From NCBI GenBank assembly GCA_965220085.1, contig CBDCOZ010000003.1:96001-160000 (forward strand): a stretch of 64,000 nucleotides of DNA. Direction: 5' to 3'. The DNA is from Candidatus Oxydemutatoraceae bacterium (GTDB taxonomy: Bacteria; Pseudomonadota; Gammaproteobacteria; Poriferisulfidales; Oxydemutatoraceae). This document shows, in pieces, positions 1-64,000 of this stretch. The position numbers and the translations under genes are program-made. The stretch's first letter is position 1, and every line of letters starts with the position of its first letter. The notes under the pieces were generated by a model that had not been told where the DNA came from, made no database searches, and saw nothing but the letters and a program-made list of their open reading frames with translations.

Positions 1-147
1 GCCCCTCGTCGCGCTATCCTTCGCCTTGCGGCTCGGCTCTGCGCCTTTCCCGCAGGGGATGTGGCCGGCGCGACCACAGCGTGCGCTTAGGGATACCCTT
101 ATAATGCGGGCATCTGACCGGAGGCGGATGCGCTGATTGCAGGGGGG

Positions 148-174
148 TTGCAAATATTTTTTATGTGGTATAAT
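148..174 (+). promoter_or_regulatory. Putative sigma70 promoter (TTGCAA ... TGnTATAAT) for the first tagged gene
   Basis: TTGCAA at 148-153 and extended -10 TGGTATAAT at 166-174. The 15-nt spacer is short. RBS AGGAGG lies at about 263, before ATG 278. Confidence 0.5.
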
Positions 175-440
175 CGCCGACAGTGGGGATGTGTTTGAAC
201 CCTCATGGGATTCTGCTATTGCAAAGTGACGGCGCACACCCCCACGCTTTGCAACTAAAATTAGGAGGAAATATCACATGCAGTTTTTATCAGACCCACA
301 GGGTACACAAAACAACAATGCGGTTATGAAAATATCACATGCAGTCTTCACCGGACTCACAGGAGATCCTGGCAGTGTAGGATCATATTTATACCCCCCC
401 CCCCCCCCCCCCCCCCCTGCGCACATACGGGTGGGCAACG

Positions 441-3110
441 ATGACAGGGCGCGGTCTTTTTATGCTGGCACTGCTGGCTGTCTGCGCCCAAGCGCAGGCG
501 CAGGCCAACAATGCCGCCACTGGTAATATATCTGTCGCCTACGCCAGCGGCACTGTGCCCACCGAGGATGTGCCGATAACCGCATCTGCAAGCAACATAG
601 CCGATGACGATGGCGTGCCCGACCCGCTCAGCCTGAGCTGGCAATGGAGCCAGTCCAACGACAACGGCGTCACCTACGACGACATCACCGCCACCGCCGA
701 AAACGGCGCGAACACCGCCACCTTCACCCCCGACCAGCCTCAGTCGAACAGGCTTCTGCAGGTCTGCGCATCGTTCGCCGACAACGCAAACAACTCCGAG
801 AAGCTATGCCACCGGATAGCCACCAGGGTGGTCAATGTCAATGACCCGCCCGACAACCCCATGTTTACCGTTGGGGATCACTCAGACGGCCCTGCACTGA
901 CTGGCGCACCCGTAGAGGACACGTCCATAACACTGGGATCCCAAGGCGTAAACGATGCCGACGGCTTTAGTGATCTCAACCGTACCACATATATTTGGAG
1001 CGCCGATAATGGCGGCGACGGGGTATTCACTGAAATCAGCAGACGAACCCTGTCTTTTACACCCGGCCAGGAACATGTCGGCAGTGTCATCCGCTGCTGT
1101 CTCACCTATAGGGATGACTTTAATGTCAGGGAAAGTTTCTGCATCATGACCCCCGAGCCGGTGGTCAACGCCAACGATGCGCCGGTGGCGCAACGAAGCA
1201 GTGTCGCGGTGCGCACCGATGCCACTTCCGCCGAGCCATATACATTCAAGCCATCCGACTTTCGCTTCGCCGATGAGGATGGCGATGCGTTGGCGAACAT
1301 CCGCATAACCGGCCTGCCCACTGGCAACTCCCAGGGTGTTGGCACTCTGCTCCTGAATGGCACCGCCCTGACCAGCGGCAACCTGCCGGTCACCTTGACA
1401 GCGGATGAACTTGATGACGGCGACCTCACCTATTATCCGACAGCCGGCAATGCGGCGGTCACCACCAGCAACAGCTTGTCAGCTGGATTCTATGCCCAAT
1501 TCAGCTTCAAGGTGGAGGACGATGGCGACGATATCAGGCTGGATGGCAATGGCGAAGAGATCGAGGCCAACGTAAGCGCCAACATCGGCTCCATGAACAT
1601 CCGTTTGGCAGACACCAGCGAGCAGGTCCCCGCCGGCGGCGCGCCCGCCATCTCCCCCTCGGGCGACAGCCACCGTCAGCACACCGTGCTGACCGCCGCA
1701 TACACCGACGATACCAACTTTATAATATTTGACCGCAACGGCATAGACGAGGGCACAGTCAGGTGGCAGTGGCAACAAGCCGCTCCGGTCAATGACGCGG
1801 TCCCCGCCGAAGCCAGCAGCGCCTGGACCAACATAACCGGGGCCACCGATGCCGCCTTCGCCCTGACCCAGGCCCAGGTGGGCATGCATACCCGCGTCCG
1901 CATCACCTTTGCCGATGGCCTGGGCAATACCGAGGGCCCGTTCTATTCCGCCTCCATCACGACCACCGATGTCGCCGATGCGCCAGTGGCGCCGGGTAAC
2001 ACCATCCCGGTGGCCGCGGGCCGCAGTTATGCTTTCTCGGCGGCTGATTTTCCGTCTAGCGACGAGGACGGGGATGCCTTGGTTCACATGCGACTGAGAA
2101 GTCTGCCTGACAACGGTACGCTGTCTCTCCGCCGCCCCGCCACCGCTACTGCTTCAACTTTAACGAGCGTTCCTGTAGTAGCATTCACAAGGGAAGAATT
2201 TGAGCAACTCGGAGAAGAAGGAGGGATCGAGTTGGTCTATGCCCCTCCCGCGGCTGCCACCACGCCCACGGCGAACTATGACAGATTTACGTACAGCGTC
2301 CAAACTGGCACGGATGCGGCGCCGAGCAACGAGGCCGTCATCACCATAGCCCTGGTGTCGGCCATGCAATCAACGGCAACCGGCGCGCCGACGGTGACAG
2401 CGGTTGCCGGCGCCGCCTACGCCGAGGACACGGAATTGACCGCCTCCGTCGACGACATCAGCGATGACAACGGCATAGACCGCAGAACCCTGATGTGGCA
2501 GTGGCAATCTGCCGCCGCCCCCGCTAACGGCACCGCCCCGGCGGTCAGAGCCTACGGTGCCATCGCCGGAGCCACCGCCGCCGCCTTCACCCCGTTGCAA
2601 ACCCATGTGGGCAGATACATCCGCGTCTGCCTGACATTCACCGACGGCATAGGCGAGCGCGAGGACCCGCTCTGTTCCGACGGTGAGCGGGTTGCCAATG
2701 TCAACGATGCGCCGATGACCGAAGACAGCGAAGTGTCCGTGCCCACCATGACCACCGAGGAGATGCCCTATGCATTCAAGGCGAGCGACTTCCCGTTTGC
2801 CGACGAGGACACCGGTGACTCTCTGCAAGGTATCACCATCACCGATGCGCCGGACAAGGGCGCTTTGTTGGTAGGCGGCGAAGCGCTGTTGACATCCGGC
2901 TCGAGCAAAAACAACGTGGTGTCTGTGTCCGACATCTCCATGCTCGCTTACTACCCGGCGGCCGATGCGGAAGCGGGGCGAAACTATGACTCATTTGAAT
3001 TCACTGTCAGCGATGGCACGGAGAGCAGCGTCGCCGCGTCAATGAGCATACATCTGGGGGCCGACCTGCGCTTGCGGTTGCGCATCTTCTTGGAGGGGCC
3101 GCTGCGATAG
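441..3110 (+). CDS. Secreted Ig/cadherin-like repeat protein with C-terminal LRLRLRIFLEGPLR tag (889 aa ORF)
   Basis: Signal peptide ...LLAVCAQAQAQ. Alternating modules 'ATGAP...WQWQ...FTP.Q..VG..IRVC...CS' and 'VNDAP...FK.SDFPF.DEDGD.L...LTYYP...YDSF.F.V.D'. C24 tract at 394-417 lies between RBS-linked ATG 278 and ATG 441, which are out of frame by 1. Confidence 0.85.
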   Translation: MTGRGLFMLALLAVCAQAQAQANNAATGNISVAYASGTVPTEDVPITASASNIADDDGVPDPLSLSWQWSQSNDNGVTYDDITATAENGANTATFTPDQPQSNRLLQVCASFADNANNSEKLCHRIATRVVNVNDPPDNPMFTVGDHSDGPALTGAPVEDTSITLGSQGVNDADGFSDLNRTTYIWSADNGGDGVFTEISRRTLSFTPGQEHVGSVIRCCLTYRDDFNVRESFCIMTPEPVVNANDAPVAQRSSVAVRTDATSAEPYTFKPSDFRFADEDGDALANIRITGLPTGNSQGVGTLLLNGTALTSGNLPVTLTADELDDGDLTYYPTAGNAAVTTSNSLSAGFYAQFSFKVEDDGDDIRLDGNGEEIEANVSANIGSMNIRLADTSEQVPAGGAPAISPSGDSHRQHTVLTAAYTDDTNFIIFDRNGIDEGTVRWQWQQAAPVNDAVPAEASSAWTNITGATDAAFALTQAQVGMHTRVRITFADGLGNTEGPFYSASITTTDVADAPVAPGNTIPVAAGRSYAFSAADFPSSDEDGDALVHMRLRSLPDNGTLSLRRPATATASTLTSVPVVAFTREEFEQLGEEGGIELVYAPPAAATTPTANYDRFTYSVQTGTDAAPSNEAVITIALVSAMQSTATGAPTVTAVAGAAYAEDTELTASVDDISDDNGIDRRTLMWQWQSAAAPANGTAPAVRAYGAIAGATAAAFTPLQTHVGRYIRVCLTFTDGIGEREDPLCSDGERVANVNDAPMTEDSEVSVPTMTTEEMPYAFKASDFPFADEDTGDSLQGITITDAPDKGALLVGGEALLTSGSSKNNVVSVSDISMLAYYPAADAEAGRNYDSFEFTVSDGTESSVAASMSIHLGADLRLRLRIFLEGPLR

Positions 3111-3164
3111 CGCGAGCAATCCCATCGCAAGACTTGCGCTAACACGCTTCCTTGTGGCAAGCAA

Positions 3165-3222
3165 TACTCTCCCCTTGTGGGAGAGTCAGCGAGCTTCGCT
3201 CGCCGGAGAGGGGGAGAGTCGT
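3165..3222. repeat. REP-like palindromic element downstream of tagged genes (also about 6604-6650, 6770-6793, 9919-9940)
   Basis: Imperfect hairpin ACTCTCCCC-TTGT-GGGAGAGT plus GCGAG-CTTCG-CTCGC, repeated after three stop codons. Confidence 0.6.
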
Positions 3223-3401
3223 GGGGTGCGCACAAGGGGGTGCGCATACCTCACTAAAGGTAGGCCGCTGCGATAGCACGAGAGCCCTGCAGCGGAAAAG
3301 GGGAGTGTTGTGCGGTGCGCACGAGGGAGTGCGCCTACCCCCTTTGAGGTATGCCGCTACGGAGGTGTTGTGGAGTCGCACAAGAAGGCGAGACAGTAGA
3401 C

Positions 3402-3562
3402 TTGCAAATGATCGGCACTTTGTGGTAGAGTACATTAAATGAGGGAAACACTGAACAACTCAACTCTTGCAAAGGACTCGCACTTTGTGGTAGAGTACAT
3501 CAAATGAGGGAAACATTGAATAACTCAACTCTTGCAAAGGACTCGCACTTTGTGGTAGAGTA
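3402..3562 (+). promoter_or_regulatory. Three tandem 65-bp promoter-like units (TTGCAA-N18-TAGAGT)
   Basis: TTGCAA at 3402, 3467 and 3532, each followed by CACTTTGTGGTAGAGTAC. Confidence 0.65.
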
Positions 3563-3792
3563 CGCAGTACTAAGAGTGCTGGCACTCATTAGTACAATTT
3601 CGTTTGCTAGACAACTACGAGGAGTAAATACGATGAATCGACAATCTGCCAAAGGCACTTGCACAATGGCTCGCACTGATAGCAGAATAACTGCTACCAT
3701 AGACTGCTATAGGAGTAATACTATGAATAAACAAGTTTTTAATACTGCCCCCCCCCCCCCCCCCCCCCCTGCGCACATACGGGTGGGCAACG

Positions 3793-6396
3793 ATGACAGG
3801 CCGCGGTCTTTTTATGCTGGCACTGCTGACCGTCTGCGCCCAAGCGCAGGCACAGAACAATGCCGCCACCGGTAATATATCTGTCGCCTACGCCAGCGGC
3901 ACTGTGCCCACCGAGGATGTGCCGATAACCGCATCCGCGAGCAACATAGCCGACACCGATGGCGTGCCCGACCCGCTCAGCCTGAGCTGGCGATGGAAAC
4001 AGGTCCACCCCGTCAACAGCGCCATTACCGACATAGAGGGCGCCACCTCCGCCACTTTCACCCCCGACCAGCCCCAGGTGCGCTTTTTTCTGCGCGCCTG
4101 CGCATCGTTCACAGACAACGTCGGAAACAGCGAGGAGCTGTGCCACCAGATAGCCACCGCCGTGGCCAATGTCAATGACCCGCCCGCCCCCGTGCTTACC
4201 ATTGGAAGCGACCTGAACTCCCCTGAACTGACCGGCGCACCCAGAGAGGGCGCATCCTTAACACTGGCAGGCTCCAACATAAACGACCCCGACGGCGTCG
4301 ATGAGTTTTTCTCCCAATCCCTATGGATTTGGGACCAGGACGATGGCGGCAACGGGGTATTCGTCAATGTGCTCACATCGAGCAACGCCGCCGCATTCAC
4401 CCCGACTCAGGAACATGTCGGAAATCGCATCCGCGGCTGTATCAGGTACAGAGATGACTTTAGTGCCATGGAAAAGGCCTGCGTCACCACCCTGCCGGTG
4501 GTCAACGCCAACGATGCGCCGGTGGCGCAACTCGGCAGAGTGGCGGTGCCCGTCAACGCCACCTCCGCCGAGCCATATCCATTCAAGCCGACCGACTTCC
4601 CATTCACCGATGAGGATGGCGATGCGCTGGCGAAAGTCCAAATAACCGCACTGCCCACTGGCGGCGGCCAGGGTGGCGGCACTATGGCCAGGAATGGCGC
4701 CGCCCTGACCAGCGGCGACCTGCCGGTCACCCTGACAGTGGCGCAACTTGAGGCTGGCAACCTGACCTATTATCCGACTGCCAGCAATGCGGAGGTCACC
4801 ACCAGCAACAGATTGTCATCTGGATTCTATGCCCAATTCAGCTTCAAGGTGGAGGACGATGGCAGCGATGGCGAGGATGACAAAGTTAGCGTGGATGCCG
4901 CCACAATCAACATCCGCCTGGTATCCACCAGCCAGGCCGCCGCCGGAGGTGCGCCCGCCATCACCCCCTCGGGCGCCAGCCAACCCCAGCACACCGTGCT
5001 GACCGCCGCATACGATGACGGCACGAACTTTATAATATTTGACCGCAACGGCATAGACGAGGGCACAGTCAGGTGGCAGTGGCAGCAAGCCGCCCCGGTC
5101 GATGGCGCGGCCCCGCCGCCGACAAGCAGTGCCTGGACCAACATAACCGGGGCCACCGATGCCGCCTTCGCCCTGACCCAGGCCCAGGTGGGCATGCATA
5201 CCCGCGTCCGCATCACCTTTGCCGATGGCCTGGGCAATACCGAGGGCCCGCTCTATTCCGCCTCCATCACGACCGCCGATGTCGCCGATGCGCCGGTGGC
5301 GCCGGGCAATACCATCCCCGTGGCCGCGGGCCGCAGTTATGATTTCTCGGCGGATGATTTTCCGTTTAGCGACGAGGACGGGGATGCCTTGGTTCACATG
5401 CAATTAGTCAGTCTGCCTGACAACGGTACGCTGTCTCTCCGCCGCCCCGCCACTGCTACTGCCTCAACTTTAACGAGCGTTCCCGGAGCATTCACAAGGG
5501 ACGAATTGGAACAACTCGGAGAGGAAGGAGGGATCGAGTTGGTCTATGCCCCTCCCGCGGCTGCCACCACGCCCACGGCGAACTATGACAGATTTACGTA
5601 CAGCGTCCGAACCGGTACGGGCGCGGCGCAAAGGGATAGCAACGAGGCCGTCATCACCATAGACCTGGTACCGGCCACGCAATCAACAGCAACCGGCGCG
5701 CCGACGGTGACAGCGGTTGCCGGCGCCGCCTACGACGAGGACACGGAATTGACCGCCTCCGTCGACGGCATCAGCGATGGCAACGGCATAGACCGCAGAA
5801 CCCTGATGTGGCAGTGGCAACAGTCCGCCACTCAGGCCGGCACCTACGCCGACATCGCCGGGGCCGCCGCCGCAGCCTTCACCCCGTTGCAAGCCCATGT
5901 CAACCGATACATCCGCGTCTGCCTGACATTTGAAGATGGCATAGACACGACCGAGGGCCCGCTCTGTTCCGCTGGTGCGCGGGTTGCCAATGTCAACGAT
6001 GCGCCGACGACCAAAGACAGCGAAGTGTCCGTGCCCACCATGACCACCGAGGAGATGCCCCATGCATTTCAGAAGAGCGACTTCCCGTTTGCCGACGAGG
6101 ACGCCGACGACTCTCTGCGAAGTATCGCTATCACCAGCACGCCGACCGCAGGCATCTTGCGCGCGGGGACGACGAGAATCACCGCAAGCAATGTGCCATA
6201 CGAGGTAGAGGCAGACGACATCTCCATGCTCGCCTACTACCCGGCGGACGATGCGGAAGCGGGGCGAAACTATGACTCATTTGAATTCACTGTCAGCGAT
6301 GGCACGAAGAGCAGCGCCGCCGCGTCAATGAACATCCATCTGGGGGGCGACCTGCGCTTGCGGCTGCGCATCTTCCTGGAAGGGCCGTTGCGGTAA
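3793..6396 (+). CDS. Secreted Ig/cadherin-like repeat protein with LEGPLR tag (867 aa ORF), paralogue of 441-3110
   Basis: Same architecture as 441-3110. Probable true start is ATG 3723 (RBS AGGAGT, MNKQVFNT), separated by C22 (3748-3769) and out of frame by 1. Confidence 0.85.
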   Translation: MTGRGLFMLALLTVCAQAQAQNNAATGNISVAYASGTVPTEDVPITASASNIADTDGVPDPLSLSWRWKQVHPVNSAITDIEGATSATFTPDQPQVRFFLRACASFTDNVGNSEELCHQIATAVANVNDPPAPVLTIGSDLNSPELTGAPREGASLTLAGSNINDPDGVDEFFSQSLWIWDQDDGGNGVFVNVLTSSNAAAFTPTQEHVGNRIRGCIRYRDDFSAMEKACVTTLPVVNANDAPVAQLGRVAVPVNATSAEPYPFKPTDFPFTDEDGDALAKVQITALPTGGGQGGGTMARNGAALTSGDLPVTLTVAQLEAGNLTYYPTASNAEVTTSNRLSSGFYAQFSFKVEDDGSDGEDDKVSVDAATINIRLVSTSQAAAGGAPAITPSGASQPQHTVLTAAYDDGTNFIIFDRNGIDEGTVRWQWQQAAPVDGAAPPPTSSAWTNITGATDAAFALTQAQVGMHTRVRITFADGLGNTEGPLYSASITTADVADAPVAPGNTIPVAAGRSYDFSADDFPFSDEDGDALVHMQLVSLPDNGTLSLRRPATATASTLTSVPGAFTRDELEQLGEEGGIELVYAPPAAATTPTANYDRFTYSVRTGTGAAQRDSNEAVITIDLVPATQSTATGAPTVTAVAGAAYDEDTELTASVDGISDGNGIDRRTLMWQWQQSATQAGTYADIAGAAAAAFTPLQAHVNRYIRVCLTFEDGIDTTEGPLCSAGARVANVNDAPTTKDSEVSVPTMTTEEMPHAFQKSDFPFADEDADDSLRSIAITSTPTAGILRAGTTRITASNVPYEVEADDISMLAYYPADDAEAGRNYDSFEFTVSDGTKSSAAASMNIHLGGDLRLRLRIFLEGPLR

Positions 6397-6475
6397 TGGC
6401 AAACACACGCGCACAAGTGAGTATTGCCATTGAAGGCGGCGCCGATGGTCGGACTCAAGCCGGCGCGGCTTACGC

Positions 6476-6552
6476 CCGCGTCAATGAACATCCATCTGGG
6501 TGCCGATCTGCGCTTGCGCTTGCGCATCTTCCTGGAGGGGCCGTTGCGATAG
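6476..6552 (+). pseudogene. Orphan duplicate of the 3' tag region (MNIHLGADLRLRLRIFLEGPLR*)
   Basis: Near-copy of 6320-6396 located 156 bp downstream. Confidence 0.8.
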
Positions 6553-7113
6553 CGAGCAATCCATCGCAAGACTTGCGCTAACATGCTCCCTTGTGGCAAG
6601 CAATACTCTCCCCTTGTGGGAGAGTCAGCGAGCTTCGCTCGCTGGAGAGGGGGATAAACCACACTCCCTCTCGCACCATCCCCGAAGGCGAGACGGTAGG
6701 GAAGCAGCGATAGCAACGCCCGAACCTTTCCCCCTCACCGCATCGTCCTTCGCCTGCGGCTCGTCCTCTGCGACTCTCCCGCGAGGGGAGAGTCGTGGGG
6801 TGCGCACAAGGGAGTGACAGACAGACTTGCAAAGGACTTGTGCTTTGTGGTAGAGTAGAATACTAAGAGTACAGCACTCATTATTAAGAGTACGGTACTC
6901 ATTTATACGACTGCATTAATATGGCTACATTTACCAGACAAGACTAAACATCAGGAGGAAGACTATGATTTGTGATAGAGTGCATAGCATTAAGCGTACC
7001 AACACGCACCGTACAATCGTATTCACTAGACAAGCCATGAGGGGGGCCGCCATGAAGCAAAAAATATTTAATACCCCCCCCCCCCCCCCCCCCCCCTCGC
7101 ACTAGGGGTAGCG

Positions 7114-9864
7114 ATGATTCGGCGCTTCCTCTTGTTGCTGGTTCTGCTTGCCCTGTTTGCCGTCTACACCCAGGCCCAGGCCCGCACCGACCAGACAGCG
7201 GGTGACTTCGTAGCGCCGGTCGTCCCCCAGGCTGCGCCCATTGCCGTAGGCCCTTCGGCGCCCGTGGGGGCGCTGACCAGCGCCACCGCCGACAATCCGC
7301 ACTACTTCACGGCCAATGACTTCGGTTTTGTGGACTTCGACGGCGACCGTCTGCAAAGTGTGATCATAAAGACTCTGCCGAATCTTGGCACCCTGAGGGT
7401 AGGCGCCGCTAATGTTGTCATAGGCGCCAACAATACTGTGGCGATGATGGCCATCGCCACCCTGAACTATTACCCCCCATCGGGTCAGTCCCCGCAATCG
7501 AACTACGCCAGTTTCACCTTCAGTGTCACCGCCGGCGATGAGGAATCCAACATCGCCGCCGTCCGCATAGACCTGCGCGCAACCGCTCAGGTGGCCGCCA
7601 CCGGCATGCCCGACATAGCATCTGTGCGCTCCGGCCTGCTCAATGCCGCCCATTACGACAAGGACGAGGAGCTGTTTGGCCTGGCCATTTTCAACGGCAT
7701 CACCAACCTGCAAGTCCAACGCAGCTCAATCATCCAGAACGGCGGCGCGACCGCCTTTGCCTCCGCCGCCTTAGGCGCCATCAGCGACCACAACGGCATC
7801 GGCTCAAGCATCAGTTGGCAATGGCAACAGTCCGCTACCAGCGATGGCACATATGCGCCCGTCAGCGGTGCCAACCCAGTCAGAGTCACCACAACCATCA
7901 ACAGAATCACCCCGCGCCAGGCCCAGGTGGGCAAATACATCCGCGCCTGCGTCACCTTCAATGACCTCCACGCCACCTCCAACTCCGAGACGCTGTGTTC
8001 CGCCAGCGCCCGCATAGTGGATGGCGGCGAACGCCCTGCCGGCGGCGACAGCACCGTCAGTGTGCCGGACAACGCCAACGCCGCCAGCCCGCACCGCTTT
8101 GCCGCCGCCGACTTCCCCTTCAGCGATACGGGCGGCGATACCATCAACGGCATCCGCATAATATCCCTGCCCTCCAGGGGCACGCTGGCGGTGGCGGGCG
8201 ATACCAATGTCACCATAGCCGTCGGCACCGAACTCAGCCAGGCGCAGTTGAACGCCCTGGCCTACTACCCGGATGCCTACGCCAGCCCCGAGCCGGGCTA
8301 TGCCACCTTCACATACCGGGTACACGATAGCGGCAGCGATGACGCCACCAACACCGCCACCGGCGATTCCACCCTTACCATAGATCTGGCTCCCACCACC
8401 ACAGAACAGGTCGCCGCCAGCGGTCGCCCGGACTTTACCGGCGGCGCCACCCAGGGCCAGACCCTGAGCGCCGCCATCGGCACAGTGCGCGATGCCAACG
8501 GCATCAACCGGGATACCATCGCCTGGCAATGGTATCAAGCCCCCACCGATGCCGATGTTTTTCCCCCTACCGGCGACTTCGTCCCCATAGCGGATGCCGC
8601 AGAGGCCGAGCTTGTGCTCACCCAGGCCCAGGTGGGGCATCTTGTGCGCGTCTGCATCAGTTTCACCGACACCCACAGCGCCCCCAACCCCGAAGGCCCG
8701 CTCTGCTCCATCATCTTTTTCATACAGAACATCAACGATGCCCCCACCGGCGACGACACCATTGTGATGGTACCTGCCGCCGCCGCCGCCGCCAGCCCGC
8801 ACAACTTTGAGCGCGGCGATTTTCCATTCATGGATATAGATGGCGATGATCTGGCCGGCATCCGCATAGCCAGCCTGCCGACAGGCGGCACGCTGGTGGT
8901 GGCGGGCGATGCCAGTGTCACCATAGCCGTCGGCACCGACCTGACTCTGGCACATCTGGATGCTCTGGCCTGGTATCCCCATGACAACGCCACCCCAGGC
9001 AATGGCTACGACAGTTTCACCTACTGGGTGCGCGATGATATGGGCGGAAGCGCCTCCATCGCGCAGGACGCATCCACCCTCACGATAGATCTCATCAGCG
9101 CAACCCCGACCGCCGCCGGCGGTCAGCCCGCCATCAGCGGCGCCGCCACCCAGGGCCAAACCCTGAGCGCCGCCATCGGCACAGTGCGCGATGCCAACGG
9201 CCTGAACCCCGCGACCTTGCGTTGGCAATGGTATGCGGCCGCGCCGGACGACGGCTCGGCGCCGGCGGCGGACAGCAGCGCCTGGGCCGCCATAGCCGAT
9301 GCCACCGCCGCCGCCTTCATCCCGGCCCAGGCCCAGGTGGGCATGCACATCCGCGTCTGCGCATTCTTTATGGACAGCCACGCCACCAGCCCGGCAGCCG
9401 AAGGCGGCACCGTCGTCGCTCCCACGCTGTGCTCCGCAGCCAGTGCGCAGGTTGCCAATGTAAACGATGCGCCGATGACCGAAGACAGCGAAGTGTCCGT
9501 GCCCGCCACGGCCACTGCGATGATGCCCTATGCATTCAAGGCGAGCGACTTCCCCTTTGCCGATGAGGACGGTGACTCTCTGCAAAGTATCACCATCACC
9601 GGCATGCCGACCAAGGGCGCCTTGCGCGCGGGTACGACGATTATCACCGCAAGCAATGTGCCATACGAGGCAAGCGACATCCCCGAACTCAACTACTACC
9701 CGGAGGTGACCGAGACTGAAGTGGAAGCGGAGCGAAACTATGCCTCATTTCGATTCACTGTCAGCGATGGCATGGCGAGCAGTGCGCCTGCCACCATGAG
9801 CATACATCTGGGTGCCGACCTGCGCCTGCGCTTGCGCATCTTCCTTGAAGGGCCGCTGCGATAG
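7114..9864 (+). CDS. Secreted Ig/cadherin-like repeat protein with LEGPLR tag (916 aa ORF)
   Basis: Hydrophobic signal ending TQAQA, alternating repeat modules and the tag. Upstream ATG 7052 (MKQKIFNT) plus C23 (7074-7096) is out of frame. Confidence 0.85.
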   Translation: MIRRFLLLLVLLALFAVYTQAQARTDQTAGDFVAPVVPQAAPIAVGPSAPVGALTSATADNPHYFTANDFGFVDFDGDRLQSVIIKTLPNLGTLRVGAANVVIGANNTVAMMAIATLNYYPPSGQSPQSNYASFTFSVTAGDEESNIAAVRIDLRATAQVAATGMPDIASVRSGLLNAAHYDKDEELFGLAIFNGITNLQVQRSSIIQNGGATAFASAALGAISDHNGIGSSISWQWQQSATSDGTYAPVSGANPVRVTTTINRITPRQAQVGKYIRACVTFNDLHATSNSETLCSASARIVDGGERPAGGDSTVSVPDNANAASPHRFAAADFPFSDTGGDTINGIRIISLPSRGTLAVAGDTNVTIAVGTELSQAQLNALAYYPDAYASPEPGYATFTYRVHDSGSDDATNTATGDSTLTIDLAPTTTEQVAASGRPDFTGGATQGQTLSAAIGTVRDANGINRDTIAWQWYQAPTDADVFPPTGDFVPIADAAEAELVLTQAQVGHLVRVCISFTDTHSAPNPEGPLCSIIFFIQNINDAPTGDDTIVMVPAAAAAASPHNFERGDFPFMDIDGDDLAGIRIASLPTGGTLVVAGDASVTIAVGTDLTLAHLDALAWYPHDNATPGNGYDSFTYWVRDDMGGSASIAQDASTLTIDLISATPTAAGGQPAISGAATQGQTLSAAIGTVRDANGLNPATLRWQWYAAAPDDGSAPAADSSAWAAIADATAAAFIPAQAQVGMHIRVCAFFMDSHATSPAAEGGTVVAPTLCSAASAQVANVNDAPMTEDSEVSVPATATAMMPYAFKASDFPFADEDGDSLQSITITGMPTKGALRAGTTIITASNVPYEASDIPELNYYPEVTETEVEAERNYASFRFTVSDGMASSAPATMSIHLGADLRLRLRIFLEGPLR

Positions 9865-10209
9865 CGCGAGAACCCTCATCGCAAGACTTGCGCTAACACG
9901 CTTCCTTGTGGCAAGCAATACTCTCCCCTTGTGGGAGAGTTGGAAAGGATAAGCAACGCATACCGTCCGTACGGCGGACTTCGCCGACTCTCTCGCAAGC
10001 GAAGCGCCATGACGGCGCTCCGCAAATGCTTCTTTGCGCAGAAAAACCGCGGCGTGAATTGATGCGATTAGACCGTTCGTCAGACAATCTATGCCGCCTG
10101 TCCTATTCGGTTGGCTACAACTCCTAAAGCAGTGTTACTATCGGGCACAAGGCTGTTGACTATAGCCTTCGAGTTAGTGTTATTATCCAATGTGGAGGTG
10201 TAAATAATT

Positions 10210-11150
10210 ATGAAAAAAACTAAAGACTTAAAAGCAGAAGATACGGCGGGGGTTGCTTATGACCCCGTCGATAACTTGACCGGCGCGGGCTTTGACAAAC
10301 AGAAAGCAGACGCGATTGCCAACGAGCAACTTGCGCTGGTGCGCAGACATCTGCGCACTCTGCTAACCAGAGAAGAGTTTGCCAAGTTTGAAGCAGTGAC
10401 TCAAAAAGAATTTGACAAGTTTGAGTTAGCGCTCAAAGAAAACAGGGCTCAGTGGAAAGAAGAGTTAGACAAGTTTGAGTCAGCCATGAAAGAAGCGCTG
10501 ACCGGTTAGCGACGAAAGAAGAATTGGCCGCTCTTGAAGCAGCCATGAAAGAAGAGCTGACCAAGTTGAGAGAAGCGTTAGACAATCTGGCGACGAAAAA
10601 AGAGATTGCCGAGTTCAAGTCAGAGATCAAAGAACACATAAATCAGTTGGAAAAAGAGCTGACCAAGTTGAGCGAAGAATTGACCAATCTGACGACGAAG
10701 AAAGAGTTAGGCGAGTTCAGCTCAGAGATCAAAGAAAACATAGATCGGTTGGAAAAAGAATTGGCTCGGTTGAGAGAAAAGTTAATTCAGTTTGAATTGG
10801 CAATAAAAGAAGGCTTAGCCAAGTTCAAGTCAGAAACCCAAAAAGACATAGCGCAGTTGCAAAAAGAATTGGACGAGTTCAAGTCAGAAATCAAAAAAGA
10901 GATGAATCAGTTGAGAAGAGAGATAACTGAGTTGAGAAAAGAATTGACCAAGGTGAGAGAAGCGTTAACCGATCTGGCAACCAAAAAGGAGTTAGCCGAG
11001 TTCAGAAAAGACATGGAAAATATGGCAACCAAAAAAGATCTGGAAAATCTGGCGACTAAAGAAGACGTGGCTAAGGCGACAATAGGAATCATAAAGTGGC
11101 TTGTATTAACCGCACTTGCGTTAGCGGCTGCGATAGCCGCATTTATGTGA
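10210..11150 (+). pseudogene. DUF1640/CCDC90-like coiled-coil protein with C-terminal TM helix, split by a 1-nt frameshift at about 10505
   Basis: N-terminal 'AGFDKQKADAI', repeated 'LATKKEL.EF' motifs and C-terminal 'IIKWLVLTALALAAAIAAFM'. ORFs 10210-10509 and 10524-11150 join if one base is added at ACCGGTTAGCGACG. Confidence 0.7.
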
Positions 11151-11495
11151 CTCTTTGCTTAGGCCTGTGCCGTATCTTGTTCGCGCCGGCTGGGAGGGGC
11201 GCTTCAGAGACAGCGCTCCCTCTCGGGCGTAGCGTAGCCCCGCTGCCGCTCTCCTCTCGCGCCATCCTCGCAATCTCACCGAAGAAGGAGGTTACGCCGC
11301 GCCAAACCGCACAAGACGCAACTTGCGCCATCCCCGCAAGTGCGCCGAAGAGGGAGGCGTGTAGTGAGCGCAAGCGCGCAGCCCGCGCTTGGGGATAGTC
11401 TGCTATAATGCAGGCATTGCCAAAGATGTATGCGCTTGATTGCAGGGCGGGTGCGCGTATCTTATATAATGTGGGTTGCATGCGGAAACTTAATA

Positions 11496-11790
11496 ATGTT
11501 TACACCAATTTACCCCCCGCGCTGGCGGGCAACGATGGCTCGGTTTGGTCTCTTGTTACCGTCGGTGATGCGGCGCAGCCTCCGGCTACTGGTTCTGCTG
11601 ACCCTGTTGGTTATCTGTGCGCAGGCGCAGGCGCAGAACAAAGCCGCCACCGGCGCACCAGCGGTCACGGCGGCAGACAGTGCCGACCTGACCATGGTGG
11701 GGGCCCAATGAGGACATCTTTCTCACCGCCGCCAGAGTCGCCGGTTTGCTCTTGCGGTTGCGTATCTTCTTGGAAGGCCCGCTACGATAG
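11496..11790 (+). pseudogene. Internally deleted, frameshifted tagged gene (signal peptide fused almost directly to the tag)
   Basis: Reads ...LLVICAQAQAQNKAATGAPAVTAADSADLTMV. An extra G at 11699-11703 follows, then GPNEDIFLTAARVAGLLLRLRIFLEGPLR*. The two ends match the two ends of 13702-14912. Confidence 0.8.
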
Positions 11791-12138
11791 TGCCGAGTAC
11801 CCTGCGGCGGAGAAGGAGAGTGTTTGAGGTGCGCACAAGGGAGTGAGTGCCCCATTTAAGGTAGGCTGCTCCGTCGGTGTTATGGAGTCACACAAGGAGG
11901 TGAGACAGTACGCTTGCAAAGAGGTTGTACTTTGTGGTAGAGTAGACAGCATTAAGCGTACCGGGGCGCATTAAACAACCCACAAACTGAGTGTTGTTTA
12001 TAAGTGCGTTCACCGGATACAGACTAAATATCAGGAGGAAGACTATGATTTGCGGCAGAGCACATAGCATTAAGAGTATCAGCGCTCACTGTACAACTGC
12101 ATTTATCAGAAACAGGAGAGGCCAACAGGAGTAATAAT

Positions 12139-13386
12139 ATGAAGCGAAAAACTTTTAACACTACCCCCCCCCCCCCCCCCCTTAAAATTTTTGGAGGGGT
12201 TTGCGCGGCGATGATGGCCGCTTTGTGTTTCGCATTCGCCGAAACCGCCCAAGCGCAAACCGAAGAATGCCCCGAAGGGGAAACGCGAGTCACGTCAACC
12301 AACAACGGCGCCGGCTGCTTCCCCAACGCCGCAGTTGACATTCTAATGCAATGCGAAGCAGCGGGATGGCTGGGCCGGGAAACGCCCGGCACATTTGTTG
12401 GCCGAGGGGAATTGGGTTGCGGAATCCCCTCATTGCTTTACACATCAGACACCGCCTCCTCCGGATTTTTTTGCTTCCTCCAAGAGCAATCCTCCCTTGG
12501 CGTGAATAGGTCTTGCACGGCAATGTATGGCGACCCGCCGGTCTTTCCGAAAGCGGCGGACCATCCCAATGTCCAAACCGACGGCCTTTCAGCCGGGCCG
12601 CGCTTTGTCGCAAACTGCGACCAGGACGGAGATGCCCCCGGCGGTTATCCGCCCGACCGCAACTTGAACGGCGAAACCGAATGCGTCTGCAATCCGAATT
12701 CGCACTTCGGCGACTGGCCGGACTGCACGGCCTTTCCGACCGGCGCGACGGCGGCGGATAGGGCGAAGGCGCTCAAATGTGTGGCGCAAGGGTGGACTAT
12801 TTCCACCGGCACCGCCCCCATCAAATGCGAAGTCCCGCTGACCTCCGGCGGCGCCGTTTTTGACGGGTGCTTTTTCGGTTCGGGTTCGCCGCTGTGCGCG
12901 GATGTGTTCGGCACGGAGTTCGCCGTGCCGGAAAAGGAGCCTCCGGAATGGGTTTTGAATCTTGCCAACGCCTTCGTCGCAAAGTCCCGAGACGCAACGC
13001 TTACCGATACGGTTAAAGCCGCCGCGGCGGTTTACGCGGCGGCGGTGTGGGCGCGATACGACGGCGATTCGGATTATCTGGACGGCCCCACCGGCAACCA
13101 CGACAGCAGCAGCGACGACGACAAAACCAGCATTGCCCTTTTGGTTTCGGGTCCGGTTTTCACGGCGCATGGAATTCCGTTTGAGTGGCAGCCGGATTTG
13201 TTCCGGATACCGCCTGCGATTCGGCTGGCGTACAGTCGTATTCCGGTGGCGGTTCCGTATGTTTTCAATTGCGGGGAGGGCATGTCTCCGGCAACGGCCA
13301 ACACGGACGGCGCGACGGCATGCGCGGTCGCCGACTCGCCCCTGCGCTTGCGGTTGCGCCTCTTCTTGGAAGGCCCGCTGCGATAG
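12139..13386 (+). CDS. Secreted Cys-rich protein with LEGPLR tag (415 aa), poly-C in frame
   Basis: RBS AGGAGT; MKRKTFNTTPPPPPL (C18 at 12164-12181); signal ending AQAQ; repeated C...GW and 'N.NG.T.C' modules. Confidence 0.85.
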   Translation: MKRKTFNTTPPPPPLKIFGGVCAAMMAALCFAFAETAQAQTEECPEGETRVTSTNNGAGCFPNAAVDILMQCEAAGWLGRETPGTFVGRGELGCGIPSLLYTSDTASSGFFCFLQEQSSLGVNRSCTAMYGDPPVFPKAADHPNVQTDGLSAGPRFVANCDQDGDAPGGYPPDRNLNGETECVCNPNSHFGDWPDCTAFPTGATAADRAKALKCVAQGWTISTGTAPIKCEVPLTSGGAVFDGCFFGSGSPLCADVFGTEFAVPEKEPPEWVLNLANAFVAKSRDATLTDTVKAAAAVYAAAVWARYDGDSDYLDGPTGNHDSSSDDDKTSIALLVSGPVFTAHGIPFEWQPDLFRIPPAIRLAYSRIPVAVPYVFNCGEGMSPATANTDGATACAVADSPLRLRLRLFLEGPLR

Positions 13387-13701
13387 CGCGAGTAACCGAC
13401 GGCAGAGAAGGAGAGCGTTGCGGGGTGCGCACAAGGGAGTGCGCATACCCCATTTGAGGTAGGCCGCTCCGTCGGTGTCATGGGGTTACACGAAGGTGAG
13501 ACAGTACACTTGCAAAGGACTCGCACTTTGTGGTAGAGTACGCAGTACTAAGAGTGCTCGCACTCATTAGTACAATTTCGTTTGCTAGACAACTATGAGG
13601 AGTAAATACGATGAATCGACAATCTGCCAAAGGCACTTGCACAATGGCTCGCACTGATAGCAGAATAACTGCTACCATAGACTGCTATTAGGAGTAATAC
13701 T

Positions 13702-14912
13702 ATGAATAAACAAGTTTTTAATACTGCCCCCCCCCCCCCCCCCCCTCGCACTGGAGGACAGCACTAACCCGGCTTAGCCTCTGGTCGCTTATTCTGCCGG
13801 CCCTGCTCGCCGTCTGCGCTCAGGCGCAGGCGCAGAACGCCACCGGCGCACCGGCGGTCACGGCGGTGGACAGTGCCGACCTGACCATGGTGGGACCCAA
13901 TGAGAGCATCTCTCTCGTCGCCGCCCGGGGCACCATAGCCGATGCCGATGGCATAACCACATTCGCGCCCGCCTGGCAGTGGCGACAGGCCGATGCCCCG
14001 ACCTCCGGCACCCCGGCGGACAGCGCCTACACCGCCATAGCCGATGCCACCACCGCCATCTTCGTGCCCCGGCAGGCCCAGACCGGCAAGTTTCTGCGCG
14101 TCTGCGCCACCTTTGACGATGATGCCGGCAACAGCGAGACCCGATGCTGGACCTCCGTCGCCGCCGTTGTTGATGTCAACAATGCACCCACCACCGGCTC
14201 CAACCCTGTGGATGTGCCATCCAATGCCACTGCCGCGGCACCATACACCTTTAAGGAATCCGACTTCCCATTCATGGATGCGGACGGCGACACCCTGTTC
14301 GGAATCATCGTAGTCGAAAACCCGGACTCAAGCAAGGGCACATTGCTCCATGCGGGCGCGGCCATAGCCGATGGTGGCAACATACCCCGGTCCGGTCTGG
14401 GCCAGATCACCTACTACCCTGATGTGGGCGCCAGGCCCAAAGTCAACTATGACAGTTTCACCTTCCGGGTGCAGGACAGCAGCACCGACAGACTGACCAG
14501 CAATCTCCGCGCCATAATCATCAACCTCCGCAATCCCAATCAGGTGGCCGCCACCGGCACTGCCACCATAACCCCGGCCACCACCGCCGACAACCCCACC
14601 CACGCCGAGGGCACCGGGCTGTTCGCTTCCATCCTGCGAATCAGAGACGACAACGGCATAAACGCCAGCACCGTGGAATATGAATGGCAACAGTCCGCCA
14701 GTGCCAATGGCCCGTTCACCGCCATAGCCGGGGCCACCGCCAACGCATTCACCCCGGAGCAGGCTCAGGCGGGGAAGCACATCAGAGTCTGCATAAGTTT
14801 TATGGATTCTCACAGCACCCCCAACGACGAGGGGCCGTTCTGCTCTGCCGCCGCCAGAGTCGCCGGTTTGCGCTTGCGGTTGCGCCTCTTCTTGGAAGGC
14901 CCGCTGCGATAG
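13702..14912 (+). CDS. Secreted Ig/cadherin-like tagged protein, out of frame at poly-C (phase OFF or sequencing error)
   Basis: ATG 13702 (MNKQVFNT) followed by C19 at 13727-13745. The main frame carries signal SHWRTALTRLSLWSLILPALLAVCAQAQAQ with no ATG/GTG/TTG of its own. Adding one C restores the frame. Confidence 0.8.
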
Positions 14913-14945
14913 CGCGAGTAACCGACGGCAGAGAAGGAGAGTGTC

Positions 14946-15204
14946 TTAACGATTAATTTTTCTGCGATGACCGATGGCGTGAATGGTGACAATTTTATCT
15001 TCGTGGGAAAGGGTGTAAAGAATGCGGTAATCGCTGACGCGCAAACATCTCTGCCCATAAAGACCGTATAGGTTTGCCATAAGAAAGCGGATCGCGCATC
15101 AGCCGCGTTTCAATAGCGCGTTTAATCAATTCTGCGGCGCTCTTAGGCAGGGCGGGCATATCATCTGTGACAACTTTTTGCGCATACTCAACCTTGTAAG
15201 TCAT
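14946..15204 (-). pseudogene. RelE/ParE-family toxin, frameshifted near 15065
   Basis: MTYKVEY...IKRAIETRLMRDPLSYGKP continues in another frame as GLYGQRCLRVSDYRILY...IVTIHAIGHRRKINR*, with typical RelE LRV.DYRI and IGHR motifs. Confidence 0.75.
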
Positions 15205-15231
15205 CCGGCAGACAGGCAAGCGCAGGCTCTG

Positions 15232-15453
15232 CTACCAAGCGTCTTTATGCGCGACACGCCGGCCTGTATCTTCGCTGATGCGGTGATTGCTGATGTCGGA
15301 CCGCAGGCGGTCTTCTTGCAGTTCCAGAGCCTCACGAATGAGAGCAACCGCCAGCGCAGAAACAGGTTGCCGACGTCCCTCGGCAAGCTTTGCCAATTCG
15401 CTGCCGGTTTCGGCATCCAATGTGACCCGTATTTGTGAACGTGGATTTGACAT
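15232..15453 (-). CDS. Putative antitoxin (ribbon-helix-helix type)
   Basis: 73 aa 'RVTLDAE...LAKLAE....VSALAVALIREALELQED...VAHKDAW' directly upstream of the RelE-like gene. Confidence 0.7.
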   Translation of the reverse strand: MSNPRSQIRVTLDAETGSELAKLAEGRRQPVSALAVALIREALELQEDRLRSDISNHRISEDTGRRVAHKDAW

Positions 15454-15655
15454 GTTTTCCTTTTCGCTTGCTTTGTCGGGCAAGTCTATCACCCCTTATG
15501 CGAAAAGGCAAATGTGCGGGCATCAAGCCTCGCGGGGAAACCACAGGGAGAACATCTCCGCCCTAAGCAAAGTGAATCATGCCAGAAACATTCCGGATTC
15601 CCGGCATCAACACGAGTTGCTGTAATATCAACACCCCAGCCGCTCCCTGCCGCCC

Positions 15656-15700
15656 CTGCGCCTGCGGCTGCGTCTCTTCCTGGAAGGCCCGTTGCGATAG
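15656..15700 (+). pseudogene. Orphan LRLRLRLFLEGPLR* tag closing array 1
   Basis: Intact tag codons with no upstream gene body. Confidence 0.8.
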
Positions 15701-15889
15701 CGGGCGCTATCGCTTTCCCCTCGCCGGCGCACTCGCGGGGATGGCGCGAGGGGTGTGTTATGGAACACAGTAAGTAAGAGCACAAACGATAAAAAAGCCA
15801 CAAACAGTTAAGTATTGTTTGTGCTCTCATTACTGTTTGTGGCTTCTTAGGGACAGCCACCGCCAGGCTACCCGCCAGCCGCTTAATCT

Positions 15890-16075
15890 CGCCGCCTCCC
15901 GCAGGGGAGTTATGCAATGAGCCGGGCGCGATTCGGATTCTGACGCGACTCCGCAGGGGAATTGCCCGCACCGGCTCCTCCGAGCCGCCAGCCGCCTGAG
16001 TTTGCCGCCTCCCGCAGGGGGTTATGCAATGAGCCGGGCGCGGTTCAGGTTCTGACGCGACTCCCGCAGGGAGGC
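15890..16075. repeat. REP-like palindromic repeats (CTCCCGCAGGGGAG hairpins, about 113-bp direct repeat)
   Basis: GCCGCCTCCCGCAGGGG..TTATGCAATGAGCCGGGCGCG...TCTGACGCGACTCC occurs twice. Confidence 0.6.
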
Positions 16076-16128
16076 GTCATGGTCAGGGGGGAGCGATATA
16101 TGCGGATGTAGCATAGAATACGCAGGCG

Positions 16129-16248
16129 ATGCAGAAAGTTTTATATCCATTTATTCTGATGACGATGTTGTTGCTTGCCGCATGCGGCGAGCGCGGCGAT
16201 TTGTACCTGCCCGACGACGAGCGCAATGAGACGCGCGCCGCCCGATAG
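16129..16248 (+). CDS. Small lipoprotein, LptM/YifL (LppL) family; absent from the ORF track
   Basis: 39 aa MQKVLYPFILMTMLLLAA-CGERGDLYLPDD..., with a lipobox and CG..G.LYLP motif, in the usual position upstream of lysA/dapF. Confidence 0.8.
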   Translation: MQKVLYPFILMTMLLLAACGERGDLYLPDDERNETRAAR

Positions 16249-16258
16249 ATTTTAAGTT

Positions 16259-17545
16259 ATGCAAGAGCGACTCCCCCCCAATAGCAATCTGCATCGGGAC
16301 GGCAAGCGTCTGCGCATGGAGGGTGTGCGGCTTGACAAGATCGCGCACGAAGCGGGCACGCCGGTGTATGTGTATTCGCGCGCGGCGATAGAAGACAACT
16401 GGCGCCGCTGCGATGCGGCGTTCGGGACGCAAGCGCATCTTGTTTGCTATGCGGTCAAGGCGTGTTCAAATCTGGCGGTGTTGTCTTTGCTGGCGCAACT
16501 CGGCAGCGGTTTTGACATCGTATCGGTCGGCGAGTTGACGCGGGTGCTAAAGGCCGGCGGCGACCCGCGAAAAGTTTTCTTCTCCGGCGTCGGCAAGCGG
16601 GCGGATGAGATAGAACGGGCATTGCTCGCCGGCATCGCTTGCTTTAACGTTGAGTCGGCGTCCGAGTTGGACGTTCTCGCCCGTCAGGCGTCGCTCACCG
16701 GCTGTCGGGCGTCGGTGGCGATACGCATCAATCCCGATGTCGATGCGGATACGCACCCGCACATCGCGACGGGACGGCACCGCGACAAGTTCGGAGTCAC
16801 CGCCGCACAGGCGCCGGAGTTATACGAGCGGGTGCGCGAACATCCGTTGCTGGAAGCGCGCGGGGTCGATTGCCACATAGGCTCGCAGATAAAAGACCCC
16901 GCGATCTATGCCGAAGCGGCGGCGCGCATCGTTGAGTTTGCCGACCGGCTGTGCGCGGACGGGCACGCCATTGAACATATCGATGTCGGCGGCGGCTTTG
17001 CCATCGCTTATGACGACGAGCAAGCGACGCCGGTTGAAGACCACATCAAGGCCATCGTCGCCGCTGCGGACGGGCGGCCGTATCGGATTGTGATTGAGCC
17101 CGGACGCGCGGTGGTCGGCGAGGCGGGCGCGCTTGTCACCCAAGTGCTGTACATAAAACACATGCCGCAAAAAAACTTCGCTGTCGTTGACGCGGCGATG
17201 AACGACCTGTTGCGTCCGGCGCTTTATCAGGCGCGGCACGGCATCGTCCCGCTGGAAACGCGCAACGGCGAGGCCGCGACATACGATATCGTCGGGCCGG
17301 TGTGCGAGAGCGGCGACACGCTCGCCGCCAATCGGGAGATGGTTCTCGGCGAAGGGCAACGGCTTGCGATCCTGTCCGCCGGCGCGTACGGCTTTTCTAT
17401 GGCGGGAGGGTATAACTCCAGACCGCGGGCTGCGGAAGTGATGGTCGACGGCGATGACTGGCACATCGTGCGTCTGCGCGAGAGCCTCGACGATTTGACA
17501 GACGGCGAGTGTGCCTTGCCGGACGGCGATGCGACGGATTCTTGA
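16259..17545 (+). CDS. lysA: Diaminopimelate decarboxylase
   Basis: YAVKA PLP-lysine, HIGSQ, EPGR, GPVCESGD and GAYG motifs. Confidence 0.95.
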   Translation: MQERLPPNSNLHRDGKRLRMEGVRLDKIAHEAGTPVYVYSRAAIEDNWRRCDAAFGTQAHLVCYAVKACSNLAVLSLLAQLGSGFDIVSVGELTRVLKAGGDPRKVFFSGVGKRADEIERALLAGIACFNVESASELDVLARQASLTGCRASVAIRINPDVDADTHPHIATGRHRDKFGVTAAQAPELYERVREHPLLEARGVDCHIGSQIKDPAIYAEAAARIVEFADRLCADGHAIEHIDVGGGFAIAYDDEQATPVEDHIKAIVAAADGRPYRIVIEPGRAVVGEAGALVTQVLYIKHMPQKNFAVVDAAMNDLLRPALYQARHGIVPLETRNGEAATYDIVGPVCESGDTLAANREMVLGEGQRLAILSAGAYGFSMAGGYNSRPRAAEVMVDGDDWHIVRLRESLDDLTDGECALPDGDATDS

Positions 17546-17573
17546 ATGCCCCCTCGTGTATTGACCCGAAGCA

Positions 17574-18233
17574 ATGGACAGAGTGACCGAACCCGAATTG
17601 ATGGATGGCAGCGAGCAGGCGGCGGCTTATGCGCGCGCCGATTTTGAACAGCCGCATGCGATGATCGTGGCGCACCTCGCGCGCGTGTTACCCGCCGCCG
17701 CCGAATGCAAAACCGCGATGGACCTCGGTTGCGGCCCCTGCGATGTCACCGTGCGTCTGGCGCGCCTGTGCCCGCAACTGACGATCGATGCGCTGGACGG
17801 AGCGGCGGCGATGTTGCGGCTGGCGCAACAGCGGTTGCACAAAGAGCGTCTCACGCAACGCGTACGGCTAATCGAGGCGACTCTGCCGGTCGTCGCGCGC
17901 AAAAGCTATGACCTGATCGTCGCGAGCAGCCTCTTGCATCACCTGCACGAGCCGCAAGTTCTGTGGCGTGCGATACGCGACTTTGGCCGGCGCGGTTCCC
18001 GCGTGTTCGTCGCCGACCTCACCCGTCCCGCCGATGCGCAAGGCGCAGACCGCCTCGTCGCGCGCTATGCGGCGGACGAAGCGCCCGTGTTGCGGCGTGA
18101 CTTTCGCAACTCGTTGCGCGCGGCTTTCACGCCGGCGGAGGCGCGCGCGCAACTGGACGAGGCGGGCTTGTCGCAACTGGCCGTCGAAGAGATCAGCGAC
18201 CGCCATCTGATTGTTTACGGACGGCTGGATTGA
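17574..18233 (+). CDS. Class I SAM-dependent methyltransferase
   Basis: EPELMD N-terminus, DLGCGP motif I, LLHHL. Confidence 0.85.
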   Translation: MDRVTEPELMDGSEQAAAYARADFEQPHAMIVAHLARVLPAAAECKTAMDLGCGPCDVTVRLARLCPQLTIDALDGAAAMLRLAQQRLHKERLTQRVRLIEATLPVVARKSYDLIVASSLLHHLHEPQVLWRAIRDFGRRGSRVFVADLTRPADAQGADRLVARYAADEAPVLRRDFRNSLRAAFTPAEARAQLDEAGLSQLAVEEISDRHLIVYGRLD

Positions 18234-19032
18234 GCGTTTGGCGCGACCGGATGCGGGAATGCCGTATAATTTTCCAATGCCCGTTTGCTTTTCAAAGATG
18301 CAGAGTCTCGGCAACGATTTCATGATTGTCGATGCCACCGCGCAGACTTTTTCCCCGTCGCCCGAAGTCATCGCCCGCCTCGTCGCGCGCTATGCGGCGG
18401 ACGAAGCGCCCGTGTTGCGGCGTGACTTTCGCAACTCGCTGTGCGCGGCTTTCACGCCGGCGGAGGCGCGCGCGCAACTGGACGAGGCGGGCTTGTCGCA
18501 ACTGGCCGTCGCCAAGATTAGCAACCGTCATCTGATCGTTTGCGGACGGCTGGATTGAGCGCTTCGCGCGCCCGGATGCGGGAATGCCGTATAATTTTCC
18601 AATGCCCGTTCGCTTTTCAAAGATGCAGAGTCTCGGCAACGATTTCATGATCGTCGACGCCACCGCGCAGACTTTTTCCCCGTCGCCCGAAGTCATCGCC
18701 CGCCTCGTCGCGCGCTATGCGGCGGACGAAGCGCCCGTGTTGCGGCGTGACTTTCGCAACTCGCTGTGCGCGGCTTTCACGCCGCCGGAGGCGCGCGCGC
18801 AACGGGACGAGGCGGGCTTGTCGCAACTGGCCGTCGCCGAGATTAGCGACCGTCATCTGATCGTTTGCGGACGGCTGGATTGAGCGTTTGGCGCGACCGG
18901 ATGCGGGAATGCCGTATAATTTTCCAATGCCTGTTCGCTTTTCAAAGATGCAGAGTCTCGGCAACGATTTCATGATTGTCGATGCCACCGCGCAGACTTT
19001 TTCCCCGTCGCCCGAAGTCATCGCCCGCCTCG
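18050..19032 (+). repeat. 325-bp tandem repeat x3 of the methyltransferase-end/dapF-start junction
   Basis: Stops recur at 18233, 18558 and 18883. The chimeric ORFs carry the dapF N-terminus fused to the methyltransferase C-terminus. Confidence 0.9.
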
Positions 19033-19757
19033 GCGACCGCCGCACCGGCGTCGGTTTTGACCAACTGCTGATGGCGACCGAAGTCGCGCCGGATGCGTCC
19101 GAGATTTTCTGCCGCATCTTTAACGCCGACGGCGGCGAAGTGATGCAGTGCGGCAACGGTGTGCGCTGTCTTGCGCGCTTTGCCGCGGACAAGGGTTTGC
19201 TCACGGTCGGCGCACAAGGCATCGGCATAAAGACCCGGACGCGCACGACGGTTCTTGAGATGGCGGACGACGGCATGATTCGCGCGGCGATGGGACAAGC
19301 CGTGACCGCGCCCGAGCGGATTCCGTTTGCGTGCGAAGGCGATCTGATGTCTTACCCGATGGATGTCGGCGGGCGCGAGTTCAATATCGGCGTGCTCTCG
19401 TTTGGCAATCCCCACGCGGTGGTTGAAGTGGCGCGATTGGATGATATTCCGGTCGCGGACTTGGGCGCGGCGATGCAGACCCACGAATGCTTTCCGCAAG
19501 GGGTCAATGTCGAATTTATGCAATGCATCGATCGCAACACGATCGCATTGCGCATCTACGAACGCGGCGCGGGGGAGACGATGGCGTGCGGCAGCGGCGC
19601 GTGTGCCGCTGCGGTGATTGCGGTGCGCCGCAAGCGCACCGATAGCAATCTGCGGATACGCATGCCGGGCGGCGAGTTGGCGGCGGTGTGTGACGGCGAC
19701 AGCGTCGTGCTCACCGGCCCTGCGCTGTATGTGTATGACGGAAGCGTTGAGACATGA
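18927..19757 (+). CDS. dapF: Diaminopimelate epimerase
   Basis: FSKMQSLGNDF, CGNG.RC, GNPH and ERGAGETMACGSGA motifs. Confidence 0.95.
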   Translation: MPVRFSKMQSLGNDFMIVDATAQTFSPSPEVIARLGDRRTGVGFDQLLMATEVAPDASEIFCRIFNADGGEVMQCGNGVRCLARFAADKGLLTVGAQGIGIKTRTRTTVLEMADDGMIRAAMGQAVTAPERIPFACEGDLMSYPMDVGGREFNIGVLSFGNPHAVVEVARLDDIPVADLGAAMQTHECFPQGVNVEFMQCIDRNTIALRIYERGAGETMACGSGACAAAVIAVRRKRTDSNLRIRMPGGELAAVCDGDSVVLTGPALYVYDGSVET

Positions 19758-20362
19758 GCGAGAAGCAGCAGCAAGCCGATGAAGCGCGGATAGCGGAGCG
19801 CCTTGCCGCGCCCGCGGCGTATGCGTATGACGGAAGCGTTGAGACATGAGCGAGAAGCAGCAGCAAGCCGATGAAGCGCGGATAGCGGAGCGCCTCGCCG
19901 CGCCTGCGCTGTATGCGTATGACGGAAGCGCTGAGACATGAGCAAGAAGAAGCAGCAAGCCGACGAAGCGCGGATAGCGGAGCGCCTTGCCGCGCCCGCG
20001 GCGTATGCGTATGACGGAAGCGCTGAGACATGAGCGAGAAGCAGCAGCAAGCCGATGAAGCGCGGATAGCGGAGCGCCTTGCCGCGCCCGCGGCGTATGC
20101 GTATGACGGAAGCGCTGAGACATGAGCGAGAAGCAGCAGCAAGCCGGTGAAGCGCGGATAGCGGAGTACCTCGCCGCGCCCGCGCTGTATGCGTATGACG
20201 GAAGCGTTGAGACATGAGCGAGAAGCAGCAGCAAGCCGATGAAGCGCGGATAGCGGAGTACCTCGCCGCGCCTGCGCTGTATGCGTATGACGGAAGCGCT
20301 GAGACATGAGCAAGAAGAAGCAGCAAGCCGATGAAGCGCGGATAGCGGAGTACCTCGCCGCG
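19718..20362 (+). repeat. 92-bp tandem repeat x7 of the dapF-end/DUF484-start junction
   Basis: GAGACATGAGC recurs with ATG at 19754, 19846, 19938, 20030, 20122, 20214 and 20306. Confidence 0.9.
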
Positions 20363-21013
20363 CATCCCGACTTCTTTGAGCGCCACCCCGAAGTGATAGA
20401 GCGCCTGAACTTGTCGCCGCAGGATGTTGTCGGCAATGTGGCGATACTCGCGGAGAAGCAAACCCGGCAGTTGCAAAATCGCCACCACAAACTCGAGACG
20501 AGTTTTAAGACGGTGGTCAAAAATGCCACCGAGAATGAGCGGCGGAGTATCTGCCTGCACCGTCTGGCGGTGCGCCTGACGATGCGCGAATACAGCGGCC
20601 GGGCGCATGTGGCGGAGAGTGCGCTGGGTGTGTTGCGCGAAGAGTTGCCGATGAATATCATCAACATTATCGGCTGCGCCGACAGCCGGGATGGCAATAG
20701 CGGGGCGGACGACCCGCGGCTACGGAGCTTGGTGACATCGCTGTTTGCCGCCAACAAACCCGATTGCGGCCCGTTTGACGCGGCGGCCAAAGCGGCCATG
20801 TTCGGCAATCTCGCAAAGCGCATCGCATCCGCTGTCGTCATGCCGCTGTCGTGCCCCGGCGGCAGCGATGGCGGTCACATCGAACGCTTGGGCGTGCTGG
20901 TTTTTGGCAACACCTCGGCGGAAAGCTTCAAGGCCGGGATGGGAACGATGTTTCTGGTGCAGTGCGCGGAATTGATTGCCGCGACGCTTGCGCGGTGTGA
21001 CGACCGGGCATGA
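20306..21013 (+). CDS. DUF484 (YigA-like) protein
   Basis: IAEYLAAHPDFFERHPE and F..GMGT.FL motifs; lies between dapF and xerC. Confidence 0.85.
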   Translation: MSKKKQQADEARIAEYLAAHPDFFERHPEVIERLNLSPQDVVGNVAILAEKQTRQLQNRHHKLETSFKTVVKNATENERRSICLHRLAVRLTMREYSGRAHVAESALGVLREELPMNIINIIGCADSRDGNSGADDPRLRSLVTSLFAANKPDCGPFDAAAKAAMFGNLAKRIASAVVMPLSCPGGSDGGHIERLGVLVFGNTSAESFKAGMGTMFLVQCAELIAATLARCDDRA

Positions 21014-21924
21014 ACGCCGCAAGCGAAGGCGAAGAGATCTGCCGCCGCTTTCTTGACACGTTACAGGGCGCGCGCAACTATTCCGCGCATACGATCGATG
21101 CCTATCGCCGGGACATCGGACGCTTTCTGAAGTTTCTTGAGAGCGCGGGCGTCGCCTTTCGCCACATCGGCGAGTCGGCGGTGCGCGAGTATGTTTCCAA
21201 CCGCTATCTGGCGGGCATCAAGGCGCGCAGCTTGCAGCGCGAGCTGTCGGCGATCAGACAATTCTTTGATTACTGCAAGCAAAAGGGAATCGTCAAAGAC
21301 AATGTCGTGGCGGATGTCAAAGCCCCGCGCGGGGAGAAGCATTTGCCCGCGACATTGACGGTCGATCAGGTGGCGCACTTGCTCGATGCGCCGGACTCCG
21401 ACGACCCCCTGGTCATTCGCGATCACGCGATGACGGAATTGATTTACTCAGCGGGCTTGCGCCTGTCGGAGTTGGTCGCCGCCGATCTCATCGACATGGA
21501 TTTGGCGCAGGGTTCTATGCGGGTGATCGGCAAAGGCTCCAAGGAGCGCGAGACCCTGATCGGTCGGCGCGCGAAAGAATCTTTGCAAAGATGGTTTCCC
21601 GAACGCGCTAAGCTCGCCGCGGCGGATGAGGCCGCGGTGTTCGTCGGCCGCCACGGCGCCCGCATGAGCGCGCGCAATGTTCAGATGCGCCTGCGACAGT
21701 TCGCCCGCCGTCGCGGGCTGCCGCAACACCTGCACCCGCACATGTTGCGCCATTCGTTTGCCAGCCACCTGCTACAGTCGTCGGGCGACTTGCGGGCGGT
21801 GCAGGAATTGCTCGGCCACGCCGACATCAGCACGACCCAGATTTACACCCATCTGGATTTTCAACACCTCGCTAAGGTTTACGACAAGGCACACCCGCGC
21901 GCGCACAAGAAACCGAAATCCTGA
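21010..21924 (+). CDS. xerC: Tyrosine recombinase XerC
   Basis: GLRLSEL, GKGSKER, HPHMLRHSFASHLL, LGHADISTTQIYTH...YDKAHPRA; canonical dapF-yigA-xerC operon. Confidence 0.95.
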   Translation: MNAASEGEEICRRFLDTLQGARNYSAHTIDAYRRDIGRFLKFLESAGVAFRHIGESAVREYVSNRYLAGIKARSLQRELSAIRQFFDYCKQKGIVKDNVVADVKAPRGEKHLPATLTVDQVAHLLDAPDSDDPLVIRDHAMTELIYSAGLRLSELVAADLIDMDLAQGSMRVIGKGSKERETLIGRRAKESLQRWFPERAKLAAADEAAVFVGRHGARMSARNVQMRLRQFARRRGLPQHLHPHMLRHSFASHLLQSSGDLRAVQELLGHADISTTQIYTHLDFQHLAKVYDKAHPRAHKKPKS

Positions 21925-22074
21925 CACAGTGCTTGCGGGGGAGGTGATTTGTGTCAACGCGGAATCTTATGATGCAGGGCTACAATAGAGGTTGGTCTTT
22001 TTAACATTTTCCGACATAGGGAGGCGCGAGAGATTTAATACGGCGTAATACAGAAAATCCTTTATAATGACGCC

Positions 22075-22434
22075 ATGCATCCTGTTTCCCCCATTGCTAC
22101 TCTTCCGTCGTTGTCCCTCACGGGGCGGAGGCTGTTGCGTTTGTTGAAAGGCGACTTGAACTTTCACGGCACAAACGGGAAGTTTTCCTCGCATGGCTGG
22201 CATTCGTTTCCGGCGAAGTTTCCTCCGCAATTGCCTGGGATTTTCATTGAGGAATTGACCCGTCCCGGCGACCTTGTTTTAGATCCGATGATGGGTTCTG
22301 GCACGACTCTGGTGGAAGCGGTTCGTCAAGGCCGGCAGGCAGCGGGATGTGATATTGACCCTCTTGCTATTCTCATCGCCGGAGCGAAACTGTCGCCCGT
22401 CCCCGTCGCCAAAGCGGTGGGAAAGGGGGCGTGA
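22075..22434 (+). pseudogene. Truncated N4/N6 DNA methyltransferase
   Basis: H.FPAKFPPQL and VLDPMMGSGTT SAM-binding motif; only 119 aa, and no catalytic motif was seen. Confidence 0.75.
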
Positions 22435-23478
22435 ATGGCCCGCCTTGACATCAGCGAAGCGCAAATTGAAGGCGCGTTTGTCGGGAACCTGGACCTGCTG
22501 GCAAAACGCCTGAAAACCGCCCATCCGCTCAAACTCATCGCCCGCCAATTCCCCATGAAAGGCGGCGACCAGCGGCTGGACATGCTCTTGACTTGCGGAA
22601 AGCGCCTCGCCCTCGTTGAACTGAAAGTCGGGGTTTTCTCGGACAAGCATTTGTAGCAAACGCTGCAATATCGGGAATCCCTGCGAGAAATGCAGGCGGC
22701 GGAGGAATTGCCGATGGGCGTCATCGACGCCTATCTGCTGGTCACGGCGGCGGGTTCCCCGCAAATCAATTCGGCGGCAAGGCAGGGCGTGCAGGTCGTT
22801 GCATACGACCCGCTGGAAGTGATGAGCGAGTACTTTCAGCGGATGACCTCGCTTTCGCGGTTCCTGCAAATCAAGCCCAAGGATTACGGGGCTTACAGTC
22901 TCACGCGCATTGCCAACATTGCGCGCACAATGGTGGACGGCAACACCTCCATGTCCGACATCGCCGCCGCAATTTCCCTCGACAAAGTCACCGTTTATCA
23001 CATTCTGTCCGGAGCGGCGGACTTTGGCATCGTCCGCCAAAAGGGGGAGCATTGGTTCCTCACCGACTTTGGCGACGCCTTTGTTTCCGAGCAGGAAAGC
23101 CCGGGGATTCTTTCGCACAAGCAAACCGAAATGGTTCGGGAGTTTGTCTCCAAGCATCCGTTTCATTCGCCGACCGCGTTTGGCGTTTCCGCCGTTGTGG
23201 AGTGCGCGTTTTTGCTGGCGCGCAATTCCTATCCGGTGGATGTTGACGACCTGAACAAAAATTTTCGGATGGTCGGGGGCAAGATGAATGAATGGCAGGA
23301 CAATGTCCTCGGGCGGCGAACCCGCGCGTTTGTGCGCTTTGCCTTGGAGTTGGACCTGCTGGGGCGAATTGGGAAAAAGGTGGTGATTACGCCCGCCGGA
23401 TTCCGATTCGTCCTGATGATGCAGTTGCACAAGGGAATAGAAATGATTGAAGGCCTGTCCTTTCAGGAGGACGCGTAA
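22435..23478 (+). pseudogene. PD-(D/E)xK (NucS-like) nuclease domain protein interrupted by an in-frame TAG at 22654-22656
   Basis: 'RLDMLL...LALVELK' catalytic-type motif. ORFs 22435-22656 and 22690-23478 share a frame and only one stop separates them. Confidence 0.6.
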
Positions 23479-23493
23479 AACAGGAGGCGACAA

Positions 23494-24303
23494 ATGTCGA
23501 GCACATGGAAAACGGAAAGCGCCGCTTTGGGCGGCGGGGTTTGGATTCTCTCGCGCATGGGGCAAGAGTTCCCCGCCGAGCGCGTCATTGCGGGCGTTGC
23601 GGCGGAATTGGAAATGGTCCAGCGGCAAGGCGCGGACGCTTGGGGGAAATTCGGCGACGGCGTTATTGAAATGCCGCGTCCGGATTCCGCGTTGTCGGTT
23701 GTCTCCCGGACCCGCAGTCCGGCGCTGTTCCGGCGCGTGATTCGGTTTTGCCGAATGGAAAAGCGCAGGGTGTTTTTGCAAGCGGTCGCCGCCGAGGCCC
23801 GGAGCGTTGCGATTCCGGCGGAAAACCGGGGGAGGTTGTTGCGGGCGGCGAAGCGGTTGGAGTTGGCGGATGATGAATCCGGCAAGCGCGATTTGCGCGA
23901 ATGCCTGACGGCGATATTTTCGGCGAAAGCGGGGGAGATTGCCGATTTGGTTTTTCGGGGCGACGACGAAGCCAACGCCGCCATCGGAGATGATGTCGCC
24001 GATTTGTTTGGGGTTCTGTCCCCCGCCGCGGGTTGCGCCGTGAATTTCTGCAACCTGATTTGGTGGAAACAGGAATACGGCGTGTCGACAATTGTTCCCG
24101 ATTCTCTGCGACGGGAAATACGCGACGCGCGGAAAATGGGGGAGGATTTGTATCTGGTGCGCGCGCCGTTCGCAAAACGCCCGGACGGAGGGGTTAAATC
24201 TGATTCGCAACCGCAAGGGCAAAACGCCGCACATTGTTATTGTGACCGGCGAACCAATGCCGGCCCGGTTGGCTTCGCTGGCACTGGGGACGGGCGACAT
24301 TGA
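23494..24303 (+). CDS. Hypothetical protein (3' end overlaps a restriction enzyme fragment)
   Basis: RBS AGGAGG before ATG; 269 aa; no motif recognised. Confidence 0.45.
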   Translation: MSSTWKTESAALGGGVWILSRMGQEFPAERVIAGVAAELEMVQRQGADAWGKFGDGVIEMPRPDSALSVVSRTRSPALFRRVIRFCRMEKRRVFLQAVAAEARSVAIPAENRGRLLRAAKRLELADDESGKRDLRECLTAIFSAKAGEIADLVFRGDDEANAAIGDDVADLFGVLSPAAGCAVNFCNLIWWKQEYGVSTIVPDSLRREIRDARKMGEDLYLVRAPFAKRPDGGVKSDSQPQGQNAAHCYCDRRTNAGPVGFAGTGDGRH

Positions 24304-24442
24304 CTGCGTTTACCACTTTGCATTGCGCGAGTTGCGGGCGGCGGCAAAGCAAGAACCGGATGGTAGCGACATGCTAGATATTTTGGTGTCTGGGCGGCGG
24401 TTGCGCGACATTAGCGATTTGCCGTTTGACTTGGCAATCTGA
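24190..24442 (+). pseudogene. C-terminal fragment of an NgoMIV-family type II restriction endonuclease
   Basis: LNLIRNRKG..PHIV.VT.EP.P.RLASLALGTGDIDCVYHFAL...RLRDISDLPFDLAI matches the NgoMIV-family C-terminus as I recall it. Confidence 0.75.
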
Positions 24443-24444
24443 CT

Positions 24445-25453
24445 CTACCCGCCTTTAGGCTGGCTTTTGCCCGAAATGCAGTGCTCCGCTATTTTTTCCA
24501 TAATGCTGTCTAGTTCTCGGTCAACGCCATCTATGGCTGCCATCCGAATGCCTTCTGAAAAATGCTCCATATGTAACGGAACTGCTCTTTCCATAACATA
24601 ATCAATCTTTCCGCAGTTAACAAGGGCAGTCTCCTTTCCTGTTAGCAGGACGACAAAAAAGATGAAGTCGGGAAAATCTACGAATCCAGTATATTCAAGG
24701 ACAATCGGCAAGTCTGGGCGAGCAATGTGCGCCCTCCGAAGATGCATGTCCGCGCCATCCCGGCGGAAAAAAAGTCACGGGGACATATGACATTTCCACC
24801 TTGGTTTCAGGGGGATACCGATTGAAGTTCTCCTCTTGCTTGTTCAAGAGTTGTTTCATCGTGCGGACTTTGGTGTCATTCTTGTGCCACATGTTGATAT
24901 ACATATAGTCTTGGGATGCTATGGATACCTCTAATAAATCAAGAGGGGTGCCTCGCTGATACAGGTATGCCAAAGGAGCGCTGGACATGTCGCCAAGCCT
25001 GTCCCTGTTGTCAACCACCCATCCAAACGGGGCGGTTAAGAGAACACCATGCGAATCCACATAAGGGAATCCCCATTTGGATTGAAACATCCACAGATTA
25101 ATGGGATCCGTGGTAAGGATGTCCAACTCAATGCCCTGCCTCTCGCTCTGGGCCCTCTTCAAGGCACCGGAAGTGTAGCCCACATTCGTTACGAGAATGC
25201 CCCTGTCGGCGCGGACATCGCGCACCAGCCCGGCGAATGATTCCACAACCCCGACATTCACTTTGCGGTTGAAGTATTTTCCGTCCACAACGATGTTGAC
25301 CGTTCGTCCGGCCGCCCGATCCCGAATGAGCACATCAATTTGTCGCCTTGCGCCGGACTTCCCTTCCAATTTTTGGTTCCGGAGAACCTGCGCTTCGGGA
25401 AATAACATGCGAAATTCGGCATGAATTTCTCGCTCGTATTCCTTCCAGTTCAT
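24445..25453 (-). CDS. Mrr-like restriction endonuclease domain protein, probably frameshifted near 24750
   Basis: WKEYE...GKSGARRQIDVLI...VDGK.....V....V..F...V.DV.A..GILVT..GYT.GA. A second ORF, 24445-24747, overlaps it. Lower GC than the flanks. Confidence 0.7.
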
Positions 25454-25893
25454 TGTGTTTATTCACCTCACGACTCCCGCCATACGGACAGGATGGATAT
25501 TGACTACATTTTTCTTTTCCGCTATTTTTGAAAAGAGTCTTCCTTTGATTCAAAGCAACAAACAGGATGAGCAAGATAATTTTCGCCCGCCTCACCTGCT
25601 GAAATTATGCCATACTCTCTCCTAAAAAAATTGCACTCGGCGGCAAAAAGCAGGTGCAGTTCCGCTCTTCTGCCGTAAACTTCCGTGTCCGCAGATGATT
25701 GCCCCGCGCGAATTGCGGGAAGAAATTTAAAAGTGGCTCGTTCCGGTCGCTGGTGCGGAAGCGTTTGCCTTCGGCGGTTTCGCGCTCAATTACAACGCTA
25801 ACCGGCTCGTCGCTACCATCGCCCGACGGGGCATTCGTCAAGCGAGGCGGCATGCTGTTAGAATAACACATCCGCCATGCGGATACGGAGATT

Positions 25894-26268
25894 ATGGAAA
25901 CGCGCATCAAACCGACCGAAATACATTTGCACCAGGCTTCAAGGGCGCTTGAAATCGCTTTTGAAGACGGTAAAAACTTCAAGATGAGTTGTGAGTACCT
26001 GCGCGTGTATTCGCCGTCCGCCGAGGTAGCGGGGCACGGCCCGGGGCAGGAAGTGTTGCAGGTCGGCAAGGAGGATGTCAATATTTCCGCGATTGAACCG
26101 GTCGGTAATTATGCGGTCAAACTCGTGTTTGACGACGGCCATAGCAGCGGTATATACGCATGGAATTATCTCTACTCGCTCGGTGCAAACTATGAGGAAA
26201 ACTGGCAACGCTATTTGCAGCGCCTGAAAGAAAGCGGCCATGAGCGCCGCACCGATCGTCTCAACTGA
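25894..26268 (+). CDS. DUF971 / gamma-butyrobetaine hydroxylase-like N-terminal domain protein
   Basis: EYLRVYSPSAEV.GHG and PVGNYAV...FDDGH.SGIY.W.YL; commonly upstream of ubiE. Confidence 0.9.
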   Translation: METRIKPTEIHLHQASRALEIAFEDGKNFKMSCEYLRVYSPSAEVAGHGPGQEVLQVGKEDVNISAIEPVGNYAVKLVFDDGHSSGIYAWNYLYSLGANYEENWQRYLQRLKESGHERRTDRLN

Positions 26269-26270
26269 GA

Positions 26271-27179
26271 ATGAGCGCGCTGTGGGTTCCCATCTCACTG
26301 CTGGCGGCGTGCATGCAGGTCGCGCGAACCGGCTTGCAGAAGTCACTGAAAGCGGACTTGGACGACTGGTCTGTAACATGGGTGCGAAGCGGATTCGCGC
26401 TGCCTTTGGCGGGGTTGTATGCTTTGGCAGCGGAGGTTTCGGGCTTTGGTGTCTCGCCGCCCGCTGCCGGGTTCTGGATGTGGTGCGCGTTGTCGGCGTT
26501 GGCGCAAGTGATTGCAACGGCGGTGCTGGTAGCGCTTTTTTCGCGCAGGAACTTCGCGGTTAGTACGGCGTTTTCAAAGACAGAGGCCCCTCAGATTGCG
26601 TTGTTTGGATTTTTGCTTTTTGGCGAAAGTGTTTCCGGTTTGGGCGCATTGGCAATCGTTTTGGGATTTTGCGGCGTGTTACTGATGATGGTCGGCGGCG
26701 GTTTGGCGCGGGGATATCTGCGGGACATGGACGGGCGGGAATGCCTAACCGCATGCGCGCAGGGTCTGGCAGCGGGATTCTTTTTTGCCTTGACAGCGCT
26801 TTTCATTCTGTGCGCATATGACACGCTGGACGGCAATGCATTCGGCGCGTCGGCTGTGACCTTGCTGGCGGTGATCGCGATGCAGACAGTCGGCTTGGGC
26901 GCGGTACTTTTGTTTTTCCGCCGCGGCGCTTTCGGGCGGATATGGGCGGTACGAAGGCGGTGCTTTGCGGTGGGATTGACGAGCGTGTTGGGTTCGGCGT
27001 GTTGGTTTGCCGCTTTCGCCTTGACGCATCCGGCATATGTGAAAACCTTGGCGCAGGTGGAGCTACCGCTGGCGTGGTTAGTCGGGCGGCGGGCGTTTCG
27101 GGAGCATCCGGACAGCTTTGAACTTGCGGGTATGGCGCTGGTAGGGGCGGGCGCGGTCGCGGCGGCTTTTGCCGGATAG
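26271..27179 (+). CDS. EamA/DMT-family membrane transporter
   Basis: About 10 hydrophobic segments; R...QK.L, RNFAV...FSKTE and YVKTLAQVE. Confidence 0.8.
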   Translation: MSALWVPISLLAACMQVARTGLQKSLKADLDDWSVTWVRSGFALPLAGLYALAAEVSGFGVSPPAAGFWMWCALSALAQVIATAVLVALFSRRNFAVSTAFSKTEAPQIALFGFLLFGESVSGLGALAIVLGFCGVLLMMVGGGLARGYLRDMDGRECLTACAQGLAAGFFFALTALFILCAYDTLDGNAFGASAVTLLAVIAMQTVGLGAVLLFFRRGAFGRIWAVRRRCFAVGLTSVLGSACWFAAFALTHPAYVKTLAQVELPLAWLVGRRAFREHPDSFELAGMALVGAGAVAAAFAG

Positions 27180-27215
27180 CGCGAGCGGCTACAATGTCGT
27201 CAAAAGAGGAGAGCA

Positions 27216-27959
27216 ATGGATAAACGCGCGACACACTTCGGCTACAAGACGGTATCTATGGATGAGAAAACGCAGATGGTGAAGAATGTCTTTCAGTCGG
27301 TTACACAGAACTATGATTTGATGAATGACCTGATGTCGTTCGGCACCCACCGCATATGGAAGCGTGCCGCGATAAACCTGTGCGGCTTGCGTGAGGGGAT
27401 GTCACTGCTTGATCTTGCTAGTGGCACCGGAGACATGGTCAAACTCGCCCGCCCGTCACTTGGCGCCAGCGGGCGCATCGTGGCGGCGGACATCAGCGCC
27501 GACATGTTGCGCAAGGGACGCGATGCGATGATGGATGCCGGCATTACGACCGCCGAGCATGTCGAATGCGATGCGGAGGCGTTGCCGTTTGACGACTGCC
27601 GGTTTGGGTGTGTGCTGACCGCTTTTGGCTTGCGCAATGTGGCCGACAAGGAAGCCGCCATTGCGAACGCCTATCGCGTGCTCAAGCCCGGCGGGCGATT
27701 TGTCATCCTGGAGTTCTCAAGCCCGCACAAGTGGCTGGATAAATGGTATCGGATGTATTCTTTCAATGTCATCCCCTTGCTTGGCAAATACATCGCATCC
27801 GATGAGGCCAGTTACCGCTATCTGGCGGAATCCATCCGCATGCATCCCGACCAGCGGACTCTGCGCGCGATGATGACCGACGCCGGCTTTGAACGCTGCG
27901 AGTATTTCAATATGAGCGGCGGCATCGTCGCAATTCACAGGGGCTACCGCTTGCAATGA
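27216..27959 (+). CDS. ubiE: Ubiquinone/menaquinone C-methyltransferase
   Basis: THFGY, YDLMNDLMSFG.HR.WK and SYRYLAESIRMHPDQ. Confidence 0.95.
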   Translation: MDKRATHFGYKTVSMDEKTQMVKNVFQSVTQNYDLMNDLMSFGTHRIWKRAAINLCGLREGMSLLDLASGTGDMVKLARPSLGASGRIVAADISADMLRKGRDAMMDAGITTAEHVECDAEALPFDDCRFGCVLTAFGLRNVADKEAAIANAYRVLKPGGRFVILEFSSPHKWLDKWYRMYSFNVIPLLGKYIASDEASYRYLAESIRMHPDQRTLRAMMTDAGFERCEYFNMSGGIVAIHRGYRLQ

Positions 27960-28546
27960 GTGTGGATGCTGATTTTGCCGCAGTGATAGAGAAAGCGGTC
28001 AACGCCTGTCTCCGCTATGACGCGCGCGCGAGCGACGAGCTGCGCCCTCTGCGCGGCAAAGTCATCGGCTTTGACATCGCCACTTTTGACAAGCGCATTT
28101 TTTTCCTGCCGCGCGCAGACGGGACGCTTGAGGTTGTCGCCGAGTGCGACGGCGAGCCGGATACCTTGATCAAGGCGCGGGCGGCGGATTTTTTCCGTCT
28201 TGCCGTCGGCGATGACAGCGAAGCAAGAGCCGAGATTTCCGGCGACATCAATTTGGGCGACGCCTTTCGGCGCATATTCCGGCACATAGATTTTGACTGG
28301 GAAGAGTTGCTCGCCCCGTGGCTCGGGGATGCGCTTGCAAACGAGATCGGGCGCGGCGCGCGAGATGTTCTCGGCTGGCTGAAGTACTGCGGCGGCGCGT
28401 TGTCCGACAACGCCGGCGAGTACCTGCGCGACGAGACACGACAGGCGGTCGATCGCGATGAGGTCAATGACTTCATTCAAAAAGTCGACAGCCTGCGCGA
28501 TGCGGTCGACCGCTGCGAAGAGAAACTGAACCGGCGCGGGCGCTGA
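27956..28546 (+). CDS. ubiJ: Ubiquinone biosynthesis accessory factor (SCP2 domain)
   Basis: DWEE.L...LGD and EYL.DE motifs; translationally coupled to ubiE. Confidence 0.85.
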   Translation: MSVDADFAAVIEKAVNACLRYDARASDELRPLRGKVIGFDIATFDKRIFFLPRADGTLEVVAECDGEPDTLIKARAADFFRLAVGDDSEARAEISGDINLGDAFRRIFRHIDFDWEELLAPWLGDALANEIGRGARDVLGWLKYCGGALSDNAGEYLRDETRQAVDRDEVNDFIQKVDSLRDAVDRCEEKLNRRGR

Positions 28547-28635
28547 TGCGACCAATCGCACAAACGAACACTCCGCCTTGCGCGAAGCGCGTGCTTGGGG
28601 ATGTATAATGAAGGTTTCATGCGGGATGACTCATA

Positions 28636-29508
28636 ATGTTTCACATCGGCTCACACTTTAGAATGTGTGCGCTTTGCGCGGCGATGATGCTCGCCGCCGC
28701 GGATGCCCTTGCGCAAACCTCCGGTAACGAATGCGCCGCCGGAACGGAGTCGGTCACGGCGCATTCCACAACCGCGTGTCTTCCGTCCGCCGCCGCACAA
28801 GCGTTTCGGGACTGCCGCGACGCGGGATGGACTGTCATGTTGACTGCTACGTCGTCAGTTTGCAGTATGCCGTTTCGCCTTTACGGCGCAACGCAAAACT
28901 CCGGCGTCTCCGGCTCGGACTGCCTGATTCACGGCATAATGTCCACCACCGCCTGCTCCGACATTTTCGGGACCCCGCCCAAGTTTCCCAAAGCATCTGA
29001 CCATACCGATGTTGTCGTCAATGACATCAACACCAAGCGTTTTCAAGCCAACTGCGACCTGTCCGGCAACGCCCCCGGCGGTTATCCGCCCGACCACAAC
29101 TTGAACGGCGAAACCGAATGCGTCTGCGATCGGGCCTCGTACGTCGACCCATGGCCGAACTGCACACCCTTTCCGACCGGCTTAACCTCCGCCGAGCGGG
29201 AGGGGATTCGCGCATGTACGGATCAAGGCTGGACTATTTCCACCGCCACCGCCTACTTCAAATGCGACATCCCGCTGACCTCCGGCGAGGGAAATTCTGA
29301 CGGGTGCGTTTTCGGCGAGGGTACGCCGCAGTGCGCGGATGTATTCGGCGAGCAGATCATCCTGCCGGAAAAGGAGGATTCGGTTCGGTATGTTTTCAGC
29401 TGCGGGGCGGGCATGTCTCCGGCGGGTGCGAATCTGAATGGCGCGACGGAATGCGTTCAAAACCTGCTCTTGCGGCTGCGCCTATTCTTGGAAGGCCCGT
29501 TGCGGTAG
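28636..29508 (+). CDS. Secreted Cys-rich protein with LEGPLR tag (290 aa), no poly-C
   Basis: Signal ...AAADALAQ; paralogue of 12139 and 61820; ends LLLRLRLFLEGPLR. Confidence 0.85.
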   Translation: MFHIGSHFRMCALCAAMMLAAADALAQTSGNECAAGTESVTAHSTTACLPSAAAQAFRDCRDAGWTVMLTATSSVCSMPFRLYGATQNSGVSGSDCLIHGIMSTTACSDIFGTPPKFPKASDHTDVVVNDINTKRFQANCDLSGNAPGGYPPDHNLNGETECVCDRASYVDPWPNCTPFPTGLTSAEREGIRACTDQGWTISTATAYFKCDIPLTSGEGNSDGCVFGEGTPQCADVFGEQIILPEKEDSVRYVFSCGAGMSPAGANLNGATECVQNLLLRLRLFLEGPLR

Positions 29509-29567
29509 CGGGTATCCTGCGGCGGAGAAGGGGAGTGAAGGTGTGCAGGGGTGAGACAGGAGGCGCT

Positions 29568-29660
29568 TGCACACAACCGAATGTGTGGTATAGTGCGACA
29601 TCCTTTTGACGCAAGTGCAGATGAAACTTGCGAATGATTGAATGTGTGGTATAGTGCAAG
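29568..29660 (+). promoter_or_regulatory. Tandem promoter-like units TTGC(G/A)x-N16-TATAGT (also about 32198-32286, 61676-61765, 63283-63372)
   Basis: Two copies of TTGC...GAATGTGTGGTATAGTGC upstream of the AGGAGTAA RBS. Confidence 0.65.
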
Positions 29661-29713
29661 ACTTATATTGAGCAAACGCCTTCGCTGGCCACGAGTTATC
29701 AGGAGTAACAGAT

Positions 29714-31112
29714 ATGAATAAACAGATTTTTAATATACTACTCTTCAGAGGAAGCGACCCAATGTGTCGCGCCATTATAGGTAAAAGCATGAACAAAAAA
29801 GTTATTAATACTACCCCCCCCCCCCCCCCCCCACCCACCCCTGAACAGAAGGCGGCGATGACCCGGCGTAGCCTCTGGTTGCTGGTCATGCTCGCCCTGT
29901 TCGCCGTCTGCGAACAGGCACAGGCGCAGGACACCGCACCGGACTTTGGCAATGCGCAGGTGACTGGTTCGGATCTGATCTGGCTGACCGACCGAGACCT
30001 CAATCTGATCTTGCCCGCGGCTACCGGCGGCAACGGCGCCATCACCTACAGCTTGTCGCCGGTCCTGAACAACGCTTCCGGCCTGACCTTTGATGCGGCT
30101 ACTCGCACCATCAGCGGCCGACCGGCTTTGTCTGTCGGTACCAACGACTACACGCTGACAGCCACCGATGCCGACGGCGATACCGATACGCTGACATTTA
30201 GGGCCGAAGCGCAAGCCGATTCGGCGCCGGCCTTTGCCGATGATGCCACCGTTGCCAACCAGACCTGGATATCGCATCTTGCCATTAATCTGGCGTTGCC
30301 CGCAGCCAGCAGCGCTACCGCGGGTAATATCCTCCTTGATGCCGCACAGACGCAAAACTTGGCTCCGCTCACCTATGCCCTGACCCCGGCTTTGCCTGCG
30401 GGCTTGCGCTTTGATGCCGACACCCGCACCATCAGCGGCGCACCCGCCGCTACCGCAACCGCCATCACCTATGCCTACACGGTCGCCGATGGCGACAGCA
30501 ATACCTCGCCCGACGATGCGGATACCCTGACGTTCGCCATCGCCATCAATGCCACTTCTTGCGCCGATGGCAAGGTGCCGCTGGACGGGGACGACTCGTG
30601 CGTGACTCCGGCGGAGAAATGCGCGATGAGGGGATGGGACAAAACCACCGGAGCGGTTTGCCATTTTGGAAACAGGGGGGGACTACGCGATTTACGATCT
30701 CAGAAACTTCACCGGCAATCTCATCAACACCGATAGCGACGGCTTATGCAACATAACACCCGGCGCGGCAAGCGGCATTTCGGAATGCACAGATGTGTTT
30801 GGCCCGAATTATGAGTTTCCCCAAATTCCGAATCCGGCTGTGCTCACCCGCTATGTTTACAACTGCGACCCGGACGGGACGCGCGGTCTGGTTCCGGCGA
30901 CTTACAACGCCATCGGCGCCATAGGTTGCGCTTGCGCCAATCCCGCCAAGGTTCCGCGCGATGCGATTTTCGGCAATTTAGCCAACGGTCCCCGAGTGAT
31001 GCTTACCGGCCAATGCGCTTGTCCGGAGGGGACGACGGAGAATGCGGCCGGCGCTTGCGTTGCGGCTCTGCGCCTGCGGCTACGCCTTTTTCTTGAAGGC
31101 CCGCTACGGTAG
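29714..31112 (+). CDS. Secreted putative-Ig (He_PIG-like) plus Cys-rich tagged protein, frameshifted at G7 (30675-30681)
   Basis: C19 (29814-29832) is in frame. Two 'LP.A.G...TY.L.P.LP.GL.FDA.TRTISG.P' repeats. Removing one G joins ORF 29714-30736 to ORF 30666-31112, which ends in the tag. Confidence 0.8.
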
Positions 31113-31237
31113 CGAGTGCCCTGCGGCGGAGAAGGGGAGTGTTAGGTGCAAAAAGGGGTGAGACAGGAGGCACTTGCGGATGCAAGACTTATATTGAGTA
31201 AACGCCTTCACTGGTCACAATGTTAGGAGTAATAGAT

Positions 31238-32140
31238 ATGAATCAAAAAATGATTAATACTACCCCCCCGAATTGGCGGGTAGCACGAACCCGGCTTAGC
31301 CTCTTACCACTTATTCTGCTCACCCTGTTCGCAGTCTGCGACCCGGCACAGGCGCAGAACGCCACTGGCGAACCGGCGGTAACGGCGGCGGATGGCGCCG
31401 ATTTGACGATGGCGGGGCCCAATGAGGACAGCCTGCTCACCGCCACCACGGGCACCATAGAAAACCCCGCTGGCATAGGTACTGTCTTCTGGCAATGGCA
31501 ATCCGCCCCCGCTCCCGACACCGGCGCTCCGGCGGCCAACGTATACACCAACATAGACGGGGCCACTGCCGCCACTTTTACGCCCCTGCAGGAACATGTC
31601 GGCAAATTTTTGAACGCCTGCGCCTTCTTCCATGATAATGATTTCAACGTTGAGATTTTGTGTTGGGCCTCCGTCGCCGCAGTTGCCAATGTCAACGATG
31701 CCCCGACGGCTACCGACAACACCATAATGGTGTCCAATACCGCCGATGCCGACAACCCCTACAAATTCTCGGCCAGCGCCTTCGCCTTTGCCGATGAGGA
31801 GGATGGCGACAGTCTGGCCAGCGTCACCATAGTGACCCTGCCAACCACCGGCACCCTGAGTCTGAATGGCACGGCCCTGAGCGCCGTCCCCGAAAGTCCC
31901 ATAACCGCCGCCCAGCTGGAGGCGGGCGCTCTGACCTACTATCCGGCGGCCGACCAACAGCCCACCGACCCCTCCGCCGCCGCCTACGACAGTTTCACAT
32001 TCCGCGTGACCGACGATGGCGACCAGCCCGATGCCGATACCGACACCACCAGCGCCAACGCCGCTACCATGAGCATCCGTCTGGCAGTAGGACACCTGCG
32101 CTTGCGGCTACGCCTCTTCTTGGAAGGCCCGCTACGGTAG
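31238..32140 (+). CDS. Secreted Ig/cadherin-like tagged protein, short C7 tract in frame
   Basis: RBS AGGAGT; MNQKMINTTPPNWRVARTRLSLL...DPAQAQ; ends in the tag. Confidence 0.85.
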   Translation: MNQKMINTTPPNWRVARTRLSLLPLILLTLFAVCDPAQAQNATGEPAVTAADGADLTMAGPNEDSLLTATTGTIENPAGIGTVFWQWQSAPAPDTGAPAANVYTNIDGATAATFTPLQEHVGKFLNACAFFHDNDFNVEILCWASVAAVANVNDAPTATDNTIMVSNTADADNPYKFSASAFAFADEEDGDSLASVTIVTLPTTGTLSLNGTALSAVPESPITAAQLEAGALTYYPAADQQPTDPSAAAYDSFTFRVTDDGDQPDADTDTTSANAATMSIRLAVGHLRLRLRLFLEGPLR

Positions 32141-32344
32141 CGAGTGCCCTGCGACGGAGAAGGGAAGTGAGGTGCGCAGGGGTGAGACAGGATGCGCTTG
32201 CGGATAACCGAATGTGTGGTATAGTGTGACATCCTATTGACGCAAGCGCAGATGAAACTTGCGAATGATTGAATGTGTGGTATAGTGCAAGACTTATATT
32301 GAGCAAACGCCTTCGCTGGCCACGAGTTATCAGGAGTAACAGAT

Positions 32345-33395
32345 ATGAATAAACAGATTTTTAATATACTACTCTTCAGAGGAAGCGACCCAATGTGTCG
32401 CGCCCTGCTAGGCAAAAGCATGAATAGCGAGATTATTAATACTACCCCCCCCCCCCCCCCCCCCCCCCCCCCTGCATTGGCGGGTAGCACGAACCCGGCT
32501 TAGCCTCTTACCGCTTCTTCTGCTCGCCCTGTTCGCAGTCTGCGAACCGGCACAGGCGCAGAACGCCGCCGGCGAACCAGCGGTAACTGCGGCCTTTTCT
32601 ACTCAAGCTCTTACGGCTCATCAACAGAACGCCACCGGCGAGCCGGCGGTAACGGCGGCGGATGGCGCCGATTTGACGATGGTGGGACCCAATGAGGACA
32701 GCCTGCTCACCGCCACCACGGGCACCATCATGGACCCCGATGTCATAAGCGCTTTAGCCGCCTGGCAATGGGGAATGGCCGACACCAGTGACGGCACCTA
32801 CGCCAACATAGACGGGGCCACTGCCGCCACCTTTACGCCCCTGCAGGAGCATGTCGGCAAATTTCTGCAAGCCTGCGGTGCCTTTTTGGATAATACCGGC
32901 GCCCTCGAGATTTTGTGCTGGAACTCCGTCGCCGCAGTTGCCAATGTCAACGATGCCCCGACGGCTACCGACAACACCATAATGGTGTCCAATACCGCCG
33001 ATGCCGACAACCCCTACAAATTCTCGGCCAGCGCCTTCGCCTTTGCCGATGAGGAGGATGGCGACAGTCTGGCCAGCGTCACCATAGTGACCCTGCCAAC
33101 CACCGGCACCCTGAGTCTGAATGGCACGGCCCTGAGCGCCGTCCCCGAAAGTCCCATAACCGCCGCCCAGCTGGAGGCGGGCGCTCTGACCTACTATCCG
33201 GCGGCCGACCAACAGCCCACCGACCCCTCCGCCGCCGCCTACGACAGTTTCACATTCCGCGTGACCGACGATGGCGACCAGCCCGATGCCGACACCGACA
33301 CCACCAGCGCCAACGCCGCTACCATGAGCATCCGCCTGGCAGTAGGACACCTGCGCTTGCGCTTGCGCCTCTTTCTTGAAGGCCCGTTGCGGTAG
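32345..33395 (+). CDS. Paralogue of 31238-32140, out of frame at C28 (32445-32472)
   Basis: The main frame carries signal LHWRVARTRLSLLPLLLLALFAVCEPAQAQ with no start codon of its own. ATG 32345/32420 needs one C fewer. Confidence 0.8.
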
Positions 33396-33431
33396 CGGGG
33401 CCAACCTGCATCTCTTCTCGCACCATTGTGA

Positions 33432-33665
33432 TGACTCCCCCGCAAGGGGAGTGCGGTTGGCGTAACCCCGAAACTTTCCTTCGCCGCATCTCGCCGCCTG
33501 CGGCTCGGCCTGCGATGCGCCCGCGAGGGGCGGGTGTGGCTTGGTCTCTGCGGGGTGCGCACGGTCGGTGTAACCCCGAAACTTTCCTTCGCCGCATCTC
33601 GCCGCCTGCGGCTCGGCCTGCGATGCGCCCGCGAGGGGCGGGTGTTGCTTGGCCTCTGCGGGGAG
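33432..33665. repeat. REP-like palindromic 108-bp direct repeat x2
   Basis: GTAACCCCGAAACTTTCCTTCGCCGCATCTCGCCGCCTGCGGCTCGGCCTGCGATGCGCCCGCGAGGGGCG at about 33462 and 33570. Confidence 0.7.
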
Positions 33666-33916
33666 CGGCGGTCAGGGGGAGCGATATATGCGAATGTGGC
33701 ATAGAATACACAGGCGATGCAAAGAGTTTTCTATCCATCTATTTTGATTACGATGTCTGCGGCGTGTGCTACGCGTGAGTGCGCCGGTCGGTCGTCGTCT
33801 TTGACAATTTTGATTACGGCGACCGCCGCATGCGTTGCGCGTAATTTTTTGCCGGGCCGAAGCGCTGCGGCGTTGCGGTCGACCGCTGTGAAGAGAAACC
33901 GACTCGGTGATTGACG

Positions 33917-35455
33917 ATGCTGATCACGCAACTTCCAAGGATATTAAAAATAAACATGGTTTTGATAAACCGCGGGCTGGATGAGATCGTGCTCAAGATT
34001 CCGTTCTTGCGCCCGGCGCATTTTCTCTTTCATCTGATGCCGTGGAATTGGTTCGGTCGCAAGAAGCAGCCGCTTGCGGTGCGCATACGGCTCGGGCTTG
34101 AGGACTTGGGGCCGATCTTTGTCAAGTTCGGTCAAATGCTGTCGACCCGTCCCGATCTGTTGCCCGAGGATGTCATTGCCGAGTTGTCAAAACTGCAGGA
34201 CAAGGTGCCGCCGTTTGCCGAAGAAGCGGCGCGACAGATTATCGAGAAGCGGCTCGGCGACAAGGCGGAGAATGTCTTCCGGCAGTTTGACTCCGCGCCG
34301 TTGGCGTCGGCTTCGATCGCACAGGTGCACGCTGCGGCGCTTAAAAGCGGCGAGTCGGTTGTCGTCAAGGTGTTGCGCCCCGCCGTGCGCAAGGTCATCC
34401 GCCGTGATATAGAACTCTTGCACACGATGGCGCGGATGGCGGAGCGGTATTTCCCGCAATCCCGCAGGTTGCATCCGGCGGATGTCGTCGCCGAGTATGA
34501 GAAGACCCTGATGAACGAGATCGACCTGTTGCGCGAGGCGGCCAATGCGAGCCAGTTGCGGCGCAACTTTGATAACTCTCCGTTGCTTTATATACCGCGC
34601 GTCTATTGGGATTATTGCCACAGCGATGTCATTGTGATGGAGCGAATTTACGGTATTCCGGTCAACGACACGGAGCGGCTGAAGGCGGCGGGCATCAATC
34701 TGAAGAAGCTCGCCGAGACCGGCGTGGAGATTTTTTTCACGCAAGTGTTTCGCGATAATTTTTTCCATGCCGATATGCACCCCGGCAATATCATGGTGTC
34801 CGCCGAATCGCCGGACAACCCGCAATATCTCGGCGTTGATTTTGGCATCGTCGGCACGCTGGCCGCCGAAGACCAGCGCTACCTTGCGGCCAATTTTCTG
34901 GCATTTTTCAATCACGATTATCGGCAAGTCGCCAGACTGCACATCCGTTCCGGCTGGGTGCCGGCGGATACCCGCGAGGACGAACTTGAGGCGGCGGTGC
35001 GCACGGTGTGCGAGCCGATCTTTCAGCAGCCTTTGAGCCGCATATCGTTCGGGCTTCTGTTGTTGCGCCTGATCAAGGTCGCCCGCCAGTTCAATATGGA
35101 GGTGCAACCCCAACTGGTGCTGTTGCAGAAAACACTGCTCAATATAGAGGGGCTTGGCCGGCAGATTTATCCGGATTTGGATTTGTGGGATACGGCCAAG
35201 CCGTTTCTTGAGCGGTGGATGGCGCAGCGCCGGGACCCGAGGGTCTTGGCCAAGAAACTCGCGCGGCGCTTGCCCGAGATCATCGAGCAACTCGTCGATC
35301 CCAAGGGCGCGTTCCCGATGACAGCGGCGGCGCCGCCGACAGACACGCGCGACATCGCAAGGTTGCAACGCGAGATCGCGGTATTGCGGCGGGTCATTGT
35401 CGCGGTCGTTGTCATCGCCGCGCTCGGTCTTGCCATCGCGTATTGGCATGGATAG
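33917..35455 (+). CDS. ubiB: Ubiquinone biosynthesis kinase-like protein
   Basis: [36 protein letters not shown] and DFGIVG. Confidence 0.95.
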
Positions 35456-37667
35456 CGTACGCGAACAACTGCTGGCCGGTCTCAACGAGGAACAGCGGGC
35501 GGCGGTGACCGCGCCGCCGCAGTCGGCATTGGTGATCGCGGGCGCCGGCAGCGGCAAGACCCGCGTCCTCACGCACCGCATCGCGTGGCTGTGCCACAGC
35601 GAGGACATATCGCCGTATGCGGTGGTCGCGGTGACCTTCACCAACAAGGCGGCGCAGGAGATGCGCCGGCGCGTGGAAGATTTGACAGAGGGGTCGGCGC
35701 GCAGTATGTGGATAGGCACGTTTCACGGCATCTGCAACCGCATCCTGCGCCGGCATTACGAGGCGGCGGAGTTGCCGCAATCGTTTCAGATTCTGGATGC
35801 GCAAGATCAACTGCGCATCATCAAGCGCATCACCAAAGCGCTCGGGTTGGATGAGAAAAAGTGGCCGCCCAAGCAGACGCAGTATCTGATCAACGATTAC
35901 AAAGAGCTGGGCAAGCGGGCGGCGGCGGTTCAGGAAGAAAACCCGGCGCACGCGCGTCTGCTGAGAATCTACGCCGAGTACGAAGCGCACTGCCGCCGCT
36001 CGGGGCTGGCGGATTTTACCGAATTGCTATTGCGCACCGTCGAGTTGTTGCGCGATAACGAGGAGGTTCTGGAGCAGTACCAACACCGCTTTCGTCATAT
36101 TCTGGTCGATGAATTTCAGGATACCAATACGCTTCAATACGCCTGGATTCGGTTGCTGGCGGGGCGGGACATTCCGGTGTTTGTGGTCGGCGATGACGAC
36201 CAGTCCATTTACGGCTGGCGCGGCGCGTGCGCGCGCAACATACGCGACTTCGGCAAAGACTTTGCCAATGCCGGCGTGTATCGGTTGCAGCGCAACTACC
36301 GCTCAAACGGCAACATTCTCAAAGCCGCCAACGCGCTGATTGAAAACAACCGCGATCGGATGGGCAAGAACCTCTGGACTAAGGCGGAGGACGGGCCGCC
36401 GATCAAAGTGTTTGCCGCTTACAACGAAGGCGATGAGGCCGAGTTTGTCGTCGCGCAGGCGGCGCATTGGATCGATGAGGCGGGGCATCGGCGCGCAGAG
36501 GTCGCTGTGCTCTATCGTTCCAATGCGCAGTCGCGGGTAATCGAGCAGGCGTTGATTAAAAAAAGCATACCGTACCGGGTGTACGGCGGCATGCGCTTCT
36601 TTGAGCGCGCGGTGATCAAACACGCGATGGCGCATATGCGGCTTTTTTGCCACCGCGCCGATGACCCGTCGTTTGAGCGCATCGTCAATTTCCCGCCGCG
36701 CGGGATCGGCGAGCGCACCTTGGAAGCGGTCAGAGAACGCGCCCGCGCCGATGATTGCGGTTTGTGGAACGCCGCCGTGCGCCTGATCAAAGAGGACGAG
36801 TTGACGCCCAGAAGCGCGTCGTCTCTGTCTGAGTTTTGCCTGATGGTGGAGCATTTGGCCGATGGCATTGCGCCCGAGCATATGCTCTCCGAATTGGCCG
36901 CGCGCATCGCCAAGCGGCTGGCGGCGCACTACGAAAAGAGTTACGCCAAGAACTCCGATGAAGCGGCGATTTCAAACATGGAGAATCTGGAGGAGTTTAT
37001 CGCGGCGGCGCGGGAGTTTGAGTCGTCTTTTGAAGCGGAGAAAGAACAGATGGCCGAAGACGAGCGGGAAGAAAACATCATGGATGCTTTTCTGACTCAC
37101 GCCGCGCTGGAAGCAAGCGAGACGCAGGGCGGATATGAAGAAGACTGCGTGCAACTGATGACATTGCATTCGGCAAAGGGGCTGGAGTTTCCGCTGGTCA
37201 TCATCGTCGGCCTTGAGGAAAATCTGTTTCCGCACGCGCGCAGCATGGCGACGGCGGAGGATTTGGAGGAAGAGCGGCGCCTTTGCTATGTCGGGATTAC
37301 CCGCGCCCGCGAACGCTTGGTGATGACGTATGCCGAGGAGCGCAACCGCGGCTATGGCACGCCGGTGTTTGCCGATATGTCGCGCTTTTTGCAAGAGTTG
37401 CCGGCAGAGTTGCTGGAAGAAGTGCGCCCGCGCATTCAGATCAAGCGCCCGTCGCGCGAGCGGGCGTCTTCCGACCCCGCGCAAACGCGCTTCGCTCCCG
37501 ATCTCGGAATCAATATCGGTCAGGCGGTCCGACACAGCGCCTTTGGCGACGGTGTTGTGCTGAATCTTGAAGGGGCGGGCGAACACGGCAGGGCGCTGGT
37601 GCGCTTTAGAAGCGAGGGCGAGAAGTGGTTGGTCTTGGCTTACGCCAAGCTCGAACTCATCGCCTGA
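35448..37667 (+). CDS. uvrD: DNA helicase II
   Basis: [35 protein letters not shown] and [14 protein letters not shown]. Confidence 0.95.
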
Positions 37668-38390
37668 AATCTTTTCCGAACAGCGTGGCGTATATCCGCA
37701 GCAGTGCGCCGCCGCTGATGCAGGCATCGGCGATGTTGAATGTCGGTCAGGCGGTCCGACACAGCGCCTTTGGCGACGGTGTTGTGCTGAATCTTGAAGG
37801 GGCGGGCGAACACGGCAGGGCGCTGGCGCGCTTTAGGAGCGAGGGCGAGAAGCGGCTGGTCTTGGCCTGCGCCAAGCTCGAACTCATTGCCTGAAATCTT
37901 TTCCGAACAGCGTGGCGTATATCCGCAGCAGTGCGCCGCCGCTGATGCAGGCATCGGCGATGTTGAATGTCGGCCAGCGGAAGGCCCCGTAGCGCAGATC
38001 CAGAAAATCCACGACGCGCCCGTACGCCAGCCGGTCGCAGAGGTTGCCGAGTGCGCCGCCCAGAATCATCGTGATGCCGATGCCGGCGCGCGCCTCGTTA
38101 TCGCGCTGGCGCGCTTTGGGAGCGAGGGCGAGAAGCGGTTGGTCTTGGCCTGCGCTAAACTCGAACTCATCGCCTGAAATCTTTTCCGAACAGCGTGGCG
38201 TATATCAGCAGCAGTGCGCCGCCGCTGATGCAGGCATCGGCGATGTTGAATGTCGGCCAGTGGAAGGCCCCGTAGTGCAGATCCAGAAAATCCACGACGC
38301 GCCCGTACGCCAGCCGGTCGCAGAGGTTGCCGAGTGCGCCGCCCAGAATCATCGTGATGCCGATGCCGGCGCGCGCCTCGTTATCGCGCA
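37512..38390. repeat. Tandem duplications (227 and 283 bp) of the convergent uvrD/lspA 3' junction
   Basis: ...KLELIA* stop recurs at 37667, 37894 and 38177, together with lspA 3' ends. Confidence 0.9.
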
Positions 38391-38634
38391 GGTGTCTGAG
38401 CCAGCCGATGAGTATGACGCAGATGACGAGCGTGATGACGACGAAGAACCAGCGTTGCCAGCCGCCGGCATCGCTGAGGAAGCCGAATGCTGCGCCGGTG
38501 TTGTAGATCAGACTCAGGTTGAACCACGATGTGACCGGCAGCGGCGTGTGCGGCGTGAGCCAGTGCTCGGCGGCAAGTTTGCTCGCCTGATCAAAGGCTA
38601 AGATTGCGGCGGCGGCGATGAGCCATTTACGCAT
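38167..38634 (-). CDS. lspA: Lipoprotein signal peptidase II
   Basis: DQ.SK, NTGAAF, GALGN..DR, VVDF and FNIAD. Confidence 0.95.
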
Positions 38635-41425
38635 GGCGACGCACTTCCCCTTCGCCGCTGACATTGGCGACACAGCGCGCACACAGCGACGGATGCTCGC
38701 TGTCGTCGCCGACATCTTCGCGGATGTGCCAGCAGCGCGCGCATTTCTCGCCGGCGGCGGCGGTGATGCGCACGGCGATATCGTCGGCGGTCTTGACGGC
38801 GTCTTGCGGCGCGTCTGCCGCATCGGCCACTGTCGCACTTGATGTGATCAGCACAAAGCGCAACTCGTCTTCCAAACGCGACAGCACGTTCCGATCGTCA
38901 TCGCCGCAGAATATATCTGCCGCGGCATCCAGCGAAGAGCCGACGACGCCGGCTTGGCGTTGCGCTTCGATCTCTTTCAACACCAGGTCGCGGATCGCAA
39001 TCACCCGCTGCCATTGTTGCGGCGTCAACAGGCTCTCGCCGTCAAATGCCGGCAGCGCGCGATGCCAGCGTTCAACGAAGACCGATTGCTCGCGCGGCCC
39101 GGGAATGCGCTGATAGATTTCTTCGGCGGTGAAACTCAGAACCGGCGCGATGCAGCGCGTCAGCATATGCGCGATGTGCCAGAGCGCGGTCTGTGCCGAG
39201 CGACGTCCGATGCTGTCAGCCGGCATCGTGTAGAGGCGGTCTTTGATTACATCCAGATAGAAGCCGCCCATTTCCACAGTGCAAAATTTGTGTGCCCGCT
39301 GGCAGACCGAATGCAGGACATAGTCGTTGTAGTCTTTCTCCGCCGCGTCTTGCAATGCCGCCGCCGCTTCCACCGCCCAGCGGTCCAGCGCCAGCATCCG
39401 CCGCCCGTTAAGCGCGTGGGTTTGCGGGTCAAAGTCGCACATATTGGATAACAGAAAGCGCGATGTGTTGCGTATGCGTCTGTAGGTGTCGGTCATGCGC
39501 GTCAATATCTCTTTGGAGATCGACATCTCTGAGGTGTAGTCGGTGGCGGCGACCCACAGCCGCAGGACATCGGCGCCGACAGCGCCGATGGTCTCTTGCG
39601 GGGCGATGACATTGCCTTGTGACTTGGACATTTTTTTGCCGAATTTATCGACGACAAAGCCGTGAGTCAAAACCGCTTTGTACGGCGGCTTGTCGCGGTA
39701 CGCCATGGAGGTGATCAGCGAAGACTGGAACCAGCCGCGGTATTGGTCCGACCCTTCAAGGTAGAGGTCGGCGGGGCATTCCAGTTCGTCGCGCTGATCC
39801 AACACGCACGCGTGCGTCACGCCGGAGTCAAACCAGACATCCAGCGTGTCATGGACTTTGACATAGTCTTCGGCGGCATCGCCGAGCAACTCCGAGGCGC
39901 GCAGCGAAAACCACGCATCAACCCCGTCCTTCTCTATGCGTTGTGCGACTTGTTCTATCAGCGCCGGGGTGTCGGGGTGTAATTCGCCGGTTTCTTTGTG
40001 TGCCAGAACCGCAATCGGCACGCCCCAGCGCCGTTGCCGCGAGATGCACCAGTTAGGCCGCGCCCGCAACATGCCGCCGAGGCGCTTGCCGCCCCAGTCG
40101 GGTATCCAACTCACCTTCTCGCACGCCTGTGCGGTGCGCGATACGAGGTCGCGCGCTGTGAGCGAGACGAACCATTGCGGCGTTGCCAGAAAGATGAGCG
40201 GGGTTTTGTGTCGCCAGCAATGCGGGTAGCTGTGGTTATGAGCGGCGGCGCACAAGAGCTTGCCGCGGGTTTGCAATATATCGACAATCGCGTCATCGGC
40301 TTTGCGCAGGTGTGCTTTGGGCACGACCCCCTCGCTGTCGGCGATGACCCCGTTAACGGTGACCGGAGTTTCAATCGGCAAGTCGTATTGGCGCCCGAGT
40401 TGGTAGTCGTCAACGCCGTGCGAGGGCGCGATGTGCACGGCGCCGGTGCCGGTTTCCAGAGTCACGTAATCGCCGCATACGACCGGCGCTTTGCGCGCAT
40501 AGAAAGGGTGTTGCAACGACAGCAACTCCAAGTCTTTTCCTTTTACCGTGGCGATGGTTTCTGTGGCTTGCAAGCCGTAACGTTGCAGGCAGGCTTCGGC
40601 CAGCGCTTGGGCCAATATCAGCGCGCCTTTTGTCGTTTGCAGCAAGACATAGTCGCTTGTCGGGTGCAGTGCGACGGCTTGATTGGCCGGCAGTGTCCAG
40701 CCTGTCGTCGTCCAAATCGGAATGCCGACATCGCCTTGCAGTTGTGCGCCGATGCGCGCGCCTAACTCACCGGCGTCCGCGCTAAACAATACATCCAGCG
40801 CGGTGGAGGTCTTGTCCTTATATTCCACTTCGGCTTCGGCGAGCGCCGAAGCGCATTCAAAGCACCAGTGCACCGGGCGCAAGCCCCGGCTCATATAACC
40901 TTTTTCAATCAGGTTGCCGAGCGTGCGCAGTATGTTTGCTTCGGTTGCAAAGTCCATGCTTGAATAGTGGTTTTCCCAATCGCCGATGACGCCGAGGCGG
41001 ATGAAGTCCCGCTTTTGCTTCTCTATCTGCTCGGCGGCGTGGGCGCGGCATTGCGCCCGAAACTCGGCGTCTTCGATGGCGGCTTTTTTCTTGCCCAGTT
41101 TCTTTTCTACCCGGTGTTCTATGGGCAAGCCGTGACAATCCCAGCCGGGCACATACGGCGCGTCAAACCCCGACAGCAGACGGCTCTTGATGATGGCATC
41201 CTTGAGGATTTTGTTGACGGCGTGACCGATGTGAATGTCGCCGTTTGCATACGGCGGGCCGTCGTGCAAGGTGAAGCGCGGCCGGCCGCTGCGCGCTTTG
41301 CGGATCAGTTGATAGACATCGATCGCATCCCAGTGCGCCAGCATTTCCGGTTCGCGTTGCGGCAGGTTGGCGCGCATCGGAAAATCGGTATGCGGCAGGT
41401 TCAGGGTGTCTTTATAATCTGTCAT
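38627..41425 (-). CDS. ileS: Isoleucyl-tRNA synthetase
   Basis: [28 protein letters not shown] and C-terminal Zn finger. Confidence 0.97.
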
Positions 41426-42360
41426 GGTTCTGTGCCGGAATCAAAAAACGCCCGCGCTTTGCTTATGTCTTGTGCGATGCTTTGCTTGAGCGCCTCAAGG
41501 GATTCAAAGCGTTGTTCGTCGCGAATCTTCATCAGCGGAATGAGCTCGACTTTATGTCCGTAAAGCCGCTCCGAGAAGTCCGGCATATGCGCTTCAAGTT
41601 GGTATTCCTTGCCGCACACGGTCGGGCGCACACCGGCATTGATGACCGCCTCGCGGATCGTCCCCGACGGCAGGGTGATGGTGCCCGCATAGACGCCTTG
41701 CAACGGCGGGCGGTGTTTCTTACAGGCGATGTTTGCGGTGGGAAAGCCGAGCTCTTTGCCGCCCCGCCCCAGGCCCGGTATCACCCGTCCTTGCACGCCG
41801 AACTTGCGCCCGAGCAGTCGCTCAACGCGATTGAAATCGCTTCCCTCAAGCGCGTTTCGTACCCGCGTGCTGCTGACCGGTTTGCCGTCCAGCATCACGG
41901 TGTCGGCGAGGTTGACGGAGAAGCCCAAGCGCTCTCCGAGTTTTTGCAGCGTGTGATAATCGCCGCTGCGTTCTTTGCCGAAACGAAAGTCTTTGCCGAT
42001 GATAATGTGTTTGACATTTAACGAGCGCACCAGAATTTTCTCGGCGAATTCCTCCGCGCTCATCGCCGCCAGTTGCCGGCAAAAGCGCAGGCATATCAAC
42101 TTGTCGATTCGCATTGCGCCGAACATCCGCAAGCGTTGGGAGAGTCTGTAAAGGTGCGGCCGCCTGTCGGCGGCGGCGGCAAAAAACTCGCCGGGCGGCG
42201 GCTCAAATATCAGGGCCGCCGCCGCCAATCCCGCGGTGCGCGCGAGCTCCCGCGTTTTGGCAATCACCGCTTGGTGTCCGATATGCAGGGCTTCGTAAGC
42301 GCCAATGGTCAGCGCGCACCCGTCATGCAGGCGATAGTCGTATCCTTTCAGAAAATGCAT
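41422..42360 (-). CDS. ribF: Riboflavin kinase / FMN adenylyltransferase
   Basis: H.GHQ, DFRFG, SST.VR and LGFPTAN; ribF-ileS-lspA operon. Confidence 0.95.
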
Positions 42361-42403
42361 GTCATAGATTATATGCTACGGCGGCGGCGATTCCGACAGG
42401 CCT

Positions 42404-42967
42404 TTACCGCTTCGCCGCTGTGTGTCGGTCGGGTTGTTTGAGCAGCGCCGCAACCGCCGCGGCGAGATTGTCAAAGACCGGAACCGCGGCCGGGAATTCG
42501 GGGTCGGCGATCGTCTCTTCGCCGAGACCCGTTCTGACCAGCATGGGGGCGGCGCCGACAGCCTGCGCGGCGAGGATATCTTTCATAGTATCGCCGATAA
42601 ACGGCGCGCCTTTGAGGTCGGTGTTCAGACGGCGGGCAATATCTCTCAACAGCCCCGGCGCCGGCTTGCGGCAACGGCAACGCGCGTTGGGATGGTGCGG
42701 GCAGAAAAAGAAGCCTTCTACATGCGCGCCGTTTGCCTGTAGCCGCGTTTGCAGTTCGGCGTGAATGGCGGCGAGGTTTTCAATCGTGATCAAGCCGCGC
42801 CCGATGCCCGATTGGTTGGATACGATGCAGACCCGCCAGCCCGCTTTGATCAGCCGCGTGATCGCCGCTATGCTGCCGTCGATCGGACGCCACTCGGCGA
42901 CCGATTTGATGTATTCGGGCGAGTCGTGATTGATGACGCCGTCGCGATCAAGCAGCGCCAGTTTCAT
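42404..42967 (-). CDS. gmhB: D-glycero-beta-D-manno-heptose 1,7-bisphosphate phosphatase
   Basis: [16 protein letters not shown] and CPH....C.CRKP.PG. Confidence 0.9.
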   Translation of the reverse strand: MKLALLDRDGVINHDSPEYIKSVAEWRPIDGSIAAITRLIKAGWRVCIVSNQSGIGRGLITIENLAAIHAELQTRLQANGAHVEGFFFCPHHPNARCRCRKPAPGLLRDIARRLNTDLKGAPFIGDTMKDILAAQAVGAAPMLVRTGLGEETIADPEFPAAVPVFDNLAAAVAALLKQPDRHTAAKR

Positions 42968-45197
42968 CGTGTTCTCCGCGCACATTGAGTTTTGAGAAAT
43001 CGCCTATGCACATGAACAACGCGCGCACTTTGTGCAAAAGGTTGATGCGGTTGCGGCGCACCGTGTGATCGTCGTCCATGACCAGCACCTCGTCAAAGAA
43101 CGTGCCTATCGGCGCGCGCAGGCCGACCAGTTTGTCCAGAGCGTCGGCATACTTTTGTTCTTTGGCCAGTTGTGTGACCGACTCGGAGCACGCCCGCAGG
43201 GACTCGTACAATGCCCGCTCGGCTTCGTCTTTCAATATATGCTCCTCTATCTCGCCGCTGTCGGCTTCGGCGGCGTTCTTTTTCAAAATATTGCCGATGC
43301 GCTTGTTGGCGGCGATGAGCGTTCCCATCTGCGGCATCCGCCCGAAGCGACAGATTGCCGCCAGCCGCCCGTTGAGGTCAAGCAAGCGCTCGGGGCGGAT
43401 CGCCATCGCCGCTTCTATCTGATCCGGCGATGGCGCGTGTGCGGTATCCGCGGTCGGGTAGCAGCCGCGTATCCGTTCAAGCAGATAGGTCTTTGCGGCG
43501 TTGATATTTTCCGGTTCAAACCGCCTTTTCAGTTGCTTTTCATAGGCCGCGATCGCGCTGTCGATCAGGGCGAACAGATTGAATTCGGGTTGCGCCGCGC
43601 CCGCTTTTTCTAGCCGCGCACCGAGCGCCAGAATCAGCCGTATCACGCCGATGCCAGCGCGGCGCAGGGCGAAAGGGTCTTTGCTGCCGCTCGGACGGAT
43701 GCCGACGGCGAAGATGCCGGCCAGCGTATCCGCCCTGTCGGCGATGGCGAGGATGCTTCCTTCCGTACTCTGCGGCAGACCGGCGCCGGCCTGACGCGGC
43801 ATATAGTGTTCGGCGATGATATTGCCCGCCGCCGCATCGCCCTGTTGGCGCGCGCAGTAGGCCCCGATAGCGCCCTCCAGCGCCGGGTACTCGCGGACGG
43901 TGTCGGTCATCAGATCGGCTTTGCACAGCCGTGCCGCCCGCGCGAGGGCATCGGTGTCAAGTGTGATATCGTCGCCAGCGCTTTGCAACACCCGCGCGAT
44001 GGCGGCGGCGACCTCGCCAAGCCGCTCGGACTTGTCGGCGAGCGTGCCGAGCTCTCTGTGAAATATCACCTTTGCAAGTTGTGGCAGGAAGCTGTCAAGA
44101 CCGGCTTCGGTATCTTTACGCAGAAAGAAGGCGGCATCGTTTAAGCGCGGGTGTGCGACTCTTTCAAAACCTTTTTGCATGTTTCCATCCGCATCACCTT
44201 CGACATTGCTGATGATTAGAAACCGATTGGATAGCTTTGCATTCCGGTCCAGCCCCAGAAAAAACTTCTGATTTTTTATCAGGGCCTGGATGATGACAGG
44301 CCGCGGCAATGAATCGCAAAATGTTTTGTCAAACGACCCGCATACCGGGTATGGCCACTCAACCATCGCCGCATTTTCTGCCGCCAGCGCGTCTATTGCG
44401 TCGCCGTGGTTTTCATCGCCGCCGTAAAAATTCTTCAGTTGTCGCAGAAAGTCTGCCTGCGCGTCATCGGCACCGTCCGCTGCGGGGAAGGTATCGTCGT
44501 ACATCTTTCTAATCATCGTCTGGCGTTTCTCTTGCGCCACGATGACTTTGCCTTCGGTCTCCAGCGTCTGCTCGTATGCTTCGGCGCTTTTGATTGCGAT
44601 GCTGCCGGGGTGATAGAAGCGGTGACCGTAACTGACCCCTGCCGAGCGGATTCCCATCACATCTATTTCCAACGGTGTGTCCGCGTGAACGGCGAGTATC
44701 CAGTGAATCGGGCGGATGAATGTGTGGGGTTTGTCGCCCCAGCGCATCCGCTCAGATAGCGGTGCGGCGGCGAGCGCCTGCTCAATATATTGACCGAGCT
44801 GCTCGTGTAACTGCAAGCCCGGCGCTGTGTGTTGGTGGCAAAGCCGCCCGTCTTTTTGTTCCAACTCGGACAGTTCCGCGCCGCACGATTTGGCAAAGCC
44901 CAGAGCGGCGGCGGTCGGTTTGCCGCTGTCGTCGTACGCCGCCGTCAGCGCCGGGCCCTTGCGCTCGACGGCGCGCGGCGGCAAGCGCTCGGCGATAGCG
45001 CAGAGTCTGACCGCCAGCCGTCTCGGTGTCGCGAACCATCGGGTCGTGTCATCGGCGGCCTGTTTGAACCCATCGGCAATGAGCATGTCTTGCAAGCGCC
45101 GCGCAAAGTCGGCGCCGAGCGCCGCGACGACCCGCGCCGGCAGTTCCTCAACGCCGACTTCCGCCAGCAGGGATTTGTTCGCTTGGGTGTCGCTCAT
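42948..45197 (-). CDS. glyS: Glycyl-tRNA synthetase beta subunit
   Basis: [23 protein letters not shown] and VR.NR..LL. Confidence 0.95.
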
Positions 45198-46087
45198 TTT
45201 TGTCTCTCGCGCAACAACGGAAAGCCCATCGCTTCGCGTGTTTCGTAAAACAGTTGCGCGGCTTTGCGCGCCATCTTTCTGATTCGGAGGATGTAACGCT
45301 GCCGTTCGGTTACCGACAGCGCGTGGCGCGAGTCCAGCAGGTTAAAGCAGTGCGATGCGATGGTGACTTGCTCGTAAGCCGGCAGGGGAAGGCTCTGTTC
45401 GATCAACACCGCGCACGACTTCTCGCTGTCCGCAAAATGTTGTGTCAATGCCGCAATGTCGGCAAAGTCAAAATTGTAGGCCGATTGCTCGGCCTCGTTC
45501 TGGCGGAACACATCGCGATACGTCAGCGCGGTGTCGCCCGCTTGCGTCCACACCAGCGCAAAGATGTCGTCGCACTGTTGCAGATGCATGGCGATTCTCT
45601 CCAGCCCGTAGCTTATTTCCGCCGTGACCGGTTTGCATTCCAGACCGCCGCATTGTTGAAAGTAAGTAAACTGGCTGACCTCCATGCCGTTGAGCCACAC
45701 TTCCCAGCCGAGTCCCGCCGCCCCCAGCGTCGGCGACTCCCAGTTGTCTTCCACGAAGCGGATGTCGTTCGCGCGCAAATCTATGCCGAGCGCTTCCAGC
45801 GATGCGAGATACAACCGCTGCACATCGTCCGGCGACGGCTTTAAGACGGTTTGGAACTGATAATAATGTTGCAGGCGATTCGGGTTCTCGGCAAAGCGGC
45901 CGTCGCTCGGTCGGCGGCAACCTTGCGCATAGGCACAGCGCCACGGCTCGGGGCCGAGCGCGCGCAGAAAAGTTGCCGGATGAAATGTCGCGGCGCCGAC
46001 GGGCAGGTCGTACGGCTGTAGAATCGCGCAGGCTTGGTCTTTCCAGTAACTCTGGAGAGCCGCCAACATATCCTGAAAAGAGAGCAT
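45194..46087 (-). CDS. glyQ: Glycyl-tRNA synthetase alpha subunit
   Basis: [26 protein letters not shown] and YGLERIAM. Confidence 0.97.
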
Positions 46088-46144
46088 CGGTAAATTAAAT
46101 GTGTCCGCAGACGATAGGCAAATGATTATACATCAGTCAAAGCG

Positions 46145-46487
46145 CGCCGCCGCGCCGGAGCGGCCTATCGTCATGGCCGCGACTCGGTTTTCATCAACTC
46201 GGCGGCGGTTTGCAGAAAGTCTTGGCGGTCTGTGCCTGTGACGGCGATGCGCGCCGCATCGGGGTAGCGGCTGAAGTGCGCTTTCATCGAGCGCAAGCAG
46301 AAAGGGTCGTAGTGCGCCGCCGCGCCGGAGCGGCCTATCGTCATGGCCGCGACTCGGTTTTCATCAACTCGGCGGCGGTTTGCAGAAAGTCTTGGCGGTC
46401 TGTGCCTGTGACGGCGATGCGCGCCGCATCGGGGTAGCGGTCGAAGTGCGCTTTCATCGAGCGCGAGTAGAAAGGGTCGTAGTGCGC
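46145..46487. repeat. 170-bp tandem duplication of the selU 3' end
   Basis: HYDPF..RSMKAHF..YPDAARIAVTGTDRQDFLQTAAELMKTESRP* occurs twice (stops at 46341 and 46171). Confidence 0.9.
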
Positions 46488-47402
46488 GGTGATCAATTCT
46501 TTGACGACATGCTCCGTCTTGCCCTGACGCAAGGATGCGCACCAGCGGCCGATTCTCTCCTTGCCCAGATACGGTTTCAGACGCGCCAATGCGGTTTCAA
46601 ACCGCTCCGGCTCGGCGATGAAGTGTTCGTATTCGGCCATCAGAAATGCGACCCGCTGTTCGGTTGTCGCCTCAATGTCAATGCATTCCGCCCGCCGGAT
46701 CGCTTCTATCAGAGGGGCCGGCACCTGTACCCGACCGATCTTGCGGCTTTCCGCCTCAACATAGGTCGGCACATCCGCTCGCAAGCGACGCATGTCGGCG
46801 CAGACCAGACTTTCAAACCGCTTTTGTGACGGTTGCGTACCCGCCAGCGGCTCGCCGAGCACCGAGCCGCGATGGTTGGCGAGCTTTTCCAGATCAAGCG
46901 CTTGCGCGCCGGATGCCCGCAAGGCTTCAAGCAAGCGGCTTTTGCCGACACCGGTGCGACCGCAGAGCGCCCGAAATTGCAACTGTGACGAAAGGGTTTT
47001 GAGCGCGGCGACGACCGCGCGGCGATAAGACTTGTATCCCCCGGGCAGTTGCTCGGCCCGCCAGCCGACGCTGTTTAGAACATGCGTCATCGCGTGACTG
47101 CGCGAGCCGCCGCGCCAGCAGTACACCAGCGGCTTCCAGTCGTCTTCGCAGTCGGCAAAGTCGCGTTTGATGTGGCCGGCGATATGCGCCGCGACCAGAC
47201 CGGCTCCCTGTTTGCGCGCCTCAAACGGCGAGACTTGCTTATACAGATAGCCGATGCGGGCGCGTTCGTCGTCGTCCAGCACCGGATAATTGACCGCGCC
47301 CGGGATGTGGTCGTGCGCGTATTCCTGCGGCGAGCGCACGTCCAGAATCTCATCAAAGCGGTCGATTTGTGATAATGTCCAATTGTTCTGAGGTGATGAC
47401 AT
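46341..47402 (-). CDS. mnmH: tRNA 2-selenouridine synthase (SelU/MnmH)
   Basis: Rhodanese DVRSP.EY..DHIPGA and YCWRGG.RS; P-loop G.TG.GKS; DLE.LANHRGS. Confidence 0.93.
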   Translation of the reverse strand: MSSPQNNWTLSQIDRFDEILDVRSPQEYAHDHIPGAVNYPVLDDDERARIGYLYKQVSPFEARKQGAGLVAAHIAGHIKRDFADCEDDWKPLVYCWRGGSRSHAMTHVLNSVGWRAEQLPGGYKSYRRAVVAALKTLSSQLQFRALCGRTGVGKSRLLEALRASGAQALDLEKLANHRGSVLGEPLAGTQPSQKRFESLVCADMRRLRADVPTYVEAESRKIGRVQVPAPLIEAIRRAECIDIEATTEQRVAFLMAEYEHFIAEPERFETALARLKPYLGKERIGRWCASLRQGKTEHVVKELITAHYDPFYSRSMKAHFDRYPDAARIAVTGTDRQDFLQTAAELMKTESRP

Positions 47403-48447
47403 GGGCATAGACCATTCTGCAAAGTTGACTTCATTATCGCATGGCGGCGGATGCGGGTGCAAAATTGCGCCGCCGGCGCTCGCGCGCCTGCTGGCAAAAA
47501 TTCCGCCGCCACGGTGCGCCGACCTTTTGACGGGCGCTGGCAGCAACGACGATGCGGCGGTCTATCGGCTGAGCGCCGAGCGGGCGTTGATCGCAACGAC
47601 GGATTTTTTCCCGCCGATCGTGGATGACCCGTATCAGTTCGGGCGCATCGCCGCCGCGAACGCCTTATCCGATGTTTATGCGATGGGCGGCAGCCCGGCG
47701 CTGGCTTTGAATCTTCTCGCTATGCCGTCGGACAAGTTGGACGAAGAGACGATAGCGCGGGTGTTGCGCGGCGGGCACGATGTGTGCGGCGAAGCGGGGT
47801 GTGTGATTGCGGGAGGGCACTCGCTTGACAGCGCCGAACCGTTTTACGGTCTGGCGGTCGTCGGCTTTGGCAAGCCGGAGCATATCAAGCACAACTCGGC
47901 CGCCGTTGCCGGCGATGCGCTGGTTCTTGGCAAGCCGCTGGGTATCGGTGTGCTGGCCGCCGCGTTCAAGCGGGGTTGCTTGAGCGAGGATGCGTACGAG
48001 GAAATGATTTTCTGGTCGACAAAACTCAATGCGGTCGGTTCGCGTATCGCCCAAGCGGACGGCGCACACGCGATGTGCGATGTCACCGGATTCGGCCTGC
48101 TCGGTCATCTGCTTGAGATGTGCGATGCCGCAAGTCTTGTTGCGCGCATTCGCGCGGACGATGTTCCGATGCTTGATTCCGCGCTGGCTCTGTCGCAAAA
48201 GGGCATCGCGACGGGGGCTGCGACCCGCAACCTGCAAAGCGCGCGGGCGCAAACGGATATGCCCGCCGGCAACGGCGCGCGCGCGGCTTTGCTGTGTGAT
48301 CCGCAGACGAACGGCGGCCTGTTGGTCGCTTGCGCGCCGGATGCGGTTGCGCCGATACTGGATATGTTTCATGCCGACGGGTTTGCATCCGCCGCCGCCA
48401 TCGGCGCTTTGGAGGCCGCCTTGCAACCCGCTATCGTCGTTGAATAA
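47401..48447 (+). CDS. selD: Selenophosphate synthetase (Cys form)
   Basis: HGGGCGCK, DDAAVY, TTDFF.PIVDDP, DVTGFGLLGH and DPQT.GGLL. Confidence 0.95.
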   Translation: MGIDHSAKLTSLSHGGGCGCKIAPPALARLLAKIPPPRCADLLTGAGSNDDAAVYRLSAERALIATTDFFPPIVDDPYQFGRIAAANALSDVYAMGGSPALALNLLAMPSDKLDEETIARVLRGGHDVCGEAGCVIAGGHSLDSAEPFYGLAVVGFGKPEHIKHNSAAVAGDALVLGKPLGIGVLAAAFKRGCLSEDAYEEMIFWSTKLNAVGSRIAQADGAHAMCDVTGFGLLGHLLEMCDAASLVARIRADDVPMLDSALALSQKGIATGAATRNLQSARAQTDMPAGNGARAALLCDPQTNGGLLVACAPDAVAPILDMFHADGFASAAAIGALEAALQPAIVVE

Positions 48448-48493
48448 TCTGTAATTTCCGCGCAGGCTTTGCGGACACTGTACAATATAAATT

Positions 48494-49558
48494 ATGAGTG
48501 CCACGAACACAATAAGCGTCCATCGTCCGCTGCCGATACGGGCGCCGATCACCGCCGATGTATGCGCTGCGGTGCCCGAATATCACGGTGAGAAAAAGCG
48601 CGAAAAGTCCGCCCGCATCCGCCGCCTGCTCGAACAACATGACGCCGCTTTGGTGGCGCACTATTATGTCCACGAGGACATCCAGGCGATCGCCGATGAG
48701 AGCGGCGGCTTTGTCGGCGACTCGCTTGAGATGGCGCGCTTCGGACGGCGGCATCCGGCTTCTGCTCTGGTCGTGGCGGGGGTGCGCTTCATGGGCGAGA
48801 CCGCCAAGATATTGAGTCCCGACAAACGGGTGCTGATGCCGACGCTTGAGGCGACCTGTTCGCTGGATGAGTCTTGTCCCGCCGATACGTTTTCGGCTTT
48901 TTGTGATGCGCATCCCGATCGCACGGTGGTGGTTTATGCGAACACCGGCGCGGCGGTCAAGGCCCGCGCGGACTGGGTTGTCACGTCGAGCATCGCATTG
49001 AAAGCGGTGTGCCGCCTGATGGATCAGGGCAAGAAGATACTATGGGCGCCGGACAAATATCTCGGCGAATATGTTCGCCGCGTGAGCGGCGCCGATATGC
49101 TGCTGTGGCAAGGCAGTTGTGTCGTGCACGAAGAGTTTAAGCACGCGGGTCTGGCGCAACTCAAAAAAGAGCATCCCGACGCCGCTGTGCTGGTGCATCC
49201 CGAAGCGCCGCAAGCCGTGATCGACGAAGCCGATGTCGTGGGCTCGACATCGGCGCTGATCGATGCGGTCAAGCGCTTGGACAACAAGCGCTTCATCGTG
49301 GCGACCGACAACCGCATCTTTTACAAGATGCGCCAGATCGCGCCGGACAAAATCTTGATTGAAGCGCCGACCGCCGGCGAGGGGGCGACTTGCAACAGTT
49401 GCGCGCATTGTCCGTGGATGGCTATGAACGGCTTGGACAATCTGGAGCGGGCGTTGCTTTGCGGCGACGGCGAGGTGCGGATAGACGAAGACATTCGGCG
49501 CAAGGCCTTTGCGGCGACGATGAAAATGCTTGAGTTCGCACAGGCGCCGGCCGCATAA
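48494..49558 (+). CDS. nadA: Quinolinate synthase
   Basis: [28 protein letters not shown] and C.SCAHCPWM. Confidence 0.95.
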
Positions 49559-49585
49559 GGGGCGCAAGGGTTATAATCGGTCGCT

Positions 49586-49831
49586 ATGAAACCGCTTTTT
49601 GATTCGGAGAGATTGGACGGGATGGCGCGCGAAGTATTCCGCAACATGCCGCCCGCCCTTGGCGAATTGCGCGAGGAGTGCGAACGCAACTTCCGCGCGA
49701 GCATGGAATCTTTTCTGCAACGGATGAACCTTGTCAGCCGCGAGGAGTATGACATACAGACTGCGGTGCTGGAAAAGTTGCGCCGGCGCGTAGCCGAACT
49801 CGAGCAACGTCTGGATCAGGAAAACGATTAG
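49586..49831 (+). CDS. ubiK: Ubiquinone accessory factor UbiK (YqiC/BMFP family)
   Basis: LVSREEYDIQ.AVL...R..V..LE motif. Confidence 0.85.
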   Translation: MKPLFDSERLDGMAREVFRNMPPALGELREECERNFRASMESFLQRMNLVSREEYDIQTAVLEKLRRRVAELEQRLDQEND

Positions 49832-49857
49832 GCGCTCGGGCCGGCCGACGGTTTCAT

Positions 49858-50050
49858 GATATGCGGGCAGAATATTAAAAAAAGCCCGCAGGATTTGTCC
49901 GCGAGAGGCGCGGTTGAGAGGGTATGGCACCTGCGGGCAAAGCCATTCTTTGATATATGCGGGCAGCATGTTAAAAAAAAGCCCGCAGGATTTGTCCGCG
50001 AGAGGCGCGGTTGAGAGGATATGGCACCTGCGGGCAAAGCCATTCTTTGA
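49858..50050. repeat. About 96-bp tandem duplication between ubiK and catalase
   Basis: GATATGCGGGCAG...AAAAAAAGCCCGCAGGATTTGTCCGCGAGAGG...CCATTCTTTGAT occurs twice and contains a TGCGGGC/GCCCGCA hairpin. Confidence 0.8.
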
Positions 50051-50089
50051 TTCGCTCCGCGCCTCCCCGTCTGCGGAGCGAATATGTCA

Positions 50090-51523
50090 TCACCTCAACG
50101 CACCGGAAACTCCTTTGGCGTATTCGGGATCCGCTTTTTCAAAGTGATCCAACTGGCGGTCGATAATCTCGTCGGGCGCTTCGGCCATAGAACGGGCGAT
50201 GTTGTCAAACAACCGCGCTTGCTGTTCCGAGTTCATGAGCCGGAACAGCGCCCCGGCCTGGCTGTAATCGTCGTTGCCGTCGCGATGGTCGTAGCGGTCG
50301 GCATCGCCGTCGAGTTCCAGCGGCGGCTCGCGCAAGGAGCTGTCTTGCGTCGGCCCGCCAAAACTGTTGGGCTCATAGTTGACCTCCCCGCCTCCGTTGC
50401 CGTCAAAGCGCATCGCGCCGTCGCGATGGTAGACACAGGCTTTTGCCTGCGGTCGGTTGACCGGAAGCGCGTCATAATTGACTCCCAAGCGGTAGCGGTG
50501 GGCATCGGCATAGGAGACGATGCGAAACTGGAGCATCTTGTCCGGGCTGTGTCCCACTCCGGGGATGACATTGGCCGGCGAGAAACCGGCTTGTTCGACA
50601 TCGGCGAAGTAGTTATCGGGGTTGCAGTTCAACTCCAAGGTGCCTGCGTCGATGCACGGGTATTCCGCGTGCGGCCAGACCTTCGTCAAATCAAACGGGT
50701 TGTAGGAAACGCTCCGGGCGGCGGCTTCGGGCATGATCTGAACTTGAAATCTCCATCTCGGAAAATTGCCCCTATCAATATTCTTATAGAGGTCGCGCTG
50801 ATGGCTTTCGCGGTCGGCGCCGACTATCTGGGCGGCTTCCCCATCGGTGTAAAATTCATGGCCTTGCTCGGTCTTGAAGTGGAATTTGCACCAGAAGCGC
50901 TCGCCGTCCTCGTTGTAGAACGAGAAGGTGTGCGAGCCATAGCCGTTGATATGGCGATAGGAGCGCGGCAAGCCGCGATCCGACATCAGGATGGTGACTT
51001 GATGCAGCGATTCGGGCGAGAGCGACCAGAAGTCCCACATGGCGACGGGGTTGCGCAAGTTTGTTCTGGGGTCGCGCTTTTGGGTGCGGATGAAGTCCGG
51101 GAATTTGTAAGGGTCGCGGACAAAGAAAACCGGCGTGTTGTTGCCGACGATATCCCAGTTGCCTTCCGCGGTGTAAACCTTGAGGGCGAAGCCGCGCACA
51201 TCCCGCTCGGCATCGGCCGCCCCGCGCTCGCCGGCCACGGTGGAGAAGCGCAAGAAGCAGGGCGCTTCGCCGGGCGCGGAAAGAAATTTGGAACGGGTGT
51301 ACTTCGCCAAGACGTCGCTCTCAATCTGTAACGTGCCGTAAGCCGCCGATCCTTTGGCGTGTACCACGCGCTCGGGAATTCGTTCGCGGTTGAAGTGAGC
51401 GTGCTTTTCAAAGAGTTGCCAGTCTTGTGCCAACAGCGGGCCGCGCGCGCCGGCGGTGATGCTGTTTTGATTGTCTGCGACCGGAATGCCGGCTGAGGTG
51501 GTTAGTGTTCTCTTGTCGCTCAT
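50090..51523 (-). CDS. katA: Monofunctional heme catalase (small subunit)
   Basis: [32 protein letters not shown] and proximal [10 protein letters not shown]. Confidence 0.93.
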
Positions 51524-51761
51524 AATATCTGCCTCTCAGTTGAGTAATAAATAGCGCCCGTTTTCGGGTACGGGAAGCATTATTATTTATTCCGCTTATG
51601 ATGTAAATCATATATTTCATATGTTAGCCATAAATAAATCTTATGTGGCGCGTTGAGCAAGGCGGCATATGGCGTTTGTCGGCTCGTTTGCTACGGCTGT
51701 CAGATTGCCGCTCCCGTTGTTGCAAAAGGCCGTGAGAATGGCGCGCGGGAGATGATGTTTG

Positions 51762-53276
51762 ATGCAACAAGTAGCGCTCATTTATAGCAGGGTCTGCAGA
51801 GGACTGGAAGCGATTGAGGTCGCCGTCGAGGCGTATATCGGCTCCGGCTTGCCGTGTATGCACATTGTCGGCTTGCCCGAAACAGCGGTGCGGGAGAGCA
51901 AGCATCGGGTGCGCGCGGTGCTGTCGCAAAACGGATTTGAGTTTCCGTATCACCGCGTGGTCGTCAATCTGGCCCCGGCGGATGTGCCGAAGGAAGGCGG
52001 GCGGTTTGATTTGCCGGTCGCGCTCGGCATTCTGGTCGCCAGCGGTCAGCTGCCGCCGCAGGCGGTTGAGAATTGCGAGTTCATCGGCGAGTTGAGTTTG
52101 AGCGGCTCGCTGTTGCCGGTCAAGGGCGTCATCCCCTCCATCCTCGCCGCCGAGCGCGCCGGACGCAACATCCTGATACCGGCGCAGAATGTTCCCGAGG
52201 CGCGGCTGATCGGCAAGCCCAATATATTCAGCGCCGATCATATTCTTGAAGTGTGCGGCTGGTTGCTCGGTCGGGAGGAAGCGCAAAAGGTCGCGCCGCT
52301 TGCAAGCAAGGCGGAGTTCGCTTATGCGGTCGATATGCGCGATGTGCGCGGGCAGCATCACGCGGTGCGGGCGATGGAAGTGTGCGCGGCGGGGCGACAC
52401 CACTGCCTGATGATGGGCGCGCCCGGCAGCGGCAAGACCATGTTGGCCAGTCGGGTGCCGACTATCCTCCCGCCGATGAGCGAGGACGAGGCCCTGACGA
52501 CTGCGGCGATTATGTCTCTCACCCATGACAAGATCAGGACGGAGGATTTCTACAAGCGGCCTTTTCGTTCGCCGCACCACACGGCATCGGCGGCGGCGCT
52601 GGTCGGCGGCGGCAGCAACCCGCAGCCCGGAGAAATATCAAAAGCGCATAACGGCATTTTGTTTTTGGATGAGTTGCCGGAGTTCGGACGCGCGGTACTC
52701 GACGCTTTGCGCGAACCGTTTGAGACCGGCGTGATATATCTCTCGCGCGCGGCGTGCAGCGTGGAATATCCCGCCCGCTTCCAATTGATCGCGGCGATGA
52801 ACCCGTGTCCCGACGGCTTGGATGTGGATGAGTACGGCAACTGCCCGTGTGATGAGAGACGCTTGAGCAATTATTACGCGCGTTTGTCGGCGCCGATGCT
52901 CGATCGTTTTGACCTGCACATTCGCGTGCCGCGCATCAAGTGGGGAGAGGACGAGCACAGCCAGCGCCCGTGCGAACCGAGCGCGGCGATTGCGGCCAGA
53001 GTCATCCCCGCCTGGCAAAGACAGCTGAAACGTCAGGGCAAGCCCAATGCGGTGTTGACAGTTTCTGAGATCGAAGAAGCGTGCAAATTGTCGGCGCAGA
53101 ACACGGCGATTCTGTATCGCGCGGTTGAGCGCATGAACCTGTCGACGCGCGCGATGCACAAGATACTCAAAGTTGCGCGTACGATTGCCGACCTTGCCGG
53201 CGCCGAAGAGATCTCCAAAGCGCATCTGCTTGAAGCAATCGGTTATCGTTGCATGGATAAGTTGCGCGCGCGTTAG
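51762..53276 (+). CDS. comM: YifB/ComM Mg-chelatase-like AAA+ ATPase
   Basis: VGLPE..VRES, NLAPAD.PKEG, G.PGSGKTM, RSPHH, LFLDELPEF and AAMNPCP. Confidence 0.92.
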   Translation: MQQVALIYSRVCRGLEAIEVAVEAYIGSGLPCMHIVGLPETAVRESKHRVRAVLSQNGFEFPYHRVVVNLAPADVPKEGGRFDLPVALGILVASGQLPPQAVENCEFIGELSLSGSLLPVKGVIPSILAAERAGRNILIPAQNVPEARLIGKPNIFSADHILEVCGWLLGREEAQKVAPLASKAEFAYAVDMRDVRGQHHAVRAMEVCAAGRHHCLMMGAPGSGKTMLASRVPTILPPMSEDEALTTAAIMSLTHDKIRTEDFYKRPFRSPHHTASAAALVGGGSNPQPGEISKAHNGILFLDELPEFGRAVLDALREPFETGVIYLSRAACSVEYPARFQLIAAMNPCPDGLDVDEYGNCPCDERRLSNYYARLSAPMLDRFDLHIRVPRIKWGEDEHSQRPCEPSAAIAARVIPAWQRQLKRQGKPNAVLTVSEIEEACKLSAQNTAILYRAVERMNLSTRAMHKILKVARTIADLAGAEEISKAHLLEAIGYRCMDKLRAR

Positions 53277-53443
53277 CGGGCAAACGCATGACCCGCGCTC
53301 CCCTCTCGCGGGAGAGCGGTGACAGCGCTCGCGCTCGCTACACTCCTCGCATCGCCTGTCGGCTCGGACTCCGCACATCTAACTACATTCACCGCATCGC
53401 CTGCCGACTCGGACTCCGCGACTCTCTGCCGCAGGCACTCGCG

Positions 53444-54444
53444 CTATCGCAACGGGCCTTCAAGGAAGAGGCGCAGCCGCAAGCGCAGGCCCGCATTCGT
53501 CACACGGGCGCCGATGGAGCAGAGCGGCCCCTCCTGCACCGGGGTTGCGTGGCGGTCCATAAAGCGGACGCAGAAGCGCAGATATTGGCCCGCCAGGGCC
53601 TGGGTGGGCGTGAATGTGATGGCGGTCGCACTTGCTATGGCGGTGAATGTGCCATCGCTGGCGGAGGATGACTGCCATTCCCACCTCAGGGTTTCGCGGT
53701 TTATGTCGTTGGGTTCGACTATGCCGCTGGTGGTGGCGGTCAGCTGGGTGCCCACCATATAGGTGGGGTTTTCGGCGGTGATGAGCGGTTGCGTGGTGGG
53801 GTTGCCGCTGGCGGCGACCTGGGCCGGTGCCACCAGGCGGATGTTTAGTCTGACTGAGTTAATGCTGACGGTTTCGCCGCTGCCATCGTCCATTACTTTG
53901 AACCTGAAGTTGGTATACCTGAGAAGGGGATTGTCGGGGTCGGTGGGTTCCTGGCCCGGCTCCGGGTAATAGTTGAGAGTGGGTATGGTGCCCACAGTCA
54001 CCGTCTGCGGCACTGTGGATGAGGTGATGGCGGTGGCGTCCACCCGCAGGGTGCCGGCACTCGGCACACTTTCTATGATGACGGCGGTCAGACTGTCGCC
54101 ATCGGCATCGGTGAACGGAAAGTCGGCTGACTTGAAATAAAACGGGGTGTCGGCATCGGCATCGGTGCTCACAAGAACTGTGGTGCCGCCGGGATCCGGC
54201 CGGGCTTGGGCCCGGGTGACCGGGTCTGCATTGCTGTGCGGTTCGGTACTACGCGCTTGGGTCGCTACAACAACGAACAAACAGAGCAGGAGACCAGTCG
54301 TTATCCGATGGTTTCGGACGCGCGCACAGGGGGGGGGGGGGGGGGGGGGGTAGTATTAAAATCTTTTTGCTTCATGCTATATGCTTGCAAATACAATCGC
54401 TTCCTCCTGTTAGAGGGGGTAGTATTAAAAGTTCGTAGGTTCAT
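53444..54444 (-). CDS. Secreted cadherin/Ig-like tagged protein, out of frame at C22 (G22 at 54329-54350 on +)
   Basis: ATG 54444/54375 (MKQKDFNTT). The main frame has CARVRNHRITTGLLLCLFVVVATQA with no start before the h-region. Ends GLRLRLRLFLEGPLR. Confidence 0.8.
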
Positions 54445-54499
54445 ATCTATTTCTCCTATGGCAGTCTGTCTCCAGAACAAATGCAATTATACGGTATAT

Positions 54500-54680
54500 G
54501 TACATAAACAACACTCAGTTGTTTATGGATTGTTTAATGTACATAAACAACACTCAGTTGTTTATGGATTGTTTAATGTACATAAACAACATTTAACGAG
54601 GCACGGTAATAAGAGGCACAAACAACTTTGTTGTTTGTGGATCTTTCATGAGAGCACAAACAATTGAGTATTGTTTGTGT
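54500..54680. promoter_or_regulatory. Cluster of palindromic operator-like sites CA(C/T)AAACAA(C/T)-N3-5-(G/A)TTGTTT(G/A)TG
   Basis: Perfect 10-bp inverted repeats at about 54503-54527, 54542-54566, 54617-54639 and 54655-54679. Related sites at about 56439-56461 and 15799-15823. Confidence 0.6.
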
Positions 54681-55058
54681 TCCATAAACTGTTTGTGAAT
54701 TGTTTAGTGCTGTGTGCTCTGCCACAAAGTGCGAGTCATTTACAAAAGCTGAGTTGTGCATTGTTTCCCTCATTTAGTGTACTCTGCCACAAAGCTAAGT
54801 CATTTGCAAGTATCGGTATTTCCTTCTGTCTGGCGAATGTAATTTATAACGAGTGTCGTACTATACCACAGCGCAAGCCATTTGCAAGCGCCTTGTTGTC
54901 AAATATCGCCGACCACCTCCGGCGGGCGGTTGCGGCGGCGTTGCCGATGTGCTGATATTGCCTGCCGTGTGGATACAAGAAATCCATAGTGTTTCTGGCA
55001 TTATGCGCCTCACCTCCCTTGTGCGCCCATAACACTTCGTCTCTTGCGGGTACTCGCG

Positions 55059-56343
55059 CTATCGCAACGGGCCTTCCAGGAAGAGGCGCAGCCGCAAGCG
55101 CAGGCCCGCATTCGTCACACGGGCGGGGATGGAGCAGAGCGGCCCCTCTGACGCCGGGGTTGGGTGGCTGTCCATAAAGCGGACGCAGAAGCGCAGATAT
55201 TGGCCCGCCAAAGCCTGGGTGGGCGTGAATGTGATGTCGTCCGCACTTGCTATGGCGGTAAAAGTGCCCTCAGCAGTGGCCGATGACTGCCACTCCCACA
55301 TAAAGGTGTCGCGGTCTATGCCGTTGGGTTCTTCTATGCCGATGTTGGTGGCGGCCAGCTGGACACCCACTATATAAGCGGGGCTTTCGGCGGTGATGGC
55401 CGGGGTTGTGGTGGGGTTGCCAGTGGCGGCGGTCTGGACCAGTGCCATCACCTGAGCAGGGACGGAGCAGAGCGGCCCCTCTGACGCCGGGGTTGGGTGG
55501 CGGTCCATGAAGCGGACGCAGAAGCGCAGATATTGGCCCACCAGAGCCTGGGTGGGCGTGAATGTGATGGCGGTCGCGCCTGTTATGGCGGTGAATGTGC
55601 CGTCGCTGGTGGCGGATGACTGCCATTCCCACATCAGGGTGCTACGGTTTATGCCGTTGGGCTCGACTATGCGGTTGGTGGTGGCGGTCAGCCGGACACC
55701 CACCATATAAGCGGGGCTTTCGGCGGTGATGGCCGGGATTGTGGTGGGGTTGCCGGTGGCGGCGGTCTGGGCCGGCGCCACCAGGCGGATATTGATTTGC
55801 ACAGTGTTGGAGCTGACCGTTTCGCCGCTGCCATCGTCCTGTACCGAGAACCTCATTATGCCATAGTGCCCGGTGAAAGAGGGGTTGTCGGGGTCGCTGG
55901 GCTCCTGGCCCGGCTCCGGGTAATAGGTCAGGGCGCCGGCAGCCAGCTGGGCCACGGTTATGGGGTTTTCAGGCACGGCGGTCAGCGCTGTGCCGTTCAG
56001 CGACAGGGTGCCCCTCAGGGTGCTGGTGTTGCCCGATACATGCGGCAACGTTCTTATGATGACAGCGGCCAGCACATCGCCATCGGCATCGGTGAGCGGA
56101 AAGTCCGTGCCCTTGAATACATATGGGTTGGCGGCATCGGCGGCAGTGCTCACGAAGATCGCATTGGAGGATGCTATCGGCCGGGCTTGGGCCCGGGCGG
56201 TCGGGTCTGCGTTGCCGTGCGGTTGGGTATCGGCTTGGGCGAATAAGGCGAGCAGGCAGAGCAGGAGGCCGGTCGCTATCCTATGGTTTCGGACGCGCGC
56301 ACAGGGGGGGGGGGGGGGTAGTATTAAAAATCTGTCTATTCAT
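55059..56343 (-). CDS. Secreted cadherin/Ig-like tagged protein with duplicated Ig module, out of frame at C15 (56304-56318)
   Basis: RBS AGGAG; ATG 56343 (MNRQIFNTT); signal CARVRNHRIATGLLLCLLALFAQA in the main frame; ends in the tag. Confidence 0.8.
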
Positions 56344-56804
56344 ATCTATTTCTCCTATGGCAGTCTGTCTCCAGAGCAAATGCAATTATACGGCATATGT
56401 GCGCAAACAACCATTTAATGAGTCACGGTAATAAGACCCACAAACAACTTTGTTGTTTGTGGGTCTTTCATGGGAACACAAACGATATTTAATTATTTGT
56501 GGTTTCTTAAGTTGTAGCGCTCCATCAACTGTTTGTGAATTGTTTGGCGCTGTGTGCTCTGCCACAAAGTGCGAGTCATTTACAAAAGCTGAGTTGTTCA
56601 TTGTTTCCCTCATTTAGCGTACTCTGCCACAAAGCTAAGTCATTTGCAAGTGTCGGTATCTCCTTCTGTCTGGCGAATGAATGCCGTACTATACCACAAA
56701 GCGCAAGTCATACAACAATCCACAAAGTGCGGGTCACCGCAAGCGTATTCTGTCTCATCCCTTGTGCGCCCATAACACTTCGTCTCTTGCCGCAGGCGCT
56801 CGCG

Positions 56805-57713
56805 CTATCGCAGAGGGCCTTCAAGGAAGAGGCGCAACCGCAAGCGCAGGTTCCCGCCACTAGCCACACGGGCGGGGACGGAGCAGAGCGGCCCCTCCTG
56901 CATCGGGGTTGGGTGGCGGTCCATAAAACTGACGCAGAAGCGCAGATATTGGCCCGCCAGGGCTTGGGTGGGCGTGAATGTGATGGCGGTCGCGCCTGTT
57001 ATGGCGGTGAATGTGCCGTCGTCGCTGGTGGCGGATGACCGCCATTCCCACATCAGGGTGTCGCGGTTTATGTTGTTGGGTTCGTCTATGCCGCTGGTGG
57101 TGGCGGTCAGCCGAGCGCCCACGATATAGGCGGGGTTTTCGGCGGTGATGAGCGGTTGCGTGGTGGGGTTGCCGCTGGCGGCGACCTGGGCCGGCGCCAC
57201 CAGGCGAATGTGCATATCGGCAGTGGCGGAGCTGATGGCGTTGTCGCTGCTATCGTCTGCCACCTTGAACCGAAATCCAGTGTAGCGGGCTTCGGTAGTA
57301 ATGTCGTCAGGATCACTGGGTTCCTGACCCGGCGCTGGGTAATAGGTCAGGGCGCCGGCAACCAGTTGAGCCGCGGTGATGGGGTTTTCAGGCACGGCGG
57401 TCAGCGCTGTGCCATCCAAGGCCATGGTGCCAGTGGATGGCAGCCTGCTTATGATGACACTGCCCAGCATATCGCCATCGTCGGCATCGCTGAACGGAAA
57501 GTCGGATACCTTGAACACAAATGGGGTATCGGCATCGGCGGCGGTGCTTACAAGAACTGTGTTGGAAGAGGTTAGCGGCCGGGCTTGGGCCCGGGCGGTC
57601 GGGTCTGCGTTGCTGTGCGGTTGGGCGCTGCGCGCTTGGGTCGCTACAACAACGAACAAGCAAAGCAGGCCGGCTGTTATCTGGCGGGCATGGGCGTTTT
57701 GGCGGTTTGACAT
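56805..57713 (-). CDS. Secreted cadherin/Ig-like tagged protein, no poly-C
   Basis: RBS AGGAG; MSNRQNAHARQITAGLLCLFVVVATQA; ends NLRLRLRLFLEGPLR. Confidence 0.85.
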   Translation of the reverse strand: MSNRQNAHARQITAGLLCLFVVVATQARSAQPHSNADPTARAQARPLTSSNTVLVSTAADADTPFVFKVSDFPFSDADDGDMLGSVIISRLPSTGTMALDGTALTAVPENPITAAQLVAGALTYYPAPGQEPSDPDDITTEARYTGFRFKVADDSSDNAISSATADMHIRLVAPAQVAASGNPTTQPLITAENPAYIVGARLTATTSGIDEPNNINRDTLMWEWRSSATSDDGTFTAITGATAITFTPTQALAGQYLRFCVSFMDRHPTPMQEGPLCSVPARVASGGNLRLRLRLFLEGPLR

Positions 57714-57732
57714 AGGGCTCCTGATGGCGGCG

Positions 57733-58209
57733 CTAGTAGGAGACGCCGGCTTGTTCCAGCATGTAGTCAACCGTCGCTTTTATCGCATCATCGGAGAGGT
57801 CGGCGCGTCCGGCTTTGGGCGGCATATTGCCGCGACCCGCTATCGCCGATTGGTACATCGCCTCGAGGTCGCGCTCTTTCATCCGCGCAAGCCACGCGGC
57901 TTTGTCGGTCAACTTGGGCGATTCCAGCACGCCGCTCAGGTGGCAGGCTTGGCAGACCGATTGATAGATCGCTTCCGGCGTCATGTCGGCTTTTGCCGTC
58001 GCTGTCGGAGTTTCCGTTACGGCGCCGACCTCTCCCACATTGACGCGGGAAATCGGTTTGATACGTTCTTTCGTCGCGTGCAACAGAGCGGCATCGGTTT
58101 CGCGATGGCTTTCGGATAACGCCGTTGCGATGATGAAAATGATGACCGCTATCAGAACGAGACCGGCCAATATGGCGCCGAAATAATTGAGAAATTCTTG
58201 ATCTTTCAT
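57733..58209 (-). CDS. Membrane-anchored cytochrome c5
   Basis: N-terminal TM helix, ERIKP, CQACH heme motif and MPPK axial Met. Confidence 0.9.
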   Translation of the reverse strand: MKDQEFLNYFGAILAGLVLIAVIIFIIATALSESHRETDAALLHATKERIKPISRVNVGEVGAVTETPTATAKADMTPEAIYQSVCQACHLSGVLESPKLTDKAAWLARMKERDLEAMYQSAIAGRGNMPPKAGRADLSDDAIKATVDYMLEQAGVSY

Positions 58210-58257
58210 TTTTTAACCCTTTCAAATTTTGCGGGAAAGCGCCCCGCAAACAAACCG

Positions 58258-60015
58258 CTATTCCTTCCGCGCTCCGAGAGATGCGCAACTGCTGGCGCAC
58301 ATTTTACCACCGATCGGTGCCGAACATAATCGCGGCGCTCTTTCCCTGTCGGCGCGGCGGTTGAAGCGCTCCAGCATGCGCTCGCGCACAGCGGGCAATG
58401 CGGTTGCCAAATCGTGTTCCTCTTTCAAGTCCGCGCTGACATCGTAGAGACGCAACCGCCGGTGTTTGCAACCGTCGTTCGCCGCGATAATCAGTTTGTA
58501 GTCGCCGTCGATCAGTCCTCTGTCATACGGCAGCGGAATCTGTCGCCGGGCGAGGTCGCGGCCCTCTATCAGGGGCAACAGGCTGACGCCATCCGACGGT
58601 TTTTGATTGTCGGGCCGGATGCCGAGGATGTCGGTGATCGTCGGGTACTGGTCGAGTCCCGAAACCGGTTGCGTAATCACGCGGCGCTCTTTGATGACGC
58701 CGGGCCATTCCAGAATCGCCGGCACCCGAAGCCCGCCCTCCATGACGCTTGCCTTGCCTCCCCGCAGGGCCGAATGCAGTCCGCGCGCTTCGGGCGCGCC
58801 GTTGTCGCTTGAGAACCATATCAGCGTGTTGTCGGCGATGCCCATCGCGCGCAGCGACTGGCGCAGCCGGTCGATCTGGCGATCCATCGCATACAACGAC
58901 AGGTTGAAATTCCGCTGCAAGAAGAACAGCACTTTCAACTTGTCCCAAAAGCGCAGCGGCGGCGCCGACGATTGTGCGTGAGCGGGCGCTATCAGCCTCT
59001 CGATCTTTTTGAATGCGCGGTAGACGAAAAAGTTTATCAGCGGCAGGATGGCAAAACTGCTTGTCAGGTAACGACGTTCCGCCTCGTTGCTGCCCGCGAG
59101 CATTTGCGGGTCGCCTCTGAGCGGCGTGTGCGGGGTGTGAAACCATATCACGGCTAAAAACGGCTGTTCGCGTTGCGCGGCCTCCGCTATGAACGACAGC
59201 GCTTTGTCGGTGATGATTTGCGCCGTGCTGCCTTGCATCTGATCCAATGCCATCCGCGTGCCTTCGTGACCGTCAATGGGCTTGTCCCAGAATGAGAGGC
59301 CGTAATAATGCGGGTCGCTCACCGATTGCGGCAAGGGGGAATGCGCGTGGCGGCGGGCGGGGTCAAATGTCGGCAAGTTGCCATACGCGCTTGAGGCCGT
59401 ATCAAACCCGTTTTGCCATGGCGGCGAGTAGGGCGGCTTGTATCCGATGCCGAAAGGCCGGCGCAAGCCGGATGTGTGTTCCTTCCTTTGGTCTTCGCGG
59501 GAGACATGGCCGAGATGCCATTTGCCGAAGTGTCCGGTCAGGTAGCCGGCGGCCTTCAGGGTTTCCGCGATGGTCGTCTCGCTCATCGGGAATGCGCCGT
59601 GGTTGTAACGCATGCCATACCTGCCGGGTTCTCTTCCGGTCAGGTAGCCGGCTCTGCTCGCGCGGCAGGTGCTGGCGGGCGCGTAGAAGCGATCAAAGAC
59701 GATGCCGTTTGCGGCCATCTCATCGAGCGTCGGGGTCACGGGGTGGGCGTGGCCTCTGCCGACGCGCGTTTTGTTGTAGCCGATGTCATCCCAGCCCTGG
59801 TCGTCGGACAGGATGAGGACGATGTTCGGTTTGCGGTAGCGCGCGGGCAGTTCGTTCAAAGAGAAGGGTGTGACGGATGTCTGTTCGGGTTGCGCCGCGA
59901 GCATCCACGTGCCGGGGTAGGGCGGTTGCAAGAGCCAATCCAGCGCCCATGCCAGCGCGAACAGCAACAATGCGCCGGCGGACAGAAAAGCCGTGATTCG
60001 AAATGCGCGCTTCAT
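58258..60015 (-). CDS. Arylsulfatase-family (formylglycine) sulfatase
   Basis: PNIVLILSDDQG, C.ASRA..LTG, GKWHLG, SDNG and EGGLRVP. Confidence 0.9.
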   Translation of the reverse strand: MKRAFRITAFLSAGALLLFALAWALDWLLQPPYPGTWMLAAQPEQTSVTPFSLNELPARYRKPNIVLILSDDQGWDDIGYNKTRVGRGHAHPVTPTLDEMAANGIVFDRFYAPASTCRASRAGYLTGREPGRYGMRYNHGAFPMSETTIAETLKAAGYLTGHFGKWHLGHVSREDQRKEHTSGLRRPFGIGYKPPYSPPWQNGFDTASSAYGNLPTFDPARRHAHSPLPQSVSDPHYYGLSFWDKPIDGHEGTRMALDQMQGSTAQIITDKALSFIAEAAQREQPFLAVIWFHTPHTPLRGDPQMLAGSNEAERRYLTSSFAILPLINFFVYRAFKKIERLIAPAHAQSSAPPLRFWDKLKVLFFLQRNFNLSLYAMDRQIDRLRQSLRAMGIADNTLIWFSSDNGAPEARGLHSALRGGKASVMEGGLRVPAILEWPGVIKERRVITQPVSGLDQYPTITDILGIRPDNQKPSDGVSLLPLIEGRDLARRQIPLPYDRGLIDGDYKLIIAANDGCKHRRLRLYDVSADLKEEHDLATALPAVRERMLERFNRRADRERAPRLCSAPIGGKMCASSCASLGARKE

Positions 60016-60165
60016 GTAATGCGGCGCGGCGGCGGGCTGTGCGGATGGCGTTGATGCGATGACATAGCGCCATTATAGCGAATAATTCGCGCGCTTTATC
60101 CGGCAAATACCGCCGTACGGCCACTGCGGCGCTTGCGCGCGCGGCAATGCCCCGATGATTGCGGC

Positions 60166-60696
60166 ATGAAAAAGCATTGTGGTTTGACGATGATTGAGCT
60201 GTTGGTCGTTATGGCGCTGACAGTCGGGCTGATACTTGCCGCGAGCACGACACATCAATCGTGGGTGCGCGAGCGGGTGATGGCAAATACGGCGGAGGCG
60301 TTGTTGCAGGGGTTGCGCTTTGCGAGAAACCACGCGCTGGCGACCCATGCCCGCACCGTTGTGTGCCCGCGCACCGAGAGCGGCGCCTGCGGCGACGACA
60401 ATTACGAAGCGGGTTGGTTTGTCTTCGCAGAGTCGCCCGGCAACGAAAACGGCGAGATAGATTCGGGCGAGCGTATATTGCAGAGTTTCGTGCTGGAGCC
60501 CGGCGACATCACGATTCGCTCTAATAACTTCACTGAGTTCATCGCCTTTGCCCCCGGCAGAGGTACGAGCACGGCCGGTCGCTTTGTGCTGTGCCGAGGC
60601 GGGGAGACCGACGGTGCGCGGCTGGTCGTTGTCAGCAACACCGGCAGGGCGCGTCTGGCAAAGAACGACGGCGACGACCCGAGTTGTCTCCTCTGA
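60166..60696 (+). CDS. fimT: Type IV minor pilin, FimT/GspH family
   Basis: Class III signal G|LTMIELLVVM, AR..A and C-terminal GR.R. Confidence 0.85.
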   Translation: MKKHCGLTMIELLVVMALTVGLILAASTTHQSWVRERVMANTAEALLQGLRFARNHALATHARTVVCPRTESGACGDDNYEAGWFVFAESPGNENGEIDSGERILQSFVLEPGDITIRSNNFTEFIAFAPGRGTSTAGRFVLCRGGETDGARLVVVSNTGRARLAKNDGDDPSCLL

Positions 60697-61030
60697 ACTT
60701 TTCTTGCGAAGGCTTTTACCTATGCGTTTGACTTTGGGATATCTGATGACTGCTGGCCGCCATCGCTCTTGCGTCCTTTGGTCTGTTCGGTTTTGTCAAA
60801 GTGCAACACCGAGGCGGGGAGACCGACGGCTCGCGGCTGGTCGTTGTCAGCAACACCGGCAGGGCGCATCTGGCAAAGAACGACGGCGACGACCCGAGTT
60901 GTCTCCTCTGAACTTTTCTTGCGAAGGCTTTTACCTATGCGCTTGACTCTGGGATATCTGATGATGGAGTTGCTGGCCGCCATCGCTCTTGCGTCCTTTG
61001 GTCTGTTCGGTTTTGTCAAAGTGCAACACC
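60594..61030 (+). repeat. 216-bp tandem duplication of the fimT-end/pilV-start junction
   Basis: ATGCG(T/C)TTGACT(T/C)TGGGATATCTG at 60722 and 60938. The first pilV start copy is degraded. Confidence 0.85.
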
Positions 61031-61413
61031 TGAGCGTCGCCACCGAATACGATTTGATCATGCACATAGAAGGAAACATGTTGCTCTCTGAAATGGAGGA
61101 CTTCATCAACAACACGGCTTTGTGTCCGGATCTGTCCGCCGTGCCGGAGAACGCTTCCGGCGCGGTTGATTGTGCGAACCAATCCTGCAGCGAGTGGGAA
61201 TTTACGGCTTTTCAATTTGCGCTGTGGCAATGCCGGGTCGGGATGCGGTCCGAAGATGCGGCGGTTTGTGATGACGGCAAGTACCGCTTGCCGCGCAAGG
61301 CGAAGCTGTCCGTCAGCTCGGCAGGCGATCAGTTTACGCTTGAATTGGAATGGAGCGGCAGCGGCGGGCAGGTGAAGATATCGCGGACTATGCGCTCCCG
61401 TTGCGGTTCGTAA
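60938..61413 (+). CDS. Putative PilV-like minor pilin
   Basis: G|YLMMELLAAIAL..FG..G prepilin-like N-terminus and C....C...E.....W; follows fimT. Confidence 0.7.
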
Positions 61414-61550
61414 TCGGACAGGTCGCTTGCGGTGCGCCCGCGCACCGCTTAGCCCGCATCTATGTCGGCACACCCAATCGGTCAAACTTTTGCGGAGCTA
61501 AGCCGCGCAAGCCGTGCGCTTGCAGGGTGCCGGCAACTCAAGCAAAGCCT

Positions 61551-61595
61551 TGCAAGTTGCCGTTGCGCCTTTTCCCGGAAGGCCCGTTGCGGTAG
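61551..61595 (+). pseudogene. Degenerate orphan tag (KLPLRLFPEGPLR*) opening array 4
   Basis: The following ~330 bp are nearly identical to the sequence after 63202. Confidence 0.75.
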
Positions 61596-61819
61596 CGCGA
61601 GCGCGAGCGCCCTGCGGCGGAGCAGGGGGTATTATGGGGCGCACACAAGGGGAGTGAGGCAAGATACAAAGGCACTTGCGAATGATCGAATGTGTGGTAT
61701 AGTGCGACATCCTATTGGCGCAAGTGCGCATGAAACTTGCGGATGACCGAATGTGTGGTATAGTGCGAGACTCATAAGCAACCATATTCGCTGACCACAA
61801 GCTATAAGGAGTAATAGAT

Positions 61820-63202
61820 ATGAACAAACAAATTACTAATACCGCCCTTCAGAAAAGCGACCAAACGTGTCGCGCTCTTCTATGCAGAGCTATGAATAGA
61901 CAAATTATTAATATCACCCCCCCCCCCCCTACTGCGCTTAGAATTTGTGCGGCGGTAATACTCGCCTGCGCATTCGCAAACAGCGCGTACGCGCAAACCG
62001 AATGTGCGGCGGACAAGCCATTGATGAACGAAGGCGTGTGCGTTGCCAGTTGTCCGTCGGGACGGGAAGCTGTTCGCGGAACTTGCTACGCTGTCTGCGC
62101 AGCGGGGGAGACGCGAGTCACGCACCCGAACCGCGTCCCGGTTAACACCGGATGCTTTGCCGATGCCACGGCCAAAATGCTGAGCGATTGCGAAGCCGCG
62201 GGATGGGGGAGTCGGACGGCTATCTTGTTGGATTTCTTCCAACTCGGAACGGGCTGTCTGATTCCCTCAAGACAGGTGGGCCACGGGTCCTCGGATGCGT
62301 GCAACACCAATTTGGGAAGAGCTCCGTTCTGCACGGATGTGTACGGCGCCCCGCCGGTTTTTCCGAAAGCGGCGGACCATACCGATGTCACCGCCTCTTC
62401 CGGAAAAACCTTTGTCGCAAACTGCAACCGAGACGGGACTGTCCCCGGCGGTTATCCGCCGAACCACAACTTGAACGGCGAAACCGAATGCGCATGCAAT
62501 CGGGATTCGCACGTCGGCGACTGGCCGGACTGCGCGGCCTTTCCGGTCAGTCTGACGGCGGCGGATAGGGCGATGGCGCGGACATGTGTGGCGCGAGGGT
62601 GGAGTATTTCCACCGCCACCGCCGCCTCTATCAAATGCGAAGTTCCGCTGACCTCCGGCGAGGATACTTTTGACGGGTGCTTTCTCGGCGGTCAGGATTC
62701 GCCGCTGTGCGCGGATGTTTTTGGCGCGGGGTTCGCCCTGCCGGCAAGGGAGGTTCCGCAGTTGGTTTTGAATCTTGCCAACGCCTTTGACGCAAAGCTT
62801 AGCGCACAGCTTGGCGATGTTGTCAGAGCCGCCGCGCCGGTTTACGCGGAGGCGGTATGGGCGCGACACAACGGCGATCCGAATTATGCGGACGGCCCTA
62901 TCAACAACCACAACAGCAACAGCGATGCCGACAAAAGCAACATTGCCGTTCAGGTTGCGGCTCCGGTTTTCACGGCGCATGGAATTCCTTTTAACTGGGG
63001 GCTGGATGTCTCGCGGATTCCGGCTGCGATTCGGTTGGCGTACAGTCGTATTCCGGTGGCGGTGCCGTATGTTTTCAATTGCGGGGAGGGCATGTTTCCG
63101 ACAACGGTCAACACTTACGGCGCGACGGCATGCGCTGCCACCGACCCGCGCATGCGCTTGCGGCTACGGCTGCGCATCTTTCTGGAAGGCCCGCTGCGGT
63201 AG
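61820..63202 (+). CDS. Secreted Cys-rich tagged protein (460 aa), C13 in frame
   Basis: RBS AGGAGT; leader ...MNRQIINITPPPP; signal ending AYAQ; paralogue of 12139. Confidence 0.85.
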   Translation: MNKQITNTALQKSDQTCRALLCRAMNRQIINITPPPPTALRICAAVILACAFANSAYAQTECAADKPLMNEGVCVASCPSGREAVRGTCYAVCAAGETRVTHPNRVPVNTGCFADATAKMLSDCEAAGWGSRTAILLDFFQLGTGCLIPSRQVGHGSSDACNTNLGRAPFCTDVYGAPPVFPKAADHTDVTASSGKTFVANCNRDGTVPGGYPPNHNLNGETECACNRDSHVGDWPDCAAFPVSLTAADRAMARTCVARGWSISTATAASIKCEVPLTSGEDTFDGCFLGGQDSPLCADVFGAGFALPAREVPQLVLNLANAFDAKLSAQLGDVVRAAAPVYAEAVWARHNGDPNYADGPINNHNSNSDADKSNIAVQVAAPVFTAHGIPFNWGLDVSRIPAAIRLAYSRIPVAVPYVFNCGEGMFPTTVNTYGATACAATDPRMRLRLRLRIFLEGPLR

Positions 63203-63426
63203 CGCGAGCGCGAGCGCCCTGCGGCGGAGCAGGGGGTATTATGGGGCGCACACAAGGGGAGTGAGGCAAGATACAAAGGTGCTTGCGAATGATCGAATTT
63301 ATGGTATAGTGCGACATCCTATTGGCGCAAGTGCGCATGAAACTTGCGGATGACTGAATTTGTGATATAGTGCGAGACTCATAAGCAACCATATTCGCTG
63401 GCCACAAGCTATAAGGAGTAATAGAT

Positions 63427-64000
63427 ATGAACAAACAAATTACTAATACCGCCCTTCAGAAAAGCGACCAAACGTGTCGCGCTCTTCTATGCAGAGCTAT
63501 GAATAGACAAATTATTAATATCACCCCCCCCCCCCCCCCCCCTCCCCTCTGCGCTTAGAATTTGTGCGGCGGTAATACTCGCTTGCGCATTTGCAAACAG
63601 CGCGTACGCGCAAACCGAATGTGCGGCGGACAAGCCGCTGATGAACGAAGGCGTGTGCGTTGCCAGTTGTCCGTCGGGACGGGAAGCTGTTCGCGGAACT
63701 TGCTACGCTGTCTGCGCAGCAGGGGAGACGCGAGTCACGCACCCGAACCGCGTCCCGGTTAACACCGGTTGCTTTGCCAATGCCACGGTTAAAATTCTGA
63801 GGGACTGCGAAACCGCGGGATGGGAGAGTTGGGCGGACATCTTGTCGGATTTCTTTTCGTTGGGGGGAGGATGCCCGATTCCCTCAAATCATGTGGACCA
63901 CGCGTCCGCGAGTGCGTGCAGCACCGATTCGGGATTTGCTCCGTTCTGCACGGATGTGTACGGCGACCCGCCGGTCTTTCCGAAAGCGGCGGACCATCGC
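63427..64000 (+). CDS. Tandem paralogue of 61820, out of frame at C19 (63524-63542); runs off the window
   Basis: Near-identical to the 61820 copy up to about 63790, then diverges. The poly-C region is 10 nt longer, giving a stop at about 63555. Confidence 0.75.

Follow-up and report, generated by a model that had tools for sequence, protein, structure and literature searches.

The DNA analysed here (the window) is a stretch of 64,000 nucleotides from the 2.49-Mb genome of an uncultured gammaproteobacterium, Candidatus Oxydemutatoraceae bacterium. A preliminary description had listed twelve poly-C tracts with coordinates and lengths, and all twelve were found exactly as listed. The first, C24 at 394-417 (plus strand), has a leader of a different class: an upstream frame with ATGs at 278 and 326 (116 and 68 nt away) runs open as far as the tract, and the body frame (381-3110, internal ATG at 441) is out of frame as assembled. 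At 3723..6396 (plus) a leader ATG at 3723 (MNKQVFNT) is followed by C22 at 3748-3769 and a signal peptide. The body, out of frame with the leader, encodes an 867-aa cadherin/Ig-like protein ending in the family tail described below, and its internal ATG at 3793 shares bases with a TGA (ATGA). The gene at 7052..9864 (plus) has a leader ATG at 7052 (MKQKIFN), C23 at 7074-7096 and an internal ATG at 7114; its product, a 916-aa Big_9 protein with the tail, is likewise out of frame. At 12139..13386 (plus) the leader (ATG 12139, MKRKTFNT) runs in frame (ON) through C18 at 12164-12181 into a 415-aa Cys-rich protein with the tail, and no alternative start codon lies ahead of the hydrophobic core. It is followed at 13702..14912 (plus) by a 388-aa body with the tail, out of frame with its leader (ATG 13702, MNKQVFNT; C19 at 13727-13745) and without any other start.

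Further along the plus strand, a double leader (ATGs 29714 and 29789) with C19 at 29814-29832 opens a He_PIG gene at 29714..31112. The preliminary description had placed this gene in frame, which holds across the tract and fails further down. The frame stops at 30736 without the tail, and an overlapping frame at 30630-31112 bears the tail in a different frame; the change falls near 30630-30736, where a G7 run sits at 30675-30681. At 31238..32140 (plus) lies a paralogue whose tract has collapsed to C7 (31263-31269), with the leader MNQKMINTTPP fused in frame to the signal peptide; on its sequence it is a fixed-ON reference copy. Another double leader (ATGs 32345 and 32420; C28 at 32445-32472) precedes a 306-aa body with the tail at 32345..33395 (plus), out of frame and lacking another start. 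The same is true of two genes on the minus strand, both ending in the family tail: 53444..54444, with a double leader (ATG 54444), a 22-nt tract at 54329-54350 (G22) and a 294-aa body, and 55059..56343, with a leader ATG at 56343 (MNRQIFNT), a 15-nt tract at 56304-56318 (G15) and a 414-aa body. On the plus strand again, a double leader (ATGs 61820 and 61892) with C13 at 61917-61929 is in frame (ON) with a 460-aa Cys-rich protein carrying the tail (61820..63202). A recent paralogue of this gene at 63427..64000 (plus; double leader, C19 at 63524-63542), with flanks 96.7% identical and a tract 6 nt longer, is out of frame and continues beyond the window end. Two further members of the tail family lack a leader tract, one at 28630..29508 (plus) and one at 56805..57779 (minus); the latter, a paralogue of both minus-strand tract genes, has a short leader, MSNRQNA, that passes directly into the signal peptide. 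Apart from the listed tracts, C/G runs of at least 7 occur in the window only as a C7 at 16273 and the G7 at 30675, and no A/T run is longer than 8.

The poly-C observation is confirmed, and it had been understated. About twelve switches, as first proposed, is right for the window and much too low as a total, for the genome has 83 tracts before intact genes of one secreted-protein family and about five more before broken or interrupted family genes. The family comprises 186 genes, or 19.6% of the genome, which share an undescribed C-terminal tail, ...LRLRLFLEGPLR. Among the 90 C/G runs of at least 9 in the genome, 83 stand directly before an intact frame of this family, always with C on the coding strand, and 88 are held by family leaders, so that there is no scatter. 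Base composition predicts 0.22 runs of at least 13 and 0.0013 runs of at least 17; 81 and 66 were observed. The 83 family tracts measure 9-28 nt (median 19, mean 18.9), which makes them long enough to slip as simple repeats (homopolymers of about 8 or more), and their lengths modulo 3 (27, 25 and 31) show no preferred class.

The family shares one layout, in which a ribosome-binding site (of GGAG type at several leaders) and an ATG are followed by about eight leader codons, the tract and then the signal peptide. That the tract starts about eight codons after an ATG in all but the first case is borne out, 11 of the 12 beginning 22-25 nt after such an ATG; these 11 leaders encode M-N/K-x-Q/K-x-F/I-N-T, and the tract at 394 has no leader of this kind. 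Across the genome an ATG lies 16-49 nt upstream and is open to the tract in 63 of the 83 genes, at exactly 25 nt in 27 of these. The genes at 13702, 32345, 54444 and 56343 had been said to lack a start between tract and core, and no ATG, GTG or TTG was found there, nor before the hydrophobic core behind the tracts at 12164, 61917 and 63524. The same holds for 53 of the 83 tract genes, so in these the leader must be fused to the protein. The downstream ATGs at 441, 3793 and 7114 are also real. Twenty of the 83 genes, these three included, retain an ATG where the signal peptide begins, and the tract may control them only in part. In 81 of the 83 genes the sequence behind the tract resembles a signal peptide, with n-region, hydrophobic core and AQA motif, as judged by a simple rule on hydrophobicity rather than a trained predictor. 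Pfam gave Big_9 and He_PIG above cut-off, together with one Cadherin_3 match above cut-off, and with the signal-peptide-like regions these matches point to surface-exposed or secreted products. The repeat thus lies inside the frame, between the start codon and the functional part. As translated sequence between leader ATG and signal peptide, it determines the reading frame by its length, and the mature protein would be unaffected by that length.

Upstream of the leaders we found a promoter-like module, TTGCRA-N11-13-TGTGGTAKAGT, with ten matches in the window and none in 100 shuffles. Three tandem copies occupy 3402..3561 (plus), single copies lie at 6827, 11914, 13510, 29628, 32259 and 61676 (plus), and one is at 54860-54887 (minus). 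Every copy sits upstream of a family gene on the same strand and ends 59-420 nt before the leader ATG, which argues that the tract is transcribed rather than part of a promoter spacer. A generic sigma-70 scan of positions 1-16000 returned 7 sites against 6.2 in shuffles, no excess, so only the recurrent module points to a promoter. A homopolymer between the -35 and -10 elements, of which Bordetella fim is an example, was rejected as a model here, since the tract follows a ribosome-binding site and an ATG. A leader-peptide attenuator was also rejected: it needs a downstream start and an intervening terminator, and 53 of the 83 genes have no start after the tract. It is possible for the 20 genes with an internal ATG; the terminator-like matches near tracts have short stems of 5-7 pairs.

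As for the frames themselves, the initial calls were correct in every case, with 12139, 29714, 31238 and 61820 in frame across the tract and the other eight out. For each gene in the window one of three successive tract lengths yields the full protein and the other two yield short peptides; in silico, translation of the wrong-length classes ends after 15-66 residues. Among the 63 genes with an open leader 15 are in frame, a share not different from one third (p = 0.14), and 29 and 19 fall into the two other classes. Such a near-random spread would fit switching at the DNA level, slippage by RNA polymerase or ribosome, or partly miscalled lengths equally well. An internal control is provided by the 62 family genes with a recognisable leader. 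Where the C-run is shorter than 9, the leader is in frame and open in all 28 genes, reading straight through into the signal peptide as the preliminary description had noted for 31238; of the 34 genes with a run of at least 9, no more than 9 have the leader in frame (Fisher p = 3.6e-10). In other words, selection favours the fused product, and loss of frame is confined to long runs.

All 83 tract genes, including those out of frame, run uninterrupted to the conserved tail. Across eleven paralogue pairs dN/dS was 0.41-0.90, and some of these pairs, at a dS of 0.23, consist of two out-of-frame copies that have nevertheless stayed intact over about 880 codons. The out-of-frame genes are not decaying, and their intact state would be compatible with reversible ON/OFF expression. 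Six paralogue pairs have flanks of 90% identity or more, and in four of them the two tracts are 3-6 nt apart in length, which suggests that tract length changes faster than the flanking sequence. The window proteins were singletons in the protein collection, and no second allele or assembly of the organism was found in the protein clusters and contig collections searched. Raw Hi-C reads gave depth over the poly-C runs and zero elsewhere, a pattern that looks like a homopolymer read artefact.

The explanation we favour, and hold to be likely though well short of certain, is that each tract is a slipped-strand contingency switch in a shared 5' cassette. Transcription would start at the promoter-like module, and ribosomes would initiate at the Shine-Dalgarno sequence and ATG, read about eight leader codons and then translate the poly-C run as proline codons. 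Only with the correct length of leader and tract modulo 3 would they go on to translate a Sec signal peptide (n-region, hydrophobic core and AQA-type cleavage site), giving a secreted Ig/cadherin-like or Cys-rich protein ending in ...LRLRLFLEGPLR. Slippage of the replicating polymerase on 13-28 C would change the length frequently and reversibly, so that about 83 genes would switch independently with the mature protein the same throughout. This would probably be phase variation, a known mechanism, at an unusual scale. Counting against it, MutS and MutL are intact, and the genome thus offers no background of general hypermutation.

With a mean of 18.9, runs of such length might slip in transcription or translation too, blurring the ON/OFF switch. 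Taken to its limit, the DNA frame would be largely irrelevant: RNA polymerase, or the ribosome on consecutive CCC, would mix the frames, and all copies would be expressed at a reduced and noisy level, the tract serving as a damper or noise generator and not as a heritable switch. We think this unlikely. It predicts near-random frames at long tracts, as seen both in the 15, 29 and 19 of 63 and in the 9 of 34 in frame, and it predicts that out-of-frame genes stay intact and under constraint, as they do. A +1 slippage of tRNA-Pro at CCC-C is established, but bacterial slippage is documented for A/T runs and less well established on C runs. The genome has both EF-P and TrmD, factors that keep ribosomes in frame at proline codons. 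Transcriptional slippage at homopolymers in bacteria is described, for A and T runs, in the available part of PMC1088944; for the pilus genes of Bifidobacterium breve, however, the G-tract genotype is reported to determine expression (PMC9187656, in part). Moreover, such a model leaves slippage in the DNA in place, which the same runs must undergo.

A neutral origin is decidedly improbable. Here C-runs would expand throughout the lineage, the tract would be inherited through duplications, and out-of-frame copies would be heading for loss. In relatives long tracts occur in varied places, some of them intergenic, and reach 39 and 70 nt, which suggests a lineage-wide expansion bias; common ancestry of the cassette could account for tract position without selection at each locus, and a few tract genes are in fact broken, among them 29714 in the window and others that lack the tail. 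Against this, 83 of about 88 tract-bearing family genes are intact to the tail, out-of-frame pairs persist over those 880 or so codons at dS 0.23 with dN/dS below 1, 88 of the 90 runs of at least 9 are confined to family leaders, and all 28 collapsed-tract copies are in frame, which implies continuing selection on the product.

The least probable account is an assembly artefact, in which the true tracts would be stable, in-frame poly-proline spacers of the leader and the out-of-frame calls consensus errors. In its favour, no sequencing platform copes easily with long homopolymers, and measured G-tract lengths do not always agree with those in databases (PMC9187656, in the part available). Contigs of run X1 end at several tracts or close to them, and only long runs show loss of frame, just where errors would be expected to gather. 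However, the in-frame class should then be the largest and is the smallest (15 against 29 and 19), so that more than two thirds of the tracts would have to be miscalled; lengths of 9-28 show no preference modulo 3, near-identical paralogues differ by 3-6 nt and not by 1, and frameshift-like junctions are no commoner at runs of 7-8 (21/447) than at runs of 6 (81/1877).

Simple-repeat phase variation is textbook knowledge for a few pathogens and, to our knowledge, hardly documented for uncultured symbionts. In Neisseria the opa genes number from 3-4 to 11 copies, and pilC has a poly-G in its signal-peptide region, which is part of the cleaved leader, so that switching leaves the mature protein as it is. 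The opa repeats, CTCTT pentamers in the signal-peptide coding region (as described in part of bioRxiv 10.1101/2020.09.16.300947), resemble the present case in that they lie in a cleaved leader, leave the mature protein unaltered and belong to a multigene family switching copy by copy. They differ in being inside the hydrophobic core, whereas here a homopolymer lies ahead of the n-region in 83 copies. N. meningitidis, with 115 predicted phase-variable genes (PMC5084427), and Campylobacter, with its G/C homopolymer tracts (PMC8355987), likewise have many independent simple-repeat loci in a small genome, enriched for surface structures. As far as these partial sources go, those pathogens use repeats of several kinds in many genes unrelated to one another; in the present uncultured organism almost every locus is a member of a single paralogous family with a common leader cassette and C-terminal tail.

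The closest studied case is that of the sortase-dependent pilus genes of B. breve UCC2003, a host-associated non-pathogen. They are switched by G/C tract length, as is proposed for the present family, and according to the part of the report available the G-tract separates the Sec-signal part from the rest of a surface protein, the second part having no start of its own, so that the two are fused or not according to tract length (PMC9187656). That strain has two such loci with tracts of about 10-12 nt, whose variation was measured by maximum-depth sequencing (same source). The present family has 83 loci and tracts of 9-28 nt, known from sequence alone, and the tract precedes the whole signal peptide, about eight codons after the ATG. 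The Gardnerella sialidase gene nanH3 has a poly-C near its 5' end and encodes a secreted, cell-bound protein; in the portion of that account available, the full protein is made at in-frame lengths and peptides of about 40 residues at the others, and annotation pipelines lose the N-terminus (bioRxiv 10.1101/2020.09.16.300947). It is, however, a single gene with C8-14 placed just after the signal peptide, so that OFF forms keep the signal (same preprint, in part); in our genes the tract comes before the signal peptide and OFF forms carry the leader only.

Closed genomes from other genera of the same family and order contain 8-45 tracts of at least 13 each, preceding fn3, Ig or cadherin-type frames and one DNA methylase-HNH gene. 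These gene classes are typical of phase-variable genes. A wider picture, which we offer tentatively and rather doubt as a whole, would be a portable leader and poly-C cassette set before at least seven signal-peptide classes of an expanded family, giving a host-associated non-pathogen a stochastic coat of about 83 independent switches. The cassette might even act as a three-level randomiser through slippage in replication, transcription and translation, with heritable ON/OFF states plus non-heritable leakiness and no clean binary switch, and the poly-C leaders of related genera might then mark a general, undescribed strategy of animal-associated uncultured bacteria. We found no paper on phase variation in sponge symbionts in the literature searched, and by term search the main paper on one sponge-symbiont order, not necessarily that of this genome, mentions neither homopolymers nor phase variation.

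If the tracts vary, a fifth of the coding capacity of a 2.5-Mb genome would serve a repertoire of surface or secreted proteins, and each cell would display a random part of it. This would point to strong, fluctuating selection by the host, phages or neighbouring cells, and would provide symbiosis research with a tractable model of bet-hedging. Such genes come out of gene callers truncated or labelled as broken, and polishing tools may 'repair' the tracts, so the secretomes of metagenome-assembled genomes would be underestimated. Five of ten candidate start-to-stop translations were on record in the protein collection. Five of the putative switches lie inside 13.4 kb of the window, so that single long reads could phase their ON/OFF combinations cell by cell.

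A scan of the 64-kb window (G+C content 59.3%) for homopolymers recovered all twelve tracts of the preliminary description with identical position and length, ten as C runs and two as G runs. Only two further C or G runs of at least 7 nt were present, C7 at 16273 and G7 at 30675, and no A or T run exceeded 8. In 11 of 12 cases the tract began 22-25 nt downstream of an ATG encoding M-N/K-x-Q/K-x-F/I-N-T (the leader), and several leader ATGs were preceded by a GGAG-type ribosome-binding site. Upstream of the tract at 394 lay a different frame, open into the run, whose ATGs stand 116 and 68 nt before the tract. Every run was followed by a stretch rich in arginine, then by a hydrophobic core and a motif of the AQA type, and finally by bodies that contained Big_9, cadherin-like or He_PIG domains or were cysteine-rich without a Pfam match. 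The frame tally was also reproduced: four window genes were in frame across the tract and eight were out.

Five genes (29714, 32345, 54444, 61820 and 63427, named after the position of their ATG) possessed a double leader, in which a ribosome-binding site and a leader copy with a collapsed C-run precede a second copy with the long run, the two copies being linked in frame through about 15 codons. Decayed leader copies were located at 3638-3700 and 13617-13680. Genes 3723 and 13702 thereby have a short additional frame that lies about 25 nt 5' of their functional leader; the decayed copies consist of their own ribosome-binding site and MNRQSAKGTCTMARTDSRI, followed by a stop. The He_PIG gene (29714), which is in frame across C19, shifts frame downstream at 30630-30736. 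The G7 at 30675-30681 lies inside this 107-nt overlap of the two frames; it could provide another site of slippage, or the gene could truly be broken here.

The same arrangement extends through the whole host genome (2.49 Mb in three contigs, completeness rated 99%), of which the window is C3:96001-160000. The genome contains 90 C/G runs of at least 9, whereas its A/T runs reach 9 in just two places and never exceed that length. Immediately downstream of 83 of the 90, with C always on the coding strand, lies an uninterrupted frame ending in a shared C-terminal motif, and five of the remaining seven were found at family-type leaders or 5' of broken family genes. The bank of about 12 tracts originally proposed is thus confirmed and enlarged to 83 tract-bearing, intact family genes. 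Tract lengths range from 9 to 28 (mean 18.9, median 19) and are evenly distributed modulo 3 (27, 25 and 31). Base composition would predict 0.22 runs of at least 13 and 0.0013 of at least 17; 81 and 66 were observed.

The C-terminal motif, or tail (...LRLRL(R)(L/I)FLEGPLR plus stop), ends every intact family gene, as at 3066-3110, 13342-13386 and 32096-32140 in the window. It defines a family of 186 open frames of at least 150 codons, which together take up 488,673 nt, 19.6% of the genome; 103 of them lack a long tract. NCBIfam gave no sorting-signal or family model above cut-off, and the tail had no Pfam match. Short orphan frames of 24-83 codons with little beyond the tail (6421-6552, 11692-11790, 15626-15700 and 61344-61595) occur after or between family genes and resemble 3' ends that recombination or duplication has left behind. 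At the other end of the genes, one 25-nt leader is shared by at least seven unrelated classes of post-tract signal peptide, which suggests that leader and tract form a portable cassette. The leader may resemble the N-termini of autotransporters with an extended signal peptide region (ESPR); the Pfam search gave no ESPR match. In one subfamily (C3:688433, 695678, 735176, 739600, 1679360, 1684261, 1702707 and others in the host genome) about 60 conserved residues (YVNKGIAG...RLLTRFLSP...) separate the tract from the signal-peptide core, and the pre-protein would have a very long N-terminal extension.

A promoter-like module, TTGCRA-N11-13-TGTGGTAKAGT, was present in 10 copies in the window and in none of 100 shuffles. 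All copies lay 5' of a family gene on the matching strand, and the distance from the end of the module to the leader ATG was 59 to about 200 nt, or about 420 nt for the minus-strand gene. From this position upstream of the leader ATG we infer that the run lies within the transcript. A switch in a promoter spacer was rejected on the same grounds. A generic sigma-70 scan showed no enrichment and did not pick up the modules. Two modules precede each of the genes 29714, 32345 and 61820, and at 3402-3561 three stand in tandem, 65 bp apart, 5' of one family gene.

With the signal-peptide core called by a simple hydrophobicity rule in the 83 tract genes, 53 had no ATG, GTG or TTG between run and core. 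An ATG was present there in 20 and only GTG or TTG in eight; in two no core was found. The strongest evidence that the tract is translated and sets the frame comes from an internal control. All family genes were searched 5' of the hydrophobic core for the leader peptide in any frame, and 62 of them had it. In the 28 genes with no nearby C-run of 9 or longer (the longest measured 3-7 C), the leader was without exception in frame and open; in genes with a run of at least 9 it was in frame in 9 of 34 (Fisher p = 3.6e-10). The fusion of leader to signal peptide is therefore the product kept by selection, and frame is lost at long runs only. That translation must cross the tract, deduced earlier from the in-frame paralogue 31238, is borne out by these short-run genes. 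In-silico translation of each window gene gave the full protein at one of three successive run lengths and peptides of 15-66 residues at the other two.

The out-of-frame genes do not appear to be dead. All 83 tract genes are uninterrupted to the tail, dN/dS was 0.41-0.90 across eleven paralogue pairs, and one of these pairs, 3793 and 441, both out of frame, is intact over about 880 codons at a dS of 0.23; permanently silent genes should by now have gathered stop codons. Six paralogue pairs have an identity of at least 90% in the flanks of the tract site, and in four of these pairs the run length differs by 3-6 nt. The flanks of the tracts at 61917 (C13) and 63524 (C19), for example, are 96.7% identical.

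A translated tract that sets the frame, intact out-of-frame genes and parallels in known loci together lead us to read the runs as probable slipped-strand translational contingency loci. Each run would be an independent ON/OFF switch, heritable but reversible, which is ON when the leader is in frame with signal peptide and body across the tract. The tract architecture on which the preliminary description based its reading of phase variation is structurally well supported, by the short-run genes and by those with no other start, while the switching itself is no more than probable. An unlikely alternative is that the genes are expressed whatever their frame, through slippage of RNA polymerase or of the ribosome on the run; random frames and intact genes would be expected in that case too. 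The genome has both EF-P and TrmD. That the runs reflect a neutral expansion bias, with the genes decaying behind them, is improbable because the frames are intact. Slightly less credible still is that tract lengths were miscalled in the assembly. Under a simple frame rule (ATG 16-49 nt 5' of the tract), for which 63 genes qualify, 15 were in frame and the out-of-frame classes held 29 and 19. The in-frame share does not differ from one third (p = 0.14). Miscalling is unlikely because both out-of-frame classes are larger than the in-frame one. Nor were frameshift-like junctions in excess at short homopolymers (runs of 7-8, 21 of 447; runs of 6, 81 of 1877). A mismatch-repair defect as the cause of the tracts was rejected, MutS and MutL being intact.

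The downstream ATG of genes 441, 3793 and 7114, through which these might escape the switch, is present. In genes 441 and 3793 the signal peptide still begins with an ATG, which a TGA overlaps (ATGA). In one of their two out-of-frame states the leader frame ends exactly at this ATGA, 27 nt 3' of the run, where re-initiation could take place; as assembled, it runs about 80 nt beyond the ATG in another frame. The ATG of gene 7114 lies 9 nt 3' of the leader stop. Wherever an internal ATG is present, as in 20 of the 83 genes, the switch may therefore be three-state or leaky.

Sequencing data comprised three runs from one study, namely Hi-C raw reads and two contig-type runs (X1 and X2); no RNA run was among those listed. 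Hi-C reads were placed on poly-C runs only, with a depth of 0 in the remaining bins and loose ends made of C. They look like homopolymer read artefacts, and a comparable 'G's end' effect is described in PMC9187656. X1 and X2 were cut or masked at the tracts, and one contig only crossed the tract at 7074 without a gap. By exact cluster look-up, five of ten window-gene translations were on record, in five protein clusters of one or two members each, all from the host genome's own contig; the protein collection contained no second allele of the window proteins. The leader-plus-tract pattern had no match in genome_contigs and nine in metagenome_contigs, all low-GC, unrelated and matching only by chance. 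A homologue search with a 300-aa paralogue gave 49 matches, 43 of them from the host genome and the other six partial or without the leader.

Several parallels have been studied. Among the closest are the pilins of Bifidobacterium breve, in which G-tracts split the Sec signal from the body (PMC9187656), and nanH3 of Gardnerella with its poly-C run (bioRxiv 10.1101/2020.09.16.300947); opa of Neisseria, with repeats in the signal-peptide coding region, is a close parallel described in the same preprint. For N. meningitidis, PMC5084427 predicts 115 genes to be phase-variable, all types of repeat included, compared with 83 loci here. In contrast to the known cases, a single paralogous family accounts for nearly all loci of the host, the runs reach great lengths, and the run lies 5' of the entire signal peptide, so that OFF products have no export signal. 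The type of mechanism is already known; the scale, the cassette organisation and the organism are new. The literature search (supplementary files aside) found no publication on phase variation in sponge symbionts.

The host was also compared with 30 genomes of the same family or order but of other genera. C runs of at least 13 were present in 20 of them, and five closed genomes had 8-45 such tracts each. Some of the relatives' tracts were intergenic. The strict leader pattern was absent from all 30, and the tail DNA pattern, found 214 times in the host genome, occurred 16 times in one sister-genus genome, once or twice in three more and in none of the other genomes searched. Long poly-C tracts are thus a habit of the lineage, and the leader-tract-tail family is an expansion of the host's genus. 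Pfam searches of ten post-tract frames of the relatives gave fn3 (four), Big_9/cadherin (one), SWM_repeat (one), a DNA methylase-HNH fusion (one) and no match (three). The fusion, from a member of the same order (locus L004, G019:C1:9128-12141), has C16 after ATATATGGTG and then a 483-aa frame in which N6_N4_Mtase (E = 6e-36) is fused to HNH; it is a candidate phase-variable DNA methyltransferase. Relatives also had C runs of extreme length, 70 and 39 nt, at loci L026 (G008:C1:1320196-1323209) and L015/L020 (G022). The housekeeping part of the window has repeats of a different kind, namely tandem arrays at 18050-19032 and 19710-20363 whose units measure about 325 bp (with 96% identity) and about 92 bp (with 92-94% identity).

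Follow-up and report, generated by a model that had tools for sequence, protein, structure and literature searches.

Why do so many proteins encoded in one stretch of bacterial DNA end in the same 14 residues? In the window (the whole stretch analysed, 64 kb), an initial annotation had listed 17 copies of a tag in which alternating Leu and Arg lead into FLEGPLR and a stop codon, and had proposed a new C-terminal sorting signal. All 17 are real and translate to the tag with an immediate stop (16 TAG, 1 TAA); 16 have the form [L/M/K]x[L]R[L]R[L/I]FLEGPLR, and the copy ending at 61595 is degenerate (LPLRLFPEGPLR). The description of the tag as capping protein bodies holds for 12 copies, which close ORFs of 240–916 aa; one (ending 31112) lies on the C-terminal part of a gene broken by a frameshift, and four (ending 6552, 11790, 15700 and 61595) lie on short remnants of 24–83 codons. 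The carriers are:

441–3110 (+), tagged ORF of 889 aa with Sec signal peptide, Big_9/cadherin-like; tag 3066–3107, stop 3108–3110
3793–6396 (+), tagged ORF of 867 aa, paralogue of 441–3110; last 14 codons are the tag, stop TAA
6424–6552 (+), short repeat of a gene 3′ end with a second tag copy, 43 codons stop to stop
7114–9864 (+), tagged ORF of 916 aa with Big_9 domains; the query that retrieved autotransporter homologues
11692–11790 (+), tag-ending remnant, 32 codons stop to stop
12139–13386 (+), tagged ORF of 415 aa, Cys-rich, no Pfam match, poly-C inside the leader
13722–14912 (+), open frame of 396 codons ending in the tag; signal peptide in frame, ATG upstream (MNKQVFNTA-polyPro) in a different frame, poly-C tract between them
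15626–15700 (+), tag-ending remnant, 24 codons
28636–29508 (+), tagged ORF of 290 aa, Cys-rich; first of the tagged genes that sit between ubiJ and ubiB
29714–31112 (+), frameshifted tagged gene; N-terminal piece 29714–30736, C-terminal piece with tag 30666–31112
31220–32140 (+), tagged ORF of 306 aa, signal peptide, cadherin-like
32424–33395 (+), tagged open frame of 323 codons, start codon out of phase across C28; final 600 nt match 31220–32140 at 561 of 600 positions
53444–54355 (−), tagged open frame of 303 codons, CshA/SCAB-Ig-like last domain, start out of phase across poly-C
55059–56339 (−), tagged open frame of 426 codons, CshA repeat; signal peptide in frame, ATG in another frame
56805–57770 (−), tagged ORF of 321 aa (P0004), tail flexible in an AlphaFold2 model
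61350–61595 (+), 81-codon ORF ending in the degenerate tag
61820–63202 (+), tagged ORF of 460 aa, Cys-rich, poly-C in the leader

Distribution of the tag and its carriers

The genome-wide total is far larger. Six-frame translation of the 2.49-Mb genome of this uncultured marine bacterium gives 219 sites with F[LP]EGP[LIVM]R, and a stop comes next in 214 of them, so that the tag, said to be always the last 14 residues, is nearly always terminal; the exceptions include three proteins with an N-terminal copy behind the signal peptide. Because these three copies are ~95% identical as DNA, they are recent and carry little information on selection. Tag-bearing ORFs, which encode exported, adhesin-like proteins, number 170 of ~2,074 crude ORFs and take up 18.5% of the genome's DNA. 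Searched as a degenerate DNA pattern, the tag has 216 matches in this genome (0 for the reversed pattern) and none across 60 related genomes; among all genomes, metagenomes and proteins searched, the tag is confined to its own genome.

Sec-type signal peptides had been assigned to all carriers. Eight of the 12 long window ORFs begin with a clear one (judged by eye); in the other four it is in frame upstream, and a poly-C tract separates it from an ATG in a different frame. The tracts in the window are:

394–417 (+), C24, 5′ leader of gene 441–3110
3748–3769 (+), C22, 5′ leader of gene 3793–6396
7074–7096 (+), C23, 5′ leader of gene 7114–9864
12164–12181 (+), C18, poly-Pro-coding, inside the leader of gene 12139–13386
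13727–13745 (+), C19, between upstream ATG and signal peptide of the gene ending 14912
29814–29832 (+), C19, leader of gene 29714–31112
32445–32472 (+), C28, leader of the gene ending 33395
54329–54350 (−), C22 on the coding strand, leader of the gene ending 53444
56304–56318 (−), C15 on the coding strand, leader of the gene ending 55059
61917–61929 (+), C13, leader of gene 61820–63202
63524–63542 (+), C19, upstream of another tagged gene (from 63641, running off the window)

Across the genome, a coding-strand poly-C tract is found at the 5′ end of 70 of the 170 tagged ORFs, compared with 7 of 1,904 untagged ones, which suggests that the tagged proteins are phase-variable at the surface. The bodies had been called unrelated, and for the last domains this stands: BLAST sorts the 100 aa preceding the tag into 11 clusters (60, 35, 29, 21, 14 and 2 members, with five singletons), two large families, of 29 and 21 members, being Cys-rich. 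As whole proteins, however, they form a mosaic superfamily, in which modules common to several proteins link 167 tagged ones into one single-linkage cluster of 184.

Selection on the tag peptide

Synonymous variation among the copies had been taken as a sign that selection acts on the peptide, and the genome-wide set bears this out. Mean column entropy over the tag is 0.55, 0.14 and 0.91 at codon positions 1, 2 and 3. When the copies are collected more loosely, with residues 9–14 left free (R[LIVM]R[LIVM]F, six residues and a stop; 221 copies, 212 unique), FLEGPLR is present in 201 of the 212 unique copies, and residues 8–14 have a pS of 0.55 and a pN of 0.03, giving a dN/dS of ~0.03, far from 1. 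In one tagged family, column identity averages 33% in the body and the tag is 100% identical. The tag peptide is under strong purifying selection, whereas synonymous sites and bodies have diverged.

These data disfavour the view that the conserved stretch works as DNA or RNA, or is an inert relic. It would then serve as a recombination handle or terminator, or mark the end of a cassette that gene conversion keeps uniform, with the peptide as a by-product; we regard that origin as most improbable. Some features would suit it: adjacent tagged genes share a strand in 58 of 59 pairs and form tandem arrays, gene 3′ ends are repeated in tandem, a tag and stop have evidently been pasted ahead of a barrel remnant at C3:1518xxx, and the six bases 3′ of the stop are weakly conserved. 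Gene conversion would, however, homogenize synonymous sites too, yet pS is ~0.5 at a pN of 0.03; second codon positions are almost invariant while third positions vary, and conservation ends within those six bases.

The last codons are themselves unusual, the final Arg being CGA in 118 of 211 tags compared with 8.6% of Arg codons genome-wide, and the stop being TAG in 61% of tagged and 23% of untagged ORFs. Together with the free C-terminus kept at 214 of the 219 sites and the presence of PDZ proteases (two DegP-like, one Ctp-like and RseP), this could speak for a tail that is read in the periplasm by a protease or stress sensor recognizing C-termini (Ctp/Prc- or DegS/DegP-type PDZ), or that tunes translation termination, and that controls the amounts of phase-variable proteins. 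We consider this quite improbable, given that the PDZ protease set is an ordinary one, that a degradation mark on 18.5% of the genome would be hard to rationalize, that common descent of the tag DNA explains the codon biases equally well, and that all three stop codons occur after the tag, with the six bases beyond them only weakly conserved.

Autotransporter-type homologues

The nearest foreign homologues are classical autotransporters, which have a signal-peptide type (..AQNATGEP, common to P0102) and passenger modules in common with the tagged proteins. In a representative search with 2,682 matches, the best 150 comprised 19 tagged paralogues from the same genome and 131 foreign proteins; 21 of these 131 have a barrel-like ending (..R[FW]), and PF03797 scored above cut-off in four of five foreign matches tested. 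Homology ends at one junction, at which ..TLTFGKDI continues into EEQVKQVSAIL.. in the autotransporters and ..SIHLGADL into RLRLRIFLEGPLR and a stop in the tagged proteins. The tag starts directly after the conserved G-x-D-[I/L] that closes the last passenger domain, the same point at which the linker helix and PF03797 barrel start in the barrel-bearing homologues. PF03797 itself has no match in the tagged genome, and tblastn with seven foreign C-terminal domains found only two partial relics:

C3:835606–836031, barrel relic 1
C3:1518535–1518821, barrel relic 2, directly 3′ of a tag and stop

The relic ORF alone matches nothing in Pfam or NCBIfam, and by these searches the genome has no intact autotransporter barrel, only the two relics. 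Relic 2 ends in S-D-L-R-L-R-A-R-L-R-W, and its Arg codons (CGC/CGG/CGC/CGA) are each the commonest codon at the counterpart position in the tag, a match that rests on a single relic which the neighbouring tag could have converted. Relic 1 and most foreign barrels end in the less tag-like [YW]RLQARLRW, and the likeness of the tag to the last barrel strand spans just 7–9 low-complexity residues.

The most plausible reading, which we favour tentatively, is of a lineage-specific expansion of ~170 autotransporter-type passengers that have lost the linker and beta-barrel, with the tag as their functional C-terminal end; the tag may be a terminal beta-strand retained in modified form as an outer-membrane address or tether. 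Residues 1–9 (L-R-L-R-L-R-[LIV]-F-L) would descend from or mimic the last beta-strand of the barrel ([YWL]-R-L-[QR]-A-R-L-R-W), with Leu lining one face and Arg/Phe the opposite one, and E-G-P-L-R would form a short periplasmic extension. Derived from or mimicking that strand, the tag would keep the sole job open to a single strand, recognition at the outer membrane, where it would add as a beta-strand to the barrel of BamA/BAM or of some other outer-membrane protein, and would thereby target and tether the exported protein. In an AlphaFold2 model the tail is predicted to be flexible, with tag residues at pLDDT ~50 and 37 that do not pack on the domain as a strand. Against this reading, ~170 proteins that each leave a single strand lodged on BamA should jam an essential machine, and the N-terminal tag in three proteins reverses the topology. 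A trypsin-like protease lacks the C-terminal tail (Gly-rich, hydrophobic and RRRK) carried by its four homologues and begins with a signal peptide, the tag and GGS, suggesting that here the tag stands in for another, anchor-like tail.

Outer-membrane routes and known sorting signals

The initial annotation had proposed an amphipathic strand read by a dedicated outer-membrane component. The idea of such a strand read at the outer membrane is strengthened by the barrel replacement and the likeness to the last barrel strand, but a dedicated translocon, anchor or processing enzyme for the tag was not found, and the 64-kb window holds no sorting-machinery gene, as had been reported. The genome has a single Omp85. 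Its BamA is ordinary, aligning over its full length with 18 family relatives at 41–52% identity and having no genome-specific indel of at least 3 aa in the last 480 residues.

Autotransporter and CsgG searches of the genome gave no matches, and a complete gsp cluster (C, D, A, B and E–N) makes type II secretion the only Sec-dependent outer-membrane route detected; it may serve the tagged bodies under the main reading as well. It is conceivable, though unlikely, that folding takes place in the periplasm and the proteins then exit through Gsp without BAM, the tag being a Gsp address or a retention peptide for a surface receptor (protein or LPS). The two large Cys-rich families would suit export of folded proteins, the tag is amphipathic with a positive charge, one protease has exchanged a tripartite anchor-like C-terminal tail for it, and the EpsC PDZ domain is reported in a 2025 study to be required to secrete one substrate (PMC12369372). 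Yet all 18 family relatives possess a type II system and none of them carries the tag; GspC shows full-length conservation with no extra domain and no PDZ by Pfam; the near-invariance of FLEGPLR speaks against plain charge-driven LPS binding; and the likeness of the tag to the last barrel strand is left unexplained.

Alternating Leu and Arg with one Glu is a pattern typical of self-assembling beta-sheet peptides, and the tag has it. Identical tails might stack as a shared beta-sheet (cross-beta or oligomeric) core that bundles diverse adhesin domains into a surface or matrix structure: in-register stacking needs the identity seen across copies, a co-evolving partner is not required, which fits a tag found in one genome, and the tag can lie at either terminus. 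This is rather improbable, since stacked Arg ladders would repel each other, periplasmic aggregation would be harmful, a curli-type export channel was not found (CsgG, 0 matches) and no nucleator or chaperone was identified.

Among known sorting signals, the tag fits none, as had been claimed, and the sorting-signal models of Pfam and NCBIfam give no match to it. PEP-CTERM, GlyGly-CTERM and LPXTG signals combine a TM helix with a basic tail, an arrangement that the tag lacks, and it falls short of the size of the T9SS CTD. In contrast to the canonical BAM beta-signal, it has neither a terminal aromatic residue nor Gly at the motif position, five residues come after its strand, and there is no barrel to close. 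Strands recognized by BAM are reported to follow the nine-residue pattern hydrophobic-x5-[aromatic/hydrophobic]-x-[aromatic/hydrophobic] (PMC10945584), which L1, L7 and L9 of the tag fit. What appears to be new is a tag that occupies the place of the linker and barrel of its autotransporter homologues and resembles their last strand, and that may thus represent a minimal membrane address or anchor in place of a whole outer-membrane barrel.

A strongly selected, mostly C-terminal peptide on exported proteins

The 17 sites in the window proposed by the initial annotation to carry a new C-terminal sorting signal (the tag, approximately LRLRLR[I/L]FLEGPLR) all translate to the tag followed by an immediate stop, the copy ending at 61595 being degenerate (LPLRLFPEGPLR). 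Twelve copies cap ORFs of 240–916 aa, a further one ends the C-terminal part of a frameshifted gene (29714-31112), and the other four are remnants of 24–83 codons. The window corresponds to C3:96001-160000 in a genome of 2.49 Mb on three contigs. Searching all six frames of the genome for the core F[LP]EGP[LIVM]R gives 219 sites, and a stop codon follows directly at 214 of them (TAG 135, TAA 51, TGA 28). The tag is hence nearly always, but not always, terminal as had been stated, with five exceptions. Its back-translated DNA pattern matches the genome 216 times and the reversed pattern not once. In a crude ORF set, 170 of 2,074 ORFs are tagged and together make up 154,077 codons, or 18.5% of the genome, including giants of approximately 4,000 to 14,000 residues.

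Selection on the peptide, also proposed initially, is borne out by the variation among copies. In the strict set of 211 unique copies, mean column entropy at the three codon positions is 0.55 / 0.14 / 0.91, and all 211 end in Arg. Under a looser ascertainment, in which only residues 4–8 and the distance to the stop were fixed (221 copies, 212 unique), residues 8–14 have a pS of 0.55 and a pN of 0.03, and FLEGPLR is found in 201 of the 212, the others being single substitutions or chance matches. The 60 bases 5' of the tag are unrelated among copies and conservation stops six bases past the stop codon; a DNA-level explanation of the conserved stretch is disfavoured. In a family of 14 paralogues the bodies have a mean column identity of 33% and R-L-R-L-R-L-F-L-E-G-P-L-R is invariant. 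Gene conversion could not give this pattern because synonymous differences would be erased too. Each Arg position of the tag has its own preferred codon (CGC, CGG/CGC, CGC, CGA/CGG), and TAG is the stop of 61% of tagged versus 23% of untagged ORFs, which argues that the tag DNA has a common origin and did not arise by convergence.

Pfam identifies Big_9, cadherin-like and CshA/SCAB-Ig-like modules in the window proteins, with no match in the Cys-rich ones. The 100 residues preceding the tag fall into 11 BLAST clusters (60, 35, 29, 21, 14 and 2 members plus five singletons), so at least five different last domains bear it. The carriers had been described as unrelated, which is correct for these last domains, but the bodies as a whole form a mosaic superfamily, with 167 tagged proteins chained within one single-linkage cluster of 184. 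The expected Sec-type signal peptides with A-x-A sites can be read directly, and most tagged proteins have a recurring type (..L-F-x-V-C-A-Q-A-Q-A-Q|N-A-T-G); a crude heuristic flags a signal peptide in 118/166 tagged versus 430/1,491 untagged ORFs. Tagged proteins are poor in Lys (1.0% versus 4.9%) and enriched in Thr, Asp and Gly. An AlphaFold2 model of a 302-aa window protein, built from the family alignment, has a mean pLDDT of 61.8, and its tag residues (pLDDT approximately 50 and 37) are unpacked against the last domain. The tag is a strongly selected, flexible, mostly C-terminal peptide on approximately 170 Sec-exported proteins.

Two of the five non-terminal sites resemble lost stop codons. 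The remaining three lie near the N-terminus, in the order signal peptide, approximately 25 residues, tag, G-G-S-S linker and body, on two PPC-repeat proteins and one 547-aa protein (C1 and C3 are contigs of the genome).

N-tagged genes with a common 5' module
C1:23868-25292, N-tagged gene
C1:36358-38001, N-tagged gene
C3:1171425-1173515, N-tagged gene

At the DNA level their 5' module of approximately 170 nt (signal peptide, tag and Gly/Ser linker) is approximately 95% identical in all three, which indicates recent spread. The 547-aa protein has no match of its own in Pfam, NCBIfam or PDB sequences, and its label as trypsin-like comes solely from its paralogue P0021, which matches PF00089 (Trypsin) at 24.9 bits. 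In P0021 and three homologues from metagenomes (4/4) the C-terminus is made up of a Gly-rich segment, then a hydrophobic one, then RRRK. This tail is anchor-like by eye, NCBIfam does not recognize a GlyGly-CTERM in any of the four, and the N-tagged copy is without it. This single case suggests that the tag is able to replace another type of anchor and is not bound to the C-terminus. Some gene 3' ends carry the tag in 2–4 tandem repeats at a spacing of approximately 117–168 nt.

Tandem 3'-end repeats containing the tag
Window 6396-6552, tandem repeat
C3:513743-514211, tandem repeat
C3:908957-909461, tandem repeat
C3:1303686-1303926, tandem repeat

Beyond this genome, the tag DNA pattern is absent from 60 related genomes (18 of the same family) and has no match in 185,579 species genomes plus JGI metagenome contigs. 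Querying 5.8 billion proteins with the tail only recovered proteins of this genome alone (19 matches among 113 candidates, lengths 200–637 aa), and an ESM Atlas feature search with the last 24 residues gave no usable match. The bodies, too, are expanded only here, with 94 matches in the tagged genome versus weak matches in 2 of 20 relatives. Housekeeping genes assign the bacterium to Gammaproteobacteria, and GlyQ has matches of at most 68%, to diverse members of that class. Among sequencing data sets, one study alone contains this stretch of DNA, and no RNA set is listed for it. A full-text literature search for ‘FLEGPL’, with supplementary files outside its scope, returned no paper, and nothing relevant was found in the literature on sponge symbionts and sorting signals or on barrel-less autotransporters.

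Autotransporter descent and barrel relics

The 916-aa window protein (7114-9864, + strand) has 2,682 matches at E ≤ 0.001 among 1.84 billion representative proteins. The best 150 of these comprise 19 with the exact tag and 131 foreign ones; the 19 are taken as paralogues from this genome because the tail-only search (200–637 aa) found no tag outside it. Among the 131 foreign homologues in the best 150 there is no tag-like motif beyond chance, and 21 have barrel-like ends (..R-W or ..R-F). The autotransporter barrel profile PF03797 exceeded its cut-off of 26 in four of five foreign homologues tested (41.8, 45.9, 53.4 and 31.7 bits), the fifth having no match. One metagenome homologue, P0102, has a signal peptide of a type identical to that of the tagged proteins. 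When seven foreign barrel proteins were compared with the ORFs of the genome by BLAST, homology always ended at the end of the last passenger domain. An autotransporter continues from this junction into a linker helix and then the barrel (..T-L-T-F-G-K-D-I | E-E-Q-V-K-Q-V-S-A-I-L..), and a tagged protein reads ..S-I-H-L-G-A-D-L | R-L-R-L-R-I-F-L-E-G-P-L-R-stop. This shared endpoint places the tag where approximately 400 residues of linker and barrel would otherwise stand.

The PF03797 profile has no match in the tagged genome, and tblastn with the seven foreign C-terminal domains recovered just two partial barrel relics.

Barrel relics in the tagged genome
C3:835606-836031, relic 1, last ~140 barrel residues, 70% identical to P0102
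C3:1518535-1518821, - strand, relic 2, last ~90 barrel residues, frameshifted, a few bases past a tag and stop

A relic ORF searched alone has no match in Pfam or NCBIfam. The position of relic 2 indicates that at least one autotransporter gene was converted, with ‘tag + stop’ pasted over the linker and two thirds of the barrel. None of the 18 family genomes has a PF03797 match over the cut-off. Barrel-bearing relatives were seen in metagenome contigs alone, P0102 and P0096 on one of 830 kb and P0033 and P0044 on one of 475 kb (all four are foreign homologues). The tagged proteins are autotransporter descendants minus the barrel.

The barrels of the foreign homologues end in [Y/W]-R-L-[Q/R]-A-R-L-R-W and relic 2 ends in D-L-R-L-R-A-R-L-R-W, and the tag with the residue before it reads D-L-R-L-R-L-R-[LIV]-F-L-E-G-P-L-R. 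The four Arg codons of relic 2 (CGC, CGG, CGC, CGA) coincide with the commonest codons at the equivalent positions of the tag; genome-wide, CGA is a rare Arg codon (8.6%). In L-R-L-R-L-R-x-F-L, Leu occupies one face and Arg/Phe the other, like a membrane-spanning barrel strand. Judged on sequence likeness in a short, low-complexity stretch and on a codon match from one relic, the tag probably descends from, or mimics, the last barrel strand.

Poly-C tracts and the setting of the tagged genes

C or G homopolymers of 8–28 nt occur 100 times in the genome. A coding-strand poly-C tract is present at the 5' end of 70/170 tagged versus 7/1,904 untagged ORFs. In the window, tagged genes carry poly-C tracts of 13–28 nt in the 5' leader, past an upstream ATG and ahead of the signal peptide.

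Poly-C tracts in the window
394-417, poly-C
3748-3769, poly-C
7074-7096, poly-C
12164-12181, poly-C
13727-13745, poly-C
29814-29832, poly-C
32445-32472, poly-C
54329-54350, poly-C
56304-56318, poly-C
61917-61929, poly-C
63524-63542, poly-C

The tract encodes the poly-Pro of a common leader, M-N-(K/R)-Q-(I/V)-F-N-T-(T/A)-Pn, that precedes the signal peptide. Four window genes have their ATG in a different frame from the signal peptide and body across the tract, which is why these ORFs seemed to be without a signal peptide. This looks like slipped-strand phase variation of the tagged genes, a pattern that assembly errors in homopolymer length might also produce; contigs aligned to the window break at the poly-C tracts and carry no information on tract length. 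Surface genes that vary in phase through homopolymer tracts are known from the host-associated genera Neisseria, Haemophilus, Campylobacter and Bordetella. The tagged genes resemble them in having a long poly-C between start codon and signal peptide and several genes out of phase, but their tracts are unusual both in length, which reaches 28 nt, and in number, with 70 tagged genes bearing one. By analogy, the tracts would mark the tagged family as surface proteins subject to on–off switching. The bacterium is host-associated, probably with sponges, and has a very large and apparently phase-variable adhesin-like repertoire.

Tagged genes lie in tandem arrays, with 58 of 59 adjacent pairs on the same strand. 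At 27216-35455 in the window, five of them (28636-33395) interrupt a ubiE-ubiJ(SCP2)-ubiB(ABC1) row between ubiJ and ubiB. Genes for a XerC/D-type tyrosine recombinase and an Mrr-like restriction endonuclease (21010-21924 and 24695-25453) lie between two tagged-gene blocks. Two window ORFs (10210-10509 and 10524-11150) are one split copy of a family of 12–13 members with a conserved N-terminus (..NLT-x-AGFD..), a coiled coil and a C-terminal transmembrane segment, for which Pfam gives weak coiled-coil matches alone. In 10 of 12 copies a tagged gene is at most three genes away, against a background of 0.256 (binomial P approximately 5e-5, computed on family copies that are not independent). A separate untagged family of approximately 10 secreted Cys-containing proteins of approximately 290–350 aa, ending in ..NLNRYCSDSN, occupies C3:189880-220058.

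Candidate machinery, proposed role and known systems

Type Va self-translocation is impossible here because the genome has no intact PF03797 barrel. It does have a complete gsp type II system, one BamA, one TolC-like gene and a second secretin with ATPase. Type II secretion is the obvious candidate for the route across the outer membrane and suits the Cys-rich bodies. The system is present in 18/18 family relatives, and GspC shows full-length conservation, with no PDZ match and no genome-specific domain. A rival to any BAM-based account is type II export plus docking unrelated to BAM. BamA can be aligned full-length to that of relatives, and its last 480 residues are free of indels specific to this genome. 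Co-folding BamA residues 345–765 with the C-terminal 90 residues of the 889-aa protein (window 441-3110, + strand) gave no verdict either way, at a score of 0.00 against a mark of 0.34 in a run without controls. CsgG was not found in the genome, and searches for ShlB/TpsB and Slam gave no match, their controls being equally silent. All-against-all protein clustering revealed no multi-copy outer-membrane acceptor family. In a second rival reading the tag tails would assemble with one another. A third takes the tag as a periplasmic control signal; the PDZ protease set of the genome is ordinary.

The initial proposal that an outer-membrane component reads the tag as an amphipathic strand stands and has gained an evolutionary rationale, but the dedicated machinery it invoked is unsupported. 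As a retained or mimicked last strand, the tag may target or tether proteins at the outer membrane through strand addition to a resident barrel. A more far-reaching version would make the tagged proteins a barrel-less branch of type V secretion, in which one strand sends approximately 170 passengers to the outer membrane and holds them there, pairing in trans with BamA or another barrel as a shared conduit or anchor; we regard this as a tentative and rather unlikely reading.

Two open questions are the way in which autotransporter passengers get across the outer membrane and the minimum sequence that BAM requires to recognize a client. The tagged superfamily is a natural experiment on both, given that 8% of the genes and 18.5% of the DNA, encoding proteins of up to approximately 14,000 residues, dropped the barrel and kept one strand-like peptide that is very strongly selected. 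Should the tag prove to target or tether proteins at the outer membrane, it would be a minimal signal that can be synthesized, fused to reporters and tried on BAM with assays already available, and that may be useful for surface display. If the barrel-less type V reading is true, it would be a natural minimal signal for outer-membrane sorting and anchoring and a new mode of Gram-negative surface display. If the tag does otherwise, 170 barrel-less passengers are still to be explained.

The initial statement that the tag fits no known sorting signal is upheld for 10 window proteins, in which NCBIfam (E ≤ 0.1) and Pfam gave no sorting-signal match. Like LPXTG/sortase, PEP-CTERM/exosortase and GlyGly-CTERM/rhombosortase signals, the tag is a short C-terminal signature on many different exported proteins of one genome, and one protease bears it in place of a Gly-rich, hydrophobic and basic tail. 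Unlike them, it has alternating Leu and Arg with no hydrophobic helix or basic cluster and is also found N-terminally. As for a cognate enzyme, the genome has two rhomboid-family genes that nothing ties to the tag, and a tag seen in one genome gives no co-occurrence to score. The type IX secretion system (T9SS), known from Bacteroidota, recognizes a C-terminal domain (CTD) that is folded and approximately 70–100 residues long. The tag shares with it the use of a common C-terminal element by a great many large surface proteins exported through Sec, giant adhesins included, but comprises 14 shared residues in a gammaproteobacterium, with no Por_Secre_tail-type match in Pfam or NCBIfam. Type I secretion substrates are without Sec signal peptides, whereas tagged proteins have them.

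Other likenesses are to outer-membrane proteins. According to PMC10945584, the beta-signal of the final strand is zeta-x-G-x-x-[aromatic/hydrophobic]-x-[aromatic/hydrophobic], and the internal signal for BAM is described by nine residues with hydrophobic ones at positions 0, 6 and 8. As given there, the internal-signal descriptor is matched by the nine-residue amphipathic strand of the tag, and the [hydrophobic]-x-[hydrophobic] sub-motif of the beta-signal by its L7-F8-L9 (PMC10945584). The tag differs from that beta-signal motif in having neither the Gly nor a terminal aromatic residue (PMC10945584); moreover, five residues (EGPLR) follow its strand and no barrel precedes it. With type Va autotransporters the tagged proteins share the Sec signal peptide (..AQ|NATG..), the Big_9, cadherin-like and SCAB-Ig/CshA-like passengers and the G-x-D-[I/L] junction, but the linker and 12-strand barrel (PF03797) of approximately 400 residues are here exchanged for 13–14 residues.
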